Shown: positions 1-64,000 of the stretch, piece after piece
Layout of the letters: each line of letters begins with the position of its first letter
How positions within the stretch are numbered: position 1 is the first letter of the stretch
Source: the human T2T-CHM13v2.0 reference genome, Homo sapiens
DNA length: 64,000 nucleotides
NCBI GenBank assembly: GCA_009914755.4
Contig: CP068257.2
Coordinates: 12,192,001-12,256,000, forward strand
Reading direction: 5' to 3'
Made by a program: the position numbers and the translations under genes
The notes under the pieces: model-generated
Told to the model about the DNA's origin: nothing
What the model saw: only the letters and a program-made list of their open reading frames with translations
Databases searched by the model: none

Positions 1-1829
1 GTGGCAATATATTCACTGGGATTCCTGCAAGGTGAGGCTGGGGAGAGGAAGCAGCTCCATAACACATATGAAACCCTGGAAACCCTTCTCAGCCAAAATC
101 TCAGGACCACATTACACCCAGAAATGGGTGCCCTCTGAGCACAATTGTCTCTCTGTCTCCCACTCTGAGCTCCCTCATGGCCCCACATGCCCCAGCCTGG
201 CCCAGAGCTTGAAGCCCAGTAACTGTTCAGTCCATGGTGTTGACTGCTCCCTGGGACAGGAGAGCGCTTGGTGGCTCTGGGACTCCTCCTGTGGAACCCC
301 TGCATCTGCCTTGGGACCTCCCAATTCCCATGGGAAGCCCCCATGGCTCTGGATTGCCCCACCTGCCCTGGGATCCTCCAGCCCCATAAGACTTACTTGA
401 TGCCTTAGACCTCCCAGAACATGACATGTTTCTCAGAATGTGGCTGATGTCCAGGGCCATCTGTGGATGTTTCTGGGGACTTCTAGCTGATTTCCTTTAT
501 GGTCTGTAGGGCACGGCCAAGAGGAGAAACCAGCCCAACCTCAGAATGGACAAAAGGCTCACTGCCCCAATGGCAACCACCAAACTGTCAGCAGTGCTTC
601 TGAAAGGAAAGGTTTCATTCTGCAGAAAGCTCCTTGTTTGGCTTCTTTCTGATGCCAGGGAGGGGTACCAATCCCTGCATACCTGTGGTGCCTACGTTAC
701 CATCTCTGCCTAGGATGTGCAATGGGCCCCTGCTCTCACTGCGGGGTTGACGTTACCTCCAGCTGGAGACCTGGGCTCCTGACACCGCCTGGCCTCTTTG
801 TCCTTCTCTGGATGAGGGTGGAAAGGCTGTACCTGGTATTTCCCTAGGTCCTTGGTTTCCACCTTCTAAACATCCAGCAGGAGTGACCATGCCCAGCACC
901 ACACCTGAAGTGGGACTCCCTTGTGGAGCAGCCAAGAAATCTACAGATGGAAGAATGCTCTGGTGAGATAAGCCACAGGGGTCCCTGGGGAGGATCTGGG
1001 GCCAGAGGATTCTGGAGGTTTCCAGCCTTGGGCTCTGTGGGAACTATGATCTGGAGATATTTTTTTCATTTAGGTCACCAAGAGACAACCCCTAACCCCT
1101 GAGCAAGGCATGGTCAAGCTCTGGCATGAGATTCTCTTCCAGCAATGCAATGCTTGCAGAGACAGGTACAAAAGCTGGTGACCAGGCCTGCTGTCCCCCA
1201 GGTAAGGACAGTGTGCTACCCACCCTCTGAGAGGTGGTGCCAGTCCACAGCACTGGGTGCCTGTACCCCTGGCTCTGCAGATACCGGTCATGGAAGTCCC
1301 ATGGAGGTCCTCCCCTCTCCACATTACCTTCTTGCTGCTTCTAGACTTCTTCTAGTCATTAAGCATGTTGAGCCATTTTTCTGTGCATCCGATCTGACAT
1401 TTTTGCTCTCAGATGAAACACGACAAAGTAAGCTGAGCCACCAGGATTCCTGGAGGGAACCTTGGATGCTTGGTCTTGGGCTCCAGGGCACTGATGGGAG
1501 GGAGCCAGGGAAGAACAAACACTGGGGCTGAGCCCCTATGACCCAATGGGAACTTGTGGCCTGTCCTTATGGCCCCAAGACACCCTGTCCTCAGGCCACA
1601 GGCACCACGGGCTTTGGTCAGATCCCAGCCTCCCAGTAGTGTCCCGGCACTAGTGGGTGCTGACCCCTGAGCCACAACCACAGTTCTGGGTTTGGGGTAT
1701 GGTAAAACCACCCCAGGGACAGAGTTCTGGGGCCGGGTTTGGGAGGAACCAAGGCACCTCCCAGGGATGGTGTGTCACTCCTACTTGCCATGAAATGTGC
1801 ACAAAGGCTGTCCTCCTGCCCATCCCATC

Positions 1830-2095
1830 CTGCTGGACAGGATGGAGGAAGTGAGGGAACAGGCAGCGTGGACAGCTAGGGTGCAGGGAGAGGCAGGTGC
1901 ATGCTGGGAGGTCAGGCCCTGTGAGGGCTGTGGGGGCATCAGGTGGAGTGGGCTTCAGGTACACCCTCAGTGCAATGGGCAGGTCTCAGGCCAGGCTTCC
2001 TGGACCCCGGCTGGGTGATGTGGTCACTCCCTGGGGGACTACTGTCAGACCCTGGCCACGCACCCTGGGCAGCACTGTCCCATCCCAGGACTGGA
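1830..2095 (+). repeat. Left arm of a ~265 bp inverted repeat in the left flank (partner at 2540-2805, spacer ~445 bp)
   Basis: ORF translations on opposite strands are near-identical. Examples: 1797-2018(+) '...RMEEVREQAAWTARVQGEAGACWEVRPCEGCGGIRWSGLQVH...' against 2615-2830(-) '...RMEEAREQAGWAAEFQGETCACWEVRPSEGCWGIRWTGLQVH...'; 1897-2103(+) against 2320-2898(-); 1650-1964(-) against 2558-2917(+). This shows reverse-complement DNA similarity. Confidence 0.75.
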
Positions 2096-2539
2096 TTTTC
2101 TGAGTCCTCAGACAGGAAAACACTGCCCAGGCCTGACAGACTGGGAAGACCTCTTAAGTCCTCCATCCCTAGACCAGCCTCCCAACAGCAGGGACAGTCT
2201 CCTACCTTTACCTTCAGGGCACTGACTGATCCATCTCACTCTAAGGCAACCAAGGCAGAGCTGAGGACCTGTGCCAGGCTGGAAGCCAGTCCCCTCCCTA
2301 AATAGGCCTTAGGGAAGCCTCATCCCTGTCCCAGTGCACTGCAAGTTTCAGCCCAGGAGACACATAGGGAAGGGAGGATGGGGCCTCCCCACTGGCTGAC
2401 CCTGGAAAAGCGGGACCTGGGAGAAGAGGGAGTGCAGGGCTGGCAGGGGATTCTCCAGGCCCATGGAGAGCTCAGTCTGCACCATGGGGCTGCCCCTCCT
2501 GGGCTGGAGGCTGTGCCCTCTGCAGGATCTGAGGAAGTG

Positions 2540-2805
2540 CAGTCCTGAGATGGGACAGTGCTACCCAGGTTGGGTAGCCAGAGCCTGACAATAGTCCCCC
2601 AGCAAATGACCACATCACCCAGCCAGGGTCCAGGGAGCCTGGGCCAAGACCTGCCCAGTGCACTGACGGTGCACCTGGAGCCCAGTCCACCTGATGCCCC
2701 AACAGCCCTCACTGGGTCTGACCTCCCAGCATGCACATGTCTCTCCCTGAAACTCAGCTGCCCACCCTGCCTGTTCCCTGGCCTCCTCCATCCTGTGCAG
2801 CCCAT
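2540..2805 (-). repeat. Right arm of the left-flank inverted repeat (partner at 1830-2095)
   Basis: Same ORF-pair evidence as for the left arm. The centre of symmetry is near 2317. Confidence 0.75.
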
Positions 2806-2989
2806 AGACTGTGACCATCTCTCTGGCCACTCTGGTACTTCCTTTACTTTTGTCCTGTCAGAATCCCTGAGCAAGATCTCCCAGGTCCATCCAAACACCT
2901 GCTTTGTCCACTTTTGACTGGGCCATTGAACACCACTGGGCCATCCCAGCTGTCCACAGGGTCCTCGATAACATGCATTTCTCCTGACA

Positions 2990-3872
2990 TCTCCCTGCAG
3001 TGCTCAGCAGCCCCCACTGACCAGGTCCCTGCTGACCAGATCCAGCATATCAGATCCTCCCTGACCACACCCTCACTGACTAGACCCCCATCACCAGGCC
3101 TCACTAACTAGATTCCCGCTGACAGGCCCACAATGACCAGGACTCCACTGATGAGGACCTTACTGATAAGTCCTCACTTGTAAGGCCTCACTGACCAGGT
3201 CCTTACTGACAAGGCCTCGCTGATCAGGTTCCACCGATAATGACCCCATTGCCTGGTCCCACAGATGAAGCCCCACTGAGCAGGCCTCCAGGGAATAGGC
3301 TGCCAGTGACCAGGCTCCTACTAACCACGCCTGAGGTGACCAGATGCCCCTGACTGGGACTCTAATGAGTATGCCCCACTGAACAGGCATGCACTGCTCA
3401 GATCCCCGCTGACCTGGTCACCCCGTAGACCAGTGCTACAAAAGCCACCACTGATCAAGTCCTCTCTGACCAGGCCCCCACTGATTAGGTTCCACTGAGC
3501 AGCCTGCCCTGACCAGGGCCCCACTGACAAGCGCCTCTGCTGACTAGGTCCCATGTGGCCAGGCCTCCACTGAATAACACCCCTTGACCTGGTCACCAGT
3601 AACCCAGCCCAATCAGACAAGGCCACAACTAAGCCCCAGCTGACAAGGTCTCCACTGACCAAGTCCCACAGCCCAGGTTGGCATTGACCAGACACCAAAC
3701 ATTTGTCTGCCACTAGGAACCCACTCACCAAGAGCTGCACTACTAGATCCCTCTAATGAGACCCTCTCTAGGCAGACACCTGCTGACCACCCCCCACTAA
3801 ATAGGCCTCACTGACAAAGTCCCAACTGACTAGGTCCCCTGAGCAGGCCTACACTGATCAGGCCCCTCCTAA
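2990..3872. repeat. Degenerate minisatellite A, ~15-17 bp units with consensus about CCACTGACCAGGYCC, directly abutting the macrosatellite
   Basis: Visible reiteration of 'cactgaccaggtcc', 'cactgatcaggcccc', 'ctgaccaggccccca' and similar units through 3000-3870. It ends at 'taaccatatcagaaggccaag', where the LTR-like array sequence begins. Confidence 0.8.
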
Positions 3873-6800
3873 CCATATCAGAAGGCCAAGCGGCAATGAG
3901 ATGTTTCATATGGCAGGAGTAGGAGCAAGACAGAGAGAGGAAAGAGGTGTGACATCCTGTTAGACAACCAGATCACATAAGAACTCACCATCAGGACATC
4001 GGCATCAAGAAAACTAACCAATGGTGAAGGATCCTCCACCCACACCACCGCCCACTGTTTCCAGGCAGAAGCCTCCTGCAGAAGCAGAACCTCTTAGGAA
4101 ACATCCACTATGGCAGTGCAGAAGGAAAATATAGGCTTTGAGCCCCCACACAGGAGGCCACCTTCCTCCAGACTCCAGGTTCATAAGCCCACCAACAGCT
4201 CACACCCTCAGTATGGAAAAGCTACAGGCACTCGACACCAACCCAGCCCATGAGAGCAGCCATGGGGGCAACACCCTGCAAAGCCAGAGATGCACTGTCC
4301 TAGTAGAGGTTTCCCATGAGCCTCTGCCTCTGCAGCAAGTTACTCCCACCCTCCCACCACCCTACTGACGACCTACTCCTCCCCACACTACTCCTCCTTT
4401 TCCTTCCACCCCAACCCCCTCCCATCCAAGATTAAATCACCTCCCACCTGGCACACCTCCGACATTAAGGATGACACGTGAGTTTTACAGGGACACACAG
4501 CCAACCCATATTATTCTGACCCTGATACCCCAGAACCTCATGTCCTTCTCACAGAGCAAAACACAATCATGCCTTTTCAAAAGTTTCCAAAAGTCTTAAC
4601 TCATTCCAAATGTAAAAATTTCAAAGTCTCATCTGAGACAAGGTTACAATCCCTTCTGCCAATGAGTCCCTGAATTTAAAAGGGATTTCTTTTCCTTCAA
4701 GGTACAATAGGCATTGGGTAAGTTTTCTCAATCCAAAGGGAAGAAATTCCCCAGAAAAATAACACAAATGCAAGTCCAAACCCCAGCAGGACAGTATTCA
4801 TTCAATACAGTATCTCACAGCTCTGTAATCATCAAGAGAACTCACTATCATGCAGACAGCATTAAGGAGACAGTGTTAAACAATTTATGAAGAATCCAAT
4901 CCCCACCCTCATCTTTCACACCCATCCACAAAATAATCTCCACCATTCTCCCCACACCCCTACCTCCAACACCCACTCTTCGCCATGATTAAATCACCTC
5001 CCACCAGGCCCCACCTTTAACTTTCACCATCACAATTCCATGAGAGTATTGGTAGGGACAAAAAGTCAAATCATATTATTCTGACATGGGTCCCCCCCAA
5101 TCTCATATCCTTGTCACACTACAAAATACAATGATGCCTTCTGTACAGTCCCCCAAATTCTTAACTCATTCCAGCATTTACTGAAATGCCCAAAGCCCAG
5201 AGTCTCATCTGAGGCAAGTCTACAGTCCCTTCTGCTCATGAGCCACTGAATTACATATAAAGCAAGTTTACTACTTCCAAGGTGCAATGATTGTACAGGC
5301 GTTGGGTAAGCATTCCCAGCCAAAAGGAAAAAAATTGCCAGAAAGAAGCACAAAAAACAGATGGGGCTTACAGACCCCATGCAAGTCAAAAACCCAGCAG
5401 GCCAGTCATTGAATCCTACAGCTCCCAAATCATATTTTCTGAATCTGTATCCCACATCTGGAGCACAGGGGTGGATAGCTGGGCTCCCAAGGCCTTGGGC
5501 AGCTCAGCATCTGTGACTGTGCAGGGTCTATCCCCCACAGGTGACCTCATGGGCTGGGCTGGTGTTGAGTGCCTGTGGCTTTTCCACACTGAGGGTGCCA
5601 GCAGTTGGCGGGTCTATGAATCTGGGGTCTGGAAAATGGTGCATTCCTGTGTGGGCGCTACAACCCTATATGTTCCTTCTGTACTGCCCTAGTAAATGTT
5701 TCCCATGAGGCTCTGCCTCTTGGAAAAGCTGCTGTCTCAACACCCAGGTTTTCCCATACATACTCTGGAGTCTAGACAAAGGCTCCCAAGCCTCTAGTTT
5801 TGTGCTCTGTGCACCTGCTGGCTTAGTACTATGTGGAAGCCACCAAGGTTTGAAGCTTGCACCCCTGAAGCAGTGATGCAAGCTGTACCTGTGCATCTTT
5901 CAGCCGTGACTGGAGCTGGAGCTGGAGCTGGAGCTGCAGGGATGCAGGCAGCAGTGTCCTGAGGATGAACACAGCAACGCGACCATGGGACTCACCCAGG
6001 AAAGCATTCTTGGGTCCTAGAACTCGGGGCCTGTGACAGCAAGCTCTGCTGCAAAGGTCTCTGAAATGGCTTCAAGACCTTTTAACCTTGTCTTAGCTAT
6101 TAGCACTGGGCTCCATTTTATGCAAATTTCTGAAGCCTTCTTGAATTTTCCCACTGAAAATCAGCTTTGCTTTTTGACCACTTGGCCAGGCTGCAAATTT
6201 TCCAAACTTTTAAGTCCTGCTTCTCATTTAAATATAACTTTCAACTTGAGGTCATTTATTCAGTCACAGAGAAGACCACAGGCTGTTCAAAACAGACAAG
6301 ACACCTCTTGCGCTTTGCTGCCTACTTCATTTCACCAGATATACCCTAAATTATCACTCTCAAGTTCAAAGTTTCAGAGGTCTCCAGGGCAGGAACACCA
6401 TCCAGCCAAGTTCTTTGCTAAGGCAAAACAAAAGTAACCTTAACTCCTGTTCCCAGTAAGTTGCTCATTTTCATCTGAGACCTTCTAAGTCTGGCCTTCA
6501 CTGTCCATCCTTCAGTCACTCTTTTAATTATAGCTATGTAACAAGTCTCTATGGTCACCGTTTTAATTTAACACATCTCTACAATAGTCCAAATTTTCCC
6601 TCATCTTTCTGTCTTCTTCCAAGCCCCCCAAACTGTGCAGCATCTGGTCGTTACCCACGTCTGAACCTGCTTCTACATTTTCAGCTACCGTTGTGGCAGC
6701 CTGGCAATGTGGTAAAAGAAGAAAAGTCCATTTTCAGGGGGAAAATTCAAGAAGCCTTCAGATATTTGCATATAGAAGAAGCCAAATGCTAATAGTAAAA

Positions 6801-6882
6801 AAAAAAAAGATGAAGAAACCTTGAGGGCATTTCATAGCTCCACTTTACAGTACAAATTTTCTGTAGTATTATTTTTAAAAGA
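3872..6882. repeat. Monomer m0 (F-type, 5'-truncated at the array edge)
   Basis: It is homologous to 23053-26235. ORF 5114-5455(-) matches 24493-24804(-). It starts mid-LTR at 'ccatatcagaaggccaagcggcaatgagatgtttcatatggcagg'. Confidence 0.85.
5912..5935. repeat. (GGAGCT)4 microsatellite in the F-type monomer
   Basis: 'ggagctggagctggagctggagctgcaggg'. The equivalent sites are 25261-25290 ('ggagctgtagctgtagctgtagctgcaggg') and 44817-44840 ('ggagctggagctggggctgcaggg'). Confidence 0.9.
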
Positions 6883-7640
6883 GGTTTAACTGGCTCATGT
6901 TTCTGCAGGCTGTAAAGGCAGCAAGTGGCTTCTGCTTCTGGGAGGACTCAGGAAGCCTCCCAATCATACCAAAAGGCCAAGTGACAATGAGATGTTCCAT
7001 ATGGCAGGAGTAAGAAGAAGATACAGAGAAGAAAGAGGTGCCACACCCGGTTATACAACCAGATCTCATGAGAACTCACTATCAGAAGATCAGCCTCAGG
7101 AAGATTAACCAATGGTGAAGGATCCGCCCGCACCACCCCTCGCTGTTTCCAGGCGGAAGCCTCCTGCAGAGGCAGAACCTCTTGGAGAACCTCTACCAGC
7201 GCAGTGCAGAAGGAAAATATGAGCTTGTAGCCCCCACACAGGAGGCCACCATCCTCCAGACAGGAGATTGATAAACCCACCAACAGCTTGCACTCTCTGC
7301 GTGGAAAAGCTACAGGCACTCAACACCAGCCCAGCCCATGAGAGCAGCCATGGGGGCTACACCCTGCAAAGCCACAGGTGCACTGCCCTAGTAGAGACTT
7401 TCCATGAGCCTCTGCCTCTGCAGCAGGCTACTTCCCCCTCCTACTACCCACCACCCTATCACCACCCTACTAACAACGTACTCCTCACCCTACCAACCCC
7501 TTTTCCTTCCACCCCCGGCCCCCGAACATCCATGATTAAATCACCTCCAGCCAGGCCCCACCTCCAATATTAAGGATTACAATTCACATGAGTTTTGGTA
7601 AAGAAACACAGCCAAATCATATTATTCTGACCCTGATCCC
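6840..7640 (-). mobile_element. Representative LTR-like portion of a monomer: MaLR-type LTR (reverse complement) interrupted by a ~400 bp insertion; an equivalent segment starts each monomer
   Basis: 'gaggtttaactggctcatgtttctgcaggctgtaaaggcagcaagtggcttctgcttctgggaggactcaggaagcctcccaatcataccaaaaggccaag...cagatctcatgagaactcactatcag...ggtgaaggatccgcccg' runs to the insertion at 7125-7520, then 'catgattaaatcacctccagccaggccccacctccaatattaaggattacaattcacatgagttttggtaaagaaacacagccaaatcatattattctgaccctg'. Confidence 0.7.
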
Positions 7641-9994
7641 CACAGTCTCATGTCCTTCTCACAGAGAAAAATATATTCATGCCTTTTCAAAAGTTTCCAG
7701 AAGTCTTAACTCATTCCAACATTAACTCAAATGTAAAAAAATCAACATCTCATCTGAGACAAGTCTACAGTACCTTTTGCCTATGAGTCCCTGAATTTAA
7801 AAGGATGTTCTTTTCTTTCAAGGTACAATAATGGTACAGGCTTTGGGTAAGATTTTTCAATCCAAAGGGAAGAAATTTCCCAGGAAGAAAACACAAATGG
7901 GACCACAGGCCCAATACAAGTCCAAAACCCAGAAGGCCAGTATCCATTCAATCTTACAGCTCCAAAATCATGAAGAGAACTCACTATCACAAGGACAGCA
8001 ATAAGGAGAGTGTTTAATCATTTGTGAAGCATCCGTCCCCCACCCCCAATTTTCACTGCTCACCCGCACCATAAATCCCCCAGTCTCCCTAAGCCCCATC
8101 TTCCAACCCCCACCCTCCACCGTGATTAAATCACCTTCCTCCAGGCCCCACCTTTAACATTCCGATGACAATTCCACATGAGTTTTGGTAGAGACACAGA
8201 GCTGAATTTTATTATTCTGTCCCTGGCTCCCCAAATCTCATGTCCTTCTCACATTGCAAAATACAATGATGCCTTCCCTACAGTCCCCCAAAATCTTATA
8301 TCATTACAGTATTTATACAAATGTTGAAAGCTTAAAGTCTCATCTGACACAAGGCTACAGTTTCTTAGGCCCATGAGCCTCTGAAATATAACGCAAGTTA
8401 ACTACTTCCAAGGTACAATGCTTGTACAGGCATTGGGTAAGCATTCCCAGCCAAAAGGAAGAACGTTGCCGGAAAAAAACAAAACACAGATAGGACTTAC
8501 CGGCCCCATGAAACTACAAACCCAGAAGGCCAGTCATTCCATCCTACAGTTCCAAAATCACCCTTTTTGAAACCTTGTCCCACATCCAGGGCACAGGGGT
8601 GTGAGGGCTGGGCTTCCAAGGCCTTGGGCAGCTTGGCACCTGTGGCTTTGCAGGGTTTATGCCCCACAGCTGGCCTCATGGGCTCGGCTGGTGTTGAGTG
8701 CCTGTGACTTTTCCTCACTGAGAATACAAGTTGTTGGGGGGTCTATGAATCTGGGGTCTGCATGATGGTGGCCTCCAGTGTGGGGGCTCCAACCCCATGT
8801 TTTCCTTCTGCACTGCCCTAGTAGAAGTTTCATATAAGGCTCTGCCTTTTTGGGGTGCTTTTGCCTGGACACCCAGGCATTTCCATACATCTTCCAAAAT
8901 CTATAGAGAGGTTCCGAAGCCTCTAGTCTCATGCTCCGTCCGCCAGTGGCTTAACACTATGAGGAATTTACCAAGGCTTCTAGCCAGCACCCTCTGTAGC
9001 AGTGACCCAAGCTGTAGCTGTGCATCTTTCAATCATGGCTGGAGCTGGAGCTGGAGCTGGAGATGGAGCTGGAGATGGAGCTGCAGGGATGCAGGCAGCA
9101 GTGTCCTGAGGCTCCACACAGAGGGGGTCATGGAACTGGCCCAGGAAACTGTTCTTCTCTCCTAGGCCCCAGGGCCTGTAACAACAAGGGCTGCTGCAAA
9201 GGTCTCTGAAATGCCTTCAAGGCCTTTTCCCTATTGTCTTGTCTATTAGCACTGGGCTCCTTTTCATGCAAGTTTCCGAAGCCTTCCTCAATTTTCCCCC
9301 TGAAAATCAGCTTTTCTTTTGGACCACATGGCCAGGCCGCAAATTTTCCAAACTTTTGAGTTCTGTTTCTCATGTAATGTAAGAGTTGGGACTCATTTAA
9401 TGTAAGTCTCATCCAGAGGTCATTTCCTCCATCCCACATAAGAGCACAGGCTGTTCAATGGAAACAGGACAACTCTTGAGCTTTGCTGCTCAGTTCATTC
9501 CACCAGATACTCAGTAAATCATCACCCTCAAGTTCAAAGTTTCACAGATCTCCAGGGCGAGGTCACCGTGCAGCCACGTTCTTTGCTAAGGAAACAAAAG
9601 TAACTTTGACTTCTGTTCCCAGTAAGTGCTTCATTTTCATCTGAGACCTTCTAAGTCGGGCTTTCACTGACCATTTTCCTGTGAGCCTTCTGATCACAAA
9701 TGTTTAACAATTCTTTACAAAGATCCAAACTTTCATTCATCTTCTTGTCTTCGAAGCCCTCCAAACTCTTCCGACCTCTGTATGCTACTCCCTTCTGAAC
9801 CTGCTTCTACATTATCACTATCTTTGCCACAGCCTGGCAATGTGGTAAAGGAAAACAAGTCCATTTTCAGGGGGAAAATTCATGAAGCCTTCACATACTT
9901 GAATGAAAAGAAGCTGAGTGCTGATTGCCACGACAATGACATTTAATAGTTCCACTTTGCACTACTAATTTTCTCTATGATCATAAAGAAAAGA
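6883..9994. repeat. Monomer m1 (A-type), first monomer of HOR copy 1
   Basis: It is bounded by 'ggtttaactggctcatg' at 6883 and 'ggtttaattggctcatg' at 9995. Its ORFs recur at 27115-28811 and 46671-48355. Confidence 0.9.
9041..9082. repeat. (GGAGCT/GGAGAT)7 microsatellite in the A-type monomer of copy 1
   Basis: 'ggagctggagctggagctggagatggagctggagatggagct'. Confidence 0.9.
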
Positions 9995-12900
9995 GGTTTA
10001 ATTGGCTCATGATTCTGCAGGCTGTAAGGAAACACAGTGGCTTCTGAATCTGGGAGGACTCAGGATGCCTCCCAATCATACCAGAATGTCCAGGGGCAAT
10101 GAGATGATTCATGTGGCAGGAGTAGGCACAAGACAGAGAGGAAAGAGGGCCACACCCTATTATACAACCAAATCTTATGTGAACTCACTATTACAAGGTC
10201 AGCATCATGAAGATGGTGCTTAAACATTGATGAAGGAACAACCACCCACACCCAACTCCCACTGTTTCCAAACAGAAGCCTGCTGCACAGGCAGAGCCTC
10301 TTGGAAAACCTGTACTAGGGCAGTGTGGAAGGAAAATATGAGCTTGGAGCCCCCACAGAGATGGCCACCACCCTCCAGACCCCAGATTCACAGACCCATC
10401 AGCAGCTCACACCCTCTGTGGAAAAGCTACAGGTTTTTCCAAACCTCAACACCAACCCAGCCCATGAAAGCATCTGCAGGGGCTCAACCCTGCAAAGCCA
10501 CAGGTGGATTGCCCTAGTAGAGGTTTTCCATGAGGCTTTGCCTCAGCAGCAGGCTACTCCCCCTTCCTACTACCCCCAACCCTCCCACCATTCTACTGCC
10601 AGCCTACTCCTCCCCACCCCAACCAACCATTTTGTGATACCCTACCTTGTTTTAACCTGATCGACTCTCCCTTAGCTGAGGGAGCCAGGCAGACTCCATC
10701 TTGGCTGTTTCACTTGCAGCCCCTTACACACATCCCTTCCTCAAGGACATAACTTGTGCAAGCTGACTCCCAGCACATCAACGAATGCAATTACTGACAA
10801 GATACTGTGGCAAGCTATATCCACAGTTCCCAGGAATTCACCCCGTTGATGGTACCTAAAACCCCCGCATTTCTGTCCAGTTGATAGCACCCAAAGCCCC
10901 CACCTCTATCACCTTTTGATGGATTTAAAGTCCCTGCACCTGGAACTGTTTGTTTTCCTGTAGCCATTTACCTTTTTAACTTTTTTGCCTGTTTTGCTTC
11001 TGTAAGATTGCTTCAACGAGGCCTCCCCTCCCCTTTCTAAACCAAAGTATAAAAGAAAATCTAGCCCCTTCTTCCGGGCCGAGAGAATTTTGAGCACTAG
11101 CGCTCTCTCAGTCGCTGGCAATAAAGGTCTCCTGAAGTCGTCTCATAGTGTGGCGTTTCTCTACCACTCGCTTGGTTACAACCCTTTTCCTTCCACCCCC
11201 CAACCCACCTCCAATCCATGATTAAATCATCGCCCCCAGGCCCCACTTTCAACATTTGGAATTACAATTCCACCTGAATTTTTTTAGGGACTCACAGCCA
11301 AACCATATTATTCTTACCCTGATATCCCAGAATCTCATGTCCTTATCACAGAGCAAAATACAATCATGCCTTTTCAAAAGTTCCAATAGCCTTAACTAAT
11401 TCCAAGTGTAAAAAGTTCAAAGTCTCATCTGAGACAAGGCTACTGCCCCTTCTGCCTATGAGTCCCTGAATTTAAAAGAGATTTCTTTTCTTTCAAGGTA
11501 CAATGATGGTAGAGGTATTGTGTAAGCTTTCTCAATCCAAAGGGAAGAAATTTCCCAGAAAAATAACACAAATGGGCCCACAGGCCCAGTGCAAGTCCAA
11601 AACCCAGCAGGACAGTATTCACTCAATCTCACAGCTCAAAAATCATTAAGAGAACTCATCGTCATGCGGAAAGCATTAAGGAGACAGTGTTTACCCATTT
11701 GTGAAGAATCTGTTCCCCCGCCCTCATCTTTCACTCCCATCCACAAAATAATCTCTCCCGTTCTCCCCACACCCCTACCTCCAACACCCACTCTTCTCCA
11801 TGATTAAATCACCTCCCACCAGTTCCCACCTTTAACATTCCCCCCTAAAATTCCACATGAATATTGGTAGAGACACAAATTCAAATCATATCATTCTGGC
11901 TCTTGCTCCCCAAATCTTGTATCCTTGTCACACTGCAAAATACATTGATGACTTCTTTACTGTCCCCCAAAGACTTAACTCATTCCAGCATTTACTAAAA
12001 TGTACAAGGACTTACAGACCCCATGCAAGTCAAAAACCCAGCAGGCCAGTCATTGAATCCTACAGCTCCAAATCATCTTTTCTGAATGGACATCTCTCAT
12101 CCGATCACAGGAGTGTCATGGCTGGGCTCCCAAGGCCTTGGGCAGCTCTGCACCTGTGGCTGTGCACGGTCTATCCCCCACAGCTGCCCTCATGGGCTGG
12201 GCTGGTGTTGAGTGCCTGTAGCTTTTCCAAACTAAGGTTGGAAAAGCCAGCTGTTGGTGGGTCTATGAATCTGGGGTCTGGAGAATGGTGCCTCCATATT
12301 TAGGGACCCCAGCCCTATATTATCCTTCTGTACTGCCCTAGTAAAGGTTTCCCATGAGGCTCTGCCTCTTGGAAAAGCTTCTACCTGAAAACCCAGGTTT
12401 TTCCGTAGATACTCTGGAGTCTAGACAAAGGCTCCCAAGCCTCTAGTTTTGTTCTCTGTGCACCTGCTGGCTTAACACTATGTGGAAGCCACCAAGGCTT
12501 GAAGCTTACACCCCTGAAGCGTGATGCAAGCTGTACCTGTGCATCTTTCAGCCATGGCTGGAACTAGAGCTGCAGGGATGCAGGCAGCAGTGTCTTGAGA
12601 CTGCACATAGAGGGGGGTCATGGAACTGGCCTAGGAAACCATTCTTCTCTCCGAGGCCCCAGGGCCTATGATAGCAAGGGCTGCTGCAAAGGTTTCTGAA
12701 ATGGCTTCAAGGCCTTTTCCCTATTGTCTTGGCTATTAGCACTGGGCTCCTTTTCATGCAAATTTCTAAAGCCTTCCTCAGTTTTCCCCTGAAAATCAGC
12801 TTTTCTTTTTGACCATTTGGCCAGGCTGCAAATTTTTGAGTTCTGTTTCTCATTTAATATAAGAGTTGGGACTCATTTAATGTAAGATCCATCCAGATGT

Positions 12901-13496
12901 CATTTTCTCGGTCACACATAAGGGCACAGGCTGTTTGATACAGACAGGACACCCCTTGAGCTTTGCTGTCCAGAAGTTCATTCCAACAGATACGCAGTAA
13001 GTCATCACCCACAAGTTCAAAGTTTCACAGATCTCCAGGGCAGTGTCACTGTGCATCCACGTTCTTTGCTACAGCAAAACAAAAGGCACCTTGGCTCCTG
13101 TTTGCAGTAAGTTCCTCATTTTCATCTGAGAGCTTCTCAATCTGATCCTTACCGTCTATTTTCCTATGAGTCTTCTGATCACAAGTATTTAACAACTTTT
13201 TACAAAGATCCAAACTTTCCCTCATCTCCCTGTCTTTGAAGTCCTCCAAACTCTCCAGAACTCCATCTGCTACCCCCTTCTGAACCTGCTTCTACATTTT
13301 CAGCTATCTTTGTCACAGTCTGGCAGTGTGGTAAAGGAAGACAAGCCCATTTTCTTGGGAAAAATTCAAGGGGCTTCAGATACTTGAATGAAAAGAAGCT
13401 GAGTGCTGATTGCCAAGACATTAGGGAGAAGGCCTTGAAGACATTTAATAGATCCACTTTGCAGTAATAATTTTCTCCATAATCATAAAGAAAAGA
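9995..13496. repeat. Monomer m2 (B-type)
   Basis: ORFs 10191-10391(-) and 10909-11121(-) recur at 29530-29730, 30239-30451, 49075-49275 and 49782-49994. Confidence 0.9.
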
Positions 13497-16361
13497 GGTT
13501 TAATAGGTTAATGATTCTGCAGGCTGTAAGGAAGCATAGTGGCTTCTGCACCTGACAGGACTCAGGAAGCTTCCCAATCATACCAGAATGTCAAGGGGCA
13601 AGGAGATGTCTCATATGGGAAGAGTAGGAGCATGACAGAGAAAGGAAACAGGTGTCATGTCCCATTATACAAGCAGATCTCATGAGAACTCACTATCACA
13701 AGGTCAGCATCAAGAAGATGGTGCTTAAACATTGGTGAAGGATCCGCCCCACACACCCAACTCTCACTGTTTCTAGGCAGAAGCCTCCTACAGATGCAGA
13801 GCCTCTTGGAAAACCTCTATTATGGAAGTGCAGAAAGAAAATATGGGTTTGGAGTCCCCACACAGGTGGCCACCAAACTCCAGATCCCGGATTCATAGAC
13901 CCACTAGCAACTCACGCACTTAGTGTGGTAAAGCTACAGGCCCTCAATACCAGCCCACCCCACGAGAACAGCTGAGGGGCTAAAACCTGCAAAGCCACAG
14001 GTGCACTGCCCTAGTAGAGGTTTTCCACGAGGCTTTGCCTCTGCAGCAGGCTACTCCCCCTTCCTACTACCCCCCACCCTCCCACCACCCTACTGCCAAC
14101 CCACTCCTCCCAATCCTACCCATCCCTTTTACCTTCCACCGCCACCAACTTCCTGTCCATAATTAAGTCACTTGCTTCAACATTAGGGATTACAATTCCA
14201 CATGAGTTTCATAGGGACACACAGGAAAACCATATAATTCTGACCCTGATATTCCAGAATCTCATGTCCTTATCACAGAGCAAAATACCATCATGACCTC
14301 TCAAAAGTTTGCAAAAGTCTTAACTCATTCCAAATGTAAAAAATTCAGTCTCATCTGAGACAAGGCCACAGTCCCTTCTGTCTATGAGTCCCTGAATTTA
14401 AAACGGAGTTCTTTTCTTTCAAGGTACAATGATGGTAGAGACATTGTGTAAGCTTTCTCAGTCCAAAGGGAAGAAATTTCCCAGAAAAATAACACAAATG
14501 GGCCTACAGGCCCAATGCAAGTCCAAAACCCAGCGGGACAGTATTCACTCAGTCTCTCAGCTCCAAAATCATCAAGAGAACTCACTATCATGTGAACAGC
14601 ATTAAGGAGAGCGTGTTTATCCATTTGTGAAACATCCGCCCCCCACCCTCATCTTTCACTCCCACCCACAAAAAAATCTCTTCTATTCTCCCCACTCCCT
14701 TACCTCCAACCCCCATGCTTCTCCATGATTAAATCCCCTCCCACCAGGCCCCATTTTTAACATTCCCCATTATAATTCCACATGATTTTGGTAGGGATGC
14801 AGAGTCAAATCATATTATTCTGACCCTGGCCCCCGTATCTCATGTTCTTCTCACACTGCAAAATACCATGATGCCTTCTCTACAGTTTCCCAATCTCTTA
14901 ACTCATTCCAGCATTTACTGAAATGTCCAAAGCCCAAAGTCTCTTCTGAGACAAGGCTGGGGTCTCTTCTGCCCCTGAGCCTCTGAAATACAAAGTAAGT
15001 TAACTACTACCAAAGTACAGTGATTGTACACACATTGGGTAAGTATTCCCAGCCAAAAGGAAGAAATTAGCCAGAAAGAAGAACAAAACACAGATGGGAC
15101 TTACAAACCCCATAGGAGTCAAAAATCCAACAGCCAGTCATTGAATCCTACAGTTCCAAACCATTTTTTTTGAATCCAGATCCCACATTCAGAGCACAAG
15201 GGTATGAGGCCTGGGCTCCCAAGGCCTTGGGCAGCTCTGCACCTGTGAAGTTGCAGGGTCTAACCTCCACAGTTGTCCTCATGGGCTGGGCTGATGTTGA
15301 ATACCTATAGGTTTTCCACAATGAGGGTGCAAGCTGCTAGTAAGTCTATGAATCTGGTGTTTGCAGAATGGTGCCTCCCTGTATTGGGGTTCCAACCCTA
15401 TATTTTCCTTCTGTACTGCCCTAGTAAAGGAGGCTCTGCCTCTTGGAAAAATTTCGACCTGGACACCCAACTTTTTCCATACATACTCTGGAGTCCAGAC
15501 AAAGGATCCCCAGCCTCCAGTTTTGTGCTCTGAGCACCTGCTGGCTTAACACTATGTGGAAGCCACCAAGGCTTGCAGTTTGCACCCTCGGAAGCAGTGA
15601 CCCAGGCTGTACCTGTGCATCTTTCAACCATGGCTGGAGCTGGAGCTTCAGGAATCCAGCCAGCAGTGTCCTGAGGATGGACATAGCAGCGGGGTCATGG
15701 GGCTGGAGAAGGAAACCATTCTTTTCTCCCAGGCCTCAGGGCCTGTGATAGCAAGGGCTGCTGAAAAAGTCTCTGAAATGCCTTCAAGGCCTTTTTAACA
15801 TTGTATTGGCTATTAGCACTGAACTCCATTTTATAAACATTTCTGAAGCCTTCTTGAACTTTCCCACTGATAATAAGCTTTTCTTTTTGACCACTTGGCC
15901 AGGCTGCAAATTTTCACAACTTTTAATCTCTCCTTGTCATTTAAATATGTTTCACCTTGAGGTCATTTCTTTGGTCACATATTTTCATGTGAGACCTTCT
16001 AAGCCTGGTGGTCACTGTCCATCCTTATGTCACCTTCTTAATTATAACTATTTAACAAGTCTCTACACTGATCCAAACTTTTCCTCATCTTCCTGTCTTC
16101 TTCCAAGACCTCTAAACTCTCCAACCTCTGGCCATTACACACTTCTTAACCTGCTTCTACATTTTCAGCTACATGTGTCACAGCCTGGCAATGTGGTAAA
16201 AGAAGAAAAGTCCATTTCAGGAGAAAAATTAATGCAGGCTTTAGACGTTTGCCTGAAAAGAAGCTGAGTGCTGATTGCCATGACAATAGGGAAAAGGTCT
16301 TGAAGGCATTTCATAGCTCCACTTTACAGCATTAATTTTCTGTATAATCAGAAAGAAAAGA
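13497..16361. repeat. Monomer m3 (C-type; ~190 bp shorter than its copy-2 counterpart)
   Basis: ORFs 13696-13896(-) and 14382-14624(-) recur at 33036-33221 and 33707-33949. It shows an internal deletion near 15981 relative to 35291-35485. Confidence 0.9.
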
Positions 16362-19300
16362 GGTTGAACTGGCTCATGGTTCTGCAAGCTTTAAATAAAT
16401 CATAGAGGCTTCTGCTTCTGGGAGGACTCAGGAAGCCTCCCAATCATACCAGAAGACCAAGCAACAATGGGAAGTTTTATATGGCAGAAGTAGAAACAAG
16501 ACAGAGAGGAAAAAGGTGGCACACGTTGTATAAACCTGTTATACAACCAGATTTCCTGAGAACTCACTATCACAAGGTCAGCATCAAGAAGATGTTGCTT
16601 AACCATTGGTGAAAGATCTGCCCCCTACCACCCCCACCCCCCACTGTTTCCAGGCAGAAGCCTGAGGCACAGGCAGAGCCTCTTGGAAAACCTCTACTAG
16701 GGCAGTGCAGAAAAAATATATGGGCTTGGAGGCCCCACGCAACCATCCACCAGACCACAGATTCATAGACCCAACAATAGCTTGCATTCTCAGTATGGAA
16801 AAGCCACAGGCACTCAACACCAGCCCAGCCGACGAAGGCAGCCATGGGGGCTAATGCCTGCAAAGCCACAGGTGCACTGCCCTGGTAGAGCTTTTCCATG
16901 AGGCTCTGCCTCTGCAGCAGGCTACTCCCTCTTCCTACTGCCCACCACACTCTCACCACCCTACTGCCAGCCTACTCCTCCCCACCCTACCCACTTGTTT
17001 TCCCTTCCACCCCTACCAACCTCCCATTTGTGATTAAATCACTTCCCACCAGGCCCCACCTGCAACAGTCAGGAATACAATTCACCAAGAGTTTTTGTAG
17101 GGAAACACAGTCAAACCATATTATTCTGACCCTGAAACCCCCACATCTCATGTCCTTCTCACACAGAAAAATACAAACATGCCTTTTCAAAAGTTTCCAA
17201 AAGTCTTAACTCATTCCAGCAGTAACTCAAATGTAGTAAGTTCAAGTCTCATCCAAGACAAGGCTGCAATCTCTTCTGCCTATGAGTCCCTGAATGTAAA
17301 AGACAATTCTTTTCTTTCAAGTTACAGTGATGGCACAGGCACTGGGTAAGCTTTCTCAATCCAAAGGGAAGATTTTCCCTGAAAAATAACACAACTGGGA
17401 CACAGGCCCAATCCGAGTCCAAAACCCAGCAGGACAGCATTCATTTATCATGAGAACTCACTATCGCACAGACTGCATTAAGGTGATAGTATTTAACCAT
17501 TTGTGAAGGATCTGCCACCCATCCCCATGTTTCACCCTCACCCACACCATGAACCCCCATTCTCCCACATCCACCTTCCAACCCCCATTCTCTACCATGA
17601 TTAAATCACCTTCTACCAAGCCCCACATTTGACATTCCCCATTACAATTCCACATGAGTTTTGGAAGGGACACAGAGCCAAATCATATTATTCTCCCCTT
17701 GGTCCCCAACCTCATGACCTTCTTATACTGCAAAATATAATGATGTGTTCTCTAAGGTCCCCCAATGTCTGAACTCATTCCAGCATTTACTCAAATGTCC
17801 ATTTGTGAAGGATCCACCCCCCACCCCTCCCTTTCAGCCACAAATGCACCACAATCCGCCAACACTCCCCACCCACCTATAGCCCCAACCCTCCACACCA
17901 CCCCCAGCATCCACCCTCCATGCTCCACCATGATTAAATCACCTTCCACCAGCCCCCACCTTTAACATTTCCCATTAAAATTCCACATGAGTTTTGGTAG
18001 AGACACAGAGCCAAAACATATTATTCTGCCCCTGGTCCCCCAAATCTCATGTCTTTTTCATATTGCAAAATGCAATGATGCCTTCCCTAGAGTCCCCTAA
18101 ATCTCAACTCATTCCAGCCTTTACTCAAATATCCAAAGCCCAAAGTCTCTTCTGAGACAAGGCTGCAGTCTCTTCTGCCCTGAGACTCTGAAATACACAG
18201 CAAATTAACTACTTCCAAGGTACAATGACTGTACTGGCATTGGTTAAGCATTCCCAGGCAAAAAGAAGAAATTTGCCAGAAAGAAGCATAAAACACAGAT
18301 GGGACTTACAAACTCCCTGCAAGTCAAAAGCCCAGCAGACCAGTCATCCATCATACACCACCAAATCACCTTTTTGGAATCTATGTCCACATCCAGAGCA
18401 CAGGGTGATGTGACAGCTGGGATCCCAAGGCCTTGGGCAGCTCTGCACCTGTGGCATTGCAGAATCTTTCCCCTACAGTTGCCCTCATTGACTAGGCTGG
18501 TGTTGAGTGCCTGTAGCTTTTCAACACTAAGGGTGCAAGCATCTGGTGCGTCTATGAAACTGGGGCCTGGAAAATGGTGCCTCCCTGTATGGGGACTCCA
18601 ACCCTATACTCTCCTTGTGTACTGCCTGAGTAGAAGTTTACGATGAGGCTCTGCCTCTTGGAAAAGCTTCTGGCTGGACAATCAGGCTTTCTGATACATC
18701 CTCTGAAGTCTAGATGAAGGCTCAGAAGCTTCTAGTCCTTGCTTTATGCAACTGCTGGCTTAACACCTTGTGGAAGCCACCAAGTCTTCGAGCTTGCATC
18801 CTCTGAAGCAGTGACACAAGCTGTACCTGTGCATCTTTCATCCATGGCTGGAGCTGGAGATGGAGCTGCAGGGATGCAGGCAGCAGTGTCCTGAGGCTGC
18901 ACACAGCAGTGGAGCCATGGGGCTGGTGCAGGAAACCATTCTTTTCTCCTGGGCCCCGGGGCCAGTGACAGCAAGGGCTGCTACAAAGGTCTCTGAAATG
19001 CCTTCAAGACCTTTTTCCCATTGTCTTGAATTATTAGCACTGGGATCCTTTTTATGCAAATATCTGAAGCCTTCTTCACTTTCCCCCAGAAAATCAGCTT
19101 TTCTTTTTGACCACTTGTGCAGATTACAAATTTTGCGTATGTTTAAACTCTCCTTCTCATTTAAATATAAGTTCCAACTTATAGTCATTTCTTTGATCAC
19201 ACATAGGTGCGCAGGCTGTTCAATGTAGGCAGGACAACTCTTGAGCATTGTTGCTTAGAAGTTCATTCTACCAGATACACTCTAAATCATCACCCTCAAG

Positions 19301-19780
19301 TTCAGTTTCACAGATCTCCTGGAAAGGATCAATGTGTAGTCAATTACTTTGCTAAGGCAAAACAAAAAAACCTTGGCTCCTCTTCCCAGTGAGTACTTCA
19401 TTTTCACCTGAGATCTTGTAAGCCTGACATTCACTGTCCATCCTTATGTTAGCCTTTTAATCACAACTATTGAACAAGTCTCTGCAATGGTCCAAACTTT
19501 CCCTCATCTTCCTGTTTTCTTCCAAGATCTCCGAACTCTCTAACCTCTGGCCATTACCTAATTCAGAACCTGCTTCTACACTATCAGGTATCATTTTCGC
19601 AGCCTGGCAATGTGGTAACAGAAGAAAAGTCTATTATCAGGGGGAAACATCAAGATGGTATCCAATATTTGCATTGAAAAAAGCTCAGTGCTAATAACCA
19701 AGAGATTGGGGGAAGGCCTAGAAGTCATTTCATAGCTTCACTTCGCAGCATTAATTGTCTGTATGTACATAAAGAAAAGA
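16362..19780. repeat. Monomer m4 (D-type; carries an extra LTR-end sub-repeat)
   Basis: The landmark 'atgattaaatcacc' occurs three times in this monomer, at about 17030, 17590 and 17930. ORFs recur at 36299-38814. Confidence 0.9.
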
Positions 19781-22700
19781 GGTTTAGTTGACTCACAGTT
19801 CTTCAGGCTATAAAGAAAGCATAGTGGATTCTGCTTGTAGGAGGACTCAGGAAGCCTCCCAATCAAACCAGAGGCCAAGCAGCAATGAAATGTTTCATAT
19901 GCCAGAAGTAGAAGCAAGACAGAAAGAGGAAAGAGGTGCGACATCCTCTTATACAACTAGATCTCATGAGAGCTCACTGTCAGGAGATCAGCATCAAGAA
20001 GATGGTGCTTCACTGTTGGTGAAGGAACCGCCCACCACCCCATATCCACCACCCACTGTTTCCAAGTAGAAGCCTGAGACAGAGGCAGATCCTCTTGGAA
20101 AACCTCTACTATGGCTGTTTAGAAGAAAACTATGGGCTTGGAGCCCCCATGTAGGATACCAGCATCCTCCAATCCCCAGATTCATAGAACCATCAACAGC
20201 TCACACCCCCAGTATCGAAAAGCTACAGGCACTCAACACCAGCCCAGCCCATGAGAGCAGCTACAGGTGCTAAACCCTGCAAAGCCCCAGGTGCACTGCC
20301 TTAGTAGAGTTTTTCCATGAGCCTCTGCCTCTGCGGCAGGCTACTCCCATCCTGCTACACACCACCCTACAGCCAGCCTACTCCTCCCCACCTTACCCAC
20401 CTGTTTTGACTTCCAATCCAACCCCTCTCCCATCCATGAATAAATCACCTCCCACCAGGCCTCACCTGCAACATTGGGGATTACAATTACATGTGAGTTT
20501 AGGTAGGGACACACAGCTAAACAATATTATTCTGACCCTGATCCCCCAAATATCATATCCTTCTCACAGAGTAAAATACAATCATGCCTTTTCAAAAGCT
20601 GCCAAAAGTCTTAAGTCATTTCAGCATTAACTCAAATTTAAAAAGTTCAAAGTCTCACCTGAGAAAAGGCTACAGACCCTTTGGCCTATAAGTTCCTGAA
20701 TTTAAAAGGGATTTATTTTCTTTCAAGATACAAAGATGGTACAGGCATTGGGTAAGTTTTGTCAATCCAAAGGGGAGAGGTGTGCCAGGAAAATAACACA
20801 AATGGGATCACAGGGCCAATGCAAGTCCAAAACCCAGGAGGCCAGTATCCATTCAATCTCACTGCTCCAAAACAATCACAAGAACTCATCATCATGAGGA
20901 AAGGATTAAGGAGATGGTGTTTAACCATTTGTGAAGGATCCTACCCCCACCCCCACTTTTCACCCCTCACCCCCACCATAATCCACCCATTCTCCCCAAT
21001 CCCCACCTTCCAATACCCAGTGCCCTCCACGATTAAATCACCTTCCACCTGGCCCCACTTTCAACATTTCTGATTACAATTCCATATGAGTTTCCATAGG
21101 GACACACAGCCAAATCTTATTATTCTGTCCCTGCCCCACAAATCTCATGTCCTTCTCACTTTGCAAAATACAATGATGCCTTACTTACCATTCCCCAAGC
21201 CACTGTGCTTTTTTTTTTACAGCCTGCAGAACCATGAGCCCATTAAACCCCTTTTTGTTATGATCATACAGAAAATTAGTATTGTGAAGTGAAGCTATGA
21301 AATGCCTTCAATGACTTTTCCCCATCATCTCGGCTAAGACCCCCAAGGTCTTAACTCATTCCATCATTTACTCAACTGTCTGAAGCCCAAAGTCTCATCT
21401 AAGACAAAGATGCAGTCCCATCTCCTCCTGAGCCTCTGAAATACAAAGCAAGTTAACTACTTCCAAGGTATGATTGTCCAGACATTGAGTAAGAATTCCC
21501 AACCAAAAGGAAGATTTATGCCAGAGACAAGAACAAAACACAAACGGGACTTATAGGTCCCATGAAAATCCAAAACCCAGCAGGCCAGTTATTCAAACCT
21601 ACAGCTCCAAAGTCATCCTTTTTCAATCCTTGTCCCACATCCAGGGCACAAGTGTATGAGGGCTGGGTTCCCAAGGCCTTGGGCAGCACTCTACCTGTGG
21701 CTTTGCAGTGTTCAGTCCCCACAGCTGCCCTCATGGGCTGTGCTGGTGTTGAGTGCCTGTAGTTTTTACCCACAGAGGGTACAAAGTTCTTGGTGGGTCT
21801 ATGAATCTGGGGTCTGCATGATGCTGGCATCCAGTGTGGGTGCCCCAACCCCATATTTTCCTTCTGCAATGCCCTAGTAGAGGTTTCCCAGGAGTCTCTG
21901 CTTTTTTGGCAGCCTTCTGTCTGGACACCAAGACACTTTCATACATCTTCCGAAATCTGTATGAAGGCTCCAAAGCCTCTGGGCTAGTGCTCTGTGCACT
22001 CGCTAGCTTAAAACTATATGGAAGCCATGAAGCCTTACAGCCTGTACCCTCTGAAGCAGTGATGCAATCTGTACCTGTGCATCTTTCAGCCAAGGTCGGT
22101 GCAGGAGCTGGGGCAGCCGGGTTTCAGGCAGCAGTGTCCTGAGGCTGCACACAGCAGCAGGGTCATGGGGCTGGCCCAGGAAACCATTCTTCTCTAATAG
22201 GCCCCAGGGACTGTGACAGCAAGGGCTGCTGCAAACATCTCTGAAATGCCTCCAAGGCTTTTTCCCCCAGTGTCTTGGCTATTAGCACTGGCCTCCATTT
22301 TATGCAAGTTTCTGGAGCCTTCATGAATTTTCCCCCTGAAAATCAGCTTTTCTTTTTAACCACTTGGCCAGGCTGCGGATATTCCAAACTTTTGAGCTCT
22401 GCTTGTCATTTAAATATAAGTTCCAACTTGAGGTCATTTCCTCGGTCACACATAACCTCGGTCACACATGAAAGCACAGGCTGTTTGATGCAGACATGCC
22501 CCCACCCTTGTGCTATGCTGCCTAGAAGTTCTTTCCACCAGATATGCACTAAATCTTCACCCTAGAGTTCAAAATTTCACAGATCTTGAGGGCAAGGTCG
22601 CCCTGCAGCCATGTTCTTTGCTACAGCAAAACAAAAGCTAACCTTGGCTCCCGTTCCCAGTAAGATCCTCATTTTCATCTGAGACCTTGTAAGCCTGGCC

Positions 22701-23052
22701 TTCACTGTCCATCCTTCTGCCAGCCTTTTAATCACAACTATTTAACAAGTGCCTACAATGGTCCAAATTTCCCTTCATCTCCCTGCCTTCTTTCAAGATC
22801 TCCAAACTCTCCAACCTCTGGCTGTTACCCACTTCTGAACCTGCTTTACATTTTCAGCTATCTTTGTTGCAGCCTGGCAATGCAGAAGAAAAAGAAGTCC
22901 ATTTTCAGGGGGAAAACTTCAGGAAGCCTTCAGATATTTGCATTAAAAAGAAGTCCAGTGCTAATAGCCAAGAAGATGGGGAAATGTCATTGAAGATATT
23001 TCATAGCTCCACTTCGCAGTACTTTATTTTCTGCATGATCATAACGAAAAGG
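19781..23052. repeat. Monomer m5 (E-type)
   Basis: ORFs 19994-20185(-), 20406-20630(+) and 21086-21292(+) recur at 39561-39752, 40003-40197 and 40652-40855. Confidence 0.9.
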
Positions 23053-26000
23053 GGTTTAATTGGCTCATGGTTCTGCAGGCTGTAAAGAAAGCATAGTGAC
23101 TTCTGCTTCTGGGAGGACTCAGGAAGCCTCCCAATCATACCAGTAGGAAAACAGCAATGAAATGTTTCATACAGCAGGAGTAGGAGCAAGGCTGAGAGAG
23201 GAAAGTGGTGCCACACCGTCCTATAACCAGATCTCATGAGAACTCACTATCACTAGGTCAGCATCAAGAAGATGGTGCTTAAACATTGGTGAAGGATCCG
23301 CCCCCCAACACAGCTCCACCCCCTACCGTTCCAGACAGAAGCCTGCTGCAGAGGCAGAGGCTCTTGGAAATCCTGTACTGTGGCAGTGCAGAAGGAAAAT
23401 AAGGGCTTTGAGTGACTATGCAGGAGGCCACCAGCCTCTAGACCCCAGATTCATAGACCTACCAACAGTTCACACCCTCAGTATGGAAAAGTGATAGGCA
23501 CTCAACACCAGCCAAGCCTATGAGAGCAGCCTTGTGGGCTAAAGCCTGCAAAGCCACAGGCGCACTGCCCTGGTAGAGGTTTTCCAAGAGCCGCTGTCTC
23601 TGCAGCAGGCTACACCCCCTTCCTACTACCCACCACCCTCCCACCACCCTACAGCCAGCCTACTCTTCCCCACCCTACCCACCCCTTTTTTCTTCCACCC
23701 CTACCCCTCCCATCCATGATTAAATAATCTCCCACCAGACCCCAACTCCAACATTTGGGATTACAATTCCACATGAGTTTTTCCAGGGGCACACAGCCAA
23801 ATCATATTATGCTGACCTTGACCCCACCAAATCTCATATCCTTCTCACAGAATAAAATAAAATCGTGTCTTTTCAAAGTTTCCAAAAGCCTTAACTCATT
23901 CCCACATTAACTCAAATGTAAAAAGTTCAAAGTCTCATCTGAGACAAGGCTACAATCTCTTCTGCCTATGAGTCCCTGAAGTTAAAAGGGTGTTCGTTTC
24001 TTTCAAGGTACAATGATGGTACAGATATTGGGTAACTTTTCTCAATCCAAAGGGAAGAAATTTCCAAGAACAATAACACAAATGGGACCCAGGCCCAATG
24101 GAAATCCAAAATCCCACAGGTCAGTGTTCAGTCAATCTCACAGCTCCAAAATCATGAAGAGAACTCAATATCAGAAGGACAGCATTAAGGAGATGGTGTT
24201 TAACCATTTGTGAAGGATGCACCCCCACCCCTGCCTTACACCCCCAACCCCACCACAATCCCCTCCAACCCTCCTCACCACCCAATCCCCCCCATCCCTC
24301 CCCAACCCTGAAACATCCAACCTCCTCTCTCCATCATGATTAAATCACCTTCCACCAGCCCCCACCTTTAACATTTCCCATTAACATTCCACGTTAGCTT
24401 TGGTAGAGACAGAGAGCCAAAACATATTATTCTGTCCCTGGTCCCCCAGAGTTCATGTTTTTCTCACATTGCAAAATGTAATGATGCCTTCCTTAGAGTC
24501 TCTCAAATCTTAACCCATTCCAGCATTTACTCAAATGCCCAAAGCCGAGAGTCTTATTTGAGACAAGTCTACAGACCCTTCTGCCCATGAGCCACTGAAT
24601 TATATATAAAGCAAGTTTACTACTTCCAAGGTGCAATGATTGTACAGGCTTTGGGTAAGCATTCCCAGCCAAAAGGAAAAAAATTGCCAGAAAGAAGCAC
24701 AAAACACAGATGGGACTTACAGACCCCATGCAAGTCAAAAACCCAGCAAGCCAGTCATTGAATCCTACAGCTCCCAAATCATCTTTTCTGAATCTATACC
24801 TCACATCTGGAGCACAGGGGTGGATGGCTGGGCTCCCAAGGCCTTGGGCAGCTCAGCATCTGTGGCTGTGCAGTGTCTATCCCCGACAGGTGCCCTTATG
24901 GGCTGGGCTGGCGTTGAGTACCTGTGGCTTTTCCACACTGAGGGTGCGAGCAGTTGACGGGTCTATGAATCTGGGGTCTGGAAAGTGGTGCATTCCTGTG
25001 TGGGGGCTGCAACCCTATATGTTCCTTCTGTACTGCCCTAGTAAATGTTTCCCATGAGGCTCTGCCTCTTGGAAAAGCTTCTGCCTCAACACCCAGGTTT
25101 TTCTGTATATACTCTGGAGTCTAGACAAAGGCTCCCAAGCCTCTAGTTCTGTGCTCTGTGCACCTGCTGGCTTAGTACTATGTGGAAGCCACCAAGGTTT
25201 GAAGCTTGCACCCCTGAAGCAGTGATGCAAGCTGTACCTGTGCATCTTTCAGCCGTGACTGGAGCTGTAGCTGTAGCTGTAGCTGCAGGGATGCAGACAG
25301 CAGTGTCCTGAGGACGGACACAGTAGCGCGACCATGGGACTCAATCAGGAAAGCATTCTTCGGTCCTAGACCTCAGGGCCTGTGACAGCAAGCTCTGCTG
25401 CAAAGGTCTCTGAAATGGCTTCAAGGCCTTTTAACCTTGTCTTAGCTATTAGCACTGGGCTCCATTTTATGCAAATTTCTGAAGGCTTCTTGAATTTTCC
25501 CACTGAAAATCAGCTTTGCTTTTTGACCACTTGGCCAGGCTGCAAATTTTCCAAACTTTTAAGCCCTGCTTCTCATTTAAATATAAGTTTCAATTTGAGG
25601 TCATTTATTCAGTCACAGAGAAGACCACAGGCTGTTCAAAACAGACAAGACACCTCTTGAGCTTTGCTGCCTACTTCATTTCACCAGATATACCCTAAAT
25701 CATCACACTCAAGTTCAAAGTTTCAGAGGTCTCCAGGGCAGGGACACCATCCTGCCAAGTTCTTTGCTAAGGGAAAACAAAAGTAACCTTGACTCCTGTT
25801 CCCAGTAAGTTGCTCATTTTCATCTGAGACCTTCTAAGCCTGGTCTTCACTGTCCATCCTTCAGTCACTATTTTAATTATAGCTATGTAACAAGTCTCCA
25901 TGGTCACCCTTTTAATTTAACACATCTCTACAATAGTCCAAATTTTCCCTCATCTTTCTTTCTTCTTCCAAGCCCCCCAAACTGTGCAGCGTCCGGTGGT

Positions 26001-26235
26001 TACCCACTTCTGAACCTGCTTCTACGTTTTCAGCCACCGTTGTGGCAGCCTAGCAATGTGGTGAAAGGAGAAAAGTCCATTTTCAGGGGGAAAATTCAAG
26101 AAGGCTTCAGATATTACCATATAAAAGTGGGCAAATGTTAATAGTAAAAAAAAAAAAAAAATGGGGAAAAAACCTTGAGGGCATTTCATGGCTCCACTCT
26201 ACAGTACAAATTTTCTGTAATATTATTTTTAAAAG
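23053..26235. repeat. Monomer m6 (F-type), last monomer of HOR copy 1
   Basis: ORFs 23001-23237(-) and 24493-24804(-) recur at 42560-42796 and 52320-52556. Confidence 0.9.
26146..26161. repeat. Poly(A)16 tract inside the F/A-type monomer tail (A12 at the equivalent site 6797-6808)
   Basis: 'atagtaaaaaaaaaaaaaaaatgggg'. Confidence 0.9.
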
Positions 26236-29200
26236 AGTTTTAATTGGCTCATGGTTCTGCAGGTTGTAAAGGCAGCAAGTGGTTTCTGCTTCTGGGAGGA
26301 CTCAGGGAGCCTCCCAATCATACCAAAAGGCCAAGTGACAATGAGATATTCCATATGGCAGGAGTAGGAAGAAGACACAGAGAAGGAAGAGGTGCCACAC
26401 CAGTTTATACAACCAGATCTCATGAGAACTCACTATCAGGAGATCAGCATCAGGAAGATTAACCAATGGTGAAGGATCCACCCACACCACCGCCTACTGT
26501 TTCCAGGCAGAAGCCTCCTGCAGAGCAGAACCTCTTGGAGAACCTCTACGAGTGCAGTGCAGAAGGAAAATATGGGCTTGGAGCCCCCACACAGGAGGCC
26601 ACCATCCTCCAGACTGCAGATACATAGACCCAACAGCTTGCACTCTCTGCGTGGAACAGCTACAGGCACTCCACACCAGCCCAGCCCATGAGAGCAGCCA
26701 TGGGGGCTACACCCTGCAAAACCACAGGTGCACTGCCCTAGTACAGACTTTCCATGAGCCTCTGCCTCTGCAGCAGGCTACTCCCCCTTCCTGCTACCCA
26801 CCACCCTCTCACCACCCTACTAACAACCTACTCCTCACCCTACCCACCCCTTTTCCTTCCACCCCCGGCCCCCGACCATCCACGATTAAATCACCTCCAG
26901 CCAGGCCCCACCTCCAACATTAAAGATTACAATTCACTTGAGTTTTGTTAAAGAAACACAGCCAAATCATATTATTCTGACCCTGATCCCCACAGTCTCA
27001 TGTGCTTCTCACAGAGAAAAATATATTCATGCCTTTTCAAAAGTTTCCAAAAGTCTTAAATCATTCCAACATTAACTCAAATATAAAAAAATCAACTTCT
27101 CATCTGAGACAGTTCTACAGTACGTTTTGCCTATGAGTCTCTGAATTTAAAAGGATGTTCTTTTCTTTCAAGGTACAATAATGGTACAGGCTTTGGGTAA
27201 GATTTTTCAATCCAGAGGGAAGAAATTTCCGAGGAAGGAAACACAAATGGGACCACAGGCCCAATACAAGTCCAAAACCCAGAAGGCCAGTATCCATTCA
27301 ATCTTACAGCTCCAAAATCATGAAGAGAACTCACTATCACAAGGACAGCAATAAGGAGAATGTTTAATCATTTGTGAAGCATCCGCCCCACAACTCCCAA
27401 TTTTCACTCCTCACCCGCACCACAAATCCCCCATTCTCCCTACGCCCCATCTTCCAACCCCAACTCTCCACCGTGATTAAATCACCTTCCACCAGGCCCC
27501 ACCTTTAACATTCCGATGACAATTCCACATGAGTTTTGGTAGAGACACAGAGCTGAATTTTATTATTCTGTCCCTGGCTCCCCAAATCTCATGTCCTTCT
27601 CACATTGAAAAATATAATGATGCCTTCCCTACAATCCCCCAAAATCTTATATCATTACAGCATTTATTCAAATGTTGAAAGCTTAAAGTCTCATCTGGCA
27701 CAAGGCTACAGTTGCTTAGGCCCATGAGCCTCTGAACTATAAAGCAAGTTAACTACTTCCAAGGTACAATGTTTGTAGAGCCATTGGGTAAGCATTCCCA
27801 GCCAAAAGAAAGAATTTTGCCAGAAAAAAAACAAAACATAGACAGGACTTACCGGTCCCATGAAACTCCAAAACCAAAAGGCCAGTCATTCAATCCTACA
27901 GCTCCAAAATCACCCTTTTTGAAACCCTGTCCCACATCCAGGGCACAGGGGTGTGAGGGCTGGGCTCCCAAGGCCTTGGGCAGCGTGGCATCTGTGGCTT
28001 TGCAGGGTTTATGCCCACGGCTGCCCTCAGGACCTCGGCTGGTGTTGAGTGCCTGTGACTTTTCCCCACTAAGGATACAAGTTGTTGGGCGTCTATGAAT
28101 CTGGGGTCTGCATGATGGTGGCCTCCAGTGTGGAGGCTCCAACCCCATGTTTTCCTTCTGCACTGCCCTAGTAGAAGTTTCATATAAGGCTCTGCCTTTT
28201 TGGGATGTTTTTGCCTGGACACCCAGGCATTTCCATACATCTTCCAAAATCTATAGAGAGGTTTCCAAGCCTCTGGTCTCATGCTCCGTCCACCAATGGC
28301 TTAACACAATGAGGAAATTACCAAGGCTTCTAGCTGGCACCCTCTGTAGCAGTGACCCAAGCTGTAGCTGTGCATCTTTCAGTCATGGCTGGAGCTGGAG
28401 CTGGAGCTGGAGCTGGAGCTGCAGGGATGCAGGCAGCAGTGTCCTGAGGCTGCACACAGAGGGGGGGCATGGAACTGGCCCAGGAAACCATTCTTCTCTC
28501 CTAGGCCCCAGGGCCTGTAACAGCAAGGGCTGCTGCAAAGGTCTCTGAAATGCCTTCAAGGCCTTTTCCCTATTGTCTTTTCTATTAGCACTGGGCTCCT
28601 TTTCATGCAAGTTTCTGAAGCCTTCCTCAACTTTCCCCCTGAAAATCAGCTTTTCTTTTTGACCACATGGCCAGGCTGCAAATTTTCCAAACTTTTGAGT
28701 TCTGTTTCTCATGTAATGTGAGAGTTGGGACTCATTTAATGTAAGTCTCATCCAGAAGTCATTTCCTCCATCACACATAAGAACACAGGCTGTGTGATGC
28801 AGACAGGACACCTCTTGAGTTTGCTGCTCAGTTCATTCCACCAGATACTCAGTAAATCATCACCCTCAAGTTCAAAATTTCACAGATCTCCAGGGCGAGG
28901 TCACCGTGCAGCCACGTTCTTTGCTAAGGAAACAAAAGTAACTTTGACTTCTGTTCCCAGTAAGAGCTTCATTTTCATCTGAGACCTTCTAAGTCGGGCT
29001 TTCACTAACCATTTTCCTGTGAGCCTTCTGATCACAAGTGTTTAGCAATTCTTTACAAAGATCCAAACTTTCTTTCATCTTCTTGTCTTTGAAGCCCTCC
29101 AAACTCTCCCGACCTCTGTCCGCTACTCCCTTCTGAATCTGCTTCTACATTATCACTATCTTTGCCACAGCCTGGCAATGTGGTAAAGGAAAACAAGTCC

Positions 29201-29331
29201 ATTTTCAGGGGAAAATTCATGAAGCCTTCACATACTTGAATGAAAAGAAGCTGAGTGCTGATTGCCACGACAATGACATTTAATAGTTCCACTTTGCACT
29301 ACTAATTTTCTCTATGATCATAAAGAAAAGA
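26236..29331. repeat. Monomer m7 (A-type), first monomer of HOR copy 2
   Basis: It is homologous to 6883-9994 at a +19.35 kb offset. Confidence 0.9.
28391..28420. repeat. (GGAGCT)5 microsatellite in the A-type monomer of copy 2
   Basis: 'ggagctggagctggagctggagctggagctgcaggg' sits at the position equivalent to 9041-9082. Confidence 0.9.
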
Positions 29332-32300
29332 AGTTTAATTGGCTCATGATTCTGCAGACCATAAGGAAACATAATGGCTTCTGAATCTGGGAGGACTCAG
29401 GAAGCCTTCCAATCATACCAGAATGTCCAGGGGCAATGACATGATTCATGTGGCAGGAGTAGACACAAGACACACACAGGAGAGAGGGCCACACCCTATT
29501 ATACAAACAGATCTCATGAGAACTCACTATCACAAGGTCAGCATCATGAAGATGGTGCTTAAACATTGAGGAAGGAACAACCACCCACCCCCAACTCCCA
29601 CTGTTTCCAAACAGAAGCCTGCTGCAGAGGCAGAGCCTCTTGGAAAACCTCTACCAGGGAAGTGTGGAAGGAAAATATGGGCTTGAAGCCCCCATGCAGA
29701 TGGCCACCAACCTCCAGACCCCAGATTCATAGACCCACCAAGAGCTCACACCCTCTGTGGAAAAGCTACAGGCACTCAACAACAGCCCAGACCGTGAGAG
29801 CAGCTGCAGGGGCTAAACCCTGCAAAGCCACAGGTGCTCTGTCCTAGTAGAACTTTTCCATGAGGCTTTGCCTCTGCAGCAGGCTGCTCCCCCTTGCTAC
29901 TACCCCCCACGCTCCCACCATTCTACTGCCAGCCTACTCCTCCCCACCCTAACCAACCCTTTTGTGATACCCTACCTTGTTTTAACCTGGTCGACTCTCC
30001 CTTAGCTGAGAGGGCCAGACAGACTCCATCTTGGCTCCTTCACTTGCAGCCCCTTACCCACCCCCCTTCCTCAAGGACTTAACTTGTGCAAGCTGACTCC
30101 CAGCACATCAAAGAATGCAATTACTGATAAGATACTCTGGCAAGCTATATCCACAGTTCCCAGGAATTCGCCCGGTTGATAGTACACAAAACCCCAGCAT
30201 TTGTGTCCAGTTGATAGCACCCAAAGCCCCCACATCTATCACCTTTGGATGGATTTAAAGCCCCTGCACATGGAAATGTTTGTTTTCCTGTAGCCATTTA
30301 TCTTTTTAACTTTTTTGCCTGTTTTGCTGCTGTGAGAGTCCTTCAGCGAGGCTCCCCCTCCCCTTTCTAAACCAAAGTATAAAAGAAAATCTAGCCCCTT
30401 CTTCCAGGCCAAGAGAATTTTGAGCACCAGCGGTCTCTCAGTTGCCGGCAATAAAGGTCTCCTGAAGTCGTCTCATGGTTTGGCGTTTCTCTACAACTCA
30501 CTCGGTTACAACCCTTTTCCTTCCACCCCAATCTCCTCCAATCAATGACTAAATGATCTCCCCCAGGCCCCACCTTCAACATTTGGAATTACAATTGCAC
30601 CTGAATTTTTATAGGGACACACAGCCAAACCATATTATTCTGACCCTGATATTCCAGAATCTCATGTCCTTAACACAGAGCAAAATACAATCATGCCTTT
30701 TCAAAACTTCCAACAGCCTTAACTCATTCCAAGTGTAAAAAGTTCAAAGTCTCATCTGAGACAAGGCTACTGTCCCTTCTGCCCATGGGTTCCTGAATTT
30801 AAAAGAGATTTCTTTTCTTTCAAGGTACAATGATGGTACAGGTGTTGTGTAAGCTTTCTCAATCCAAAGGGAAGAAATTTCCCAGAATACACAAACGGGA
30901 CCGCAGGGCAAATGCAAGTCCAACACCCAGCAGGACACTATTCACTCAATCTCACAGCTCAAAAATCATCAAGAGAACTCACTATCATGCGGACAGCATT
31001 AAGGAGATAGCGTTTACCCATTTGTGAAGAATCTTCCATCCCACCCTCATCTTTCACTCCCACCCACAAAATAATCTCTCCCATTCTCCCCACACCCCTA
31101 CCTCCAACATCCACTCTTCTCCATGATTAAATCACCTCCCACCAGGTCCCACCTTTAACATTCCCCACGACAATTCCACATGAATATTGGTAGAGAGACA
31201 GAATCAAATCGTATTATTCTGACTCTTGCTCCCCAAATCTTGTATCCTTGTCACGCTGCAAAATACAATGATGACTTCTCTACTGTCCCCCAATGACTTA
31301 ACTCATTCCAGCATTTACTGAAATGTCCAAGGACTTACAGACCCCATACAAGTCAAAAACCCAGCAGGCCAGTCATTGAATCCTACAGCTCCAAATCATT
31401 TTTTCTGAATGGATATCTCACATCCAGAGCACAGGCGTGTCATGGCTGGGCTCCCAAGGCCTTGGGCAGCTCTGCACCTGTGGCTGTGCATGGTCTATCC
31501 CCCACAGCTGCCCTCATGGGCTGGGCTGGTGTTGAGTGCCTGTAGCTTTTCCAAACTAAGGTTGGAAAAGCCAGCTGTTGGTGGGTCTATGAATCTGGGG
31601 TCTGGAGAATGGTGCCTCCATGTTTAGGGACTCCAGTCTTATATTCTCCTTCTGTACTGCCCTAGTAAAGGTTTCCCATGAGGCTTTGCCTCTTGGAAAA
31701 GCTTCTACCTGAAAACCCAGGTTTTTCCGTAGATACTCTGGAGTCTAGACAAAGGCTCCCAAGCCTCTAGTTTTGTTCTCTGTGCACCTGCTGGCTTAAC
31801 ACTATGTGGAAGCCACCAAGGCTTGAAGCTTACACCCCTGAAGCATGATGCAAGCTGTACCTGTGCATCTTTCAGCCATGGCTGGAACTAGAGCTGCAGG
31901 GATGCAGGCAGCAGTGTCTTGAGACTGCACATAGAGGGGGGTCATGGAACTGGCCTAGGAAACCATTCTTCTCTCCGAGGCCCCAGGGCCTATGATAGCA
32001 AGGGCTGCTGCAAAGGTTTCTGAAATGGCTTCAAGGCCTTTTCCCTATTGTCTTGGCTATTAGCACTGGGTTCCTTTTCATGCAAATTTCCGAAGCCTTC
32101 CTCAGTTTTCCCCTGAAAATCAGATTTTCTTTTTGACCATTTGGCCAGGCTGCACATTTTTGAGTTCTGTTTCTCATTCAATATAAGAGTTGGGACTCAT
32201 TTAATGTAAGACCCATCCAGATGTCATTTCCTCGGTCACACATAAGGGCACGGGCTGTTCGATACAGACAGGACACCCCTTGAGCTTTGCTGCCCAGAAG

Positions 32301-32821
32301 TTTATTCCATCAGATACACAGTAAGTCATCACCCACAAGTTCAAAGTTTCACAGATCTCCAGGGCAGTGTCACTGTGCAGCCACGTTCTTTGCTACAGCA
32401 AAACAAAAGGCACCTTGGCTCCTGTTTGCAGTAAGTTCCTCATTTTCATCTCACAGCCTCTCAATCTGATCCTTACTGTCTATTTTCCTGTGAGCCTTCT
32501 GATCACAAGTATTCAACAATTCTTTACAAAGATCCAAACTTACCCTCATCTCCCTGTCTTTGAAGTCCTCCAAACTCTCCAGAACTCCATCTGCTACCCC
32601 CTTCTGAACCTGCTTCTACATTATCAGCTATCTTTGTCATACCCTGGCAATGTGGTAAAGGAAGACAAGCCCATTTTCCGGGGAAAAATTCAAGGAGGTT
32701 TCAGATACTTGAATAAAAAGAAGCTGAGTGCTGATTGCCAAGACATTAGAGAGAAGGCCTTGAAGACATTTAATAGATCCACTTTGCAGTAATAATTTTC
32801 TCCATGATCATAAAGAAAAGA
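29332..32821. repeat. Monomer m8 (B-type)
   Basis: It is homologous to 9995-13496. Confidence 0.9.
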
Positions 32822-35800
32822 GGTTTAATAGGTTAATGATTCTGCAGGCTGTAAGGAAGCATAGTGGCTTCTGCATCTGACAGGACTCAGGAAGCCTCCC
32901 AATCATACCAGAACGTCAAGGGGCAAGGAGATGTCTCATTTGGCAGAAGTAGGAGCAAGACAGAGAAAGGAAACAGGTGTCATGCCCCATTACACAAGCA
33001 GATCTCATGAGAACTCACTATCACAAGGTCAGCATCTAGAAAATGGTGCTTAAACATTGGTGAAGGATCCGCCCCACACACCCAACTCCCACTGTTTCCA
33101 GGCAGAAGCCTCCTTCAGATGCAGAGCCTCTTGGAAAACCTCTATTATGGAAGTGCAGAAGGAAAATATGGGCTTGAAGTCCCCACACAGGTGGCCACCA
33201 ACCTCCAGACCCCGGATTCATAGGCCCACCAACAACTCACGCCCTTAGTGTAGAAAAGCTACAGGCCCTCAATACCAGCCCACCCCACGAGAACAGCTGA
33301 GGGGCTAAAACCTGCAAAGCCACAGGTGCACTGCCCTAGTAGAGGTTTTCCACGAGGCTTTGCCTCTGCAGCAGGCTACTCCCCCTTCCTACTACCCCCC
33401 ACCCTCCCACCACCCTACTGCCAACCCACTCCTCCCAATCCTACCCATCCCTTTTACCTTCCACCGCCACCAACCCCCTGTCCATAATTAAGTCACCTAC
33501 TTCAACATTAGGGATTACAATTCCACATGAGTTTCATAGGGACACACAGGAAAACCATATAATTCTGACCCTGATATTCCAGAATCTCATGTCCTTATCA
33601 CAGAGCAAAATACAGTCATGACTTCTCAAAAGTTTGCAAAAGTCTTAACTCATTCCAAATGTAAAAAATTCAGTCTCATCTGAGACAAGGCCACAGTCCC
33701 TTCTGTCTATGAGTCCCTGAATTTAAAACGGAGTTCTTTTCTTTCAAGGTACAATGATGGTAGAGACATTGTGTAAGCTTTCTCAGTCCAAAGGGAAGAA
33801 ATTTCCCAGAAAAATAACACAAATGGGCCTACAGGCCCAATGCAAGTCCAAAACCCAGCGGGACAGTATTCACTCAGTCTCTCAGCTCCAAAATCATCAA
33901 GAGAACTCACTATCATGTGAACAGCATTAAGGAGAGTGTGTTTATCCATTTGTGAAACATCCGCCCCCCACCCTCATCTTTCACTCCCACCCACAAAAAA
34001 ATCTCTTCTATTCTCCCCACTCCCTTACCTCCAACCCCCATGCTTCTCCATGATTAAATCGCCTCCCACCAGGCCCCATTTTTAACATTCCCCATTATAA
34101 TTCCACATGATTTTGGTAGGGATGCAGAGCCAAATCATATTATTCTGACCCTGGCCCCCGTATCTCATGTTCTTCTCACACTGCAAAATACAATGATGCC
34201 TTCTCTACAGTTTCCCAATCTCTTAACTCATTCCAGCATTTACTGAAATGTCCAAAGCCCAAAGTCTCTTCTGAGACAAGGCTGCAGTCCCTTCTGCCCC
34301 TGAGCCTCTGAAATACAAAGCAAGTTAACTACTTCCAAGGTACAATGATTTTACAGGCATTGGATAAGTATTCCCAGTCAAAAGGAAAAAATTTGCCAGA
34401 AAGAAGCACAAAACACAGTTGAGACTTACAAACACCATGCAAGTCAAAAACCCAGCAGGATAGTCATTGAATCTTACAGCTCCAAATCATTTTTTTTTAA
34501 ATCCAGATCCCACATCCAGAGCACTAGGGTATGAGGCCTGGGCTCCAAAGGCCTTGGGCAGCTCTGCACCTGTGGCTTTGCAAGGTCTAACCTCCACAGT
34601 GGCTCTCATGGGCTGGGCTAGTGTTGAGTACCTGCAGCTTTTCCACAATGAGGGTGCAAGCTGGTAGAGAGTCTATGAATCTGGCATTTGCAGAATGGTG
34701 CTACCCTGTATGGGAGTTCCAACCCTATATGTTCCTTCTGTACTGCCCTACTAAAGGAGGCTCTGCCTCTTGGAAAATTTTGACCTGGACACCCAGGTTT
34801 TTCCATATGTACTCTGGAGTCTAGAAAAAGGATCCCCAGCCTCCAGTTTTGTTCTCTGCACACCTGCTGGCTTAACACTATGTGGAAGCCACCAAAGCCT
34901 GCAGCTTGTGCCCCCTGAAGCAGTGACCCAAGCTGTACATGTGCATCTTTCAGCCATGGCTGGAGCTGGAGCTTCAGGAATGCAGCCAGCAGTGTCCTGA
35001 GGATGGACACAAGAGTGGGGCCATGGTGCTGGAGAAGGAAACCATTCTTTTCTCCCAGGCCTCAGGGCCTGTGATAGCAAGGGCTGCTACAAAAGTCTCT
35101 GAAATGCCTTCATGGCCTTTTTAACACTGTATTGGCTATTAGCACTCAACTCCATTTTATGCAAATTTCTGAAGACTTCTTGAACTTTCTCACTGACAAT
35201 CAGCTTTTCTTTTTGACCACTTGGCCAGGCTGCAAATTTTCCAAACTTTTAAATATGTTTCACCATGAGGTCATTTCTTTGGTCACATATAGGACCACAG
35301 GCTGTTCGACACAGACAGGACACCTCTTAAGCTTTGCTGCATAAAATTTCCTTCCAACAGATACAATCTAAATTATCACCCTGATGTTCAAAATTTCACA
35401 GGTCTCCAGGTTAAGGACATCGTGCCGCAACGTTCTTTGCTAAGGAAAAAACAAAAGTGACCTTGCCTCCTGTTCCCAGCAAGCTCCTCATTTTCATGTG
35501 AGACCTTCTAAGCCTGGTGATCACTGTCCATCCTTCTGTCACCTTTTTAATTACAACTATTTGACAAGTCTCTACACTGATCCAAACTTTTCCTCATCTT
35601 CCTGTCTTCTTCCAAGACCTCTAAACTCTCCAACCTCTGGCCATTACACACTTCTTAACCTGCTTCTACATTTTCAGCTACATGTGTCACAGCCTGGCAA
35701 TGTGGTAAAAGAAGAAAAGTCCATTTCAGGAGAAAAATTAATGCAGGCTTCAGACATTTCCCTGAAAAGAAGCTGAGTGCTGATCACCAATACAACAAGG

Positions 35801-35870
35801 AAAAGGTCTTGAAGGCATTTCATAGCTCCACTTCACAGCACTAATTTTCTGTATAATCAGAAAGAAAAGA
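32822..35870. repeat. Monomer m9 (C-type, full length)
   Basis: It is homologous to 13497-16361 and retains the ~190 bp segment 35291-35485 that copy 1 lacks. Confidence 0.9.
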
Positions 35871-38800
35871 GGTTGAACTGGCTCATGGTTCTGCAAGCTT
35901 TAAATAAATCATAGAGGTTTCTGCTTCTGGGAGGACTCAGGAAGCCTCCCAATCATACCAGAAGACCAAGCAGCAATGGGATGTTTTATATGGCAGAAGT
36001 AGAAACAAGACAGAGAGAGGAAAAAGCTGCCACATGTTGTATAAACCTGTTATACAAGCAGATTTCCTGAGAACTCACTATCACAAGGTCAGCATCAAGA
36101 AGATGTTGCTTAAACACTGGTGAAAGATCTGCCCCCTACCACCCCTCCCCCCACTGTTTCCAGGCAGAAGCCTGAGGCAGAGGCAGAGCCACTAGGAAAA
36201 CCTCTACTAGGGCAGTGCAGAAAAAATATATGGGCTTGTAGGCCCCACACAGGAGGTTACCATCCTCCAGACCCAAGATTCATAGACCCACCAGCAGCTT
36301 GCACTCTCAGTATGGAAAAGCCACAGGCACTCAACACCAGCCCAGCCCATGGGAGCAAACACGGGGGCTAAAGCCTGCAAAGCCACAGGTGCACTGCCCT
36401 GGTATAGAGGTTTTCCATGAGGCTCTGCCTCTGCAGCAGGCTACTCCCCCTTTCTACTGCCCACCACCCTCTCACCACCCTACTGCCAGCCTATTTCTCC
36501 CCACCCTACACACTTGTTTCTCTTCCACCCCTACCACTCTGCCGTTTGTGGTTAAATCACATCCCACTAGGCCCCACCTACAACAGTCAGGAATACAATT
36601 CCCCATGAGTTTTTGTAGGGAAACACAGCCAAACCATATTATTCTGATCCTGACACCCCCACATCTCATATCCTTCTCACACAGAAAAATACAAACAGGC
36701 CTTTTCAAGAGTTTCCAAAAGTCTTAACTCACTCCAGCAGTAACTCAAATGTAGTAAGTTCAAATCTCAACCAACAGAAGGCTGCAATCTCTTCTGCCTA
36801 TGAGTCCCTGAATGTAAAAGACAATTCTTTTCTTTCAAGTTATAATGATGGCACAGGCACTGGGTAAGCTTTCTCAAACCAAAGGGAAGATTTTCCCAGA
36901 AAAAATAACACAATTGGTACACAGGCCCAATCCGAGTCCAAAACCCAGCAGGACAGCATTCATTTATCATGAGAACTCACTATCACACAGACTGCATTAA
37001 GGAGATAGTATTTAACCATTTGTGAAGGATTTGCCACCCATCCCCATGTTTTGCCCTCACCCACACCATGAACCTCCATTCTCCCACATCCCACATCCCC
37101 CTTCCAACCCCCATTCCCTACCATGATTAAATCACCTTCTACCAAGCCCCACATTTAACATTCCCCATTACAATTCCACATAAGTTTTGGTAGGGACACA
37201 GAGCCAAATCATATTATTCTTCCTTTGGCCCCCCCAATCTCATGTCTTTCTCATACTGCAAAATACAATGATGCATTCTCTACAGTCCCCCAATGTCTGA
37301 AATCATTCCAGCATTTACTCAAATGTCCATTTGTGAAGGATCCGCCCCCACCCCTGCCTTTCACCCCCAACCCCACCACAATCCCAACCCTCACCACCCC
37401 CCAATCCCCCACCTCCCCACCACCACAATCCCCCCAACCCTCCCCGTCCCACAATCGCCCCAACCCTCCCAACCATCCAACCTCCACTCTCCACCAGGAT
37501 TAAATCACCTTCCACCAGCCCCCACCTTTAACATTTCCCATTAAAATTCCACATGAGTTTTGGTAGAGACACAGAGCCAAAACATATTATTTTGTCCCTG
37601 GTCCCCCAAAGTTCATGTCTTTCTCACATTGCAAAATGCAATGATGCCTTCCCTAGAGTCCCCCAAGTCTTAACTCATCCCAACATTTACTCAAATATCC
37701 AAAGCCCAAAGTCTCTTCTGAGACAAGGCTGCCGGATCTTTTGCCCCGAGCCTCTGAAATACAAAGCAAGTTAACCACTTCCAAGGTGCAATGATTGTAC
37801 AGGCTTTGGGTAAGCATTCCCAGCCAAAAAGAAGAAATTTGCCAGAAAGAAGCACAAAACACAGATGGGACTTAAAACTCCCTGCAAGTCAAAAACCCAG
37901 CAGGCCAGTCATTCCATCATACAGCTCCAAATCATCTTTTTGGAATCTATGTCCACATCCAGAGCACAGGGTGGTGTGACAGCTGGGATCCCAAGGCCTT
38001 GGGCAGCTCTGCACCTGTGGCATTGCAGAATCTTTCCCCTACAGCTGCCCTCATTGGCTAGGCTGGTGTTGAGTGCCTGTAGCTTTTCAACACTAAGGGT
38101 GCAAGCAGTTGGTGGGTCTATGAAACTGGGGCCTGGAAAATTGTGCCCCCCTGTATGGGGACTCCAACCCTATACTCTCCTTGTGTACTGCCCCAGTAGA
38201 GGTTTACCATGATGCTCTGCCTCTTGGAAAAGCTTCTGGTTGGACAATCAGGCTTTCTGATACATGCTCTGGAGTCTAGATGAAGGCTCAGAAGCTTCTA
38301 GACCTTGCTTTGTGCACCTGCTGGCTTAACACCATGTGGAGGCCACCAAGTCTATGAGCTTGCATCCTCTGAAGCAGTGACACAAGCTGTACCTGTGCAT
38401 CTTTCATCCATGGCTGGAGCTGGAGATGGAGCTGCAGGGATGCAGGCAGCAGTGTCCTGAGGCTGCACACAGCAGTGGAGCCATGGGGCTGGCCCAGGAA
38501 ACCATCCTTTTCTCCTAGGCCCCAGGGCCAGTGACAGCAAGGGCTGCTACAAAAGTCTCTGAAATGCCTTCAAGGCCTTTTTCCCATTATCTTGAATTAT
38601 TAGCACTCGGCTCCTTTTTATGCAAATATCTGAAGCCTTCTTGACTTTCCCCCTGAAAATCAGCTTTTCTTTCTGACCACTTGTGGAGATTACAAATTTT
38701 CCATATGTTTAAGCTCTGCTTCTCATTTAAATATAAGTTCCAACTTATAGTCATTTCTTTGACCACACATAGGTGCACAGGGTGTTCAATGTAGGTAGGA

Positions 38801-39345
38801 GAACTCTTGAGCATTGTTGCTTAGAAGTTCATTCCACCAGATACACTCTAAATCATCACCCTCAAGTTCAGTTTCACAGATCTCCTGGGAAGGATCAATG
38901 TGTAGTCAATTACTTTGCTAAAGCAAAACAAAAAACCTTGGCTCCTGTTCCCAGTAAGTCCTTCATTTTCACCTGACATCTTGTAAGCCTGGCCTTCACT
39001 GTCCATCCTTATGTTAGCCTTTTAATCACAACTATTTAACAAGTCTCTGCAATGGTCCAAACTTTCCCTCATCTTCCTGTCTTCTTCCAAGCTCTCCGAA
39101 CTCTCTAACCTCTGGCCATTACCTAATTCAGAACCTGCTTCTACACTGTCAGCTATCTTTTTCGCAGCCTGGCAATGTGGTAAAAGAAGAAAAGACCATT
39201 ATCAGGGGGAAACATCAAGAAGGCCTCCAATATCTGCATTGAAAAAAGCTCAGTGCTAATAGCCAAGAGATTGGGGGAAAGGCCTAGAAGTCATTTCATA
39301 GCTTCACTTCACAGCATTAATTTTCTGTATCTACATAAAGAAAAG
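35871..39345. repeat. Monomer m10 (D-type)
   Basis: It is homologous to 16362-19780. 'atgattaaatcacc'-type ends occur at about 36550, 37125 and 37500. Confidence 0.9.
37343..37495 (+). repeat. Strongly C-rich (CCCCA/CCCAA-type) low-complexity tract; it is the G-rich strand on the minus side; similar tracts occur in D- and F-type monomers
   Basis: 'ccccacccctgcctttcacccccaaccccaccacaatcccaaccctcaccaccccccaatcccccacctccccaccaccacaatccccccaaccctccccgtcccacaatcgccccaaccctcccaacc'. Similar tracts lie at about 17815-17925, 24225-24335, 43785-43895 and 53540-53650. Confidence 0.85.
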
Positions 39346-42300
39346 AGGCTTAGTTGACTCACAGTTCTTCAGGCTTTAAAGAAAGCACAGTGGTTTCTGC
39401 TTGTAGGAGGACTCAGGAAGCCTCCCAATCATACCAGAAGGCCAAGCGGCAATGAAATGTTTCATATGGCAGGAGTAGAAGCAAGACAGAGAGAGGAAAG
39501 AGGTGCAACATCCTCTTATACAACTAGATCTCATGAGAGCTCACTATCAGGAGATCAGCATCAAGAAGATGGTGCTTCACTGTTGGTGAAGGATCCGCCC
39601 ACCACCCCATATCCACCACCCACTGTTTCCAAGCAGAAGCCTGAGACAGAGGCAGATCCTCTTGGAAAACCTCTACTATGGCTGTTTAGAAGAAAACTAT
39701 GAGCTTGGAGCCCCCATGGAGGATACCACCATCCTCCAGACCCCAGACCCATAGATCCATCAACAGCTCACACCCCATGTACGGAAAAGCTACAGGCACT
39801 CAACACCAGCCCAGCCCATGAGAGCAGCTACAGGTGCTAAACCCTGCAAAGCCCCAGGTGCACTGCCTTAGTAGAGTTTTTCCATGAGCCTCTGCCTCTG
39901 TGGCAGGCTACTCCCATCCTGCTACACACCACCCTACAGCCATCCTACTCCTCCCCACTTTACCCACCTGTTTTTACGTCCAATCCAACCCCTCTCCCAT
40001 TCATGAATAAATCACCTCCCACAAGGCCCCACATGCAAAATTCGGGATTACAATTACATGTGAGTTTAGGTAGGGACACACAGCTAAACCATATTATTCT
40101 GACCCTGATCCCCCGAATATCATATCCTTCTCACAGAGTAAAATACAATCAGGCCTTTTCAAAAGTTGTCGAAAGTCTTAAGTCATTGCAGCATTAAGTC
40201 AAATGTAAAAAGTTCAACGTCTCACCTGAGAAAAGGCTACAGTCCCTTTTGCCTATAAGTTCCTGAATTTAAAAGGGATTTATTTTCTTTCAAGGTACAA
40301 AGATGGTACAGGCATTGGGTAAGTTTTCTCAATCCAAAGGGAAGAGGTTTGCCAGGAAAATAACACAAATTGGATCACAGGGCCAATGCAAGTCCAAAAC
40401 CCAGGAGACCACTATCCATTCAATCTCACTGCTCCAAAACCATCACGAGAACTCACCATCATGAAGAAAGGATTAAGGAGATGGTGTTTAACCGTTTGTG
40501 AAGGATCCTCCCCCACCCCCACTTTTCACCCCTCACCCCCACCATAATCCACCCATTCTCCCCAATCCCCACCTTCCAATACCCAGTGCCCTCCACGATT
40601 AAATCACCTTCTACCTGGCCCCACTTTTAACTTTTCTGATTACAATTCCATATGAGTTTCCATAGGGACACACAGCCAAATCTTATTATTCTGTCCCTGC
40701 CCCACAAATCTCACATCCTTCTCACTTTGCAAAATACAATGATGCCTTACTTACAATTCCCCAAGCTACTGTGCTTTTTTTTTACAGCCTGTAGAACCAT
40801 GAGTCAATTAAACCTTTTTGTTATGATCATACAGAAAATTAGTATTGTGAAGTGAAGCTATGAAATGCCTTCAATGACTATTCCCCATCATCTTGGTTAA
40901 GACCCCCAAGGTCTTAACCATTCTAGCATTTAGTCAAATGTCTGAAGCCCAAAGTCTCATCTGAGACAAAGATGCAGTCCCTTCTCCTCCTGAGCCTCTG
41001 AAATACAAAGCAAGTTAACTGCTTCCAAGGTATGATTGTCCAGACATTGAGTAAGAATTCCCAACCAAAAGGAAGATTTTTGCCAGAGAGAAGAACAAAA
41101 CACAAACGAGACTTACAGGTCCCATGAAAATCCAAAACCCAGCAGGCCAGTTATTCAAACCTACAGCTCCAAAGTCATCCTTTTTCAATCCTTGTCCCAT
41201 CTCCAGGGCACAAGGGTATGAGGGCTGGGTTCCCAAGGCCTTGGGCAGCTCTCTACCTGTGGCTTTGCAGTGTTCAGTCCCCACAGCTGCCCTCATGGGC
41301 TGTGCTGGTGTTGACTGACTGTAGTTTTTACCCACAGACAGTACAAAGTTCTTGGTGGGTCTATGAATCTGGGGTCTGCATGATGCTGGCCTCCATTGTG
41401 GGGGCTCCAAGCCCATATTTTCCTTCTGCACTGCCCTAGTAGAGGTTTCCCAGGAGGCTCTGCTTTTTGGCTCCTTCTGTCTGGACTCCCAGGTATTTTC
41501 ATACGTCTTCTGAAATCTATATGAAGGCTCCGAAGCCTCTGGGCTAGTGCTCTGTGCACTCGCGGGCTTAACACTATGTGGAAGCCATGAAGCCTTATAG
41601 CCTGTACCCTCTGAAGCAGTGATGCAATCTGTACCGGTGCATCTTTCAGCCAAGTTTGGAACAGGAGCCGGGGCTGCCAGGATGCAGGCAGCAGTGTCCT
41701 GAGGCTGCAAACAGCAGCAGGGTCATGGGGCTGGCCCAGGAAACCATTCTTCTCTCCTAGGCCCCAGGGCCTGTGACAGCAAGGGCTGCTGCAAACATCT
41801 CTGAAATGCCTCCAAGACTTTTTCCCCCATTGTCTTGGCTATTAGCACTGGCCTCCATTTTATGCAAGTTTCTGGAGCCTTCATGAATTTTCCCCCTGAA
41901 AATCAGCTTTTCTTTTTGACCACTTGGCCAGGCTGCGGATATTCCAAACTTTTGAGCTCTGCTTGTCATTTAAATATAAGTTCCAACTTGAGGTCATTTC
42001 CTCGGTCACACATAACCTCGGTCACACATGAAAGCACAGGCTGTTTGATGCAGACATGCCCCCACCCTTGTGCTATGCTGCCTAGAAATTTATTCCACCA
42101 GATATGCACTAAATCATCACCCTAGAGTTCAAAATTTCACAGATCTTGAGGGCAAGGTCGCCCTGCAGCCATGTTCTTTGCTACAGCAAAACAAAAGCTA
42201 ACCTTGGCTCCCGTTCCCAGTAAGATCCTCATTTTCATCTGAGACCTTGTAAGCCTGGCCTTCACTGTCCATCCTTCTGCCAGCCTTTTAATCACAACTA

Positions 42301-42611
42301 TTTAACAAGTGCCTACAATGGTCCAAACTTTCCTTCATCTCTCTGTCTTCTTTCAAGATCTCCAAACTCTCCAACCTCTGGCTGTTACCCACTTCCGAAC
42401 CTGCTTTACATTTTCAGCTATCTTTGTTGCAGCCTGGCAATGCAGAAGAAAAAGAAGTCCATTTTCAGGGGGAAACTTCAAGAAGCCTTCAGATATTTGC
42501 ATTAAAAAGAAGTCCAGTGCTAATAGCCAAGACGATGGGGAAATGTCATTGAAGATATTTCATAGCTCCACTTCGCAGTACTTTATTTTCTGTATGATCA
42601 TAATGAAAAGG
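39346..42611. repeat. Monomer m11 (E-type)
   Basis: It is homologous to 19781-23052. Confidence 0.9.
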
Positions 42612-45600
42612 GGTTTAATTGGCTCATGGTTCTGCAGGCTGTAAAGAAAGCATAGTGACTTCTGCTTCTGGGAGGACTCAGGAAGCCTCCCAATCATACC
42701 GGTAGGAAAACAGCAATGAAATATTTCATACAGCAGGAGTAGGAGCAAGGCTGAGAGAGGAAAGAGGTGCCACACCATCCTGTAACCAGATCTCATGAGA
42801 ACTCACTATCACTAGGTCAGCATCAAGAAGATGGTGCTTAACCATTGGTGAAGGATGCGCCCCCCAACACAGTTCCACCCCCTACCGTTCCAGACAGAAA
42901 CCTGCTGCAGAGGCAGAGGCTCTTGGAAATCCTGTACTATGGCAGTGCAGAAGGAAAATAAGGGCTTTGAGTGACTATGCAGGAGGCCTCCAGCCTCTAG
43001 ACCCCAGATTCATAGACATACCAACAGTTCACAACCTCAGTATGGAAAAGTGATAGGCACTCAACACCAGCCCAGCCCATGAGAGCAGCCATGGGGGCTG
43101 AAGCCTGCAAAGCCACAGGCGCACTGCCCTGGTAGAGGTTTTCCATGAGCCGCTGACTCTGCGGCAGGCTACTCCCCCTTCCTACTACCCACCACCCTCC
43201 CACCACCCTACAGCCAGCCTACTCTTCCCCACCCTACCCACCCCTTTTTTCTTCCACCCCTACCCCTCCCATGCATGATAAAATAATCTCACAGCAGGCC
43301 CCAACTCCAACATTTTGGATTACAATTCCACATGAGTTTTTCCAGGGGCACATAGCCAAATCATATTATGCTGACCTTGACCCCCCAAATCTCATGTCCT
43401 TCTCACAGAATAAAATACAATCGTGTCTTTTCAAAGTTTCCAAAAGCCTTAACTCATTCCCGCATTAACTCAAATGTAAAAAGTTCAAAGTCTCATCTGA
43501 GACAAGGCTACAATCTCTTCTGCCTATGAGTCCCTGAAGTTAAAAGGGTGTTCGTTTCTTTCAAGGTACAATGATGGTACAGGTATTGGGTAAGCTTTCT
43601 CAATCCAAAGGGAAGAAATTTCCAAGAAAAATAACACAAATGGGACCACAGGCCCAATGGACATCCAAAATCCCGCAGGTCAGTGTTCATTCAGTCTCAC
43701 AGCTCCAAAATCATGAAGAGAACTCACTATCAGAAGGACGGCATTAAGGAGATGGTGTTTAACAATTTGTGAAGGATGCACCCCCGTCCCTGCCTTACAC
43801 CCCCAACCCCACCATAATCCCCTCCAACCCTCCTCACCACCCAATCCCCCCCAACCCTCCCCAACCCCCAGCCATCCAACCTGCACTCTCCGTCATGAAT
43901 AAATCATCTTCCACCAGCCCCCACCTTTAACATTTCCCATTAACATTCCACAAGAGCTTTGGTAGAGACAGAGAGCCAAATCATATTACTCTGTCCTGGG
44001 TTGCCCAAAGTTCATGTCTTTCTCACATTGCAAAATGCAATGATGCCTTCCCTAGAGTCTCTCAAATCTTAACTCATTCCAGCATTTATTCAAGTGCCCA
44101 AAGCCCAGAGTCTTATCTGAGACAAGTCTACACTCCCTTCTGCCCATGAGCCACTGAATTATATATAAAGGAAGTTTACTACTTCCAAGGAGCAATCATT
44201 ACACAGGTGTTGGGTAAGCATTCCCAGCCAAAAGGAAAAAAATTGCCAGAAAGAAGCTCAAAACACAGATGGGACTTACAGACCCCATGCAAGTCAAAAA
44301 CCCAGCAGGCCAGTCATTGAATCCTACAGCTCCCAAATCATCTTTTGTGAATCTATACCCCACATCTGGAGCACAGGGGTGGATGGCTGTGCTCCCAAGA
44401 CCTTCAGCAGCTCAGCATCTCTGGCTGTGCAGGGTATATCCCCCACAGGTGCCCTCATGGGCTGGGTTGGTGTTGAGTGCCTTTGACTTTTCCACACTGA
44501 GGGTGCCAGCAGTTGGTGCATCTATGAATCTGGGGTCTGGAAAATGGTGCATTCCTGTGTGGGGGCCCCAACCCTATATGTTCCTTCTGTACTGCCCTAG
44601 TAAAGGTTTCCCATGAGGCTCAGCGTCTTGGAAAAGCTTCTGTCTCAACACCCAGGTTTTCCCGTACATACTCTGGAGTCTACACAAAGGCTCCCAAGCC
44701 TCTATTTTTGGCTCTGTGCACCTGCTGGCTTAGTACTATGTGGAAGCCACCAAGGTTTGAAGCTTGCACCCCTGAAGCAGTGATGCAAGCTGTACCTGTG
44801 CATCTTTGAGCCATGGCTGGAGCTGGAGCTGGGGCTGCAGGGATGCAGGCAGCAGTGTCCTGAGGATGGACACAGCAGCGTGACCATGGGACTGACCCAG
44901 GAAAGGATTCTTCAGTCCTAGAACTCAGGAACTGTGACAGCAAGCTCTGCTGCAAAGGTCTCTGAAATGACTTCAAGGCCTTTTAGACATTGTCTTAGCT
45001 ATTAGCACTGGGCTCCATTTTATGCAAATTTCGGAAGCCTTCTTGAATTTTCCCACTGAAAATCAGCTTTTCTTTTTGACCACATGGCCAGGCTGCAGAT
45101 TTTCCAAACTTTTAAGCCCTGCTTCTCATTTAAATATAAGTTTCAATTTGAGGTCATTTATTCAGTCACAGAGAAGACCACAGGCTGTTCAAAAGAGACA
45201 AGACACCTCTTGAGCTTTGCTGCCTACTTCATTTCACCAGATATACCCTAAATCATCACACTCAAGTTCAAAGTTTCAGAGGTCTCCAGGGCAGGGACAC
45301 CATCCAGCCAAGTTCTTTGCTAAGGCAAAACAAAAGTAACCTTGACTCCTGTTCCCAGTAAGTTGCTCATTTTCATCTGAGACCTTCTAAGCCTGGCCTT
45401 CACTGTCCATCCTTCAGTCACTCTTTTAATTATAGCTATGTAACAAGTCTCTATGGTCACCCTTTTAATTTAACACGTCTCTACAATACTCCAAATTTTC
45501 CCTCATCTTTCTGTCTTCTTCCAAGACCCCCAAACTGTGCAGCGTCCGGTGATTACCCACTTCTGAACCTACTTCTACATTTTCAGCCACCGTTGTGGCA

Positions 45601-45788
45601 GCCTGGCAATGTGGTGAAAGGAGAAAAGTCCATTTTCAGGGGGAAAATTCAAGAAGGCTTCATATATTTCCATATAAAAGAAGCCAAATGCTAATGGTAA
45701 AAAAAAAAAGGGGGGGGGGGGAAACCTTGAGGGCATTTCATAGCTCCAGTCTACAGTACAAATTTTCTGTAATATTATTTTTTAAAGA
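42612..45788. repeat. Monomer m12 (F-type), last monomer of HOR copy 2
   Basis: It is homologous to 23053-26235 and 52372-55497. Confidence 0.9.
45699..45721. repeat. A11 followed directly by G12 at the position of the poly(A) tract in the other HOR copies
   Basis: 'ggtaaaaaaaaaaagggggggggggggaaacc' where the other copies have a pure A-run. Confidence 0.9.
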
Positions 45789-48700
45789 GGTTTAATTGGC
45801 TCATGGTTTTGCAGGATGTAAAGGCAGCAAGTGGTTTCTGCTTCTGGGAGGACTCAGGGAGCCTCCCAATCATACCAAAAGGCCAAGTGACAATGAGATG
45901 TTCCATATGGCAGGAGTAGGAAGAAGACACAGAGAGGAAAGAGGTGCCACACCAGGTTATACAACCAGATCTCATGAGAACTCACTATCAGGAGATCAGC
46001 ATCAGGAAGATTAACCAATGGTGAAGAATCCACCCACACCACCGCCTACTGTTTCCAGGCAGAAGCCTCCTGCAGAGGCAGAATCTCCTGGAGAACCTCT
46101 ACAAGTGCAGTGCAGAAGGAAAATATGGGCTTGGAGCTCCCACACAGGAGGCCACCATCCTCCAGACTGCAGATTCATAGACCCACCAACAGCTTGCACT
46201 CTCTGCATGGAAAAGCTACAGGCACTCAACACCAGCCCAGCCCATGAGAGCAGCCATGGGGGCTACACCCTGCAAAACCACAGGTGCACTGCCCTAGTAG
46301 AGACTTTCCATGAGCCTCTGCCTCTGCAGCAGGCTACTCCCACTTCCTGCTACCCACCACCCTCTCACCACCCTACTAACAACATACTCCTCACCCTACC
46401 CACCCCTTTTCTTTCCACCCCCGGCCCCCTCCCATCCATGATTAAATCACCTCCAGCCAGGCCCCACCTCCAACATTAAAGATTACAATTCACATGCGTT
46501 TTGGTAAAGAAACACAGCCAAATCATATTATTCTGACTCTGATCCCCACAGTCTCATGTCCTTCTCACAGAGCAAAATATATTCATGCCTTTTCAAAAGT
46601 TTCCAAAAGTCTTAAATCATTCCAACATTAACTCAAATGTAAGAAAATCAACATCTCCTCTGAGACAAGTCTACAGTACCTTTTGCCTATGAGTCCCTGA
46701 ATTTAAAAGGATGTTCTTTTCTTTCAAGGTACAATAATGGTACAGGCTTTGGGTAAGCTTTTTCAATCCAAAGGGAAGAAATTTCCCAGGAAGAAAACAC
46801 AAATGGGACCACAGGCCCAGTACACGTCCAAAACCCAGAAGGCCGGTATCCATTCAATCTTACAGCTCCAAAATCATGAAGAGAACTCACTATCAAAAGG
46901 ACAGCAATAAGGAGATTGTTTAATCATCTGTGAAGGATCTGCCCCCCAACCCCCAATTTTCACTCCTCACCCGCACCATAAATCCCCCATTCTCCCTACG
47001 CCCCATCTTCCAACCCACACTCTCCACCGTGATTAAATCACCTTCCACCAGGCCCCACCTTTAACATTCCGAGGACAATACCACTTGAGTTTTGGTAGAG
47101 ACACAGAGCTGAATTTTATTTTTCTGTCCCTGGCTCCCCAAATCACATGTCCTTCTCACATTGCAAAATACAATGATGCCTTCCCTACAGTCTCCTAAAA
47201 TCTTATGCCATTATAGCATTTATACACATGTTCAAAGCTTAAAGTCTCATCTGGCACAAGGCTACAGTTGCTTAGACCCATGAGCCTCTGAAATATAAAG
47301 CAAGTTAACTAATTCCAAGGTACAGTGCTTGTACAGGCATTGGGTAAGCATTCCCAGCCAAAAGAAAGAATTTTGCCAGAAAAAAACAAAACACAGACAG
47401 GACTTACTGGCCACATGAAACTCCTAACCCAGAAGGCCAGTCATTCAATCCTACAGCTGCAAAATCACCCTTTTTGAAACCCTGTCCCACATCCAGGGCA
47501 CAGGGGTGTGATGGCTGGGCTTCCAAGGCCTTGGGCAGCTTAGCTCCTGTGGCTTTGCAGGGTTTATGCCTCTCGGCTGCCCTCAGGGGCTCGGCTGGTG
47601 TTGAGTGCCTGTGACTTTTCCCCACTAAGGATACAAGTTGTTGGGGGTCTATGAATCTGGGGTCTGCATGATGGTGGCCTCCAGTGTGGAGGCTCCAACC
47701 CCATGTTTTCCTTCTGCACTGCCCTAGTAGAAGTTTCATATAAGGCTCTGCCTTTTTGGGATGCTTTTGCCTGGACACCCAGGCCTTTCCATACATCTTC
47801 CAAAATCTATAGAGAGGTTCCCAAGCCTCTAGTCTCATGCTCCGTCCACCAGTGGCTTAACACTATGAGGAAGTTACCAAGGCTTCTAGCTGGCACCCTC
47901 TGTAGCAGTGACCCAAGCTGTAGCTGTGCATCTTTCAGTCATGGCTGGAGCTGGAGCTGGAGCTGCAGGGATGCAGGCAGCAGTGTCCTGAGGCTGCACA
48001 GAGAGGGGGGGCATGGAACTGGCCCACGAAACCATTCTTCTCTCCTAGGCCCCAGGGCCTGTAACAGCAAGGGCTGCTGCAAAGGTCTCTGAAATGCCTT
48101 CAAGGCCTTTTCCCTATTGTCTTGTCTATTAGCACTGGGCTCCTTTTCATGCGAGTTTCTGAAGCCTTCCTCAATTTTACCCCTGAAAATCAGCTTTTCT
48201 TTTTGACCACATGGCCAGGCTGCAAATTTTCCAAACTTTTGAGTTCTGTTTCTCATGTAATGTAAGAGTTGGGACTCATTTAATGTAAGTCTCATCCAGA
48301 GGTCATTTCCTCCATCACACATAAGAGCACAGGCTGTGTGATGCAGACAGGACACCTCTTGAGTTTGCTGCTCAGTTCATTCCACCAGATACTCAGTAAA
48401 TCATCACCCTCAAGTTCAAAGTTTCACAGATCTCCAGGGCGAGGTCACCGTGCAGCCACGTTCTTTGCTAAGGTAACAAAAGTAACTTCGACTTCTGTTC
48501 CCAGTAAGTGCTTCATTTTCATCTCAGACCTTCTAAGTCAGGCTTTCACTGACCATTTTCCTGTGAGCCTTCTGATCACAAGTGTTTAACAATTCTTTAC
48601 AAAGATCCAAACTTTCATTCATCTTCTTGTCTTTGAAGCCCTCCAAACTTTCCTGACCTCTGTCCGCTACTCCCTTCTGAACCTGCTTCTACATTATCAC

Positions 48701-48876
48701 TATCTTTGCCACAGCCTGGCAATGTGGTAAAGGAAAACAAGTCCATTTTCAGGGGGAAAATTCTTGAAGCCTTCACATACTTGAAAGAAAAGAAGCTGAG
48801 TGCTGATTGCCAAGACAATGACATTTAATAGTTCCACTTTGCACTACTAATTTTCTCTATGATCATAAAGAAAAGA
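45789..48876. repeat. Monomer m13 (A-type), first monomer of HOR copy 3
   Basis: ORFs 46671-46853(-) and 47404-47838(-) match 27115-27297 and 27896-28282 at a +19.55 kb offset. Confidence 0.9.
47947..47964. repeat. (GGAGCT)3 microsatellite in the A-type monomer of copy 3
   Basis: 'ggagctggagctggagctgcaggg' sits at the position equivalent to 9041-9082 and 28391-28420. Confidence 0.9.
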
Positions 48877-51800
48877 GGTTTAATTGGCTCATGATTCTGC
48901 AGACCATAAGGAAACATAATGGCTTCTGAATCTGGGAGGACTCAGGAAGCCTCCCAATCATATCAGAATGTCCAGGGGCAATGACATGATTCATGTGGCA
49001 GGAGTAGGCACAAGACACACACAGGAGAGAGGACCACACCCTATTATACAAACAGATCTCATGAGAACTCACTATCACAAGGTCAGCATCATGAAGATAG
49101 TGCTTAAACACTGATGAAAGAACAACCACCCACCCCCAATTCTTGCTGTTTCCAAACAGAAGCCTGCTGGACAGGCAAAGCCTCCTGGAAAACTTCTACC
49201 AGGGAAGTGTGGAAGGAAAATACGGGCTTGAAGCCCCCATGCAGATGGCCACCAACCTCCAGACCCCAGATTCATAGACCCACCAAGAGCTCACACCCTC
49301 TGTGGAAAAGCTACAGGCACTCAACAACAGCCCAGCCCGTGAGAGCAGCTGCACGGGCTAAACCCTGCATAGCCACAGGTGCTCTGTCCTAGTAGAACTT
49401 TTCCATGAGTTTTGCCTCTCCAGCAGACTACTCCCCCTTCCTGCTACCCCCACCCTCCCACCACTCTACTGCCAGCCTACTCCTCCCCACCCTAACCAAC
49501 CCTTTTGTGATACCCTACCTTGTTTTAACCTGGTCGACTCTCCCTTAGCTGCGAGAGCCAGAAAGACTCCATCTTGGCTCCTTCACTTGCAGCCCCTTAC
49601 CCACCCCCCTTCCTCAAGGACTTAACTTGTGCAAGCTGACTCCCAGCACATCAAAGAATGCAATTACTGATAAGATACTCTGGCAAGCTATATCCATAGT
49701 TCCCAGGAATTCGCCCGGTTGATAGTAACCAAAACCCCCGCATTTGTGTCCAGTTGATAGCACCCAAAGCCCCCACATCTATCACCTTTGGATGGATTTA
49801 AAGCCCCTGCACATGGAAATGTTTGTTTTCCTGTAGCCATTTATCTTTTTAACTTTTTTGCCTGTTTTGCTGCTGTGAGAGTCCTTCAGCGAGGCTCCCC
49901 CTCCCCTTTCTAAACAAAAGTATAAAAGAAAATCTAGCCCCTGCTTCCAGGCCAAGAGAATTTTGAGCACTAGCGGGCTCTCAGTTGCCGGCAATAAAGG
50001 TCTCCTGAAGTCGTCTCATAGTGTGGCGTTTCTCTACAACTCACTCGGTTACAACCCTTTTCCTTGCACCCTCGACGACCTCCAATCCATGATTAAATCA
50101 TCTCCCCCAGGCCCCACTTTCAACATTTGGAATTACAATTGCACCTGAATTTTTATAGGGACACACAGCCAAACCGTATTATTCTGACCCTGATATTCCA
50201 GAATCTCATGTCCTTAACACAGAGCAAAATACAATCATGCCTTTTCAAAACTTCCAACAGCCTTAACTCATTCCTGTGTAAAAAGTTCAAAGTCTCATCT
50301 GAGACAAGGGTACTGTCCCTTCTGCCTATGGGTTCCTGAATTTAAAAGAGATTTCTTTTCTTTCAAGGTACAATGATGGTACAGGTGTTGTGTAAGCTTT
50401 ATCAATCCAAAGGGAAGTAATTTCCCAGAATACACAAACGGGACCGCAGGGCAAATGCAAGTCCAACACCCAGCAGGACACTATTCACTCAATCTCACAG
50501 CTCAAAAATCATCAAGAGAACTCACTATCATGCGGACAGCATTAAGGAGATAGCGTTTACCCATTTGTGAAGAATCTGCCCTCCCACCCTCATCTTTCAC
50601 TCCCACCCATAAAATAATCTCTCCCATTCTCCCCACACCCCTACCTCCAACACCCACTCTTCTCCATGATTAAATCACCTCCCACCAGGTCCCACCTTTA
50701 ACATTCCCCACGACAATTCCACATGAATATTGGTAGAGACACAGAATCAAATCATATTATTCTGGCTCTTGCTCCCCAAATCTTGTATCCTTGTCACGCT
50801 GCAAAATACAATGATGACTTCTCTACTGTCCCCCAATGACTTAACTCATTCCAGCATTTACTGAAATGTCCAAGGACTTACAGACCCCATACAAGTCAAA
50901 AACCCAGCAGGCCAGTCATTGAATCCTACAGCTCCAAATCATCTTTTCTGAATGGACATGTCCCATCCAGATCACAGGTGTGTCAAGGCTGGGCTCCCAA
51001 GGCCTTGGGCAGCTCTGCACCTGTGGCTGTGCATGGTCTATCCCCCACAGCTGCCCTCATGGGCTGGGCTGGTGTTGAGTGCCTGTAGCTTTTCCAAACT
51101 AAGGTTGGAAAAGCCAGCTGTTGGTGGGTCTATGAATCTGGGGTCTGGAGAATGGTGCCTCCATGTTTAGGGACTCCAGTCTTATATTCTCCTTCTGTAC
51201 TGCCCTAGTAAAAGTTTCCCATGAGGCTCTGCCTCTTGGAAAAGCTTCTGCCTGAACACCCAGGTTTTTCCATACATACTCTGGAGTCTAGATGCAGGCT
51301 TCCAAGCCTCTAGTTTTGTTCTCTGTGCAGCTGCTGGCTTAACACTATGTGGAAGCCACCAAGGCTTGGAGCTTGCACCCCTGAAGCAGTGATGCAAGCT
51401 GTACCTGTGCATCTTTCAGCCATGGCTGGAGCTGGATCTGCAGGGATGCAGGCAGCAGTCTCCTGAGGCTGCACACAGAGGGGGTCATGGAACTGGACCA
51501 GGAAACCATTCTTCTCTCCTAGGCCCCAGGGCCTGACAGCAAGGGCTGCTGCAAACATCTCTGAAATGCCTCCAAGACGTTTTCCCCCAGTGTCTTGGCT
51601 ATTAGCACTGGCCTCCATTTTATGCAAGTTTCTGGAGCCTTCATGAATTTTCCCCCTGAAAATCAGCTTTCCTTTTTAACCACTTGACCAGGCTGCAGAT
51701 GTTCCAAACTTTTGAGCTCTGCTTGTCATTTAAGTATAAGTTCCAACTTGAGGTCATTTCCTCGGTCACACATAACCTCGGTCACACATGAAAGCACAGG

Positions 51801-52371
51801 CTGTTTGATGCAGACATGCCCCCACCCTTGTGCTATGCTGCCTAGAAGTTCTTTCCACCAGATATGCACTAAATCTTCACCCTAGAGTTCAAAATTTCAC
51901 AGATCTTGAGGGCAAGGTCGCCCTGCAGCCATGTTCTTTGCTACAGCAAAACAAAAGCTAACCTTGGCTCCCGTTCCCAGTAAGATCCTCATTTTCATCT
52001 GAGACCTTGTAAGCCTGGCCTTCACTGTCCATCCTTCTGTCAGCCTTTCAATCACAACTATTTAACAAGTGCCTACAATGGTCTAAACTTTCCTTCATCT
52101 CTCTGTCTTCTTTCAAGATCTCCAAACTCTCCAACCTCTGGCTGTTACCCACTTCCGAACCTGCTTTACATTTTCAGCTATCTTTGTTGCAGCCTGGCAA
52201 TGCAGAAGAAAAAGAAGTCCATTTTCAGGGGGAAACTTCAAGAAGCCTTCAGATATTTGCATTAAAAAGAAGTCCAGTGTTAATAGCCAAGACGATGGGG
52301 AAATGTCATTGAAGATATTTCATAGCTCCACTTCGCAGTACTTTATTTTCTGTATGATCATAATGAAAAGG
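48877..52371. repeat. Monomer m14 (hybrid: B-type 5' part fused to E-type 3' part)
   Basis: ORFs 49782-49994(-) and 50952-51170(+) match B-type 30239-30451 and 31409-31627. Downstream, 51310-51627(-) and 51600-52371 match E-type 41757-42611. Confidence 0.85.
51495..51535. other. Recombination or deletion junction between B-type and E-type monomer sequence
   Basis: Upstream, 'ctgcacacagagggggtcatggaactgg' matches B-type 31,900 ('ctgcacatagaggggggtcatggaactgg'), not E-type ('ctgcaaacagcagcagggtcatggggctgg'). From 'ctcctaggccccagggcctgacagcaagggctgctgcaaacatctctgaaatgcctccaagac' onward it matches E-type 41,750-41,820, not B-type ('ctccgaggccccagggcctatgatagcaagggctgctgcaaaggtttctgaaatggcttcaaggcc'). 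Confidence 0.8.
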
Positions 52372-55300
52372 GGTTTAATTGGCTCATGGTTCTGCAGGCT
52401 GTAAAGAAAGCATAGTGGCTTCTGCTTCTGGGAGGACTCAGGAAGCCTCCCAATCACAGCAGTAGGAAAACTGCAATGAAATGTTTCATACAGAAGGAGT
52501 AGGAGCAAGGCTGAGAGAGGAAAGTGGTGCCACACCATCCTGTAACCAGATCTCATGAGAACTCACTATCACTAGGTCAGCATCAAGAAGATGGTGTTTA
52601 ACCATTGGTGAAGGATCCGCCCCCCAACACAGCTCCACCCCCTACCGTTCCAGACAGAAGCCTGCTGCAGAGGCAGAGGCTCTTGGAAATCCTGTACTAT
52701 GGCAGTGCAGAAGGAAAATAAGGGCTTTGAGTGACTATGCAGGAGGCCACCAGCCTCTAGACCCCAGATTCATAGACCTACCAACAGTTCACACCCTCAG
52801 TATGGAAAAGTGATAGGCACTCAACACCAGCCAAGCCCATGAGAGCAGCCATGGGGCCTAAAGCCTCCAAAGCCACAGGCGCACTGCCCTGGTAGAGGTT
52901 TTCCATGAGCCGCTGCCTCTGCAGCAGGCTACACCCCCTTCCTACTACCCACCACCCTCCCACCACCCTACAGCCAGCCTACTCTTCCCCACCCTACCCA
53001 CCCCTTTTTTCTTCCACCCCTACCCCTCCCATTCATGATTAAATAATCTCACACCAGGCCTCACCTCCAACATTTGGGATTACAATTCCACATGAGTTTT
53101 TCCAGGGGCACATAGCCAAATCATATTATGCTGACCTTGACCCCCCCAAATCTCATATCCTTCTCACAGAATAAAATACAATCGTGTCTTTTCAAAGTTT
53201 CCAAAAGCCTTAACTCATTCCCACATTAACTCAAATATAAAAAGTTCAAAGTCTCATCTGAGACAAGGCTACAATCTCTTCTGCATATGAGTCCCTGAAG
53301 TTAAAAGGGTGTTCGTTTCTTTCAAGGTACAATGATGGTACAGGTATTGGGTAAGCTTTCTCAATCCAAAGGGAAGAAATTTCCAAGAAAAATAACACAA
53401 ATGTGACCACAGGCCCAATGGACATCCAAAATCCTGCAGGTCAGTGTTCATTCAATCTCACAGCTCCAAAATCATGAAGAGAACTCACTATCAGAAGGAC
53501 GGCATTAAGGAGATGTTGTTTAACCGTTTGTGAAGGATGCACCCCCACCCCTGCCTTACACCCCCAACCCCACCACAATCCCCTCCAACCCTACCCACCA
53601 CCCAGTCCACCCCAAACCTCCCCACCCCGCCAACCATCCAACCTCCACTCTCCATCATGTTTAAACCACCTTCTACCAGCCCCCACCTTTAACATTTCCC
53701 ATTAACCTTCTGCTTGAACTTTGGTAGAGACAGAGAGCCAAAACATATTATTCTGTCCCTGGTCCCCCAATGCTCATGTCTCTCTCACATTGCAAAATGC
53801 AATGATGCCTTCCCTAGAGTCTCTCCAATCTTAACTCATTCCAGCATTTACTCAAATGCCCAAAGCCCAGAGTATTATCTGAGACAAGTCTACACTCCCT
53901 TCTGCCCATGAGCCACTGATTTGTAAAGCAAGTTTATTACTTCCAAGGTAAATGATTGTACAGGCAATGGGTAAGCAGTCCCAGGCAACAGAAAAAAAGA
54001 AAATTGCTAGAAAGAAGCACAAAACACAGATGGGACTCATAGGATACATAAGTGTCCAAAACCCAGCAGGCCAATCACTCAATCCTACAGCTCCAAAATC
54101 ATCGTTTTTGAATCCTTGTCCCACATCCATGGCACAGGGCTGTGAGGGCTGAGCTCCCAAGGCCTTGGGCAGATCTGACCTGTGGCTTGGCAGCGTTCAG
54201 CCTCTGCAGCTGCCTCTCATGGACAGGGCTACTGTTGAGTGCCCATAGATTTTCCACACTGAGGGTGCAAGCTGTTTGTAGGTCTATGAATCTGGGGTTT
54301 GGACATTGATGCCTCCCTCTGTGGGGGCTTCAACCCTATAAGTCTCTTCTTTGCTCCCCTAGTAGAGGTTCCCCATGAGGTTCTGCCTCTTGGAAAAGCT
54401 TCTTCCTGGACATCCAGGATTTTCTGTACATCTTCTGGAGTCTAGACAGGAGCTCCCAAGCCTCTAGTCTCTTTCTCTGTGCACCTACTGTCTTAACACT
54501 ATGTGGAAACCATCAAGGCTTTGAGCCACCTCTGAAGCAGTGACCCAAGCTGTACCTGTGCATCTTTCAGCCATGACTGGTGCTGGAGCTGCAGGGATGC
54601 AGGCAGCAGTGCCCTGTGGTTGAGCACAGCAGCAGAGCCATGGGACTGGCCCAGGAAACCATTCTTCTCTTCTCTCCTAGGCCCCACGGTCTGTGACAGC
54701 AAGGGCTGCTGCAGAGGTCTCTAAAATACCTTCAAGGCCAGTTTCCCACTGTCTTGGCTGTTTGCACTGGGTTCCTTTTTATGCAAATAACCTAAGCCTT
54801 CTTGAATTTTCCCCCTTAAAATCGGCTTTTCTTTTTGACCACTTGGCCAGGCTCCAAATTTTCCAAATTTTAGATCTCCACTTGAAGTTCCAACTTGAAG
54901 TTATTTCTTAGGTCACACATAAGAACACAGGCTGTTCAATGCAGACAGGACACCTCTTGTGCTATGCTGCCTAGATGTTCATTTCACCAGATACATCCTA
55001 AATCATCACCCCCAAGTTCATAGTTTCACAGATCTCCAGGGCAGGGTCCCTGTGCTGCCACGTCCTTTGCTAAGGCCAATCAAATGTAATATTGGCCCCT
55101 GTTCGTAGGAAATTCCTCATTTTCATCTGAGAACTTTTAAGTCTGGACGTCAGTGTTTACCCTTTTCTCAGCCTTCTGATCACAAGTATTTAACAAGTCT
55201 CTATAGTGGTCCAATATTTTCCTCATCTTGTTGTCTTCTAAGCTTTCCCAACTCTTCCTACCTCTGTCTTTTACCGACTTCTGAACCCGGTTCTACATTG

Positions 55301-55497
55301 TCAGCTATCTTTATCAGAGCCTGGCAATGTGATAAAAGAGAAAAGTCCATTTTCAGGGGGAAAATTCACAAAGGCTTCAGATATTTCCATGAAAATAAGC
55401 TGAGTGCTGGTTGCCAAGACAAAGGGGAAAGGGCCTTGAAGGCATTTCATGGCTCCACTTCACAGCACTAATTTTCTGTATGATCATAAAGAAAAGA
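52372..55497. repeat. Monomer m15 (F-type)
   Basis: ORFs 52320-52556(-), 52778-52966(-) and 53269-53451(-) match 42560-42796, 42997-43206 and 43508-43690 at a +9.76 kb offset. Confidence 0.9.
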
Positions 55498-56452
55498 GGT
55501 TTAATTGGCTCATGGTTCTGCAGGCTGTAAAGGAAGCATAGTGGCTTCTGCTTCTGGGAGGATCAGGAAGCCTCCCAGTCATACCAGAAGGCCAAGGGGC
55601 AAGGAGATGTTTCATATGGCAGGAGTAGAAGCAAGACTGAGAGAGGAAAGAGGTGCCACACCCTGTTATATAACCAGACCTCATGAGAACACACTATCAT
55701 GAGGACAGCGTCAAGAAGATGCTGCCTAACCATTGGTGAAGGATCTGCCTCCCACCCCCACCTCCCAATGTTTCCAGGGAGAAGCCTGCTGCAGACGCAG
55801 AGTTCTTGGGAAACCTCTACTAGGGCAGTGCATTAGGAAAATATGGACTTGGAGCCCCCACACAGGGGACTACCACCCTCCAGACCCCAGATTCATAGAC
55901 CCACCAACAGCTTGCACCCTCCGTGTGGAAAATCTACAGGCACTCAACACTAGTCCAGTCCATGAGAGCAGCCATGTTTCTCAAACCTGCAAAGCCACAG
56001 GTGCACTGCCCTAGTAGGGGTTTTCCATGAGGCTCTGCCTCTGCAGCAGGCTACTCCCCCTTCCTCTACCCACCACCCTCCCACCACCCTACAGCCAGTC
56101 TACTCCCTCCCACCGTACCCACCCCTTTTTCCCTTCCACATCCACCCCCACCCATCCATGATTAAATCAGTCCCTCCCACTCCCTCTCATACTCTTATCC
56201 CTCCAAACCCTTCCAATCTTTGTTTGCTACCCACTACTGAGCCTGCTTCTACTTTTTCAGGTATCTATATAGCAGGTTGGCTATGTAGCAATAACAAAAA
56301 TCCCATTTAAGGGGAAAAATTCAAGAAGATTTCAGAAATTTGCATATAAAGAAGCCCTGTGCTAATAGCCAAGACAAAGGAAAAAAGGCCTTGAAGACAT
56401 TTCACAGCTCCTCTCTGCAGTTCTAATTATCTGTATTATTGTAAATAAAAGA
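55498..56452. repeat. Monomer m16 (truncated and diverged; internal deletion after the LTR-like part)
   Basis: The LTR-like 5' part runs through 'catgattaaatcag' at about 56160. It then jumps to monomer-tail sequence ('...cttccaatctttgtttgctacccactactgagcctgcttctactttttcagg'). Confidence 0.75.
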
Positions 56453-57343
56453 GGTGTAATTTACTCATGGTTCTGCAAGCTGTGAAGGAAGCATAGTGTC
56501 TTCTGTTTCTGGGAGGAATCAGGAAGCCTCCTCATTATATCAGAAAGCCAAGGGAAAATGAGATGCCTCCTAAAGCAGGAGCAGGAGGAAGACAGAGTGA
56601 GGAAAGAGGTTCCACAGCCTGTTAAGGAATCAGATCTCATGAGAACTCACTCACTATCAGGAGGTGATGGTCCTTTATCAAGGTGATGGTCCTTTATCAT
56701 TCGTGAAGGATCTACCTGCACCATTTTATGACTAAATCTTTTTCCACCTAGGCCCCGCCTCTGACATCACAGAATATAATTCCACATGAGTTTTGGTAGG
56801 GACATAGAGAAAAACCATATTATTCTGTCCCTGACCCCACGAATCTCATATCCTTCTCACATTGCAAAATACAATCATGCCTTGCCAGCAGTCTCCCAAA
56901 GTCTTAACTCACTTCAGCATTAACTCAAAGTTACAAGGTCCAAAGTGTCATCTGGGTCAAGGCTACAGTCTCTTTGCCTATGAGTCTCTGAAATAAAAAG
57001 CAAGTTCACTGCTTCTAAGGTACAATGATGGTACAGGCATTGTGTAAGCTTTCCATATCCAAAAGGAAGACATTTTCCAGAAAGCTTCTTATTTCTCTCT
57101 GAGACCTCTTCAGCCTGGCCTTCACTGTCCATGTTTCTGTCAGGATTTTTGTCACAACCATTGAACCAGTCTCTAGGATGGTCCAAAAGTTTTCTCATCT
57201 ATCTGTCTTCTTTTGAGCCCTCCAAATTCTTCCAACCTCCATCCATTACCTGGTTCCAAAGCTGCTTCCACATTTCCAGGTATCTTTATAGCAATGCTCC
57301 AGTCTTCATTTGCCATTTTCTGTATGATTTATTTTGAAAAAGA
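56453..57343. repeat. Monomer m17 (truncated, strongly diverged)
   Basis: 'gaggtgtaatttactcatggttctgcaagctgtgaaggaagcatagtg...ccacatgagttttggtagggacatagagaaaaaccatattattctg' is recognisable but much more diverged than the internal monomers. Confidence 0.7.
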
Positions 57344-57680
57344 GGTTTAATTGTCTCATGGTTCTAAGCACAGTGCTTCTGCTTCTAGGAGGCCTCAGAA
57401 ATCTTTCAATAATCATGGAAGGCAAAGAAAGAATCAGTTCTCTCACATGGCAAGAGGAAAACACAGAGAGTAGGGATGTGACATAGAGTTTTCAGTGACC
57501 AGATCTCATGAGAAGTCACTCATTATTGTGAGCATGGTACAAGGGGATGGTGCTGAACCATTCATGAGAAATTTGCCTTCATAATTCAATCACCTTATAG
57601 CAGGATCCACCTTCCACATTAGGAAATATAACTCAACATGAGATTCGGTGTGGACACATATTCGAATTGCATCATCGATC
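57344..57680 (-). mobile_element. Terminal ERVL-MaLR LTR fragment in reverse-complement orientation; the least derived copy and the right edge of the array
   Basis: 'ggtttaattgtctcatggttct...ggtgctgaaccattcatgagaaatttgcc...aattcaatcacc...cacattaggaaatataactcaacatgagattcggtgtggacacatattcgaattgcatcatcg' parallels the reverse complement of the MaLR LTR consensus 5' end (TGATATGGTTTGGCTGTGTCCCCACCCAAATCTCATCTTGAATTGTAGCTCCCA...). The match is from memory, not a database search. Confidence 0.7.
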
Positions 57681-58269
57681 TTTGAATATAAAGACTTCCA
57701 CAGCAGGCTTTATCCAGCCAACTTCTTTGAGACTCTTTATAGGGTTTGAGGTCTAGAGCACATACACTAAAATATTCATACTTCAAAAAGCAATAAAGTG
57801 GTATTATCATTTTTCCAAAAGTTACAGCGGTAGTTTAGGCATTCATAGCATGATTTAGTTCACATTTGCTACCGTTTCTATTCTATCACCATATTAACTG
57901 TTTCCTATACAATTCTGTATTCAGCTGGATTTCAGTTGAGCACAAAACCATCCTTGTACTAGCTCTTTGCTAGTGTTATTATTCTGCTGTAGAAAGTATC
58001 CTTGAACTGGAAACAGTCCACGATGGAGTATCAAGTCATTCAACACTATCAATTCCTGGGTGACTTTTTGAAAAAGTAGTATCTCTTGTTGCAAGTAATG
58101 CTGCATCTGTGAGTCCATGTCTCTCACTGGAATTGGATGGAAGTGGTGAATTTCAGCCAAAGTGGCCAAAGAAATCCTGTTCCTGTGATTCTGACATCAT
58201 CAGCCTCTGCACCTTTATATTCCCTTCTGCCACTTGTTGTTTGCTCTCCGTGACTTTAGTAAGAGCTTC

Positions 58270-58410
58270 CTTGTGTATGTGGATGATGTCCAGGATGTTG
58301 GTCTGGTGTCCCTGAGACAGCACTAACAGGTCCATGGCTGGGTCCAGGTCCTGCCTGGACTGATTGGCAAAGACCTCACAGACAGTGTGGAAGGCATCTA
58401 TACTCAAGTG
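58270..58410 (-). repeat. Arm 1 of a ~140 bp inverted repeat in the right flank (partner at 58806-58950, spacer ~400 bp)
   Basis: ORF 58153-58431(-) '...[44 protein letters not shown]' against ORF 58593-58952(+) '...[44 protein letters not shown]'. The reverse-complemented DNA of the two is visibly ~90% identical. Confidence 0.8.
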
Positions 58411-58805
58411 AATGGCCTGGTCCAGCTCCAAGGCCTGGCTGAGGCTGAAGAAGAACTGGCAGCCTTCTGATGCTCTTTCTTAAAGCCTGTCACCACTCAT
58501 TGGCTGTGAAGTTGAGCTGAGTGCCCTGTTGTCCATCTTCTTGGTGAAGCACTTGAAGCCGTCAATCTTGCTCTCCCACTCCTAAAGGTTGAGTGTCGCC
58601 CTGGGGGTGGGCTCAGGGTCAGGAAGAATCTGGCACTCACCAACTCATCCTTCTCAGCCTTCCTCTTGCCCTGTCTCCAGGCTGTCTCTTCAGTGCTGGT
58701 GGGGCGCATCAGGAAGTGACAAAAAATGTGGCACTGTGCCTGCATCCAGAAGCTGGCCGTGTGGTTCATCCACCAGATTGGGCCCTTTCTGCACTTGAAC
58801 ATAGA

Positions 58806-58950
58806 CCCCACTTCACCATAGATGCCTTCCACACTGTCAGTGAGCTCTTTGCCAATCAGCCCAGGCAGGACCTGGACCCAGTCATGGACCTGTTAATGCT
58901 GTCTCAGGGACACCAGGCCAACACCCTGGACATCATCCACATACCCAAGT
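58806..58950 (+). repeat. Arm 2 of the right-flank inverted repeat (partner at 58270-58410)
   Basis: Same evidence as for arm 1. Confidence 0.8.
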
Positions 58951-59139
58951 AATCTCTTACCAGAGTCCTTCTCAAGATGGCCTGTGGTCTGCCTCTTGGC
59001 ATCCAAGAAGCCCACAGTGCTGTAGAAGCCCTGATGCATGGAATGGAGCCCCAAAGGCAGCACACACCCCGCTCCTGAGCCTACTGCTCATTTCCTCTAT
59101 GTGGCTCCATTTGCAGCACATTTGTTGCACTGAGGCCTG

Positions 59140-59230
59140 TGCATGCCAGGCAAGGCCAAGCTGACTCAAAGAGCAACCAGCCACCTCTGCAAGGGTGTGC
59201 CAGGAGCCGGTGGACCAGCCACCAACCTTA
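59140..59230 (-). repeat. Arm 1 of a ~90 bp near-perfect inverted repeat (hairpin-forming; partner at 59378-59468, loop ~150 bp)
   Basis: 'gcatgccaggcaaggccaagctgactcaaagagcaaccagccacctctgcaagggtgtgccaggagccggtggaccagccaccaacc' against 'ggtggctggtccacctgctcctggcacacccttgcagaggtaactggttgctctttgagccagcttggcctcacctggcatacacagg'. ORFs 58972-59184(-) and 59376-59657(+) share 'GCSLSQLGL(A/T)WH(A/T)QA'. Confidence 0.85.
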
Positions 59231-59377
59231 CTCCCTGCCAGTCAGGGTAAATCAGTTATTGTGCCCTGGAGGTAGAGCCCCAGTGCCATCCGCTTTTCCT
59301 CAGGCCTCCACTCCATCAGCTGTCAGGTGGTGGTAACTCAGGCTGTGGGAACCTGGCCATCCCTGTTTCCTTTAAGT

Positions 59378-59468
59378 GGGGGAGGTTGGTGGCTGGTCCA
59401 CCTGCTCCTGGCACACCCTTGCAGAGGTAACTGGTTGCTCTTTGAGCCAGCTTGGCCTCACCTGGCAT
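59378..59468 (+). repeat. Arm 2 of the hairpin-forming inverted repeat (partner at 59140-59230)
   Basis: Same evidence as for arm 1. Confidence 0.85.
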
Positions 59469-60417
59469 ACACAGGCCCCGGGTACTGACAAGCTGCTCCG
59501 AGTGAGTTTGTCTTGTCTTGGGCCAAATTCTAAGTCTGGCCAGGGCCACAGAAGGCCAAGTCCCCTGGGTGGTAATCCTGGCTGCTGCAGGGGGGCCTAT
59601 GGTGCCCCTCCCCTCCCAGGGCTCAGGATGAGGTCCAACTGGGACAGGATGCTTTAGGTATGGGACTTGTGCCCCAGGAGGGGGCCTCTGTCACACAGGT
59701 TGGGTGAGAAGATGTATGGCATGCTGCTGGCTGCCAGGGCTGTTGGGATGCACGTTCACCCTTCCCTTCAGGGACCTCAAAGTGACCAGCTTCCCCTTTA
59801 AGAATGACTTCCCAAGGCTCAGGAGCCATCTGGGGCTGCAGAGCAGCTGGCCGCATGCTGCCCTGGCTTCTTCCATGTTGTGCTGGTCACTACCCACCAA
59901 GGGGGTTCAGATGCAGGCACGATGCAGGACGGTTGTCTCTGGACCTGTGTCTTGGTTATCATGGAGCTGGACTGGGCCTGGTGACAGGGCCCTGATGGGG
60001 TTGTCCTGGGTGGTCACGGGGGTGATGAGAAAAGATGCAGAATGGAATTGCTGCGAGGATGGATGAGACGACCGTCAGCACAGAACAGGCACCCGGTGAG
60101 TGTTCAGGGATTCCCCTCAGTAGCTGCCCAGAGGCCAAAACCACCCACCTCATAGTGACTGTCCCCAAGCCAGGAGGAAGAGAGGAGAGCAGGTCCCACT
60201 CACCTGAGTCTGATCAGTGAGCTGTGTTGAGATGTGCCTCTCATCTAGAAAACGGTCCTTCACACAGAGCCACTCACGACACTGCTGTGTGTCTCTAACT
60301 GCTCCACAACACAGAGGCGATGGGGACTCAGCAACAGTGACATTGTGGGGTGACACAACCCACCACAATGGAAGCCTGCTTGGGTCAACAGGGCCCAGAG
60401 TCAGTGTCCTCTATCCC

Positions 60418-60500
60418 CTGAACTGACATGTGTGCATGCAATGTGTTTGTGTATGCATGTGTGCCTGTGTGTGTGTGCGCGCACTTATGTGTGTGTTTGT
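60418..60500. repeat. Impure (TG)n/(TGTGCR)n microsatellite
   Basis: 'atgtgtgcatgcaatgtgtttgtgtatgcatgtgtgcctgtgtgtgtgtgcgcgcacttatgtgtgtgtttgtc'. Confidence 0.85.
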
Positions 60501-60794
60501 CTTGCTTCTCTGGACAGGCCTAGCTTCTCCACTCATGGGTGCACCCAGGTCCTCATCACTGTCACCTTAGAGTGGGGATGCAGACAGAGGAGGGGCACTG
60601 CATAATGCTGAGAGGGCTGGCACCCTCTCTAGGTGGAACACTGGTCATTTGTAAAGTTGTAGGTCTGCCAAGCAGTATTGCATTCAACACATCTTCTCAC
60701 TTTCTCTTTCCAGCCACCCTCCAGGGTGCCCTGACTCACCTTCCCTGCAGATGGAGGTGAGGCTCCACAGACAAACCCCCTACCTGAGGTCACA

Positions 60795-61425
60795 CAGTGG
60801 CCAGCGGGCCAGGTACTGACCAACCGCCGCTGACCAGGTTCCCAGTGATGAGGCCCCTAATGACCACTCCTCCATTGACCAGGTCCCACTGATCAAGTCC
60901 CCACTGACCATGTCTTCCTAACCAGGCCCGCAGTTAATAGGCCTCATGGGCCGGACTCCACTGACCAATTTTCCACTGACCTGGTCCCCAGTGACAAGAC
61001 CAGGTTTCCACTGACAAGACCACTATTTACCAGGTTGCTGCTCACCCGACCCCCCACTGAACAATTCTCCATGGATGAGTCCCCAGCTGACCAAGCCACC
61101 TCTGACCAGGCCCTCACTGACCAGGCTCCAAGCCACCAAGGCCTCACACTGACCAGGCCCCTGGTATACTGTATATGCCCCACCAACCAGTTTTTCATTG
61201 TTTATGTTCCAACCAATCAGGCCCCACTAATAAGGCCACCACTGGCTAGGTCCCCCCACTGACCAGGCTTCCAATGACTAGGTCACCAGGTCCCCACTGA
61301 TGAGGCCTTTACTGAGGAGCCCACCACTAACCAGGCGCCTGCTGATGAGGTCCCAAATGACTAGGTCCTGATGACCAGGTCACCTCTGACCATGGTCCAC
61401 TGACCAGGCCCCTGAGCAGCCGTGC
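60795..61425. repeat. Degenerate minisatellite B, same CCACTGACCAGGYCC-type motif and same orientation as minisatellite A
   Basis: Repeated 'cactgaccaggtcc', 'cactgatcaagtcccc', 'ctgaccaggccctcactgaccaggctcc' and 'cactgaccaggcttcc' units. Confidence 0.8.
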
Positions 61426-61504
61426 TCAAAGTCTTATTACAATGTCCCCCTCAGCTCACAGACCCTCCCTCCCTGCATGTGGGCCCAGAGGTCAGGCCCT
61501 GGGG

Positions 61505-61523
61505 TTTTTTTTTTTTTTTTTTT
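61505..61523. repeat. Poly(T)19 homopolymer flanked by G-runs
   Basis: 'ggggtttttttttttttttttttgggaaatgg'. Confidence 0.9.
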
Positions 61524-64000
61524 GGGAAATGGCCTTTCCTCCAAGACACAGGGAGAGACAGTCGGCCTCAGGGTCCAGGTTCCCAGCTCCACACTCACCC
61601 CAAAGGCCCTCTGGGCCCATCTCAAAGGAGACAGTGAGGTGGCCTGGCACTGCCTGGACACACCATCTACCCTATTCCTGAGTGTCAAAGTGTTAGGAAG
61701 GGAGGGACATTTGGCAGATGAGACACACTGTGCTGTTGGGTCTCCCAGGACCCTTCCCACAGAGCCCCGATCTAAAGACACAGCACAGAGGCTACAGGAA
61801 GACTAATCCAGAACCTCTGAGGCTGAGCCAGGGACCACATGAGGACTGTCCCCAGAGAGCCAGAAGGCCCTTTGCTAGTTTCTTGGTACCTCAGTGGATG
61901 CAGCAGCTGTTCTTCTGTTGGGGACCAGTGAGTACACGCTGGGGAGGGCTCGCCTGTGCTTCCTCAGTGGCTCCACCTCTGCTTCTAAAAAAAATTACTC
62001 ATTCCAGCGCTGGGGCAGAGAAAATACAAGATGAGCTTAGAACATCTTGTGCCAGAAAGTAAAAAAGTGCTGACAGAGTAATGGAGACAAATCAAAAACA
62101 CAACAAGTCAGCTTGGAATGTCTACCACTGGCCTAATCTTGGGGAATTGGAGCATCAGAATCATGAGCTTTCCTTCTCCCTTATTTATTGGTTTTATTTC
62201 TCCATGTAGAACAAAGAAGAGAATAAGAAAATAATCATCTGGCAACCATCATAGTAATAATTGTTCAAACACAAGTCATCCATGAAATGCTAAATCTAGT
62301 GGGTTCTGAGGAGTAACCAGATATTTACAGAGCCTCAAAGTATCTCCATACAAAATATGGTTGAACTACAAAAACAAAATAGTAGCATTAGCATGGACAA
62401 ACCTGGCAGGTACTCCTTAAGTCTCCTAAGTAATAAAAACTGTAAACTGCAAATAAGCCTTCGATGACCTTTACTAACCTTTACTAAAGTATCAATGATG
62501 ACTTGGTTGTTTAAACAGCTGATATTTGGGCAATTTGAGTATGTCAAACTAAATAATACTTGTTTTCATTTGCAAGATCCACTTAAAACTTAAGGAGGCT
62601 AAAAAACATCATTTAAAATACCCTATAAATTATCATCGTACATATGATACAAAAATATCCTACTTCAGTAAATATTGTAATGTTATATATTTTATGAGAA
62701 ACAATTAAAATGTGTAAATAGCCCAGTAATAAAGTTTTATAATCTTTTAAATCATACAATTTTTCCTTAAAACTTTATGGCTAAATATTCTCTTCATTAG
62801 ATGTGGCTTACCAGTGGATTCTAGAGAAGAAAATAGATGGGAGCAAGTGTCCAACACAGCAACAGCTAGAAAGAAAAATAAAGAATTATGTCCTTTACCT
62901 AAAGCACTTCAGTTAACTAAATGTGAGTTTAAAAACTAAAGAGTTGTGAACTTTATCAGAGTTTATAAGTATGAGAAATATGTATGTACATTTACAATAC
63001 AAAATTACTATTTAATAATTTACACATGGCATTAATTCTAATTGTGTTTAAATATCAGAGCTTTTTCATTCTTCATTCATGTAATCAACAGCCATGTGCC
63101 AAGGTACTAGAACCAGCACTGGAATTACAAGAGGAAGATGGTGTGGTCCACCTCTCAACAGTCATATGCTATAACCTAAAAAAACAGACAGGCAGGTAAT
63201 GTCCATATAGAGTCATAGATACCATGACAGGTATACAGCAGGGCACTACTGGAACACACAGAAGGGACACCTACCCACTTTTATGTCAACATCATGGGCT
63301 TTCTGATGGAGGAGATATCATAGGTTGATACCTGAAGGACAAGGAAAAGCTTGCCAGATAGAGGGAAGAGGCAAAGGCAAAGAGCCTGAGATGAGGAAGA
63401 GCCCTGCAGAGTTCCACTCCATCAAGTTTGGGCTACAGCAAAGGGTAGAGTGCAGTAAGTGGTGAGAGACAAGGCTGAGTAACTTGACAAGAATTACATT
63501 GACATGGGTGTTTTTATTTCATGGTGAAAAATCTGGAATGTTTCCTGAGAACAAGTGTAAGCCAATGACACAGTAAATGACAGGAGATTTAAAATGTCAC
63601 CTGTCAAGTGACTGCTTATGAAGGGTTATTGCTCAACTAAGCATTTCTGAATGAGTCTAAGGTCTGTTGGCCTTCAATTTCTACCAAAACCCTGAGAACT
63701 TGATGATGCCTGTGTTTTCTGAGAATCGTTTCAGTGTGCTGGCTGACAGTTCCATGAGGATGGCAAAACTTAAGAAAGTGTAGAGCCAGTGAAAAAGAGA
63801 TGCACAGACTTCTTGGGAATTTTTTAAGCTACAGAACATGATGAATTTATGGTGCATAAGTACAGTCTTCTCTGTGAAAGTTTTTGTTTTCACATCTTTC
63901 ATTAGATGTGTGTAAGAAAAAAAATACTTGACGTAGTATCTACTAACCCAAGAATGAAAAGGAATGCCATTTGCTATTTACACTTTATTTCTAAAATAAA

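What the first reader, a model, noticed from the sequence alone, without database searches (positions are those of the whole stretch)
3872..57680. A ~54 kb macrosatellite built from MaLR-LTR-derived monomers
Directly visible: 19 head-to-tail units of ~3.1-3.5 kb. Each opens with a segment that reads as the reverse complement of an ERVL-MaLR LTR (the THE1/MST/MLT1 type). Unique sequence and a different minisatellite flank the array on both sides. Satellites that descend from retrotransposon LTRs and reach macrosatellite scale are uncommon and often poorly represented in assemblies. I cannot say from sequence alone whether this array is already catalogued. The lack of any conserved ORF sets it apart from protein-bearing macrosatellites such as the D4Z4 type.
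Basis: partly seen in the sequence, partly recalled or inferred. Interest (0 to 1): 0.7.

Follow-up and report, generated by a model that had tools for sequence, protein, structure and literature searches.

The report
Known human MaLR "LTR array" megasatellite
The window holds a real ~54 kb tandem array of ~3 kb units made of old retrotransposon (MaLR) fragments, but this repeat family was already described in 2008, and the array's layout fits the copy reported near the centromere of human chromosome 21.

Summary
From about 3858 to 57520 the window is a head-to-tail array. It has 16 full units of 2.9-3.5 kb and three truncated terminal units. Each unit opens with a MaLR-LTR-like segment on the minus strand.

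A 19.4 kb block of six diverged unit types (about 81-84% identical to each other) is present 2.5 times, at 94-98% identity between copies. Every C-type unit carries a 548 bp solo LTR. In the third block, one C/F hybrid unit marks a three-unit deletion.

This is the "LTR array" megasatellite family of Warburton et al. 2008 (BMC Genomics 9:533). Their two FISH-probe primers match once per unit. [quoted passage not shown]

The array shows no sign of function. CpG is depleted (observed/expected 0.13). There is no conserved ORF, no Pfam or Rfam hit, and no excess of CTCF or DUX4 motifs. Conservation along the unit is flat.

I read it as neutrally decaying retrotransposon debris, amplified by unequal exchange and carried by pericentromeric duplication. 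It is already known, and interest is low.

The parts
3858..57520 (+). Whole LTR array: 16 full units and 3 truncated terminal units. The MaLR LTR pieces at unit starts lie on the minus strand.
   Evidence: Serial end-to-end alignment of the monomer. 16-mer periodicity. 19 minus-strand LTR-like hits that mark unit starts. Published primers match once per unit.
3858..5290 (+). 5' part of unit 1. This is old 'X' sequence outside the higher-order block, only about 66-78% identical to A-type units.
   Evidence: Windowed identity of m13 against m1 jumps from 66-78% to 92-96% at about 1500 bp into the unit. The boundary is approximate.
5290..24500 (+). Higher-order block, copy 1 (about 19.3 kb): 3' part of unit 1, then B, C, D, E, F, then the 5' part of A-type unit m7.
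   Evidence: Long self-alignments at offsets 19262-19574, 92-93% identity. Unit pairs six apart have K2P 0.046-0.066. Boundaries are approximate, about +/-150 bp.
24500..44060 (+). Higher-order block, copy 2 (about 19.5 kb): 3' part of m7, then m8-m12 (B C D E F), then the 5' part of m13.
   Evidence: Boundaries are approximate.
44060..53700 (+). Higher-order block, copy 3, shortened to about 9.7 kb: 3' part of m13, B (m14), a C/F hybrid (m15), and the 5' part of m16.
   Evidence: m14 is 95-96% identical to m8 and m2. m15 is C-type and then F-type. The first ~1250 bp of m16 are 96.3% identical to m7 and m13; identity then falls to about 80%.
51492..51499 (+). Unequal-crossover junction inside unit m15, where C-type sequence switches to F-type. 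It removes three units' worth of sequence from the third block.
   Evidence: 581 diagnostic sites: C-type on the left, F-type on the right, best switch between 51492 and 51499 (550 of 581 sites consistent). Windowed identities.
10633..11180 (+). 548 bp solo LTR inserted in the C-type unit of block 1 (called LTR6A in the 2008 paper).
   Evidence: The segment is absent from the other unit types. It has TGTG...TACA ends, a TATA-like GTATAAAAG and an AATAAA signal. It is flanked by ACC(A/C)TTT on the left and ACCCTTT on the right. The family name comes from PMC2588610 and was not tested here.
29963..30510 (+). The same solo LTR in the C-type unit of block 2.
   Evidence: It is 92.0% identical to copy 1 and 97.6% to copy 3.
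49506..50053 (+). The same solo LTR in the C/F hybrid unit of block 3.
53700..55485 (+). 3' part of unit 16. This is old 'Y' sequence outside the higher-order block.
   Evidence: Identity to A-type units falls to 73-83% after about 1350 bp. The diagnostic-site pattern becomes mixed.
55486..57520 (+). Three truncated or rearranged terminal units, starting at 55486, 56439 and 57320.
   Evidence: Fragmentary alignments to the monomer. LTR-like openers at 55486-55699, 56439-56651 and 57320-57520.
29320..29533 (-). Example of the MaLR LTR fragment that opens each unit. It is the 3' portion of the LTR, cut off about 50 bp before the LTR end.
   Evidence: Read directly: GTGATAGTGAGTTCTCATGAGATCTG ... 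GAATCATGAGCCAATTAAACTTCTTTTCTTTAT.

Best explanation
This is a copy of the human 'LTR array' megasatellite, most likely the 21q11.2 array. It is a non-coding array of ~3.2 kb composite units assembled from fragments of MaLR retrotransposons (MST/THE1 LTRs and internal sequence, in both orientations).

Inferred history:
1. A patch of nested or rearranged MaLR fragments was duplicated in tandem by unequal exchange or replication slippage. This gave an array of about seven full units plus truncated ones. Those units then diverged to about 81-84% identity.
2. A solo LTR (LTR6A) inserted into one unit.
3. A 19.4 kb segment running from the middle of unit X to the middle of unit Y was duplicated in tandem twice. 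This produced the six-unit higher-order repeat. It also produced the chimeric 'A' units, which are the duplication junctions (5' part like m16, 3' part like m1).
4. An unequal crossover between a C and an F unit removed three units from the third block.
5. According to the 2008 paper, the block was spread among chromosomes 13, 18 and 21 by pericentromeric segmental duplication.

Shown here: the array structure, the breakpoints, the divergence levels, and the lack of coding or regulatory hallmarks. Inferred: the order of events, the mechanism (unequal crossing-over), and neutrality. I think the array has no sequence-specific function. Its practical effect is as a substrate for misaligned recombination and copy-number change.
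For: Tandem structure and unit typing.

Family identity: Warburton et al. [quoted passage not shown] The window has 16 full units, about 53.7 kb, a solo LTR in each C unit and a C/F hybrid in the third block.

Primers: 1A gives 16 plus-strand hits with 0-1 mismatch. 2B gives 17 minus-strand hits, one per unit. Zero hits are expected by chance. Predicted products are 1553 bp and 1616 bp, against the '~1.7 kb' stated in the paper.

Chimeric A units: the 5' 1250 bp of m7 and m13 are 96.3% identical to m16, and their 3' 1500 bp are 94-95% identical to m1. m1 and m16 are only 66-82% identical to each other.

Divergence: K2P is about 0.21 between unit types and 0.02-0.066 between block copies. The solo LTR copies differ by 0.024-0.087.

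Neutrality: CpG observed/expected is 0.126 and there is no CpG island. Conservation along the unit is flat at about 0.7-0.83 in 100-bp windows outside the indel-affected ones. There is no conserved ORF, no Pfam hit, no Rfam hit, and no excess of CTCF or DUX4 motifs.
Against: No human genome or RepeatMasker/Dfam library was available. The chromosomal assignment therefore rests on matching a published verbal description, not on alignment to a reference.

A THE1B version gave only weak hits (62-69% identity).

The ~110 bp around the C/F junction are closest to B-type units (94.7%), so the deletion event may be more complex than a single crossover.

The absence of sequence hallmarks does not rule out transcription or a chromatin role. 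The strong strand asymmetry and the excess of G-quadruplex-type motifs on the minus strand (19 against about 2 in shuffles) are unexplained.
Confidence: 0.9

Rival explanations
1. A functional chromatin macrosatellite of the D4Z4/DXZ4 kind. Each unit would carry a CpG-rich promoter or an insulator (CTCF) site, or encode a protein, so that copy number would matter for regulation.
For: Unit size (~3 kb) and array size (~54 kb) are in the D4Z4/DXZ4 range. There is strong strand asymmetry (GC skew about -0.2 throughout). G-quadruplex-type motifs are in excess on the minus strand.
Against: CpG observed/expected is 0.126, GC is 46.5%, and no CpG island was found. CTCF-like motifs: 2 hits in the whole window, one of them in the array, against 1.5 expected. 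DUX4 motif: 1 hit against 0.5 expected, and it lies outside the units. There is no conserved ORF and no Pfam hit. Units differ by about 20% with no conserved island, unlike the near-identical units of D4Z4 and DXZ4.
Confidence: 0.04
2. An intragenic exon-bearing repeat, like the LPA kringle units or the DMBT1 SRCR units, in which each unit would contribute one or more exons to a large protein.
For: Kb-scale units with a higher-order periodicity also occur in such genes. Many stop-free stretches of 90-235 aa exist on both strands.
Against: The open stretches lie on both strands and overlap one another. They are not kept between block copies that are 94-96% identical, and they switch frame between unit types. 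None hits Pfam. No short island is better conserved than its surroundings, as an exon would be.
Confidence: 0.01
3. The same LTR-array family, but not the 21q11.2 copy. The window could be a paralogue on an acrocentric short arm or another pericentromere, or the orthologous array of a non-human ape.
For: The 2008 paper reports FISH signals on chromosomes 14, 15, 20 and 22 and on acrocentric short arms that were not in the assembly of the time. No reference genome could be searched here. An independent metagenome contig matching the flank differs at 2 of 561 bases.
Against: Unit number (16), array length (about 53.7 kb against 53.8 kb) and the specific three-unit deletion in the third block all match the 21q11.2 description. 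They do not match the 13q11 or 18p11.21 descriptions, where one monomer is lost from the third or the second HOR.
Confidence: 0.15

Closest known systems
LTR arrays of Warburton et al. 2008 (BMC Genomics 9:533), in particular the 21q11.2 array (hg18 chr21:14,145,756-14,199,554)
   Same: ~3-3.5 kb MaLR-derived units. Published probe primers match once per unit. Six-unit higher-order repeat. Solo LTR in monomer C. 16 units in about 53.8 kb. Three-unit deletion in the third higher-order copy.
   Different: Nothing found that conflicts. Three details come from this analysis and are not in the parts of the paper I read: the exact crossover junction (51492-51499), the chimeric nature of the A units, and the inferred older array of about seven units.
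LTR arrays on 13q11 (60.4 kb, 18 units) and 18p11.21 (79.5 kb, 25 units)
   Same: Same family and the same six-unit higher-order repeat with LTR6A, according to the paper.
   Different: Those arrays lack one monomer, in the third and the second higher-order copy respectively, and they are longer. The window lacks three units in the third copy.
D4Z4 (3.3 kb) and DXZ4 (3 kb) macrosatellites
   Same: Unit size of about 3 kb, array size of tens of kb, and location in repeat-rich chromosome regions.
   Different: By established knowledge, D4Z4 and DXZ4 units are GC- and CpG-rich and nearly identical to each other. They carry the DUX4 ORF or CTCF sites. Here the units are CpG-poor, about 20% diverged, non-coding and without such motifs.
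Alpha-satellite higher-order repeats
   Same: The same two-level pattern: old diverged monomers (about 81-84% identical here) inside a much more homogeneous multi-monomer block, reshaped by unequal crossing-over.
   Different: The monomer is about 3.2 kb of retrotransposon debris rather than 171 bp. There are only 2.5 block copies. Block copies differ by 2-7%, so homogenisation is weak or has stopped. Nothing here links the array to centromere function.
Other transposon-derived tandem arrays in the same 2008 survey (the LTR12B-like 125 bp array at Yq11.222, the MER20-derived 89 bp array at 2q37)
   Same: Tandem arrays whose unit descends from part of a transposable element.
   Different: In those arrays a short piece of a single element is amplified. 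Here a multi-fragment composite of ~3 kb is the unit.

Membership tests
LTR array megasatellite (Warburton et al. 2008) | Tandem units of about 3-3.5 kb | tested here: met
   16 full units of 2865-3502 bp, head to tail on one strand.
LTR array megasatellite (Warburton et al. 2008) | The published conserved-region primers (1A CTGTACCTGTGCATCTTTC; 2B GGGAGTAGCCTGCTGCAGAGG) are present in each unit, in convergent orientation, and split the unit into two ~1.7 kb products | tested here: met
   1A gives 16 plus-strand hits (0-1 mismatch). 2B gives 17 minus-strand hits (0-2 mismatches). Chance expectation is 0.02 or less. Predicted products are 1553 bp (5883-7435) and 1616 bp (7415-9030).
LTR array megasatellite (Warburton et al. 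2008) | Units contain MSTA/THE1 LTR fragments | tested here: met
   An MST-type LTR 3' portion aligns at every unit start on the minus strand (67-77% identity, E down to 5e-39, 0 hits with 20 shuffled queries). THE1B 5' end-like pieces lie at unit positions ~650-750 and ~1220-1320.
LTR array megasatellite (Warburton et al. 2008) | Units consist entirely of MaLR sequence, including MSTA-int, in both orientations | not testable with these tools
   No RepeatMasker/Dfam was available. Indirect support: each unit contains a ~450 bp direct repeat (645-1086 and 1219-1677) and a ~235 bp inverted repeat (264-496 and 1753-1987). Two plus-strand LTR-like hits were also found.
LTR array megasatellite, chr13/18/21 subgroup | Higher-order repeat of six units, with a full-length LTR6A in monomer C | tested here: met
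   Units six apart are 94-96% identical, against 81-84% for neighbouring types. A 548 bp solo LTR with TG...CA ends sits in each C unit. The name LTR6A is taken from the paper and was not tested.
21q11.2 array specifically | 53.8 kb, 16 units, three-monomer deletion in the third higher-order copy | tested here: met
   About 53.7 kb (3858-57520). 16 full units. m15 is a C/F hybrid with its junction at 51492-51499.
21q11.2 array specifically | Near-identity to the reference sequence at that locus, flanks included | not testable with these tools
   No human reference genome is among the searchable collections.
D4Z4/DXZ4-type macrosatellite | CpG/GC-rich, nearly identical units that carry a conserved ORF or CTCF sites | tested here: not met
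   CpG observed/expected 0.126 and GC 46.5%. Units are about 20% diverged. No conserved ORF. No excess of CTCF motifs.

The most novel reading that the evidence does not exclude
The family could have a structural or epigenetic role that nobody has looked for. The units are strongly strand-asymmetric: the plus strand is C-rich, and the minus strand carries 19 G-quadruplex-type motifs against about 2 expected. They contain many LTR promoter remnants. By FISH they sit at pericentromeres and on acrocentric short arms. They could act as replication-fork or recombination hotspots that drive exchange between chromosomes 13, 18 and 21 and the other acrocentrics, or as a source of germline small RNAs or lncRNAs. 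Nothing in the sequence requires this, and my tests only exclude coding, CpG-island, CTCF-motif and DUX4-motif functions.
Probability: 0.05. Interest if true: 0.5.

Novelty: already known. Interest (0 to 1): 0.15.

Why it matters
It matters little as a discovery. The family, its higher-order structure and even this copy's diagnostic deletion were published in 2008.

The finding still has some use. It is a clean worked example of how a retrotransposon-derived megasatellite grows: an old unit array, then a solo LTR insertion, then tandem duplication of a 19.4 kb block with identifiable chimeric junction units, then deletion by unequal crossover.

The array also marks a duplication-rich pericentromeric region where mis-assembly and copy-number variation are likely. 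The family appears to have been little studied since 2008. I found no later description of it in the searchable literature, and a term search of the T2T repeat paper found no mention. A population survey with long-read assemblies would therefore be new but incremental.

Tried and rejected
- TRF finds only short internal repeats, because its maximum period is 500 bp. I used k-mer distances and BLAST instead.
- Alu 5' end search: 0 hits. It gave no help in placing the species.
- Rfam: 0 hits.
The first 'MSTA' version was probably misremembered. A second MST-type 3' portion worked.
- I considered DMBT1, LPA and CR1-type exon-bearing repeats. I rejected them because there is no domain hit, no conserved frame and no conserved island.
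- DUX4 and CTCF motif scans showed no enrichment.
- Literature leads that went nowhere: the 16q24.1 minisatellite flanked by MLT1D has a 33 bp unit and is unrelated. The ZATELLITE preprint matched 'msta' only through the word 'mStayGold'. The pericentromeric 'GPS genes' preprint mentions no LTR, MSTA or SNX18. A term search of the T2T repeat-annotation preprint found no mention of MSTA, THE1, MaLR or these arrays.
- A metagenome scan for a 36-mer across the C/F junction gave 0 hits, which is uninformative.
- A comparison of the left and right flanks found only the shared minisatellite and no larger duplication.


Full report
**Observation**

The window contains a genuine kb-scale tandem array. 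Distances between identical 16-mers peak at about 3.05-3.45 kb, 6.4-6.6 kb and 9.75 kb, and most strongly at 19.3-19.55 kb. TRF reports only short internal repeats because its period limit is 500 bp.

An LTR-like segment marks every unit start. In that register there are 16 full units of 2.87-3.50 kb (starts 3858 to 52360). Three truncated terminal units start at 55486, 56439 and 57320. The last three are not 3 kb units.

The array limits are about 3858 to 57520. The flanks are non-repeated. Both carry the same 15-bp-period minisatellite (core CTGACCAGG), in the same orientation, found only at 3017-3862 and 60830-61408.

**Anatomy**

Neighbouring units are only 81-84% identical at aligned positions (K2P about 0.21). 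Units six apart are 94-96% identical (K2P 0.042-0.066). In the register used for these comparisons the units are:
- m1 (3790-6881)
- m2-m7, of types B, C, D, E, F, A
- m8-m13, of types B, C, D, E, F, A
- m14, type B
- m15, a hybrid
- m16
- a degenerate tail

Windowed identities and 581 diagnostic sites show what m15 is. It is C-type for its first ~2600 bp (95-98% to m9). It is F-type for its last ~800 bp (96-99% to m12 and m6). The switch lies between 51492 and 51499. An unequal C/F exchange therefore removed three units' worth of sequence from the third block.

The high-identity block starts in the middle of m1, at about 5290, and ends in the middle of m16, at about 53700. The A-type units m7 and m13 are chimeras. 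Their 5' 1250 bp match m16 (96.3%) and their 3' 1500 bp match m1 (94-95%). m1 and m16 themselves are only 66-82% identical.

That is the signature of tandem duplication of a 19.4 kb segment. The ancestral array would have read X-B-C-D-E-F-Y plus truncated units, with A as the duplication junction. This is my inference. It fits the 7-9-unit, 20-27 kb arrays that the 2008 paper lists on chromosome 9.

Each C unit carries a 548 bp insertion (10633-11180, 29963-30510, 49506-50053). It has TGTG...TACA ends, a TATA-like box and an AATAAA signal. A short direct duplication, ACC(A/C)TTT on the left and ACCCTTT on the right, flanks it. It is therefore a solo LTR. Its three copies differ by K2P 0.024-0.087, in step with the blocks. 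It must have inserted before the block duplications.

E-type units carry an extra ~330 bp internal duplication.

**What the units are made of**

Read on the minus strand, the unit start shows MaLR LTR hallmarks as I remember them: GTGATAGTGAGTTCTCATGAGATCTG ... CCAATTAAACTTCTTTTCTTTAT.

Identity is 67-77% and E-values reach 5e-39. There are 19 minus-strand hits plus two short plus-strand hits, and no hits with 20 shuffled queries.

Each unit also contains a ~450 bp direct repeat and a ~235 bp inverted repeat. This fits several related fragments in both orientations.

Because my consensus sequences come from memory, the stronger basis is the published RepeatMasker-based description.

**Identification**

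Warburton et al. 2008 (BMC Genomics 9:533, PMC2588610) describe a megasatellite family they call 'LTR arrays':
- The units are ~3.5 kb and consist entirely of MaLR sequence (MSTA and THE1 LTRs and MSTA-int, in both orientations).
- There are 25 arrays on nine chromosomes, embedded in pericentromeric segmental duplications.
- On 13q11, 18p11.21 and 21q11.2 there are higher-order repeats of six units, each with a full-length LTR6A in monomer C.
- The 13q11 and 18p11.21 arrays are longer and each lack one monomer.

The window matches the 21q11.2 description on every point.

Their FISH-probe primers give an independent test. Primer 1A has 16 plus-strand matches (0-1 mismatch). Primer 2B has 17 minus-strand matches, one per unit. 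The chance expectation is 0.02 or less. The predicted products of 1553 and 1616 bp agree with the paper's 'two ~1.7 kb fragments'.

An earlier paper mentions a 22 kb chromosome 9 'LTR array cluster' of ~3 kb repeats (PMC1914374). I found no later description of the family.

**Function**

I found nothing pointing to a sequence-specific function.
- The array is strongly CpG-depleted (observed/expected 0.126, GC 46.5%) and has no CpG island. The highest local CpG values lie in the younger solo LTR.
- Conservation among the six unit types is flat, about 0.7-0.83 in 100-bp windows away from the indels, with no island.
- No ORF of 80 aa or more is shared by all units. The one stretch that is open in 12-14 units is read in different frames in different unit types. 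Four of the longest ORFs have no Pfam hit.
- Rfam finds nothing.
- CTCF-like and DUX4 motifs are at chance level.

The most likely account is neutral. MaLR debris was amplified by unequal exchange, then re-amplified as a block, then trimmed by a further unequal crossover, and carried between chromosomes by pericentromeric duplication.

With commonly used primate neutral substitution rates (about 1-2.2e-9 per site per year), the divergences put the unit amplification several tens of millions of years back, up to roughly 100. They put the block duplications roughly 10-30 million years back. These figures are rough, because CpG decay and gene conversion distort them.

**Limits**

No human reference genome and no Dfam library could be searched. 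The locus assignment (confidence about 0.8) and the names MSTA, THE1 and LTR6A therefore rest on the paper plus structural agreement.

The ~110 bp around the C/F junction are closest to B-type units. This hints at a conversion patch, or at an event more complex than a single crossover.

The strand asymmetry (GC skew about -0.2) and the excess of G-quadruplex-type motifs on the minus strand (19 against about 2) are unexplained. They may simply reflect the composition of the parent element.

**Verdict**

The feature is already known, and interest is low.

Noticed in passing
window 57921-58952: A sorting-nexin (SNX9/18/33-type) BAR-domain pseudogene lies on the minus strand about 0.4 kb beyond the array. 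Three ORFs in different frames are colinear with Pfam PF10456 (profile positions 2-29, 101-175, 185-228; E down to 7e-16). It looks like an SNX18-derived pseudogene with frameshifts. The closest named protein hit is SNX18 of Saguinus oedipus, at 69% identity.
   Followed up: partly
window 58252-58410 and 58809-58967: Part of the SNX-like pseudogene is duplicated in inverted orientation. The arms are 159 nt long and 91% complementary, with 398 nt between them. As single-stranded DNA the region folds far better than shuffles (z = -22).
   Followed up: partly
window 3017-3862 and 60830-61408: The same 15-bp-period minisatellite (core CTGACCAGG) lies on both sides, in the same orientation, and nowhere else in the window. 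The left copy abuts the first array unit. The 57 kb block (array plus pseudogene) looks as if it sits inside, or was inserted into, one minisatellite-bearing sequence.
   Followed up: partly
L001 (ENA metagenome contig ERZ926946 k127_58217) against window 58130-58690: A 561 bp contig from a metagenome assembly is 99.6% identical to the flank (2 mismatches) and encodes the identical 92-aa ORF. Dozens of similar short ORFs sit in metagenome assemblies, and some are labelled as Helicobacter pylori hypothetical proteins. These are most likely host (human) DNA contamination in microbial data sets.
   Followed up: partly
window 23041-26216 and 42600-45768 (A-type units m7, m13): The A-type units are chimeras: the 5' part is like unit 16 and the 3' part is like unit 1. 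They are therefore the junctions of a 19.4 kb tandem duplication of an older array of about seven units.
   Followed up: yes
window 51440-51550: The ~110 bp around the C/F crossover junction are closest to B-type units (94.7%), not to either parental type (about 90%). This suggests a short conversion tract or a more complex exchange.
   Followed up: partly
window 14054-14119, 16934-16990, 17531-17592, 33379-33444, 37362-37475, 43816-43870, 53570-53626: C-rich 23-28 bp micro-repeats (CCACC/CCCCA-type) occur inside several unit types. The array has 19 G-quadruplex-type motifs on the minus strand against 3 on the plus strand and about 2 in shuffles. GC skew is about -0.2 throughout.
   Followed up: partly
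window 5910-5936, 9038-9083, 28388-28421: A GCTGGA/CTGGAG hexamer tract in each unit differs in length between otherwise 95%-identical block copies (7.7 against 5.7 repeats). This is small-scale slippage inside the large repeat.
   Followed up: no
window 59134-59228 and 59383-59477; 62001-64000: A second inverted repeat lies in the right flank, with 95 nt arms that are 93% complementary. The last 2 kb of the window drop to 35.5% GC. Neither was examined further.
   Followed up: no

What the first reader, a model, noticed from the sequence alone, without database searches (positions are those of the whole stretch)
6883..55497. Higher-order repeat: six diverged monomer types (A-F) recur as a ~19.5 kb unit that is much more homogeneous than its constituent monomers
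ORF translations recur at constant offsets of +19.35 kb (copy 1 to copy 2) and +19.55 kb (copy 2 to copy 3), with only a few substitutions per 60-70 residues. Adjacent monomers inside one HOR are far more diverged and differ in length (2.9-3.5 kb). This is the same structural pattern as the higher-order repeats of centromeric alpha satellite, but at 20-fold larger scale and on an LTR-derived unit. It implies recent amplification or homogenisation of an old monomer family.
Basis: seen in the sequence. Interest (0 to 1): 0.75.

Follow-up and report, generated by a model that had tools for sequence, protein, structure and literature searches.

The report
Known MaLR-retrotransposon megasatellite with six-monomer repeat
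This is a real but already published structure: a roughly 52 kb tandem array of ~3.2 kb units built from rearranged MaLR retrotransposon pieces, in which a block of six units was re-duplicated by unequal crossing-over, matching the human pericentromeric "LTR array" described in 2008.

Summary
Window 3865-56180 is a tandem array of 16 full and one partial ~3.2 kb monomers (2.87-3.50 kb). Six monomer types recur with a period of 19.35-19.56 kb. Same-type monomers are 93-96% identical; different types are 79-84%. HOR1 vs HOR2 is 94.5% and A vs B is 82.8%. An NJ tree groups monomers by type (100% bootstrap) and never by copy.

Three corrections:
- The repeated block runs from about 5150 to 53870, not 6883-55497.
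- The third copy is not collinear. At ~51445 a B monomer switches into the end of an E monomer, a 9.78 kb three-monomer deletion, so M15 is F-like, not C.
- "Recent" holds only in relative terms. Copies differ by 4-7% (K2P 0.055).

The mechanism is visible in the sequence. The F monomers are hybrids of the two edge monomers M15 and M0. A 548 bp solo-LTR-like insertion with a target duplication sits at the same site in all three B monomers.

Warburton et al. 2008 (PMC2588610) described this family: MaLR "LTR arrays" with ~3.5 kb monomers, a 6-monomer HOR and one LTR6A per HOR. [quoted passage not shown] I found no sign of function. Verdict: already known, low interest.

The parts
3865..56180 (-). 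Whole tandem array of MaLR-derived ~3.2 kb monomers: 16 full and 1 partial. The retroelement sense strand is the window's minus strand.
   Evidence: Self-BLAST; anchor mapping; C-rich plus strand throughout, GC skew -0.07 to -0.37; CpG o/e 0.13.
56181..57650 (-). Degenerate tail of the array: two further decayed partial units, 69-81% to the anchor.
3865..6900 (-). M0, the left edge monomer. Its first ~1.3 kb is B-like or unique (82-85%). From ~5150 onward it is the parent of the 3' part of the F monomers (93-97%).
5150..24535 (-). HOR copy 1 (M0-late, A=M1, B=M2, C=M3, D=M4, E=M5, F-early of M6). Boundaries are placed at the crossover point, +/- 50 bp.
24536..44095 (-). HOR copy 2 (F-late of M6, A=M7, B=M8, C=M9, D=M10, E=M11, F-early of M12).
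44096..53870 (-). HOR copy 3, rearranged: F-late of M12, A=M13, B-early of M14, then a jump into E-late, then F-early (5' part of M15).
24500..24570 (.). Crossover point inside hybrid monomer M6: M15-like 5' part, M0-like 3' part. The equivalent point in M12 is about 44,060-44,130. The parental points are about 5,150-5,200 in M0 and 53,820-53,870 in M15.
   Evidence: 150 bp sliding identity: M15 96-98% then 69-89% (mostly 72-86%); M0 76-87% then 90-97% (mostly 93-97%).
51445..51520 (.). B/E recombination junction in M14. It removes B-late, C, D and E-early (9.78 kb, three monomers) from the third HOR.
   Evidence: identity to M8 falls from 95-100% to 77-88%, while identity to M11/M5 rises from 69-85% to 94-100%.
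53871..55515 (-). Unique 3' part of the right edge monomer M15, ~79% to every other monomer.
55516..56180 (-). M16, a partial monomer, 80-84% to all types and not a member of the HOR.
10633..11180 (+). Solo-LTR-like insertion in B monomer M2: 548 bp, TG...CA ends, TATAAAA and AATAAA in plus orientation, flanked by ACCATTT / ACCCTTT. Presumed to be the LTR6A reported for this family.
   Evidence: All 14 non-B monomers show the empty site.
29963..30510 (+). The same insertion at the same site in B monomer M8.
49506..50053 (+). The same insertion at the same site in B monomer M14.
7145..7381 (.). Example in monomer A (M1) of the inverted internal-region fragment. Its partner is 8636-8872 (237 nt, 80% complementary). 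An equivalent pair is found in every monomer.
7506..8560 (.). Example in M1 of the internal direct duplication (3' end of the MaLR internal region plus the 5' part of the LTR, two copies about 590 bp apart, 74%). It is present in every monomer.
17562..17890 (.). D-type-specific extra segment, a third copy of the internal direct repeat. The M10 equivalent is 37081-37456, which includes a 26 bp C-rich tandem repeat at 37373-37475.
3015..3864 (+). Degenerate 15 bp minisatellite (CACTGACCAGGTCCY) abutting the left end of the array. The same motif recurs at 61081-61161.
57921..58431 (-). Frameshifted SNX18/SNX9-type BAR-domain pseudogene fragments, with an inverted partial copy at 58809-58967 on the plus strand.
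   Evidence: Pfam PF10456, E=1e-15 / 7e-9 / 1e-7; homologues; inverted repeat, 90.6%.

Best explanation
The region is a non-coding megasatellite of the MaLR 'LTR array' family.

Origin of the array (inferred). One rearranged MaLR retrotransposon composite arose first. It contains the internal region, a duplicated block of 3'-internal sequence plus 5'-LTR, an inverted internal fragment and the 3' part of the LTR. This composite was amplified at the DNA level into a tandem array of at least 8 monomers, which then diverged to about 80% identity. A foreign solo LTR inserted into one monomer, the ancestor of type B.

Origin of the higher-order repeat (shown by the junction sequences). Unequal crossing-over between two monomers lying six units out of register, M15-like and M0-like, duplicated a 19.4 kb block and created a hybrid junction monomer, F. 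A further exchange gave a third block. A later unequal exchange three units out of register, between a B and an E monomer, deleted 9.78 kb from the third block.

Since then the copies have drifted apart by 4-7% with heavy CpG decay, as expected for neutral, methylated pericentromeric DNA.

The structure corresponds to the 21q11.2 LTR array of Warburton et al. 2008, or to a very close orthologue or paralogue of it.
For: Periodicity and identities.

Clustering by type with 100% bootstrap, and 0% by copy.

Hybrid F monomers whose two halves match the two edge monomers, which are themselves only 80% alike.

B/E hybrid with a sharp switch at 51,445-51,520.

A 548 bp TG...CA insertion with a target-site duplication at the identical site in M2, M8 and M14, with an empty site in all other monomers. 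This proves descent of the three B copies from one monomer.

All 16 monomers share the same internal direct and inverted duplications, so the composite predates amplification.

No sign of function: no ORF above 231 aa, no Rfam family, CpG o/e 0.13.

Flanking SNX18-like pseudogene fragments of a multicopy family, recovered from contigs of ENA metagenome assemblies.

Paralogous contigs (one of them, L034, from a human skin metagenome) carry type-specific monomers at 93-96% and share the left flank.
Against: No transposable-element library or eukaryotic genome database was available. The MSTA / THE1 / LTR6A labels and the chromosome assignment therefore rest on the paper and on structural concordance, not on a direct alignment.

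My remembered THE1B LTR matches only weakly: 68-70% over ~100 nt, plus short 84-100% stretches.

None of the 38 metagenome-derived contigs is more than 96% identical to the array. The locus itself was therefore not recovered, and the species is not proven.

Divergence is not uniform. In the 5' part of B, copy 1 carries ~6.5% private differences against 1.5-1.9% for copies 2 and 3, while the A region is star-like. A simple two-step duplication therefore needs added gene conversion or a different order of events.

The target duplication (7-8 bp) is longer than the 4-6 bp I would expect for an ERV integrase; that expectation comes from my own knowledge.
Confidence: 0.9

Rival explanations
1. Concerted evolution by gene conversion: every sixth monomer was homogenised without any block duplication, so the apparent HOR is a conversion pattern laid over an old 16-monomer array.
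For: Divergence between copies is patchy: 88-99% in 500 bp windows, and unequal private differences. This suggests that some conversion has occurred.
Against: Conversion would have to copy a 548 bp foreign insertion with its target duplication into exactly every sixth monomer. It would also have to reproduce type-specific indels and create hybrid junction monomers whose parents sit at the array edges. Collinearity over 19.4 kb with only 372 gap columns is what block duplication predicts.
Confidence: 0.04
2. Assembly artefact: a shorter array was erroneously expanded, or reads from paralogous arrays on other chromosomes were stitched together.
For: The family is multicopy and embedded in segmental duplications (PMC2588610). 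Same-type monomers in other loci are as similar (93-96%) as the copies within the window.
Against: The copies differ by 4-7% with private indels, so they are not duplicated reads. The junctions are clean homologous switches inside monomers. [quoted passage not shown]
Confidence: 0.02
3. A cluster of independent or nested MaLR retrotransposon insertions rather than DNA-level tandem amplification.
For: The whole array is made of MaLR-like LTR and internal sequence (direct reading; PMC2588610).
Against: Every monomer has the same non-canonical rearranged architecture: a direct duplication, an inverted internal fragment and a second inverted pair at the same relative positions. The units are head-to-tail in one phase, with no target duplications at unit boundaries.
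Confidence: 0.01
4. A selected functional element: the HOR is maintained because the units encode a protein or a non-coding RNA, or act as a binding platform (DUX4 on MaLR LTRs, or CTCF as at DXZ4/D4Z4).
For: Other macrosatellites have such roles, and DUX4 is known to bind MaLR LTRs (PMC3836709, listed). No Alu was found anywhere in the 64 kb window.
Against: No ORF above 231 aa and no Rfam hit. There are no DUX4 consensus sites in the array and only one in the decayed tail, which is chance level. There is no CTCF core motif. CpG o/e is 0.13 and divergence between copies is 4-7% with a low ts:tv ratio, which looks neutral.
Confidence: 0.03

Closest known systems
MaLR 'LTR array' megasatellite family, specifically the 21q11.2 array (Warburton et al. 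2008, BMC Genomics 9:533, PMC2588610)
   Same: ~3.5 kb monomers made of MaLR LTR and internal fragments in both orientations. HOR of six monomers. One foreign solo LTR (LTR6A in the paper) per HOR. About 53.8 kb and 16 units. [quoted passage not shown] Embedded in pericentromeric duplicated DNA. The authors also proposed unequal crossing-over.
   Different: There is no demonstrable difference. I could not align to the reference, so identity of locus and species is inferred. This analysis adds the exact breakpoints (F hybrid at ~24.5 kb and 44.1 kb, B/E hybrid at ~51.45 kb) and identifies the two edge monomers as parents of the F hybrid.
Alpha-satellite higher-order repeats of primate centromeres
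   Same: Diverged monomer types in a fixed order recur as a multimer that is more homogeneous than its monomers. Both are generated by out-of-register unequal exchange.
   Different: Here the monomer is ~3.2 kb instead of 171 bp. There are only about 2.5 copies rather than hundreds to thousands. Copy identity is 94-96% rather than typically 95-100% with continuing homogenisation. The origin is a retrotransposon, and there is no evidence of any centromere role.
Classical human macrosatellites (D4Z4, DXZ4, RS447, TAF11-like, CT47)
   Same: Kilobase-scale (3-5 kb) tandem units with copy-number change by unequal exchange.
   Different: Those units are GC- or CpG-rich and/or carry an ORF or CTCF sites, and their copies are nearly identical. 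This array is CpG-depleted (o/e 0.13), has no ORF and no CTCF motif, and its primary monomers are only ~80% alike.

Membership tests
MaLR LTR-array megasatellite (Warburton 2008) | Tandem head-to-tail monomers of about 3.5 kb | tested here: met
   16 full monomers of 2865-3502 bp in one phase, plus partial units at both ends.
MaLR LTR-array megasatellite (Warburton 2008) | Monomer composed entirely of MaLR pieces (MSTA/THE1 LTR, MSTA-int) in both orientations | tested here: inconclusive
   The 'both orientations' part is shown: 205-244 nt inverted internal fragments in nearly all monomers. LTR-like motifs are readable on the minus strand. A remembered THE1B LTR gives only weak hits. No Dfam or RepeatMasker was available to name the subfamilies.
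MaLR LTR-array megasatellite (Warburton 2008) | Higher-order repeat of six monomers in the large arrays (13q11, 18p11, 21q11) | tested here: met
   Period 19.35-19.56 kb, equal to six monomers. Type clades have 100% bootstrap.
MaLR LTR-array megasatellite (Warburton 2008) | One foreign solo LTR inserted in one monomer of each HOR | tested here: met
   A 548 bp TG...CA element with a TATA box, AATAAA and a target duplication in M2, M8 and M14 only.
MaLR LTR-array megasatellite (Warburton 2008) | That inserted LTR is LTR6A | not testable with these tools
   No transposable-element consensus library was available. The length and full-length LTR hallmarks are compatible.
MaLR LTR-array megasatellite (Warburton 2008) | Embedded in pericentromeric segmental duplications shared among chromosomes | tested here: inconclusive
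   The flank carries SNX18-like pseudogene fragments of a multicopy family. Paralogous contig L023 shares the left flank and first monomer at 90-94%. The chromosomal position cannot be read from the window.
21q11.2 array specifically | [quoted passage not shown] | tested here: met
   3865 to ~57650 is 53.8 kb including the decayed tail. There are 16 full units. A 9.78 kb B/E deletion lies in the third HOR, as described in the paper. Orthologues in other apes could share these features, so the species is not proven.
Alpha-satellite-type homogenised HOR array | 171 bp AT-rich monomers | tested here: not met
   Monomers are 2.9-3.5 kb with 46-47% GC.
Alpha-satellite-type homogenised HOR array | Many HOR copies kept near-identical by ongoing homogenisation | tested here: not met
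   Two full copies and one rearranged copy, 93.8-96.2% identical. K2P is 0.042-0.072.
Gene- or CTCF-bearing macrosatellites (D4Z4/DXZ4 type) | ORF, CpG island or CTCF sites in each unit | tested here: not met
   Longest ORF 231 aa and not conserved in position. CpG o/e 0.13. No CTCF core motif. No Rfam family.

The most novel reading that the evidence does not exclude
The window may not be the published 21q11.2 array. It could be an undescribed paralogue (for example on an acrocentric short arm resolved only in T2T assemblies) or a non-human ape orthologue. In that case the same six-monomer HOR with the same three-monomer deletion would predate the dispersal or speciation, and the array would preserve, at its two edges, the intact parental monomers of the founding unequal crossover. 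That would be a rare directly readable record of how a higher-order repeat is born. A more remote possibility is that the complete absence of Alu from 64 kb reflects an insertion-refractory or purging chromatin state specific to these arrays.
Probability: 0.12. Interest if true: 0.3.

Novelty: already known. Interest (0 to 1): 0.1.

Why it matters
The array is a clean textbook-style example of how a higher-order repeat arises outside centromeres. Both founding junctions (the F hybrid and the B/E hybrid) and the parental edge monomers are still readable, and a solo-LTR insertion serves as a lineage marker. But the family, its six-monomer HOR, the LTR marker, the chromosome-specific deletions and the unequal-crossover explanation were all published in 2008. 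The finding opens no new question. Its practical value is limited to annotation: this block should be labelled as a MaLR LTR array rather than as many separate LTR elements. It may also serve as a marker for pericentromeric duplication history.

Tried and rejected
1. Giant repetitive gene. Rejected: only four ORFs of 150 aa or more in 64 kb, the longest 231 aa.

2. Bacterial or phage origin. Not pursued after reading the sequence. CpG o/e is 0.13, MaLR-like LTR motifs are present, and there is an SNX18-type pseudogene.

3. Species identification by SINEs. Remembered AluY and B1 consensus sequences gave no hit anywhere, so this was uninformative about species.

4. Exact-protein look-ups. The 231 aa array ORF is not on record. 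The 92 aa SNX18-like ORF is found on one 561 bp ENA metagenome contig that is 99.6% identical, which is suggestive of host contamination but not decisive.

5. Metagenome scan with the LTR-insertion junction 24-mer: no hits.

6. Metagenome scan with a conserved monomer 24-mer: 38 contigs, all 84-96% identical to the window. These are useful as paralogues, but none is the locus itself. Some may be chimeric low-coverage assemblies, so I did not build a history on them.

7. Functional motifs: DUX4, CTCF and Rfam were all negative.

8. TRF finds nothing at monomer scale because its period limit is 500.

9. Later literature. Two further full-text searches found no newer treatment of these arrays beyond the 2008 paper.
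Full report
**What is there**

The window has a 46-47% GC, strongly C-rich block (on the plus strand) from about 3.9 to 57.6 kb, between flanks of 55-57% GC. A self-BLAST shows that everything between 3865 and 56180 is similar to everything else at 77-79%. On top of that lie long collinear matches at offsets of about 19.3-19.5 kb and 38.8 kb.

Mapping a 300 bp anchor gives monomer starts at 3865 (M0, cut at its 5' side), 6901, 10013, 13515, 16380, 19799, 23071, 26255, 29350, 32840, 35889, 39365, 42630, 45807, 48895, 52390 and 55516 (M16, partial). Two decayed units follow, reaching about 57650. Monomer lengths are 2865-3502 bp.

**Check of the observation**

In a MAFFT alignment of all monomers, same-type pairs are 93.1-95.9% identical and different types 79.2-83.5%. 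K2P distance is 0.055 (range 0.042-0.072) within types and 0.225 (0.19-0.25) between types.

| Comparison | Identity |
|---|---|
| 6883-26235 vs 26236-45788 (HOR1 vs HOR2) | 94.5% (92.7% counting gaps) |
| HOR2 vs HOR3 up to the junction | 96.2% |
| HOR1 vs HOR3 | 93.8% |
| A vs B | 82.8% |

An NJ tree with 100 bootstraps groups A (M1, M7, M13), B (M2, M8, M14), C (M3, M9), D (M4, M10), E (M5, M11) and F (M6, M12) at 100% each. Groupings by HOR copy appear in 0% of replicates. The higher-order repeat is therefore real and the stated refutation criterion is not met.

**Corrections to the observation**

- A 500 bp scan shows that HOR-level identity begins inside M0 at about 5,150, not at 6883.
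- The copy 1 to copy 2 offset changes from about 19,325-19,354 to 19,509-19,567 at 15,982. M3 lacks about 185-200 bp that M9 and the other monomers retain.
- Collinearity of the third copy stops at about 51,445.
- M14 is a B monomer up to 51,445-51,520 and an E monomer after that. Identity to M8 drops from 95-100% to 77-88%, while identity to M11/M5 rises from 69-85% to 94-100%.
- The next 2.4 kb (51,446-53,870) matches the E-late/F-early junctions of copies 1/2 and 2/3 at 96%.
- From 53,870 to 56,180 the sequence is only ~79% similar to anything else.

**How the HOR arose**

The F monomers M6 and M12 are hybrids. Their first ~1.5 kb is 96-98% identical to M15, the right edge monomer. Their last ~1.7 kb is 93-97% identical to M0, the left edge monomer. 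M0 and M15 are only 80% alike. The switch lies at 24,500-24,570.

This is the signature expected of an unequal crossover between two monomers six units out of register in an ancestral array M0-A-B-C-D-E-M15-M16. Such an exchange duplicates the 19.4 kb block and leaves a hybrid monomer at the junction. Repetition gives the third block. The B/E hybrid records a later exchange three units out of register.

An independent lineage marker supports block duplication. A 548 bp element has TG...CA termini, a TATAAAA box and AATAAA in plus orientation, and a 7-8 bp duplication of the target (ACCCTTT[T]). It sits at exactly the same site in M2, M8 and M14, and all other monomers show the empty site.

A three-way comparison is star-like over the A region, with 2.2-2.6% private differences per copy. 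In the 5' part of B, however, copy 1 has ~6.5% private differences against 1.5-1.9% for copies 2 and 3. Some gene conversion, or a staggered order of events, must be added to the simple model.

At primate neutral rates, a K2P of 0.055 corresponds to roughly 10-25 My. This is my inference from a rate of 1.1-2.2e-9 per site per year. 'Recent' is therefore true only relative to the monomers.

**What the monomer is**

Read on the minus strand, each unit contains the following, in order:
- about 1.6 kb resembling the MaLR internal region;
- the 5' part of a THE1/MST-like LTR;
- a second copy of the 3'-internal plus 5'-LTR segment (direct repeat, ~590 bp spacing, ~72-74%);
- a G-rich stretch;
- a 205-244 nt inverted copy of an internal fragment (72-80% complementary);
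- the 3' part of the LTR, ending in ...GAGCCAATTAAACCTCTTTTCTTTAT.

Nearly all 16 monomers share this architecture. The composite therefore existed before amplification, and the array grew by DNA-level tandem duplication, not by repeated insertion. D-type monomers carry an extra copy of the internal direct repeat and a 26 bp C-rich tandem repeat.

My remembered THE1B LTR consensus matches only weakly. I treat the MaLR label as a lead that the literature confirms.

**Function**

I found no evidence of function:
- no ORF above 231 aa;
- no Rfam family;
- no DUX4 consensus in the array;
- no CTCF core motif;
- CpG o/e of 0.13.

**Surroundings**

The left flank is GC-rich but extremely CpG-poor (o/e 0.08). 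It ends in a degenerate 15 bp minisatellite that abuts the array, and the same motif recurs at 61,081-61,161.

The right flank holds frameshifted fragments of an SNX18/SNX9-type BAR domain (Pfam PF10456) as an inverted pair. Homologues at 83-97% are numerous in metagenome assemblies, and some are labelled as bacterial hypothetical proteins. This is typical of host contamination by a multicopy primate pseudogene family. A 561 bp ENA contig is 99.6% identical to this flank.

**Related sequences elsewhere**

A conserved 24-mer recovered 38 metagenome contigs, including one from a human skin metagenome. They are 84-96% identical to the window and are type-specific. For example, L031, L033 and L016 match A at about 94-96%, L015 matches B at 94%, L024, L032 and L037 match D at 94%, L004 matches E at 94.5%, and L014 spans D-E at 93%.

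Contig L023 shares the left flank and the first part of M0 (90-94%) and then continues as B-late. This paralogue differs by a monomer-level exchange.

The monomer types are thus shared among arrays. The distance between arrays is about the same as the distance between HOR copies here. None of the contigs is the locus itself.

**Comparison with what is known**

Warburton et al. 2008 (PMC2588610) describe 'LTR arrays' as follows:
- a megasatellite family made entirely of MaLR elements;
- ~3.5 kb monomers with MSTA and THE1 LTR and MSTA-int fragments in both orientations;
- 25 arrays on about 9-12 chromosomes;
- the three largest arrays (13q11, 18p11.21, 21q11.2) organised as HORs of six monomers;
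- each HOR marked by a full-length LTR6A;
- chromosome-specific unequal-crossover rearrangements.

[quoted passage not shown] The window matches on every testable point:
- 53.8 kb from 3865 to the end of the decayed tail;
- 16 full units;
- a six-monomer HOR;
- one solo LTR per HOR;

I therefore file the window as that array, or a very close orthologue or paralogue. The caveat is that neither a reference genome nor a transposable-element library could be queried.

**Verdict**

The feature is already known and interest is low.

Noticed in passing
window 1-64000: A BLAST with remembered AluY and B1 consensus sequences found no SINE anywhere in the 64 kb. For primate DNA, where my own knowledge puts Alu density at about one per 3 kb, this is striking. 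Apart from the single solo LTR, no foreign insertion interrupts the ~52 kb array.
   Followed up: partly
window 3015-3864 and 61081-61161: The same degenerate 15 bp minisatellite (CACTGACCAGGTCCY) lies in the same orientation on both sides of the array plus SNX18-like block. On the left it abuts the first monomer directly. The array may have been inserted or duplicated into a minisatellite-bearing sequence.
   Followed up: no
window 57921-58431 (-) and 58809-58967 (+): Frameshifted SNX18/SNX9-type BAR-domain pseudogene fragments arranged as an inverted pair at 90.6%. Many 83-97% paralogues appear as host contamination in metagenome assemblies, and some are annotated as Helicobacter or Nostoc hypothetical proteins.
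   Followed up: partly
window 1832-2112 / 2519-2801 and 59134-59228 / 59383-59477: Two further short inverted repeats in the flanks, at 85% and 92.6%. Their nature is unknown.
   Followed up: no
window 1-3864: The left flank is 57% GC but has a CpG o/e of only 0.08. This is GC-rich, minisatellite-like DNA that is nevertheless fully CpG-decayed.
   Followed up: no
window 10100-12100 vs 29440-31430 vs 48985-50970: In the 5' part of the B monomers, copy 1 has ~6.5% private differences while copies 2 and 3 have 1.5-1.9%. The neighbouring A region is star-like at ~2.4% each. This points to gene conversion or a different duplication order for this segment.
   Followed up: partly
whole array, monomer alignment: The transition:transversion ratio is only about 1.2:1 both within and between monomer types, lower than the ~2:1 usual for mammalian neutral DNA. 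It may reflect exhausted CpG sites or alignment noise.
   Followed up: no
window 37373-37475 (M10) and 17562-17890 / 37081-37456: D-type monomers carry an extra copy of the internal direct repeat. M10 also has a 26 bp C-rich tandem repeat of 4.1 copies.
   Followed up: partly
window 15982 vs 35290-35490: M3 (type C, copy 1) lacks about 185-200 bp that M9 and the other monomer types retain. This causes the shift in the copy 1 to copy 2 offset from 19.33 to 19.51 kb.
   Followed up: partly
loci L002-L039, especially L023 and L027: Metagenome-derived host contigs carry paralogous array monomers at 84-96%, and none reaches 97% or more. L023 joins the left flank and M0-early directly to B-late. L027 runs D-E-F-early and then back into E. 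These are either real recombinant paralogues or chimeric low-coverage assemblies.
   Followed up: partly

What the first reader, a model, noticed from the sequence alone, without database searches (positions are those of the whole stretch)
7160..8870. A conserved ~130 bp inverted repeat inside every monomer, arms about 1.45 kb apart
The segment at about 7160-7290 ('...ctaccagcgcagtgcagaaggaaaatatgagcttgtagcccccacacaggaggccaccatcctccagac...') is the reverse complement of 8735-8870 ('...gggtctatgaatctggggtctgcatgatggtggcctccagtgtgggggctccaaccccatgttttccttctgcactgccctagtag...'). The same pair recurs in other monomers, for example 10290-10400 against 12250-12360 (ORFs 'MNLGSGGWWP' on minus and 'SMNLGSGEWC' on plus). 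Part of the LTR-internal insertion is therefore an inverted copy of downstream monomer sequence. Such arms can form stem-loops or cruciforms and promote rearrangement.
Basis: seen in the sequence. Interest (0 to 1): 0.5.

Follow-up and report, generated by a model that had tools for sequence, protein, structure and literature searches.

The report
Inverted retrotransposon fragments in known human megasatellite
The inverted repeat is real and sits in every monomer, but it is an inherited structural fossil of an already described human tandem array built from MaLR retrotransposon pieces, and nothing in this window shows that it does anything.

Summary
Arm A (7145-7381) is the reverse complement of arm B (8636-8872): 237 nt, 80% identity, BLAST E 3e-57. 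The window holds 17 A-type and 16 B-type copies, one pair in each of 16 monomers of 2.9-3.5 kb.

The array (about 3880-57660) matches the "LTR array" megasatellite of Warburton et al. 2008 (PMC2588610). That family has roughly 3.5 kb monomers built from MSTA/THE1 LTR and MSTA-int fragments "in both orientations". The paper's FISH primers hit every monomer here. [quoted passage not shown]

- **Origin.** Arm B lies in native internal sequence. Arm A lies in an approximately 410 bp insertion in the LTR that two neighbouring LTRs lack.
- **Neutral decay.** Arms in the same monomer are no more complementary than arms from different monomers (74.9% vs 75.2%). I found no compensatory changes.
- **Stability.** No monomer in the window has an inverted spacer.
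- **Elsewhere.** Two low-coverage human contigs from metagenomes show a spacer inversion with hybrid arms. This may be real or an assembly chimera.

Verdict: already known, a passive relic, low interest.

The parts
3880..57660 (-). The tandem array: 16 complete monomers (2874-3505 bp) plus partial terminal units. The MaLR elements are antisense on the + strand. Monomers form a 6-monomer higher-order repeat of about 19.4 kb.
   Evidence: monomers one repeat apart are 93-96% identical, adjacent ones 79-84%. The Warburton FISH primers hit every monomer. The size and structure match the paper's 21q11.2 entry.
7145..7381 (+). Arm A of the focal monomer (m02). It is an MSTA-int-like fragment in the opposite orientation to the rest of the element, lying in an insertion in the LTR.
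8636..8872 (-). Arm B of the focal monomer. This is the native copy, collinear with the surrounding internal region.
5507..5743 (-). Arm B of the preceding monomer (m01). It is the left-hand inverted partner of arm A 7145-7381. It shares one symmetry axis with the second inverted pair (coordinate sums 12888 vs 12890-12896).
   Evidence: (I7: 5507-5720 vs 7168-7381, 81%)
7158..7208 (+). Outer end of arm A. It forms a 51 nt inverted pair with 7379-7429.
   Evidence: (I3, 82%)
7379..7435 (+). A short return to the native orientation at the inner end of arm A (equivalent to 8809-8847). It pairs with 7158-7208. The Warburton primer 1B site lies at 7415-7435.
7436..7529 (+). CCACC-rich low-complexity filler that completes the LTR insertion.
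   Evidence: Read directly; consensus positions 340-437
6880..7130 (-). The 3' part of the MaLR LTR (reverse complement on +), to the left of the insertion.
7530..7625 (-). The 5' part of the same LTR, to the right of the insertion.
6059..6194 (-). Second inverted pair, native arm (internal region of m01).
6696..6837 (+). Second inverted pair, ectopic arm. It lies just before the LTR, near the 5' end of the internal region.
   Evidence: (I2, I4)
9204..9340 (-). Second inverted pair, native arm in m02.
9830..9938 (+). Second inverted pair, ectopic arm in m02.
4057..4293 (+). Arm A, m01
10264..10506 (+). Arm A, m03
12150..12392 (-). Arm B, m03
13769..14004 (+). Arm A, m04
15239..15430 (-). Arm B, m04
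16646..16875 (+). Arm A, m05
18445..18658 (-). Arm B, m05
20058..20294 (+). Arm A, m06
21693..21928 (-). Arm B, m06
23329..23563 (+). Arm A, m07
24856..25069 (-). Arm B, m07
26499..26731 (+). Arm A, m08
27988..28222 (-). Arm B, m08
29603..29837 (+). Arm A, m09
31474..31716 (-). Arm B, m09
33094..33329 (+). Arm A, m10
34566..34757 (-). Arm B, m10
36156..36392 (+). Arm A, m11
38011..38224 (-). Arm B, m11
39625..39861 (+). Arm A, m12
41255..41463 (-). Arm B, m12
42888..43122 (+). Arm A, m13
44415..44628 (-). Arm B, m13
46051..46287 (+). Arm A, m14
47543..47778 (-). Arm B, m14
49148..49382 (+). Arm A, m15
51017..51254 (-). Arm B, m15
52648..52882 (+). Arm A, m16
54178..54390 (-). Arm B, m16
55770..56004 (+). 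Arm A of the truncated last unit, with no B arm downstream.
56400..56830 (-). LTR of the same family at the array edge, uninterrupted. It serves as the internal control for the insertion site.
   Evidence: 16 bp join consensus position 25 to position 440
57315..57658 (-). A second, more diverged uninterrupted LTR that ends the array.

Best explanation
The inverted repeat is a structural fossil of the founder monomer of the human MaLR "LTR array" megasatellite.

**Shown.**
- Each monomer is an antisense MSTA/THE1-type element (LTR plus internal region).
- Arm B is part of that internal region, in its native place.
- Arm A is a 237 nt copy of the same stretch in the opposite orientation. It lies in an approximately 410 bp insertion in the LTR together with a 51-57 nt switch-back piece and CCACC-rich filler.
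- A second ectopic patch of 138 nt lies about 320 bp to the left of arm A.
- The two ectopic patches and their native partners share one symmetry axis to within 5-9 bp over about 700 bp.

**Inferred.**
- The shared axis points to a single templated copying event from the opposite strand of the same element. This could be template switching at a fork or fold-back repair synthesis. Two unrelated insertions would not be expected to keep this register.
- The event predates tandem amplification. Unequal crossing-over, higher-order repeat formation and segmental duplication then carried the pair into every monomer.

**Shown about its later history.** The arms have since decayed independently and neutrally. 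There is no arm-to-arm homogenisation and no compensation. In this window the repeat has no detectable effect on array structure.
For: **Family identity.**
- Warburton's FISH primers hit once per monomer.
- The array has a 6-monomer higher-order repeat.
- A 545 bp TG...CA solo-LTR insertion occurs once per repeat, in m03, m09 and m15.
- The array is about 53.8 kb with 16 units. All of this matches the paper's 21q11.2 array.
- The paper states that the monomers hold MSTA-int fragments in both orientations.

**Arm A is the ectopic copy.** Neighbouring LTRs are uninterrupted at the insertion site. Arm B is collinear with the internal region.

**Single old origin.**
- A arms form one clade.
- Mean identity is 75.1% for A to B, below 82.6% for A to A and 80.3% for B to B. 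The A and B consensus sequences are 89.5% identical.

**Family-wide.** A and B arms alternate in all long human contigs from paralogous arrays.

**Neutral decay.**
- Complementarity is 74.9% for arms of the same monomer and 75.2% for other pairings.
- Permutation test: P = 0.78 for complementarity. There are 18 compensatory double changes against 21.3 expected.
- Duplex energy is -294 kcal/mol for same-monomer arms and -297 for other pairings.

**Common register.** Consensus coordinate sums are 4942-4943 for the second pair and 4948-4951 for the first. The same holds in window coordinates.
Against: - The template-switch origin is inferred only from the shared register. The about 318 bp between the two ectopic patches is ordinary LTR sequence and not an inverted copy. 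A nested opposite-strand MSTA fragment that was later partly overwritten is therefore not excluded.
- No RepeatMasker or Dfam run was possible. The MSTA/THE1 naming rests on the paper and on my recollection of the consensus sequences.
- The chromosomal assignment is by matching a published description, not by alignment to a reference genome. None of the 46 human contigs is more than 97.8% identical to the window.
- Contigs L018 and L006 hint that the arms may not be wholly inert in other copies.
Confidence: 0.85

Rival explanations
1. The arms are recombinogenic. Homologous exchange between an A arm and a B arm has flipped the 1.2-1.6 kb spacer in some copies of the family. On this view the inverted repeat is a source of structural variation in these arrays.
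For: - In contig L018 (5.2 kb), the segment from arm A through the spacer to arm B is inverted relative to both flanks.
- Both L018 junction arms are hybrids: B-type outside with A-type inside, and the reciprocal.
- L006 carries one junction of the same kind and is 90% identical to L018 across it.
- In yeast, inverted repeats with 75% homology and kilobase spacers do interact when they lie in single-stranded DNA (PMC10164571).
Against: - Both contigs are short-read metagenome assemblies at 2.2x and 3.5x coverage, built from collapsed paralogues.
- The switch points fall in the one 20-25 nt block shared exactly by A and B arms. The longest exact match in L018 is 21 nt. A low-k de Bruijn graph would mis-join at exactly that place.
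- Each half of L018 has a closer relative in normal orientation (L015 at 93%, L027 at 91%) than L006, so the two junctions are not inherited from a common ancestor.
- None of the 16 spacers in the window is inverted, and no other contig has the arrangement.
Confidence: 0.35
2. The pair works at the RNA level. Transcripts crossing a monomer fold into a stem of about 200 bp with mismatches, and this stem is processed into small RNAs or is edited or sensed as double-stranded RNA.
For: The minimum-energy fold of the whole A-to-B span pairs 187-204 of about 237 arm positions, on either strand, in all five monomers tested. That MaLR LTRs can act as promoters is my own background knowledge and was not tested here.
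Against: - There is no covariation and no excess pairing between arms of the same monomer.
- The arms have decayed to 67-81% complementarity.
- No Rfam family matches the window.
- No expression data are available with these tools.
- The predicted pairing follows automatically from any inverted duplication.
Confidence: 0.05
3. The pair is a palindrome kept similar by arm-to-arm gene conversion, as in the human Y-chromosome palindromes.
For: B arms of monomer types a and e carry A-like bases at several diagnostic sites.
Against: - Arms are only 75% identical, and same-monomer arms are no closer than other pairings.
- The A-like bases in B arms of types a and e are more simply retained ancestral states. 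In the tree those arms sit nearest the A clade.
Confidence: 0.02
4. The arms are terminal inverted repeats of a DNA transposon or foldback element that inserted into the monomer.
For: There are two inverted arms with a spacer of about 1.3 kb. The arm A insertion itself begins and ends with a 51 nt inverted pair.
Against: - Arm B is collinear with the retrotransposon internal region on both of its sides.
- The spacer is made of ordinary LTR and internal sequence, including a 590 bp direct duplication.
- No target-site duplication is evident, and no transposase ORF was sought or seen.
Confidence: 0.01

Closest known systems
"LTR array" megasatellite of MaLR retrotransposons (Warburton et al. 2008, BMC Genomics 9:533, PMC2588610), specifically the 21q11.2 array
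   Same: - Monomer size.
- MaLR LTR plus MSTA-int fragments in both orientations.
- Both FISH primers match every monomer.
- A 6-monomer higher-order repeat with a solo-LTR insertion once per repeat.
[quoted passage not shown]
   Different: No difference in kind. The paper describes the mixed orientations only at RepeatMasker level. It does not report the 237 nt and 138 nt inverted pairs, their common register, or how the arms have evolved.
Inverted Alu pairs and quasi-palindromes that cause fragility (Lobachev laboratory; PMC10164571, PMC3855049)
   Same: Two copies of a retroelement sequence of a few hundred bp in inverted orientation on one chromosome.
   Different: The fragile cases have 86-100% arm identity and spacers of 12-100 bp. 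Here identity is 67-81% and the spacer is 1.2-1.6 kb, so cruciform extrusion in duplex DNA is not expected. Only the single-stranded DNA annealing route described in that paper would tolerate these values.
Human Y-chromosome palindromes P1-P8 (for example PMC3723533)
   Same: Inverted arms around a spacer, with inversion of the spacer as a possible outcome.
   Different: Y palindrome arms are more than 99.9% identical through ongoing gene conversion. These arms show no homogenisation at all.
Other human macrosatellites with units of about 3 kb (D4Z4, DXZ4, TAF11-like)
   Same: Tandem arrays of kilobase units that vary by unequal crossing-over.
   Different: Those units are GC-rich or gene-bearing and are not built from a single retrotransposon family. 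I know of no equivalent internal inverted pair in them (my own knowledge, not tested).

Membership tests
LTR array megasatellite (Warburton 2008) | Tandem monomers of about 3.5 kb | tested here: met
   16 monomers of 2874-3505 bp
LTR array megasatellite (Warburton 2008) | Published FISH primers 1A and 1B present in the monomers | tested here: met
   1B: 17 + strand sites with 0-2 mismatches. 1A: 16 sites with 0-1 mismatch. About 0.01-0.02 sites are expected by chance.
LTR array megasatellite (Warburton 2008) | Monomer made of MaLR LTR and MSTA-int fragments in both orientations | tested here: inconclusive
   Both orientations of the same internal sequence are shown. The LTR structure is shown by comparison with uninterrupted LTRs in the window. 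The MSTA/THE1 names could not be tested because no Dfam or RepeatMasker run was possible.
LTR array megasatellite (Warburton 2008) | Higher-order repeat of 6 monomers (arrays on 13q11, 18p11.21 and 21q11.2) | tested here: met
   m02/m08/m14, m03/m09, m04/m10, m05/m11, m06/m12 and m07/m13 are 93-96% identical within each set. Other pairs are 79-84%.
LTR array megasatellite (Warburton 2008) | A full-length LTR6A inserted in one monomer of each higher-order repeat | tested here: inconclusive
   A 545 bp insertion with TG...CA ends and an AATAAA signal is present in m03, m09 and m15 only. Its identity as LTR6A was not testable.
LTR array megasatellite, 21q11.2 copy | [quoted passage not shown] | tested here: met
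   The array spans about 3880-57660, or 53.8 kb, with 16 complete monomers. m15 is a b/e hybrid followed by an f-like monomer. The chromosome itself was not verified by alignment.
Cruciform-prone or fragile inverted repeat | Near-identical arms and a spacer of tens of bp | tested here: not met
   Arms are 67-81% complementary with spacers of 1213-1643 nt. Thresholds are from PMC10164571.
Gene-conversion-maintained palindrome | Same-unit arms more alike than arms of different units | tested here: not met
   74.9% vs 75.2%, permutation P = 0.78
Structured RNA or hairpin RNA locus | Pairing conserved through compensatory changes | tested here: not met
   18 double-change complementary cells against 21.3 +/- 3.8 with permuted partners. 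No Rfam match.
Structured RNA or hairpin RNA locus | A transcript that spans both arms, and its processing products | not testable with these tools
   No expression, small-RNA or editing data are available.

The most novel reading that the evidence does not exclude
Each of the hundred or more monomers of this megasatellite family in the human genome encodes a hairpin of about 200 bp with mismatches. If the arrays are transcribed from their MaLR LTRs, for example in germline, early embryo or hypomethylated tumour cells, they would be a concentrated source of long double-stranded RNA. That RNA could act as an endo-siRNA precursor, an ADAR substrate or a trigger of innate sensing. The same arms may also flip their spacers and create inversion polymorphism within the arrays.
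Probability: 0.06. Interest if true: 0.5.

Novelty: already known. Interest (0 to 1): 0.15.

Why it matters
It matters little. The array family and the mixed orientation of its retrotransposon fragments were published in 2008.

This analysis adds four things:
- A base-level map of two inverted pairs that share one symmetry axis, which hints that the founder monomer arose by templated copying from the opposite strand.
- A clean negative result: the arms evolve neutrally, with no homogenisation and no compensation.
- A reasoned argument that they are too diverged and too far apart to extrude cruciforms.
- One testable lead: a possible spacer inversion in paralogous copies, which is easy to check in complete long-read human assemblies.

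Tried and rejected
- **Rfam scan** of the whole window at gathering thresholds gave no match.
- **Alu search** with 3 mismatches gave none in 64 kb. I first read the flanking inverted repeats as Alu pairs, and that was wrong.
- **Literature search by a sequence string** from the LTR gave one irrelevant paper.
- **Scan of bacterial and archaeal genome contigs** for primer 1B gave nothing.
- **Search for later literature** on these arrays (MSTA-int, T2T, pericentromeric) gave nothing relevant. The OwlRep paper concerns a different MSTA-linked satellite.
- **Same-monomer vs other-pairing arm comparison**, by identity, permutation and duplex energy, showed no signal.
- **Terminal-inverted-repeat transposon reading** was rejected because arm B is collinear with its context.
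- **Gene conversion between arms** was rejected.
- **Alignment A1** used seven mis-trimmed B arms. I did not rely on it. The numbers come from the correctly trimmed alignment.
- **Outgroup test** of whether arm A was copied from the same element or from another MSTA copy was not possible. No independent MSTA-int copy is available in the window, and my remembered consensus is not reliable enough.
Full report
**1. The observation**

The repeat finder reports arms 7145-7381 and 8636-8872 as a 237 nt ungapped inverted pair, 80% complementary, with 1254 nt between them. BLAST of 7100-7450 against the window gives E 2.7e-57 for this pair.

Using 7145-7381 as query, the window holds 17 copies on the + strand (A-type) and 16 long copies on the - strand (B-type). 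They alternate A, B, A, B along 4057-56004.

- The inner distance from A to the downstream B is 1213-1643 nt.
- The distance from B to the next A is about 1.37-1.45 kb.
- Each arm therefore has an inverted partner on both sides.

**2. What the array is**

The region from about 3880 to 57660 is a tandem array of 16 complete monomers (2874-3505 bp) plus truncated terminal units. Adjacent monomers are 79-84% identical. Monomers six apart are 93-96% identical, which gives a 6-monomer higher-order repeat of about 19.4 kb.

The literature search found Warburton et al. 2008 (PMC2588610). [quoted passage not shown]

- The family has 25 arrays on 9 chromosomes.
- Arrays on 13q11, 18p11.21 and 21q11.2 have 6-monomer higher-order repeats.
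- Each higher-order repeat carries one LTR6A insertion.
- The 21q11.2 array has 16 units, spans 53.8 kb, and has a 3-monomer deletion in its third higher-order repeat.

All of these features are present in the window.

- Primer 1B has 17 + strand sites with 0-2 mismatches, and primer 1A has 16 sites with 0-1 mismatch. About 0.01-0.02 sites are expected by chance.
- Monomers m03, m09 and m15 carry a 545 bp insertion with TG...CA ends and an AATAAA signal.
- m15 is a hybrid of types b and e and is followed by an f-like monomer. [quoted passage not shown]
- The span is 53.8 kb.

I therefore file the window under this family, and most probably as its 21q11.2 copy. I could not align it to a reference genome.

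**3. Anatomy of the monomer**

I built a 3114 bp majority consensus of the 16 monomers, starting at the equivalent of window 7100, and compared it with itself on both strands. In consensus coordinates:

| Positions | Feature |
|---|---|
| 1-30 | End of the LTR 3' part (reverse complement on +) |
| 50-296 | Arm A |
| 284-340 | Short piece back in the native orientation. It pairs with 57-113 (91%) and is a direct copy of 1724-1764. |
| 340-437 | CCACC-rich filler |
| 438-533 | LTR 5' part |
| 534-880 | 3' end of the internal region |
| 880-1477 | Partial direct duplicate of LTR plus internal 3' end (391-881 vs 989-1477, 82%) |
| 1477-2700 | Remainder of the internal region, including arm B at 1538-1787 |
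| 2708-2845 | Second ectopic patch, the inverted copy of 2098-2234 (138 nt, 89%) |
| 2885-3114 | LTR 3' part |

Arm B is continuous with the internal sequence on both sides, so it is the native copy.

Arm A is the ectopic copy. Two LTRs of the same family at the right edge of the array (56400-56830 and 57315-57658) run across the insertion site with only 16-18 bp between consensus position 25 and position 440.

**4. A second inverted pair and a shared axis**

The 138 nt pair is also present in every monomer, with 17 + strand and 16 full-length - strand copies.

- In consensus coordinates its arm positions sum to 4942-4943.
- The B arm and the next A arm sum to 4948-4951.
- In window coordinates, 5507-5743 with 7145-7381 sum to 12888, and 6059-6194 with 6696-6837 sum to 12890-12896.

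The two ectopic patches and their native partners thus share one symmetry axis to within 5-9 bp over about 700 bp. The approximately 318 bp between the ectopic patches is ordinary LTR, and the approximately 310 bp between the native partners is ordinary internal sequence.

I infer one templated copying event from the opposite strand, in two patches. This could be fork template switching or fold-back repair synthesis. Two independent insertions would not be expected to keep this register. This step is inference. A nested opposite-strand element that was later partly overwritten is not excluded.

The shared axis also means that the historical partner of arm A 7145-7381 is the B arm on its left (5507-5743).

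**5. Age and mode of evolution**

In a joint alignment of all 33 arms:

| Comparison | Mean identity |
|---|---|
| A to A | 82.6% |
| B to B | 80.3% |
| A to reverse-complemented B | 75.1% |
| Consensus A to consensus B | 89.5% |

The A arms form one clade. The inverted copy therefore arose once, before the monomers diverged.

- Same-monomer pairs (A and B of one monomer) average 74.9% complementarity.
- B with the next A averages 75.0%.
- All other pairings average 75.2% (sd 2.6).
- Permuting partners gives P = 0.78 for complementarity.
- There are 18 compensatory double changes, against 21.3 +/- 3.8 expected.
- RNA duplex energy is -294 kcal/mol for same-monomer arms, -297 for other pairings, and -112 with one arm shuffled.

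I see no homogenisation between arms and no selection to keep them paired.

B arms of monomer types a and e share bases with the A arms at several diagnostic sites. In the tree they sit nearest the A clade. Retained ancestral states explain this most simply.

**6.

As a single strand, yes in principle. The minimum-energy fold of the entire A-to-B span pairs 187-204 of about 237 arm positions on either strand, in all five monomers tested. This follows from any inverted duplication and is not evidence of function.

As a cruciform in duplex DNA, it is unlikely. In the yeast Alu inverted-repeat system, lengthening the spacer from 12 to 100 bp cuts inverted-repeat-induced recombination about 300-fold, and instability disappears at 75% homology. 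Only within long single-stranded regions are 75% homology and kilobase spacers tolerated (PMC10164571).

Within the window no spacer is inverted, and all 16 monomers are collinear. The one rearrangement present is a direct-repeat unequal crossover.

**7. Related sequences from elsewhere**

A scan of metagenome contigs with primer 1B returned 46 contigs. Those whose source is named come from human skin metagenomes, so I read the set as human DNA contamination. They are 84-98% identical to the window, so they come from paralogous arrays. Wherever a contig is long enough, A and B arms alternate in inverted orientation at the usual spacing. L007, for example, has five arms in 8.8 kb. The pair is therefore a property of the whole family.

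Two contigs differ.

- In L018, the segment from arm A through the spacer to arm B (contig 2585-4442) is inverted relative to both flanks.
- Its two junction arms are reciprocal hybrids. One has a b-type B arm outside and an e-type A arm inside. The other has an e-type A arm outside and a B-type arm inside.
- L006 has one junction of the same kind and is 90% identical to L018 across it.

This is the signature of homologous exchange between inverted arms. I do not accept it as shown, for four reasons.

- The contigs are 2.2x and 3.5x short-read assemblies of collapsed paralogues.
- The switch points lie in the only 20-25 nt block that A and B arms share exactly. The longest exact match in L018 is 21 nt.
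- Each half of L018 has a closer normal-orientation relative than L006.
- No other contig repeats either junction.

I give it about one chance in three of being real.

**8. Comparison with what is known, and verdict**

The object is a member of a described family, and the presence of fragments in both orientations is stated in the 2008 paper.

- It does not meet the criteria for a fragile quasi-palindrome: arm identity and spacer length were tested and not met.
- It does not meet the criteria for a conversion-maintained palindrome: tested and not met.
- It shows no sign of a conserved RNA structure: covariation was tested and not met, and expression is not testable here.

It works like nothing in particular. 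It is a passenger that records how the founder monomer was assembled.

Novelty: already known. Interest: low. The only lead worth a follow-up is the possible spacer inversion, which a survey of complete long-read human assemblies would settle quickly.

Noticed in passing
window 6059-6194 / 6696-6837 and the equivalent sites in every monomer: A second inverted pair of 138 nt, 89% at consensus level, lies 474-500 nt apart in every monomer. It shares one symmetry axis (within 5-9 bp) with the B arm and the next A arm. This suggests one templated inverted copying event laid down in two patches.
   Followed up: yes
window 7158-7208 / 7379-7435 and equivalents: The arm A insertion begins and ends with a 51-57 nt inverted pair (82-91%). 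At its inner end the sequence switches back to the native orientation, at a GTGCAC microhomology.
   Followed up: partly
window 7490-7980 vs 8090-8576 (consensus 391-881 vs 989-1477): There is a direct duplication of about 590 bp inside each monomer, covering the LTR 5' part plus the 3' end of the internal region (82%). The second copy has the CCACC-rich filler but no arm A.
   Followed up: partly
window 10633-11179, 29963-30509, 49506-50052: A 545 bp insertion with TG...CA ends and an AATAAA signal occurs once per higher-order repeat (m03, m09, m15), inside the spacer between the arms. It is presumably the full-length LTR6A reported by Warburton et al. It lengthens the spacer to 1.64 kb.
   Followed up: partly
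window 21198-21337 and 40764-40900: A 139 bp insertion is specific to e-type monomers (m06, m12). It contains a 42 nt piece related to the second inverted pair. The same insertion is present in contig L018.
   Followed up: no
window 49103-52592 (m15): m15 is a hybrid monomer, 89-91% identical to type b and 86% to type e. It marks an unequal crossover that removed three monomers from the third higher-order repeat. m01 is likewise mixed: its arm A is a-like while the rest is f-like.
   Followed up: partly
window 3000-3870 and 60800-61420: A degenerate 15 bp minisatellite (CCCCACTGACCAGGY) lies on both sides of the array, on the same strand. The left array boundary abuts it directly at about 3880.
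   Followed up: partly
window 57921-58832 (- strand) and 58809-58967 (+): Fragments of a sorting-nexin BAR domain (Pfam BAR_3_WASP_bdg, E 1e-15), broken by stops and frameshifts, look like a processed pseudogene. Part of it is duplicated in inverted orientation (58252-58410 vs 58809-58967, 91%).
   Followed up: partly
window 1832-2104 / 2529-2801: The longest inverted repeat in the window (273 nt, 85%, 424 nt apart) lies in the GC-rich left flank. It is not Alu and remains unexplained. Contigs L003, L034 and L036 carry paralogues of this flank joined to the array at 87-93% identity.
   Followed up: no
L018 2585-4442; L006 1-416: Human contigs from metagenomes show the spacer between the arms inverted, with hybrid junction arms. 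This is either a real inverted-repeat-mediated inversion in a paralogous array or a low-coverage assembly chimera.
   Followed up: partly
window 4000-57000: There is a persistent negative GC skew (about -0.2) on the + strand across the whole array, and not one Alu in 64 kb.
   Followed up: no
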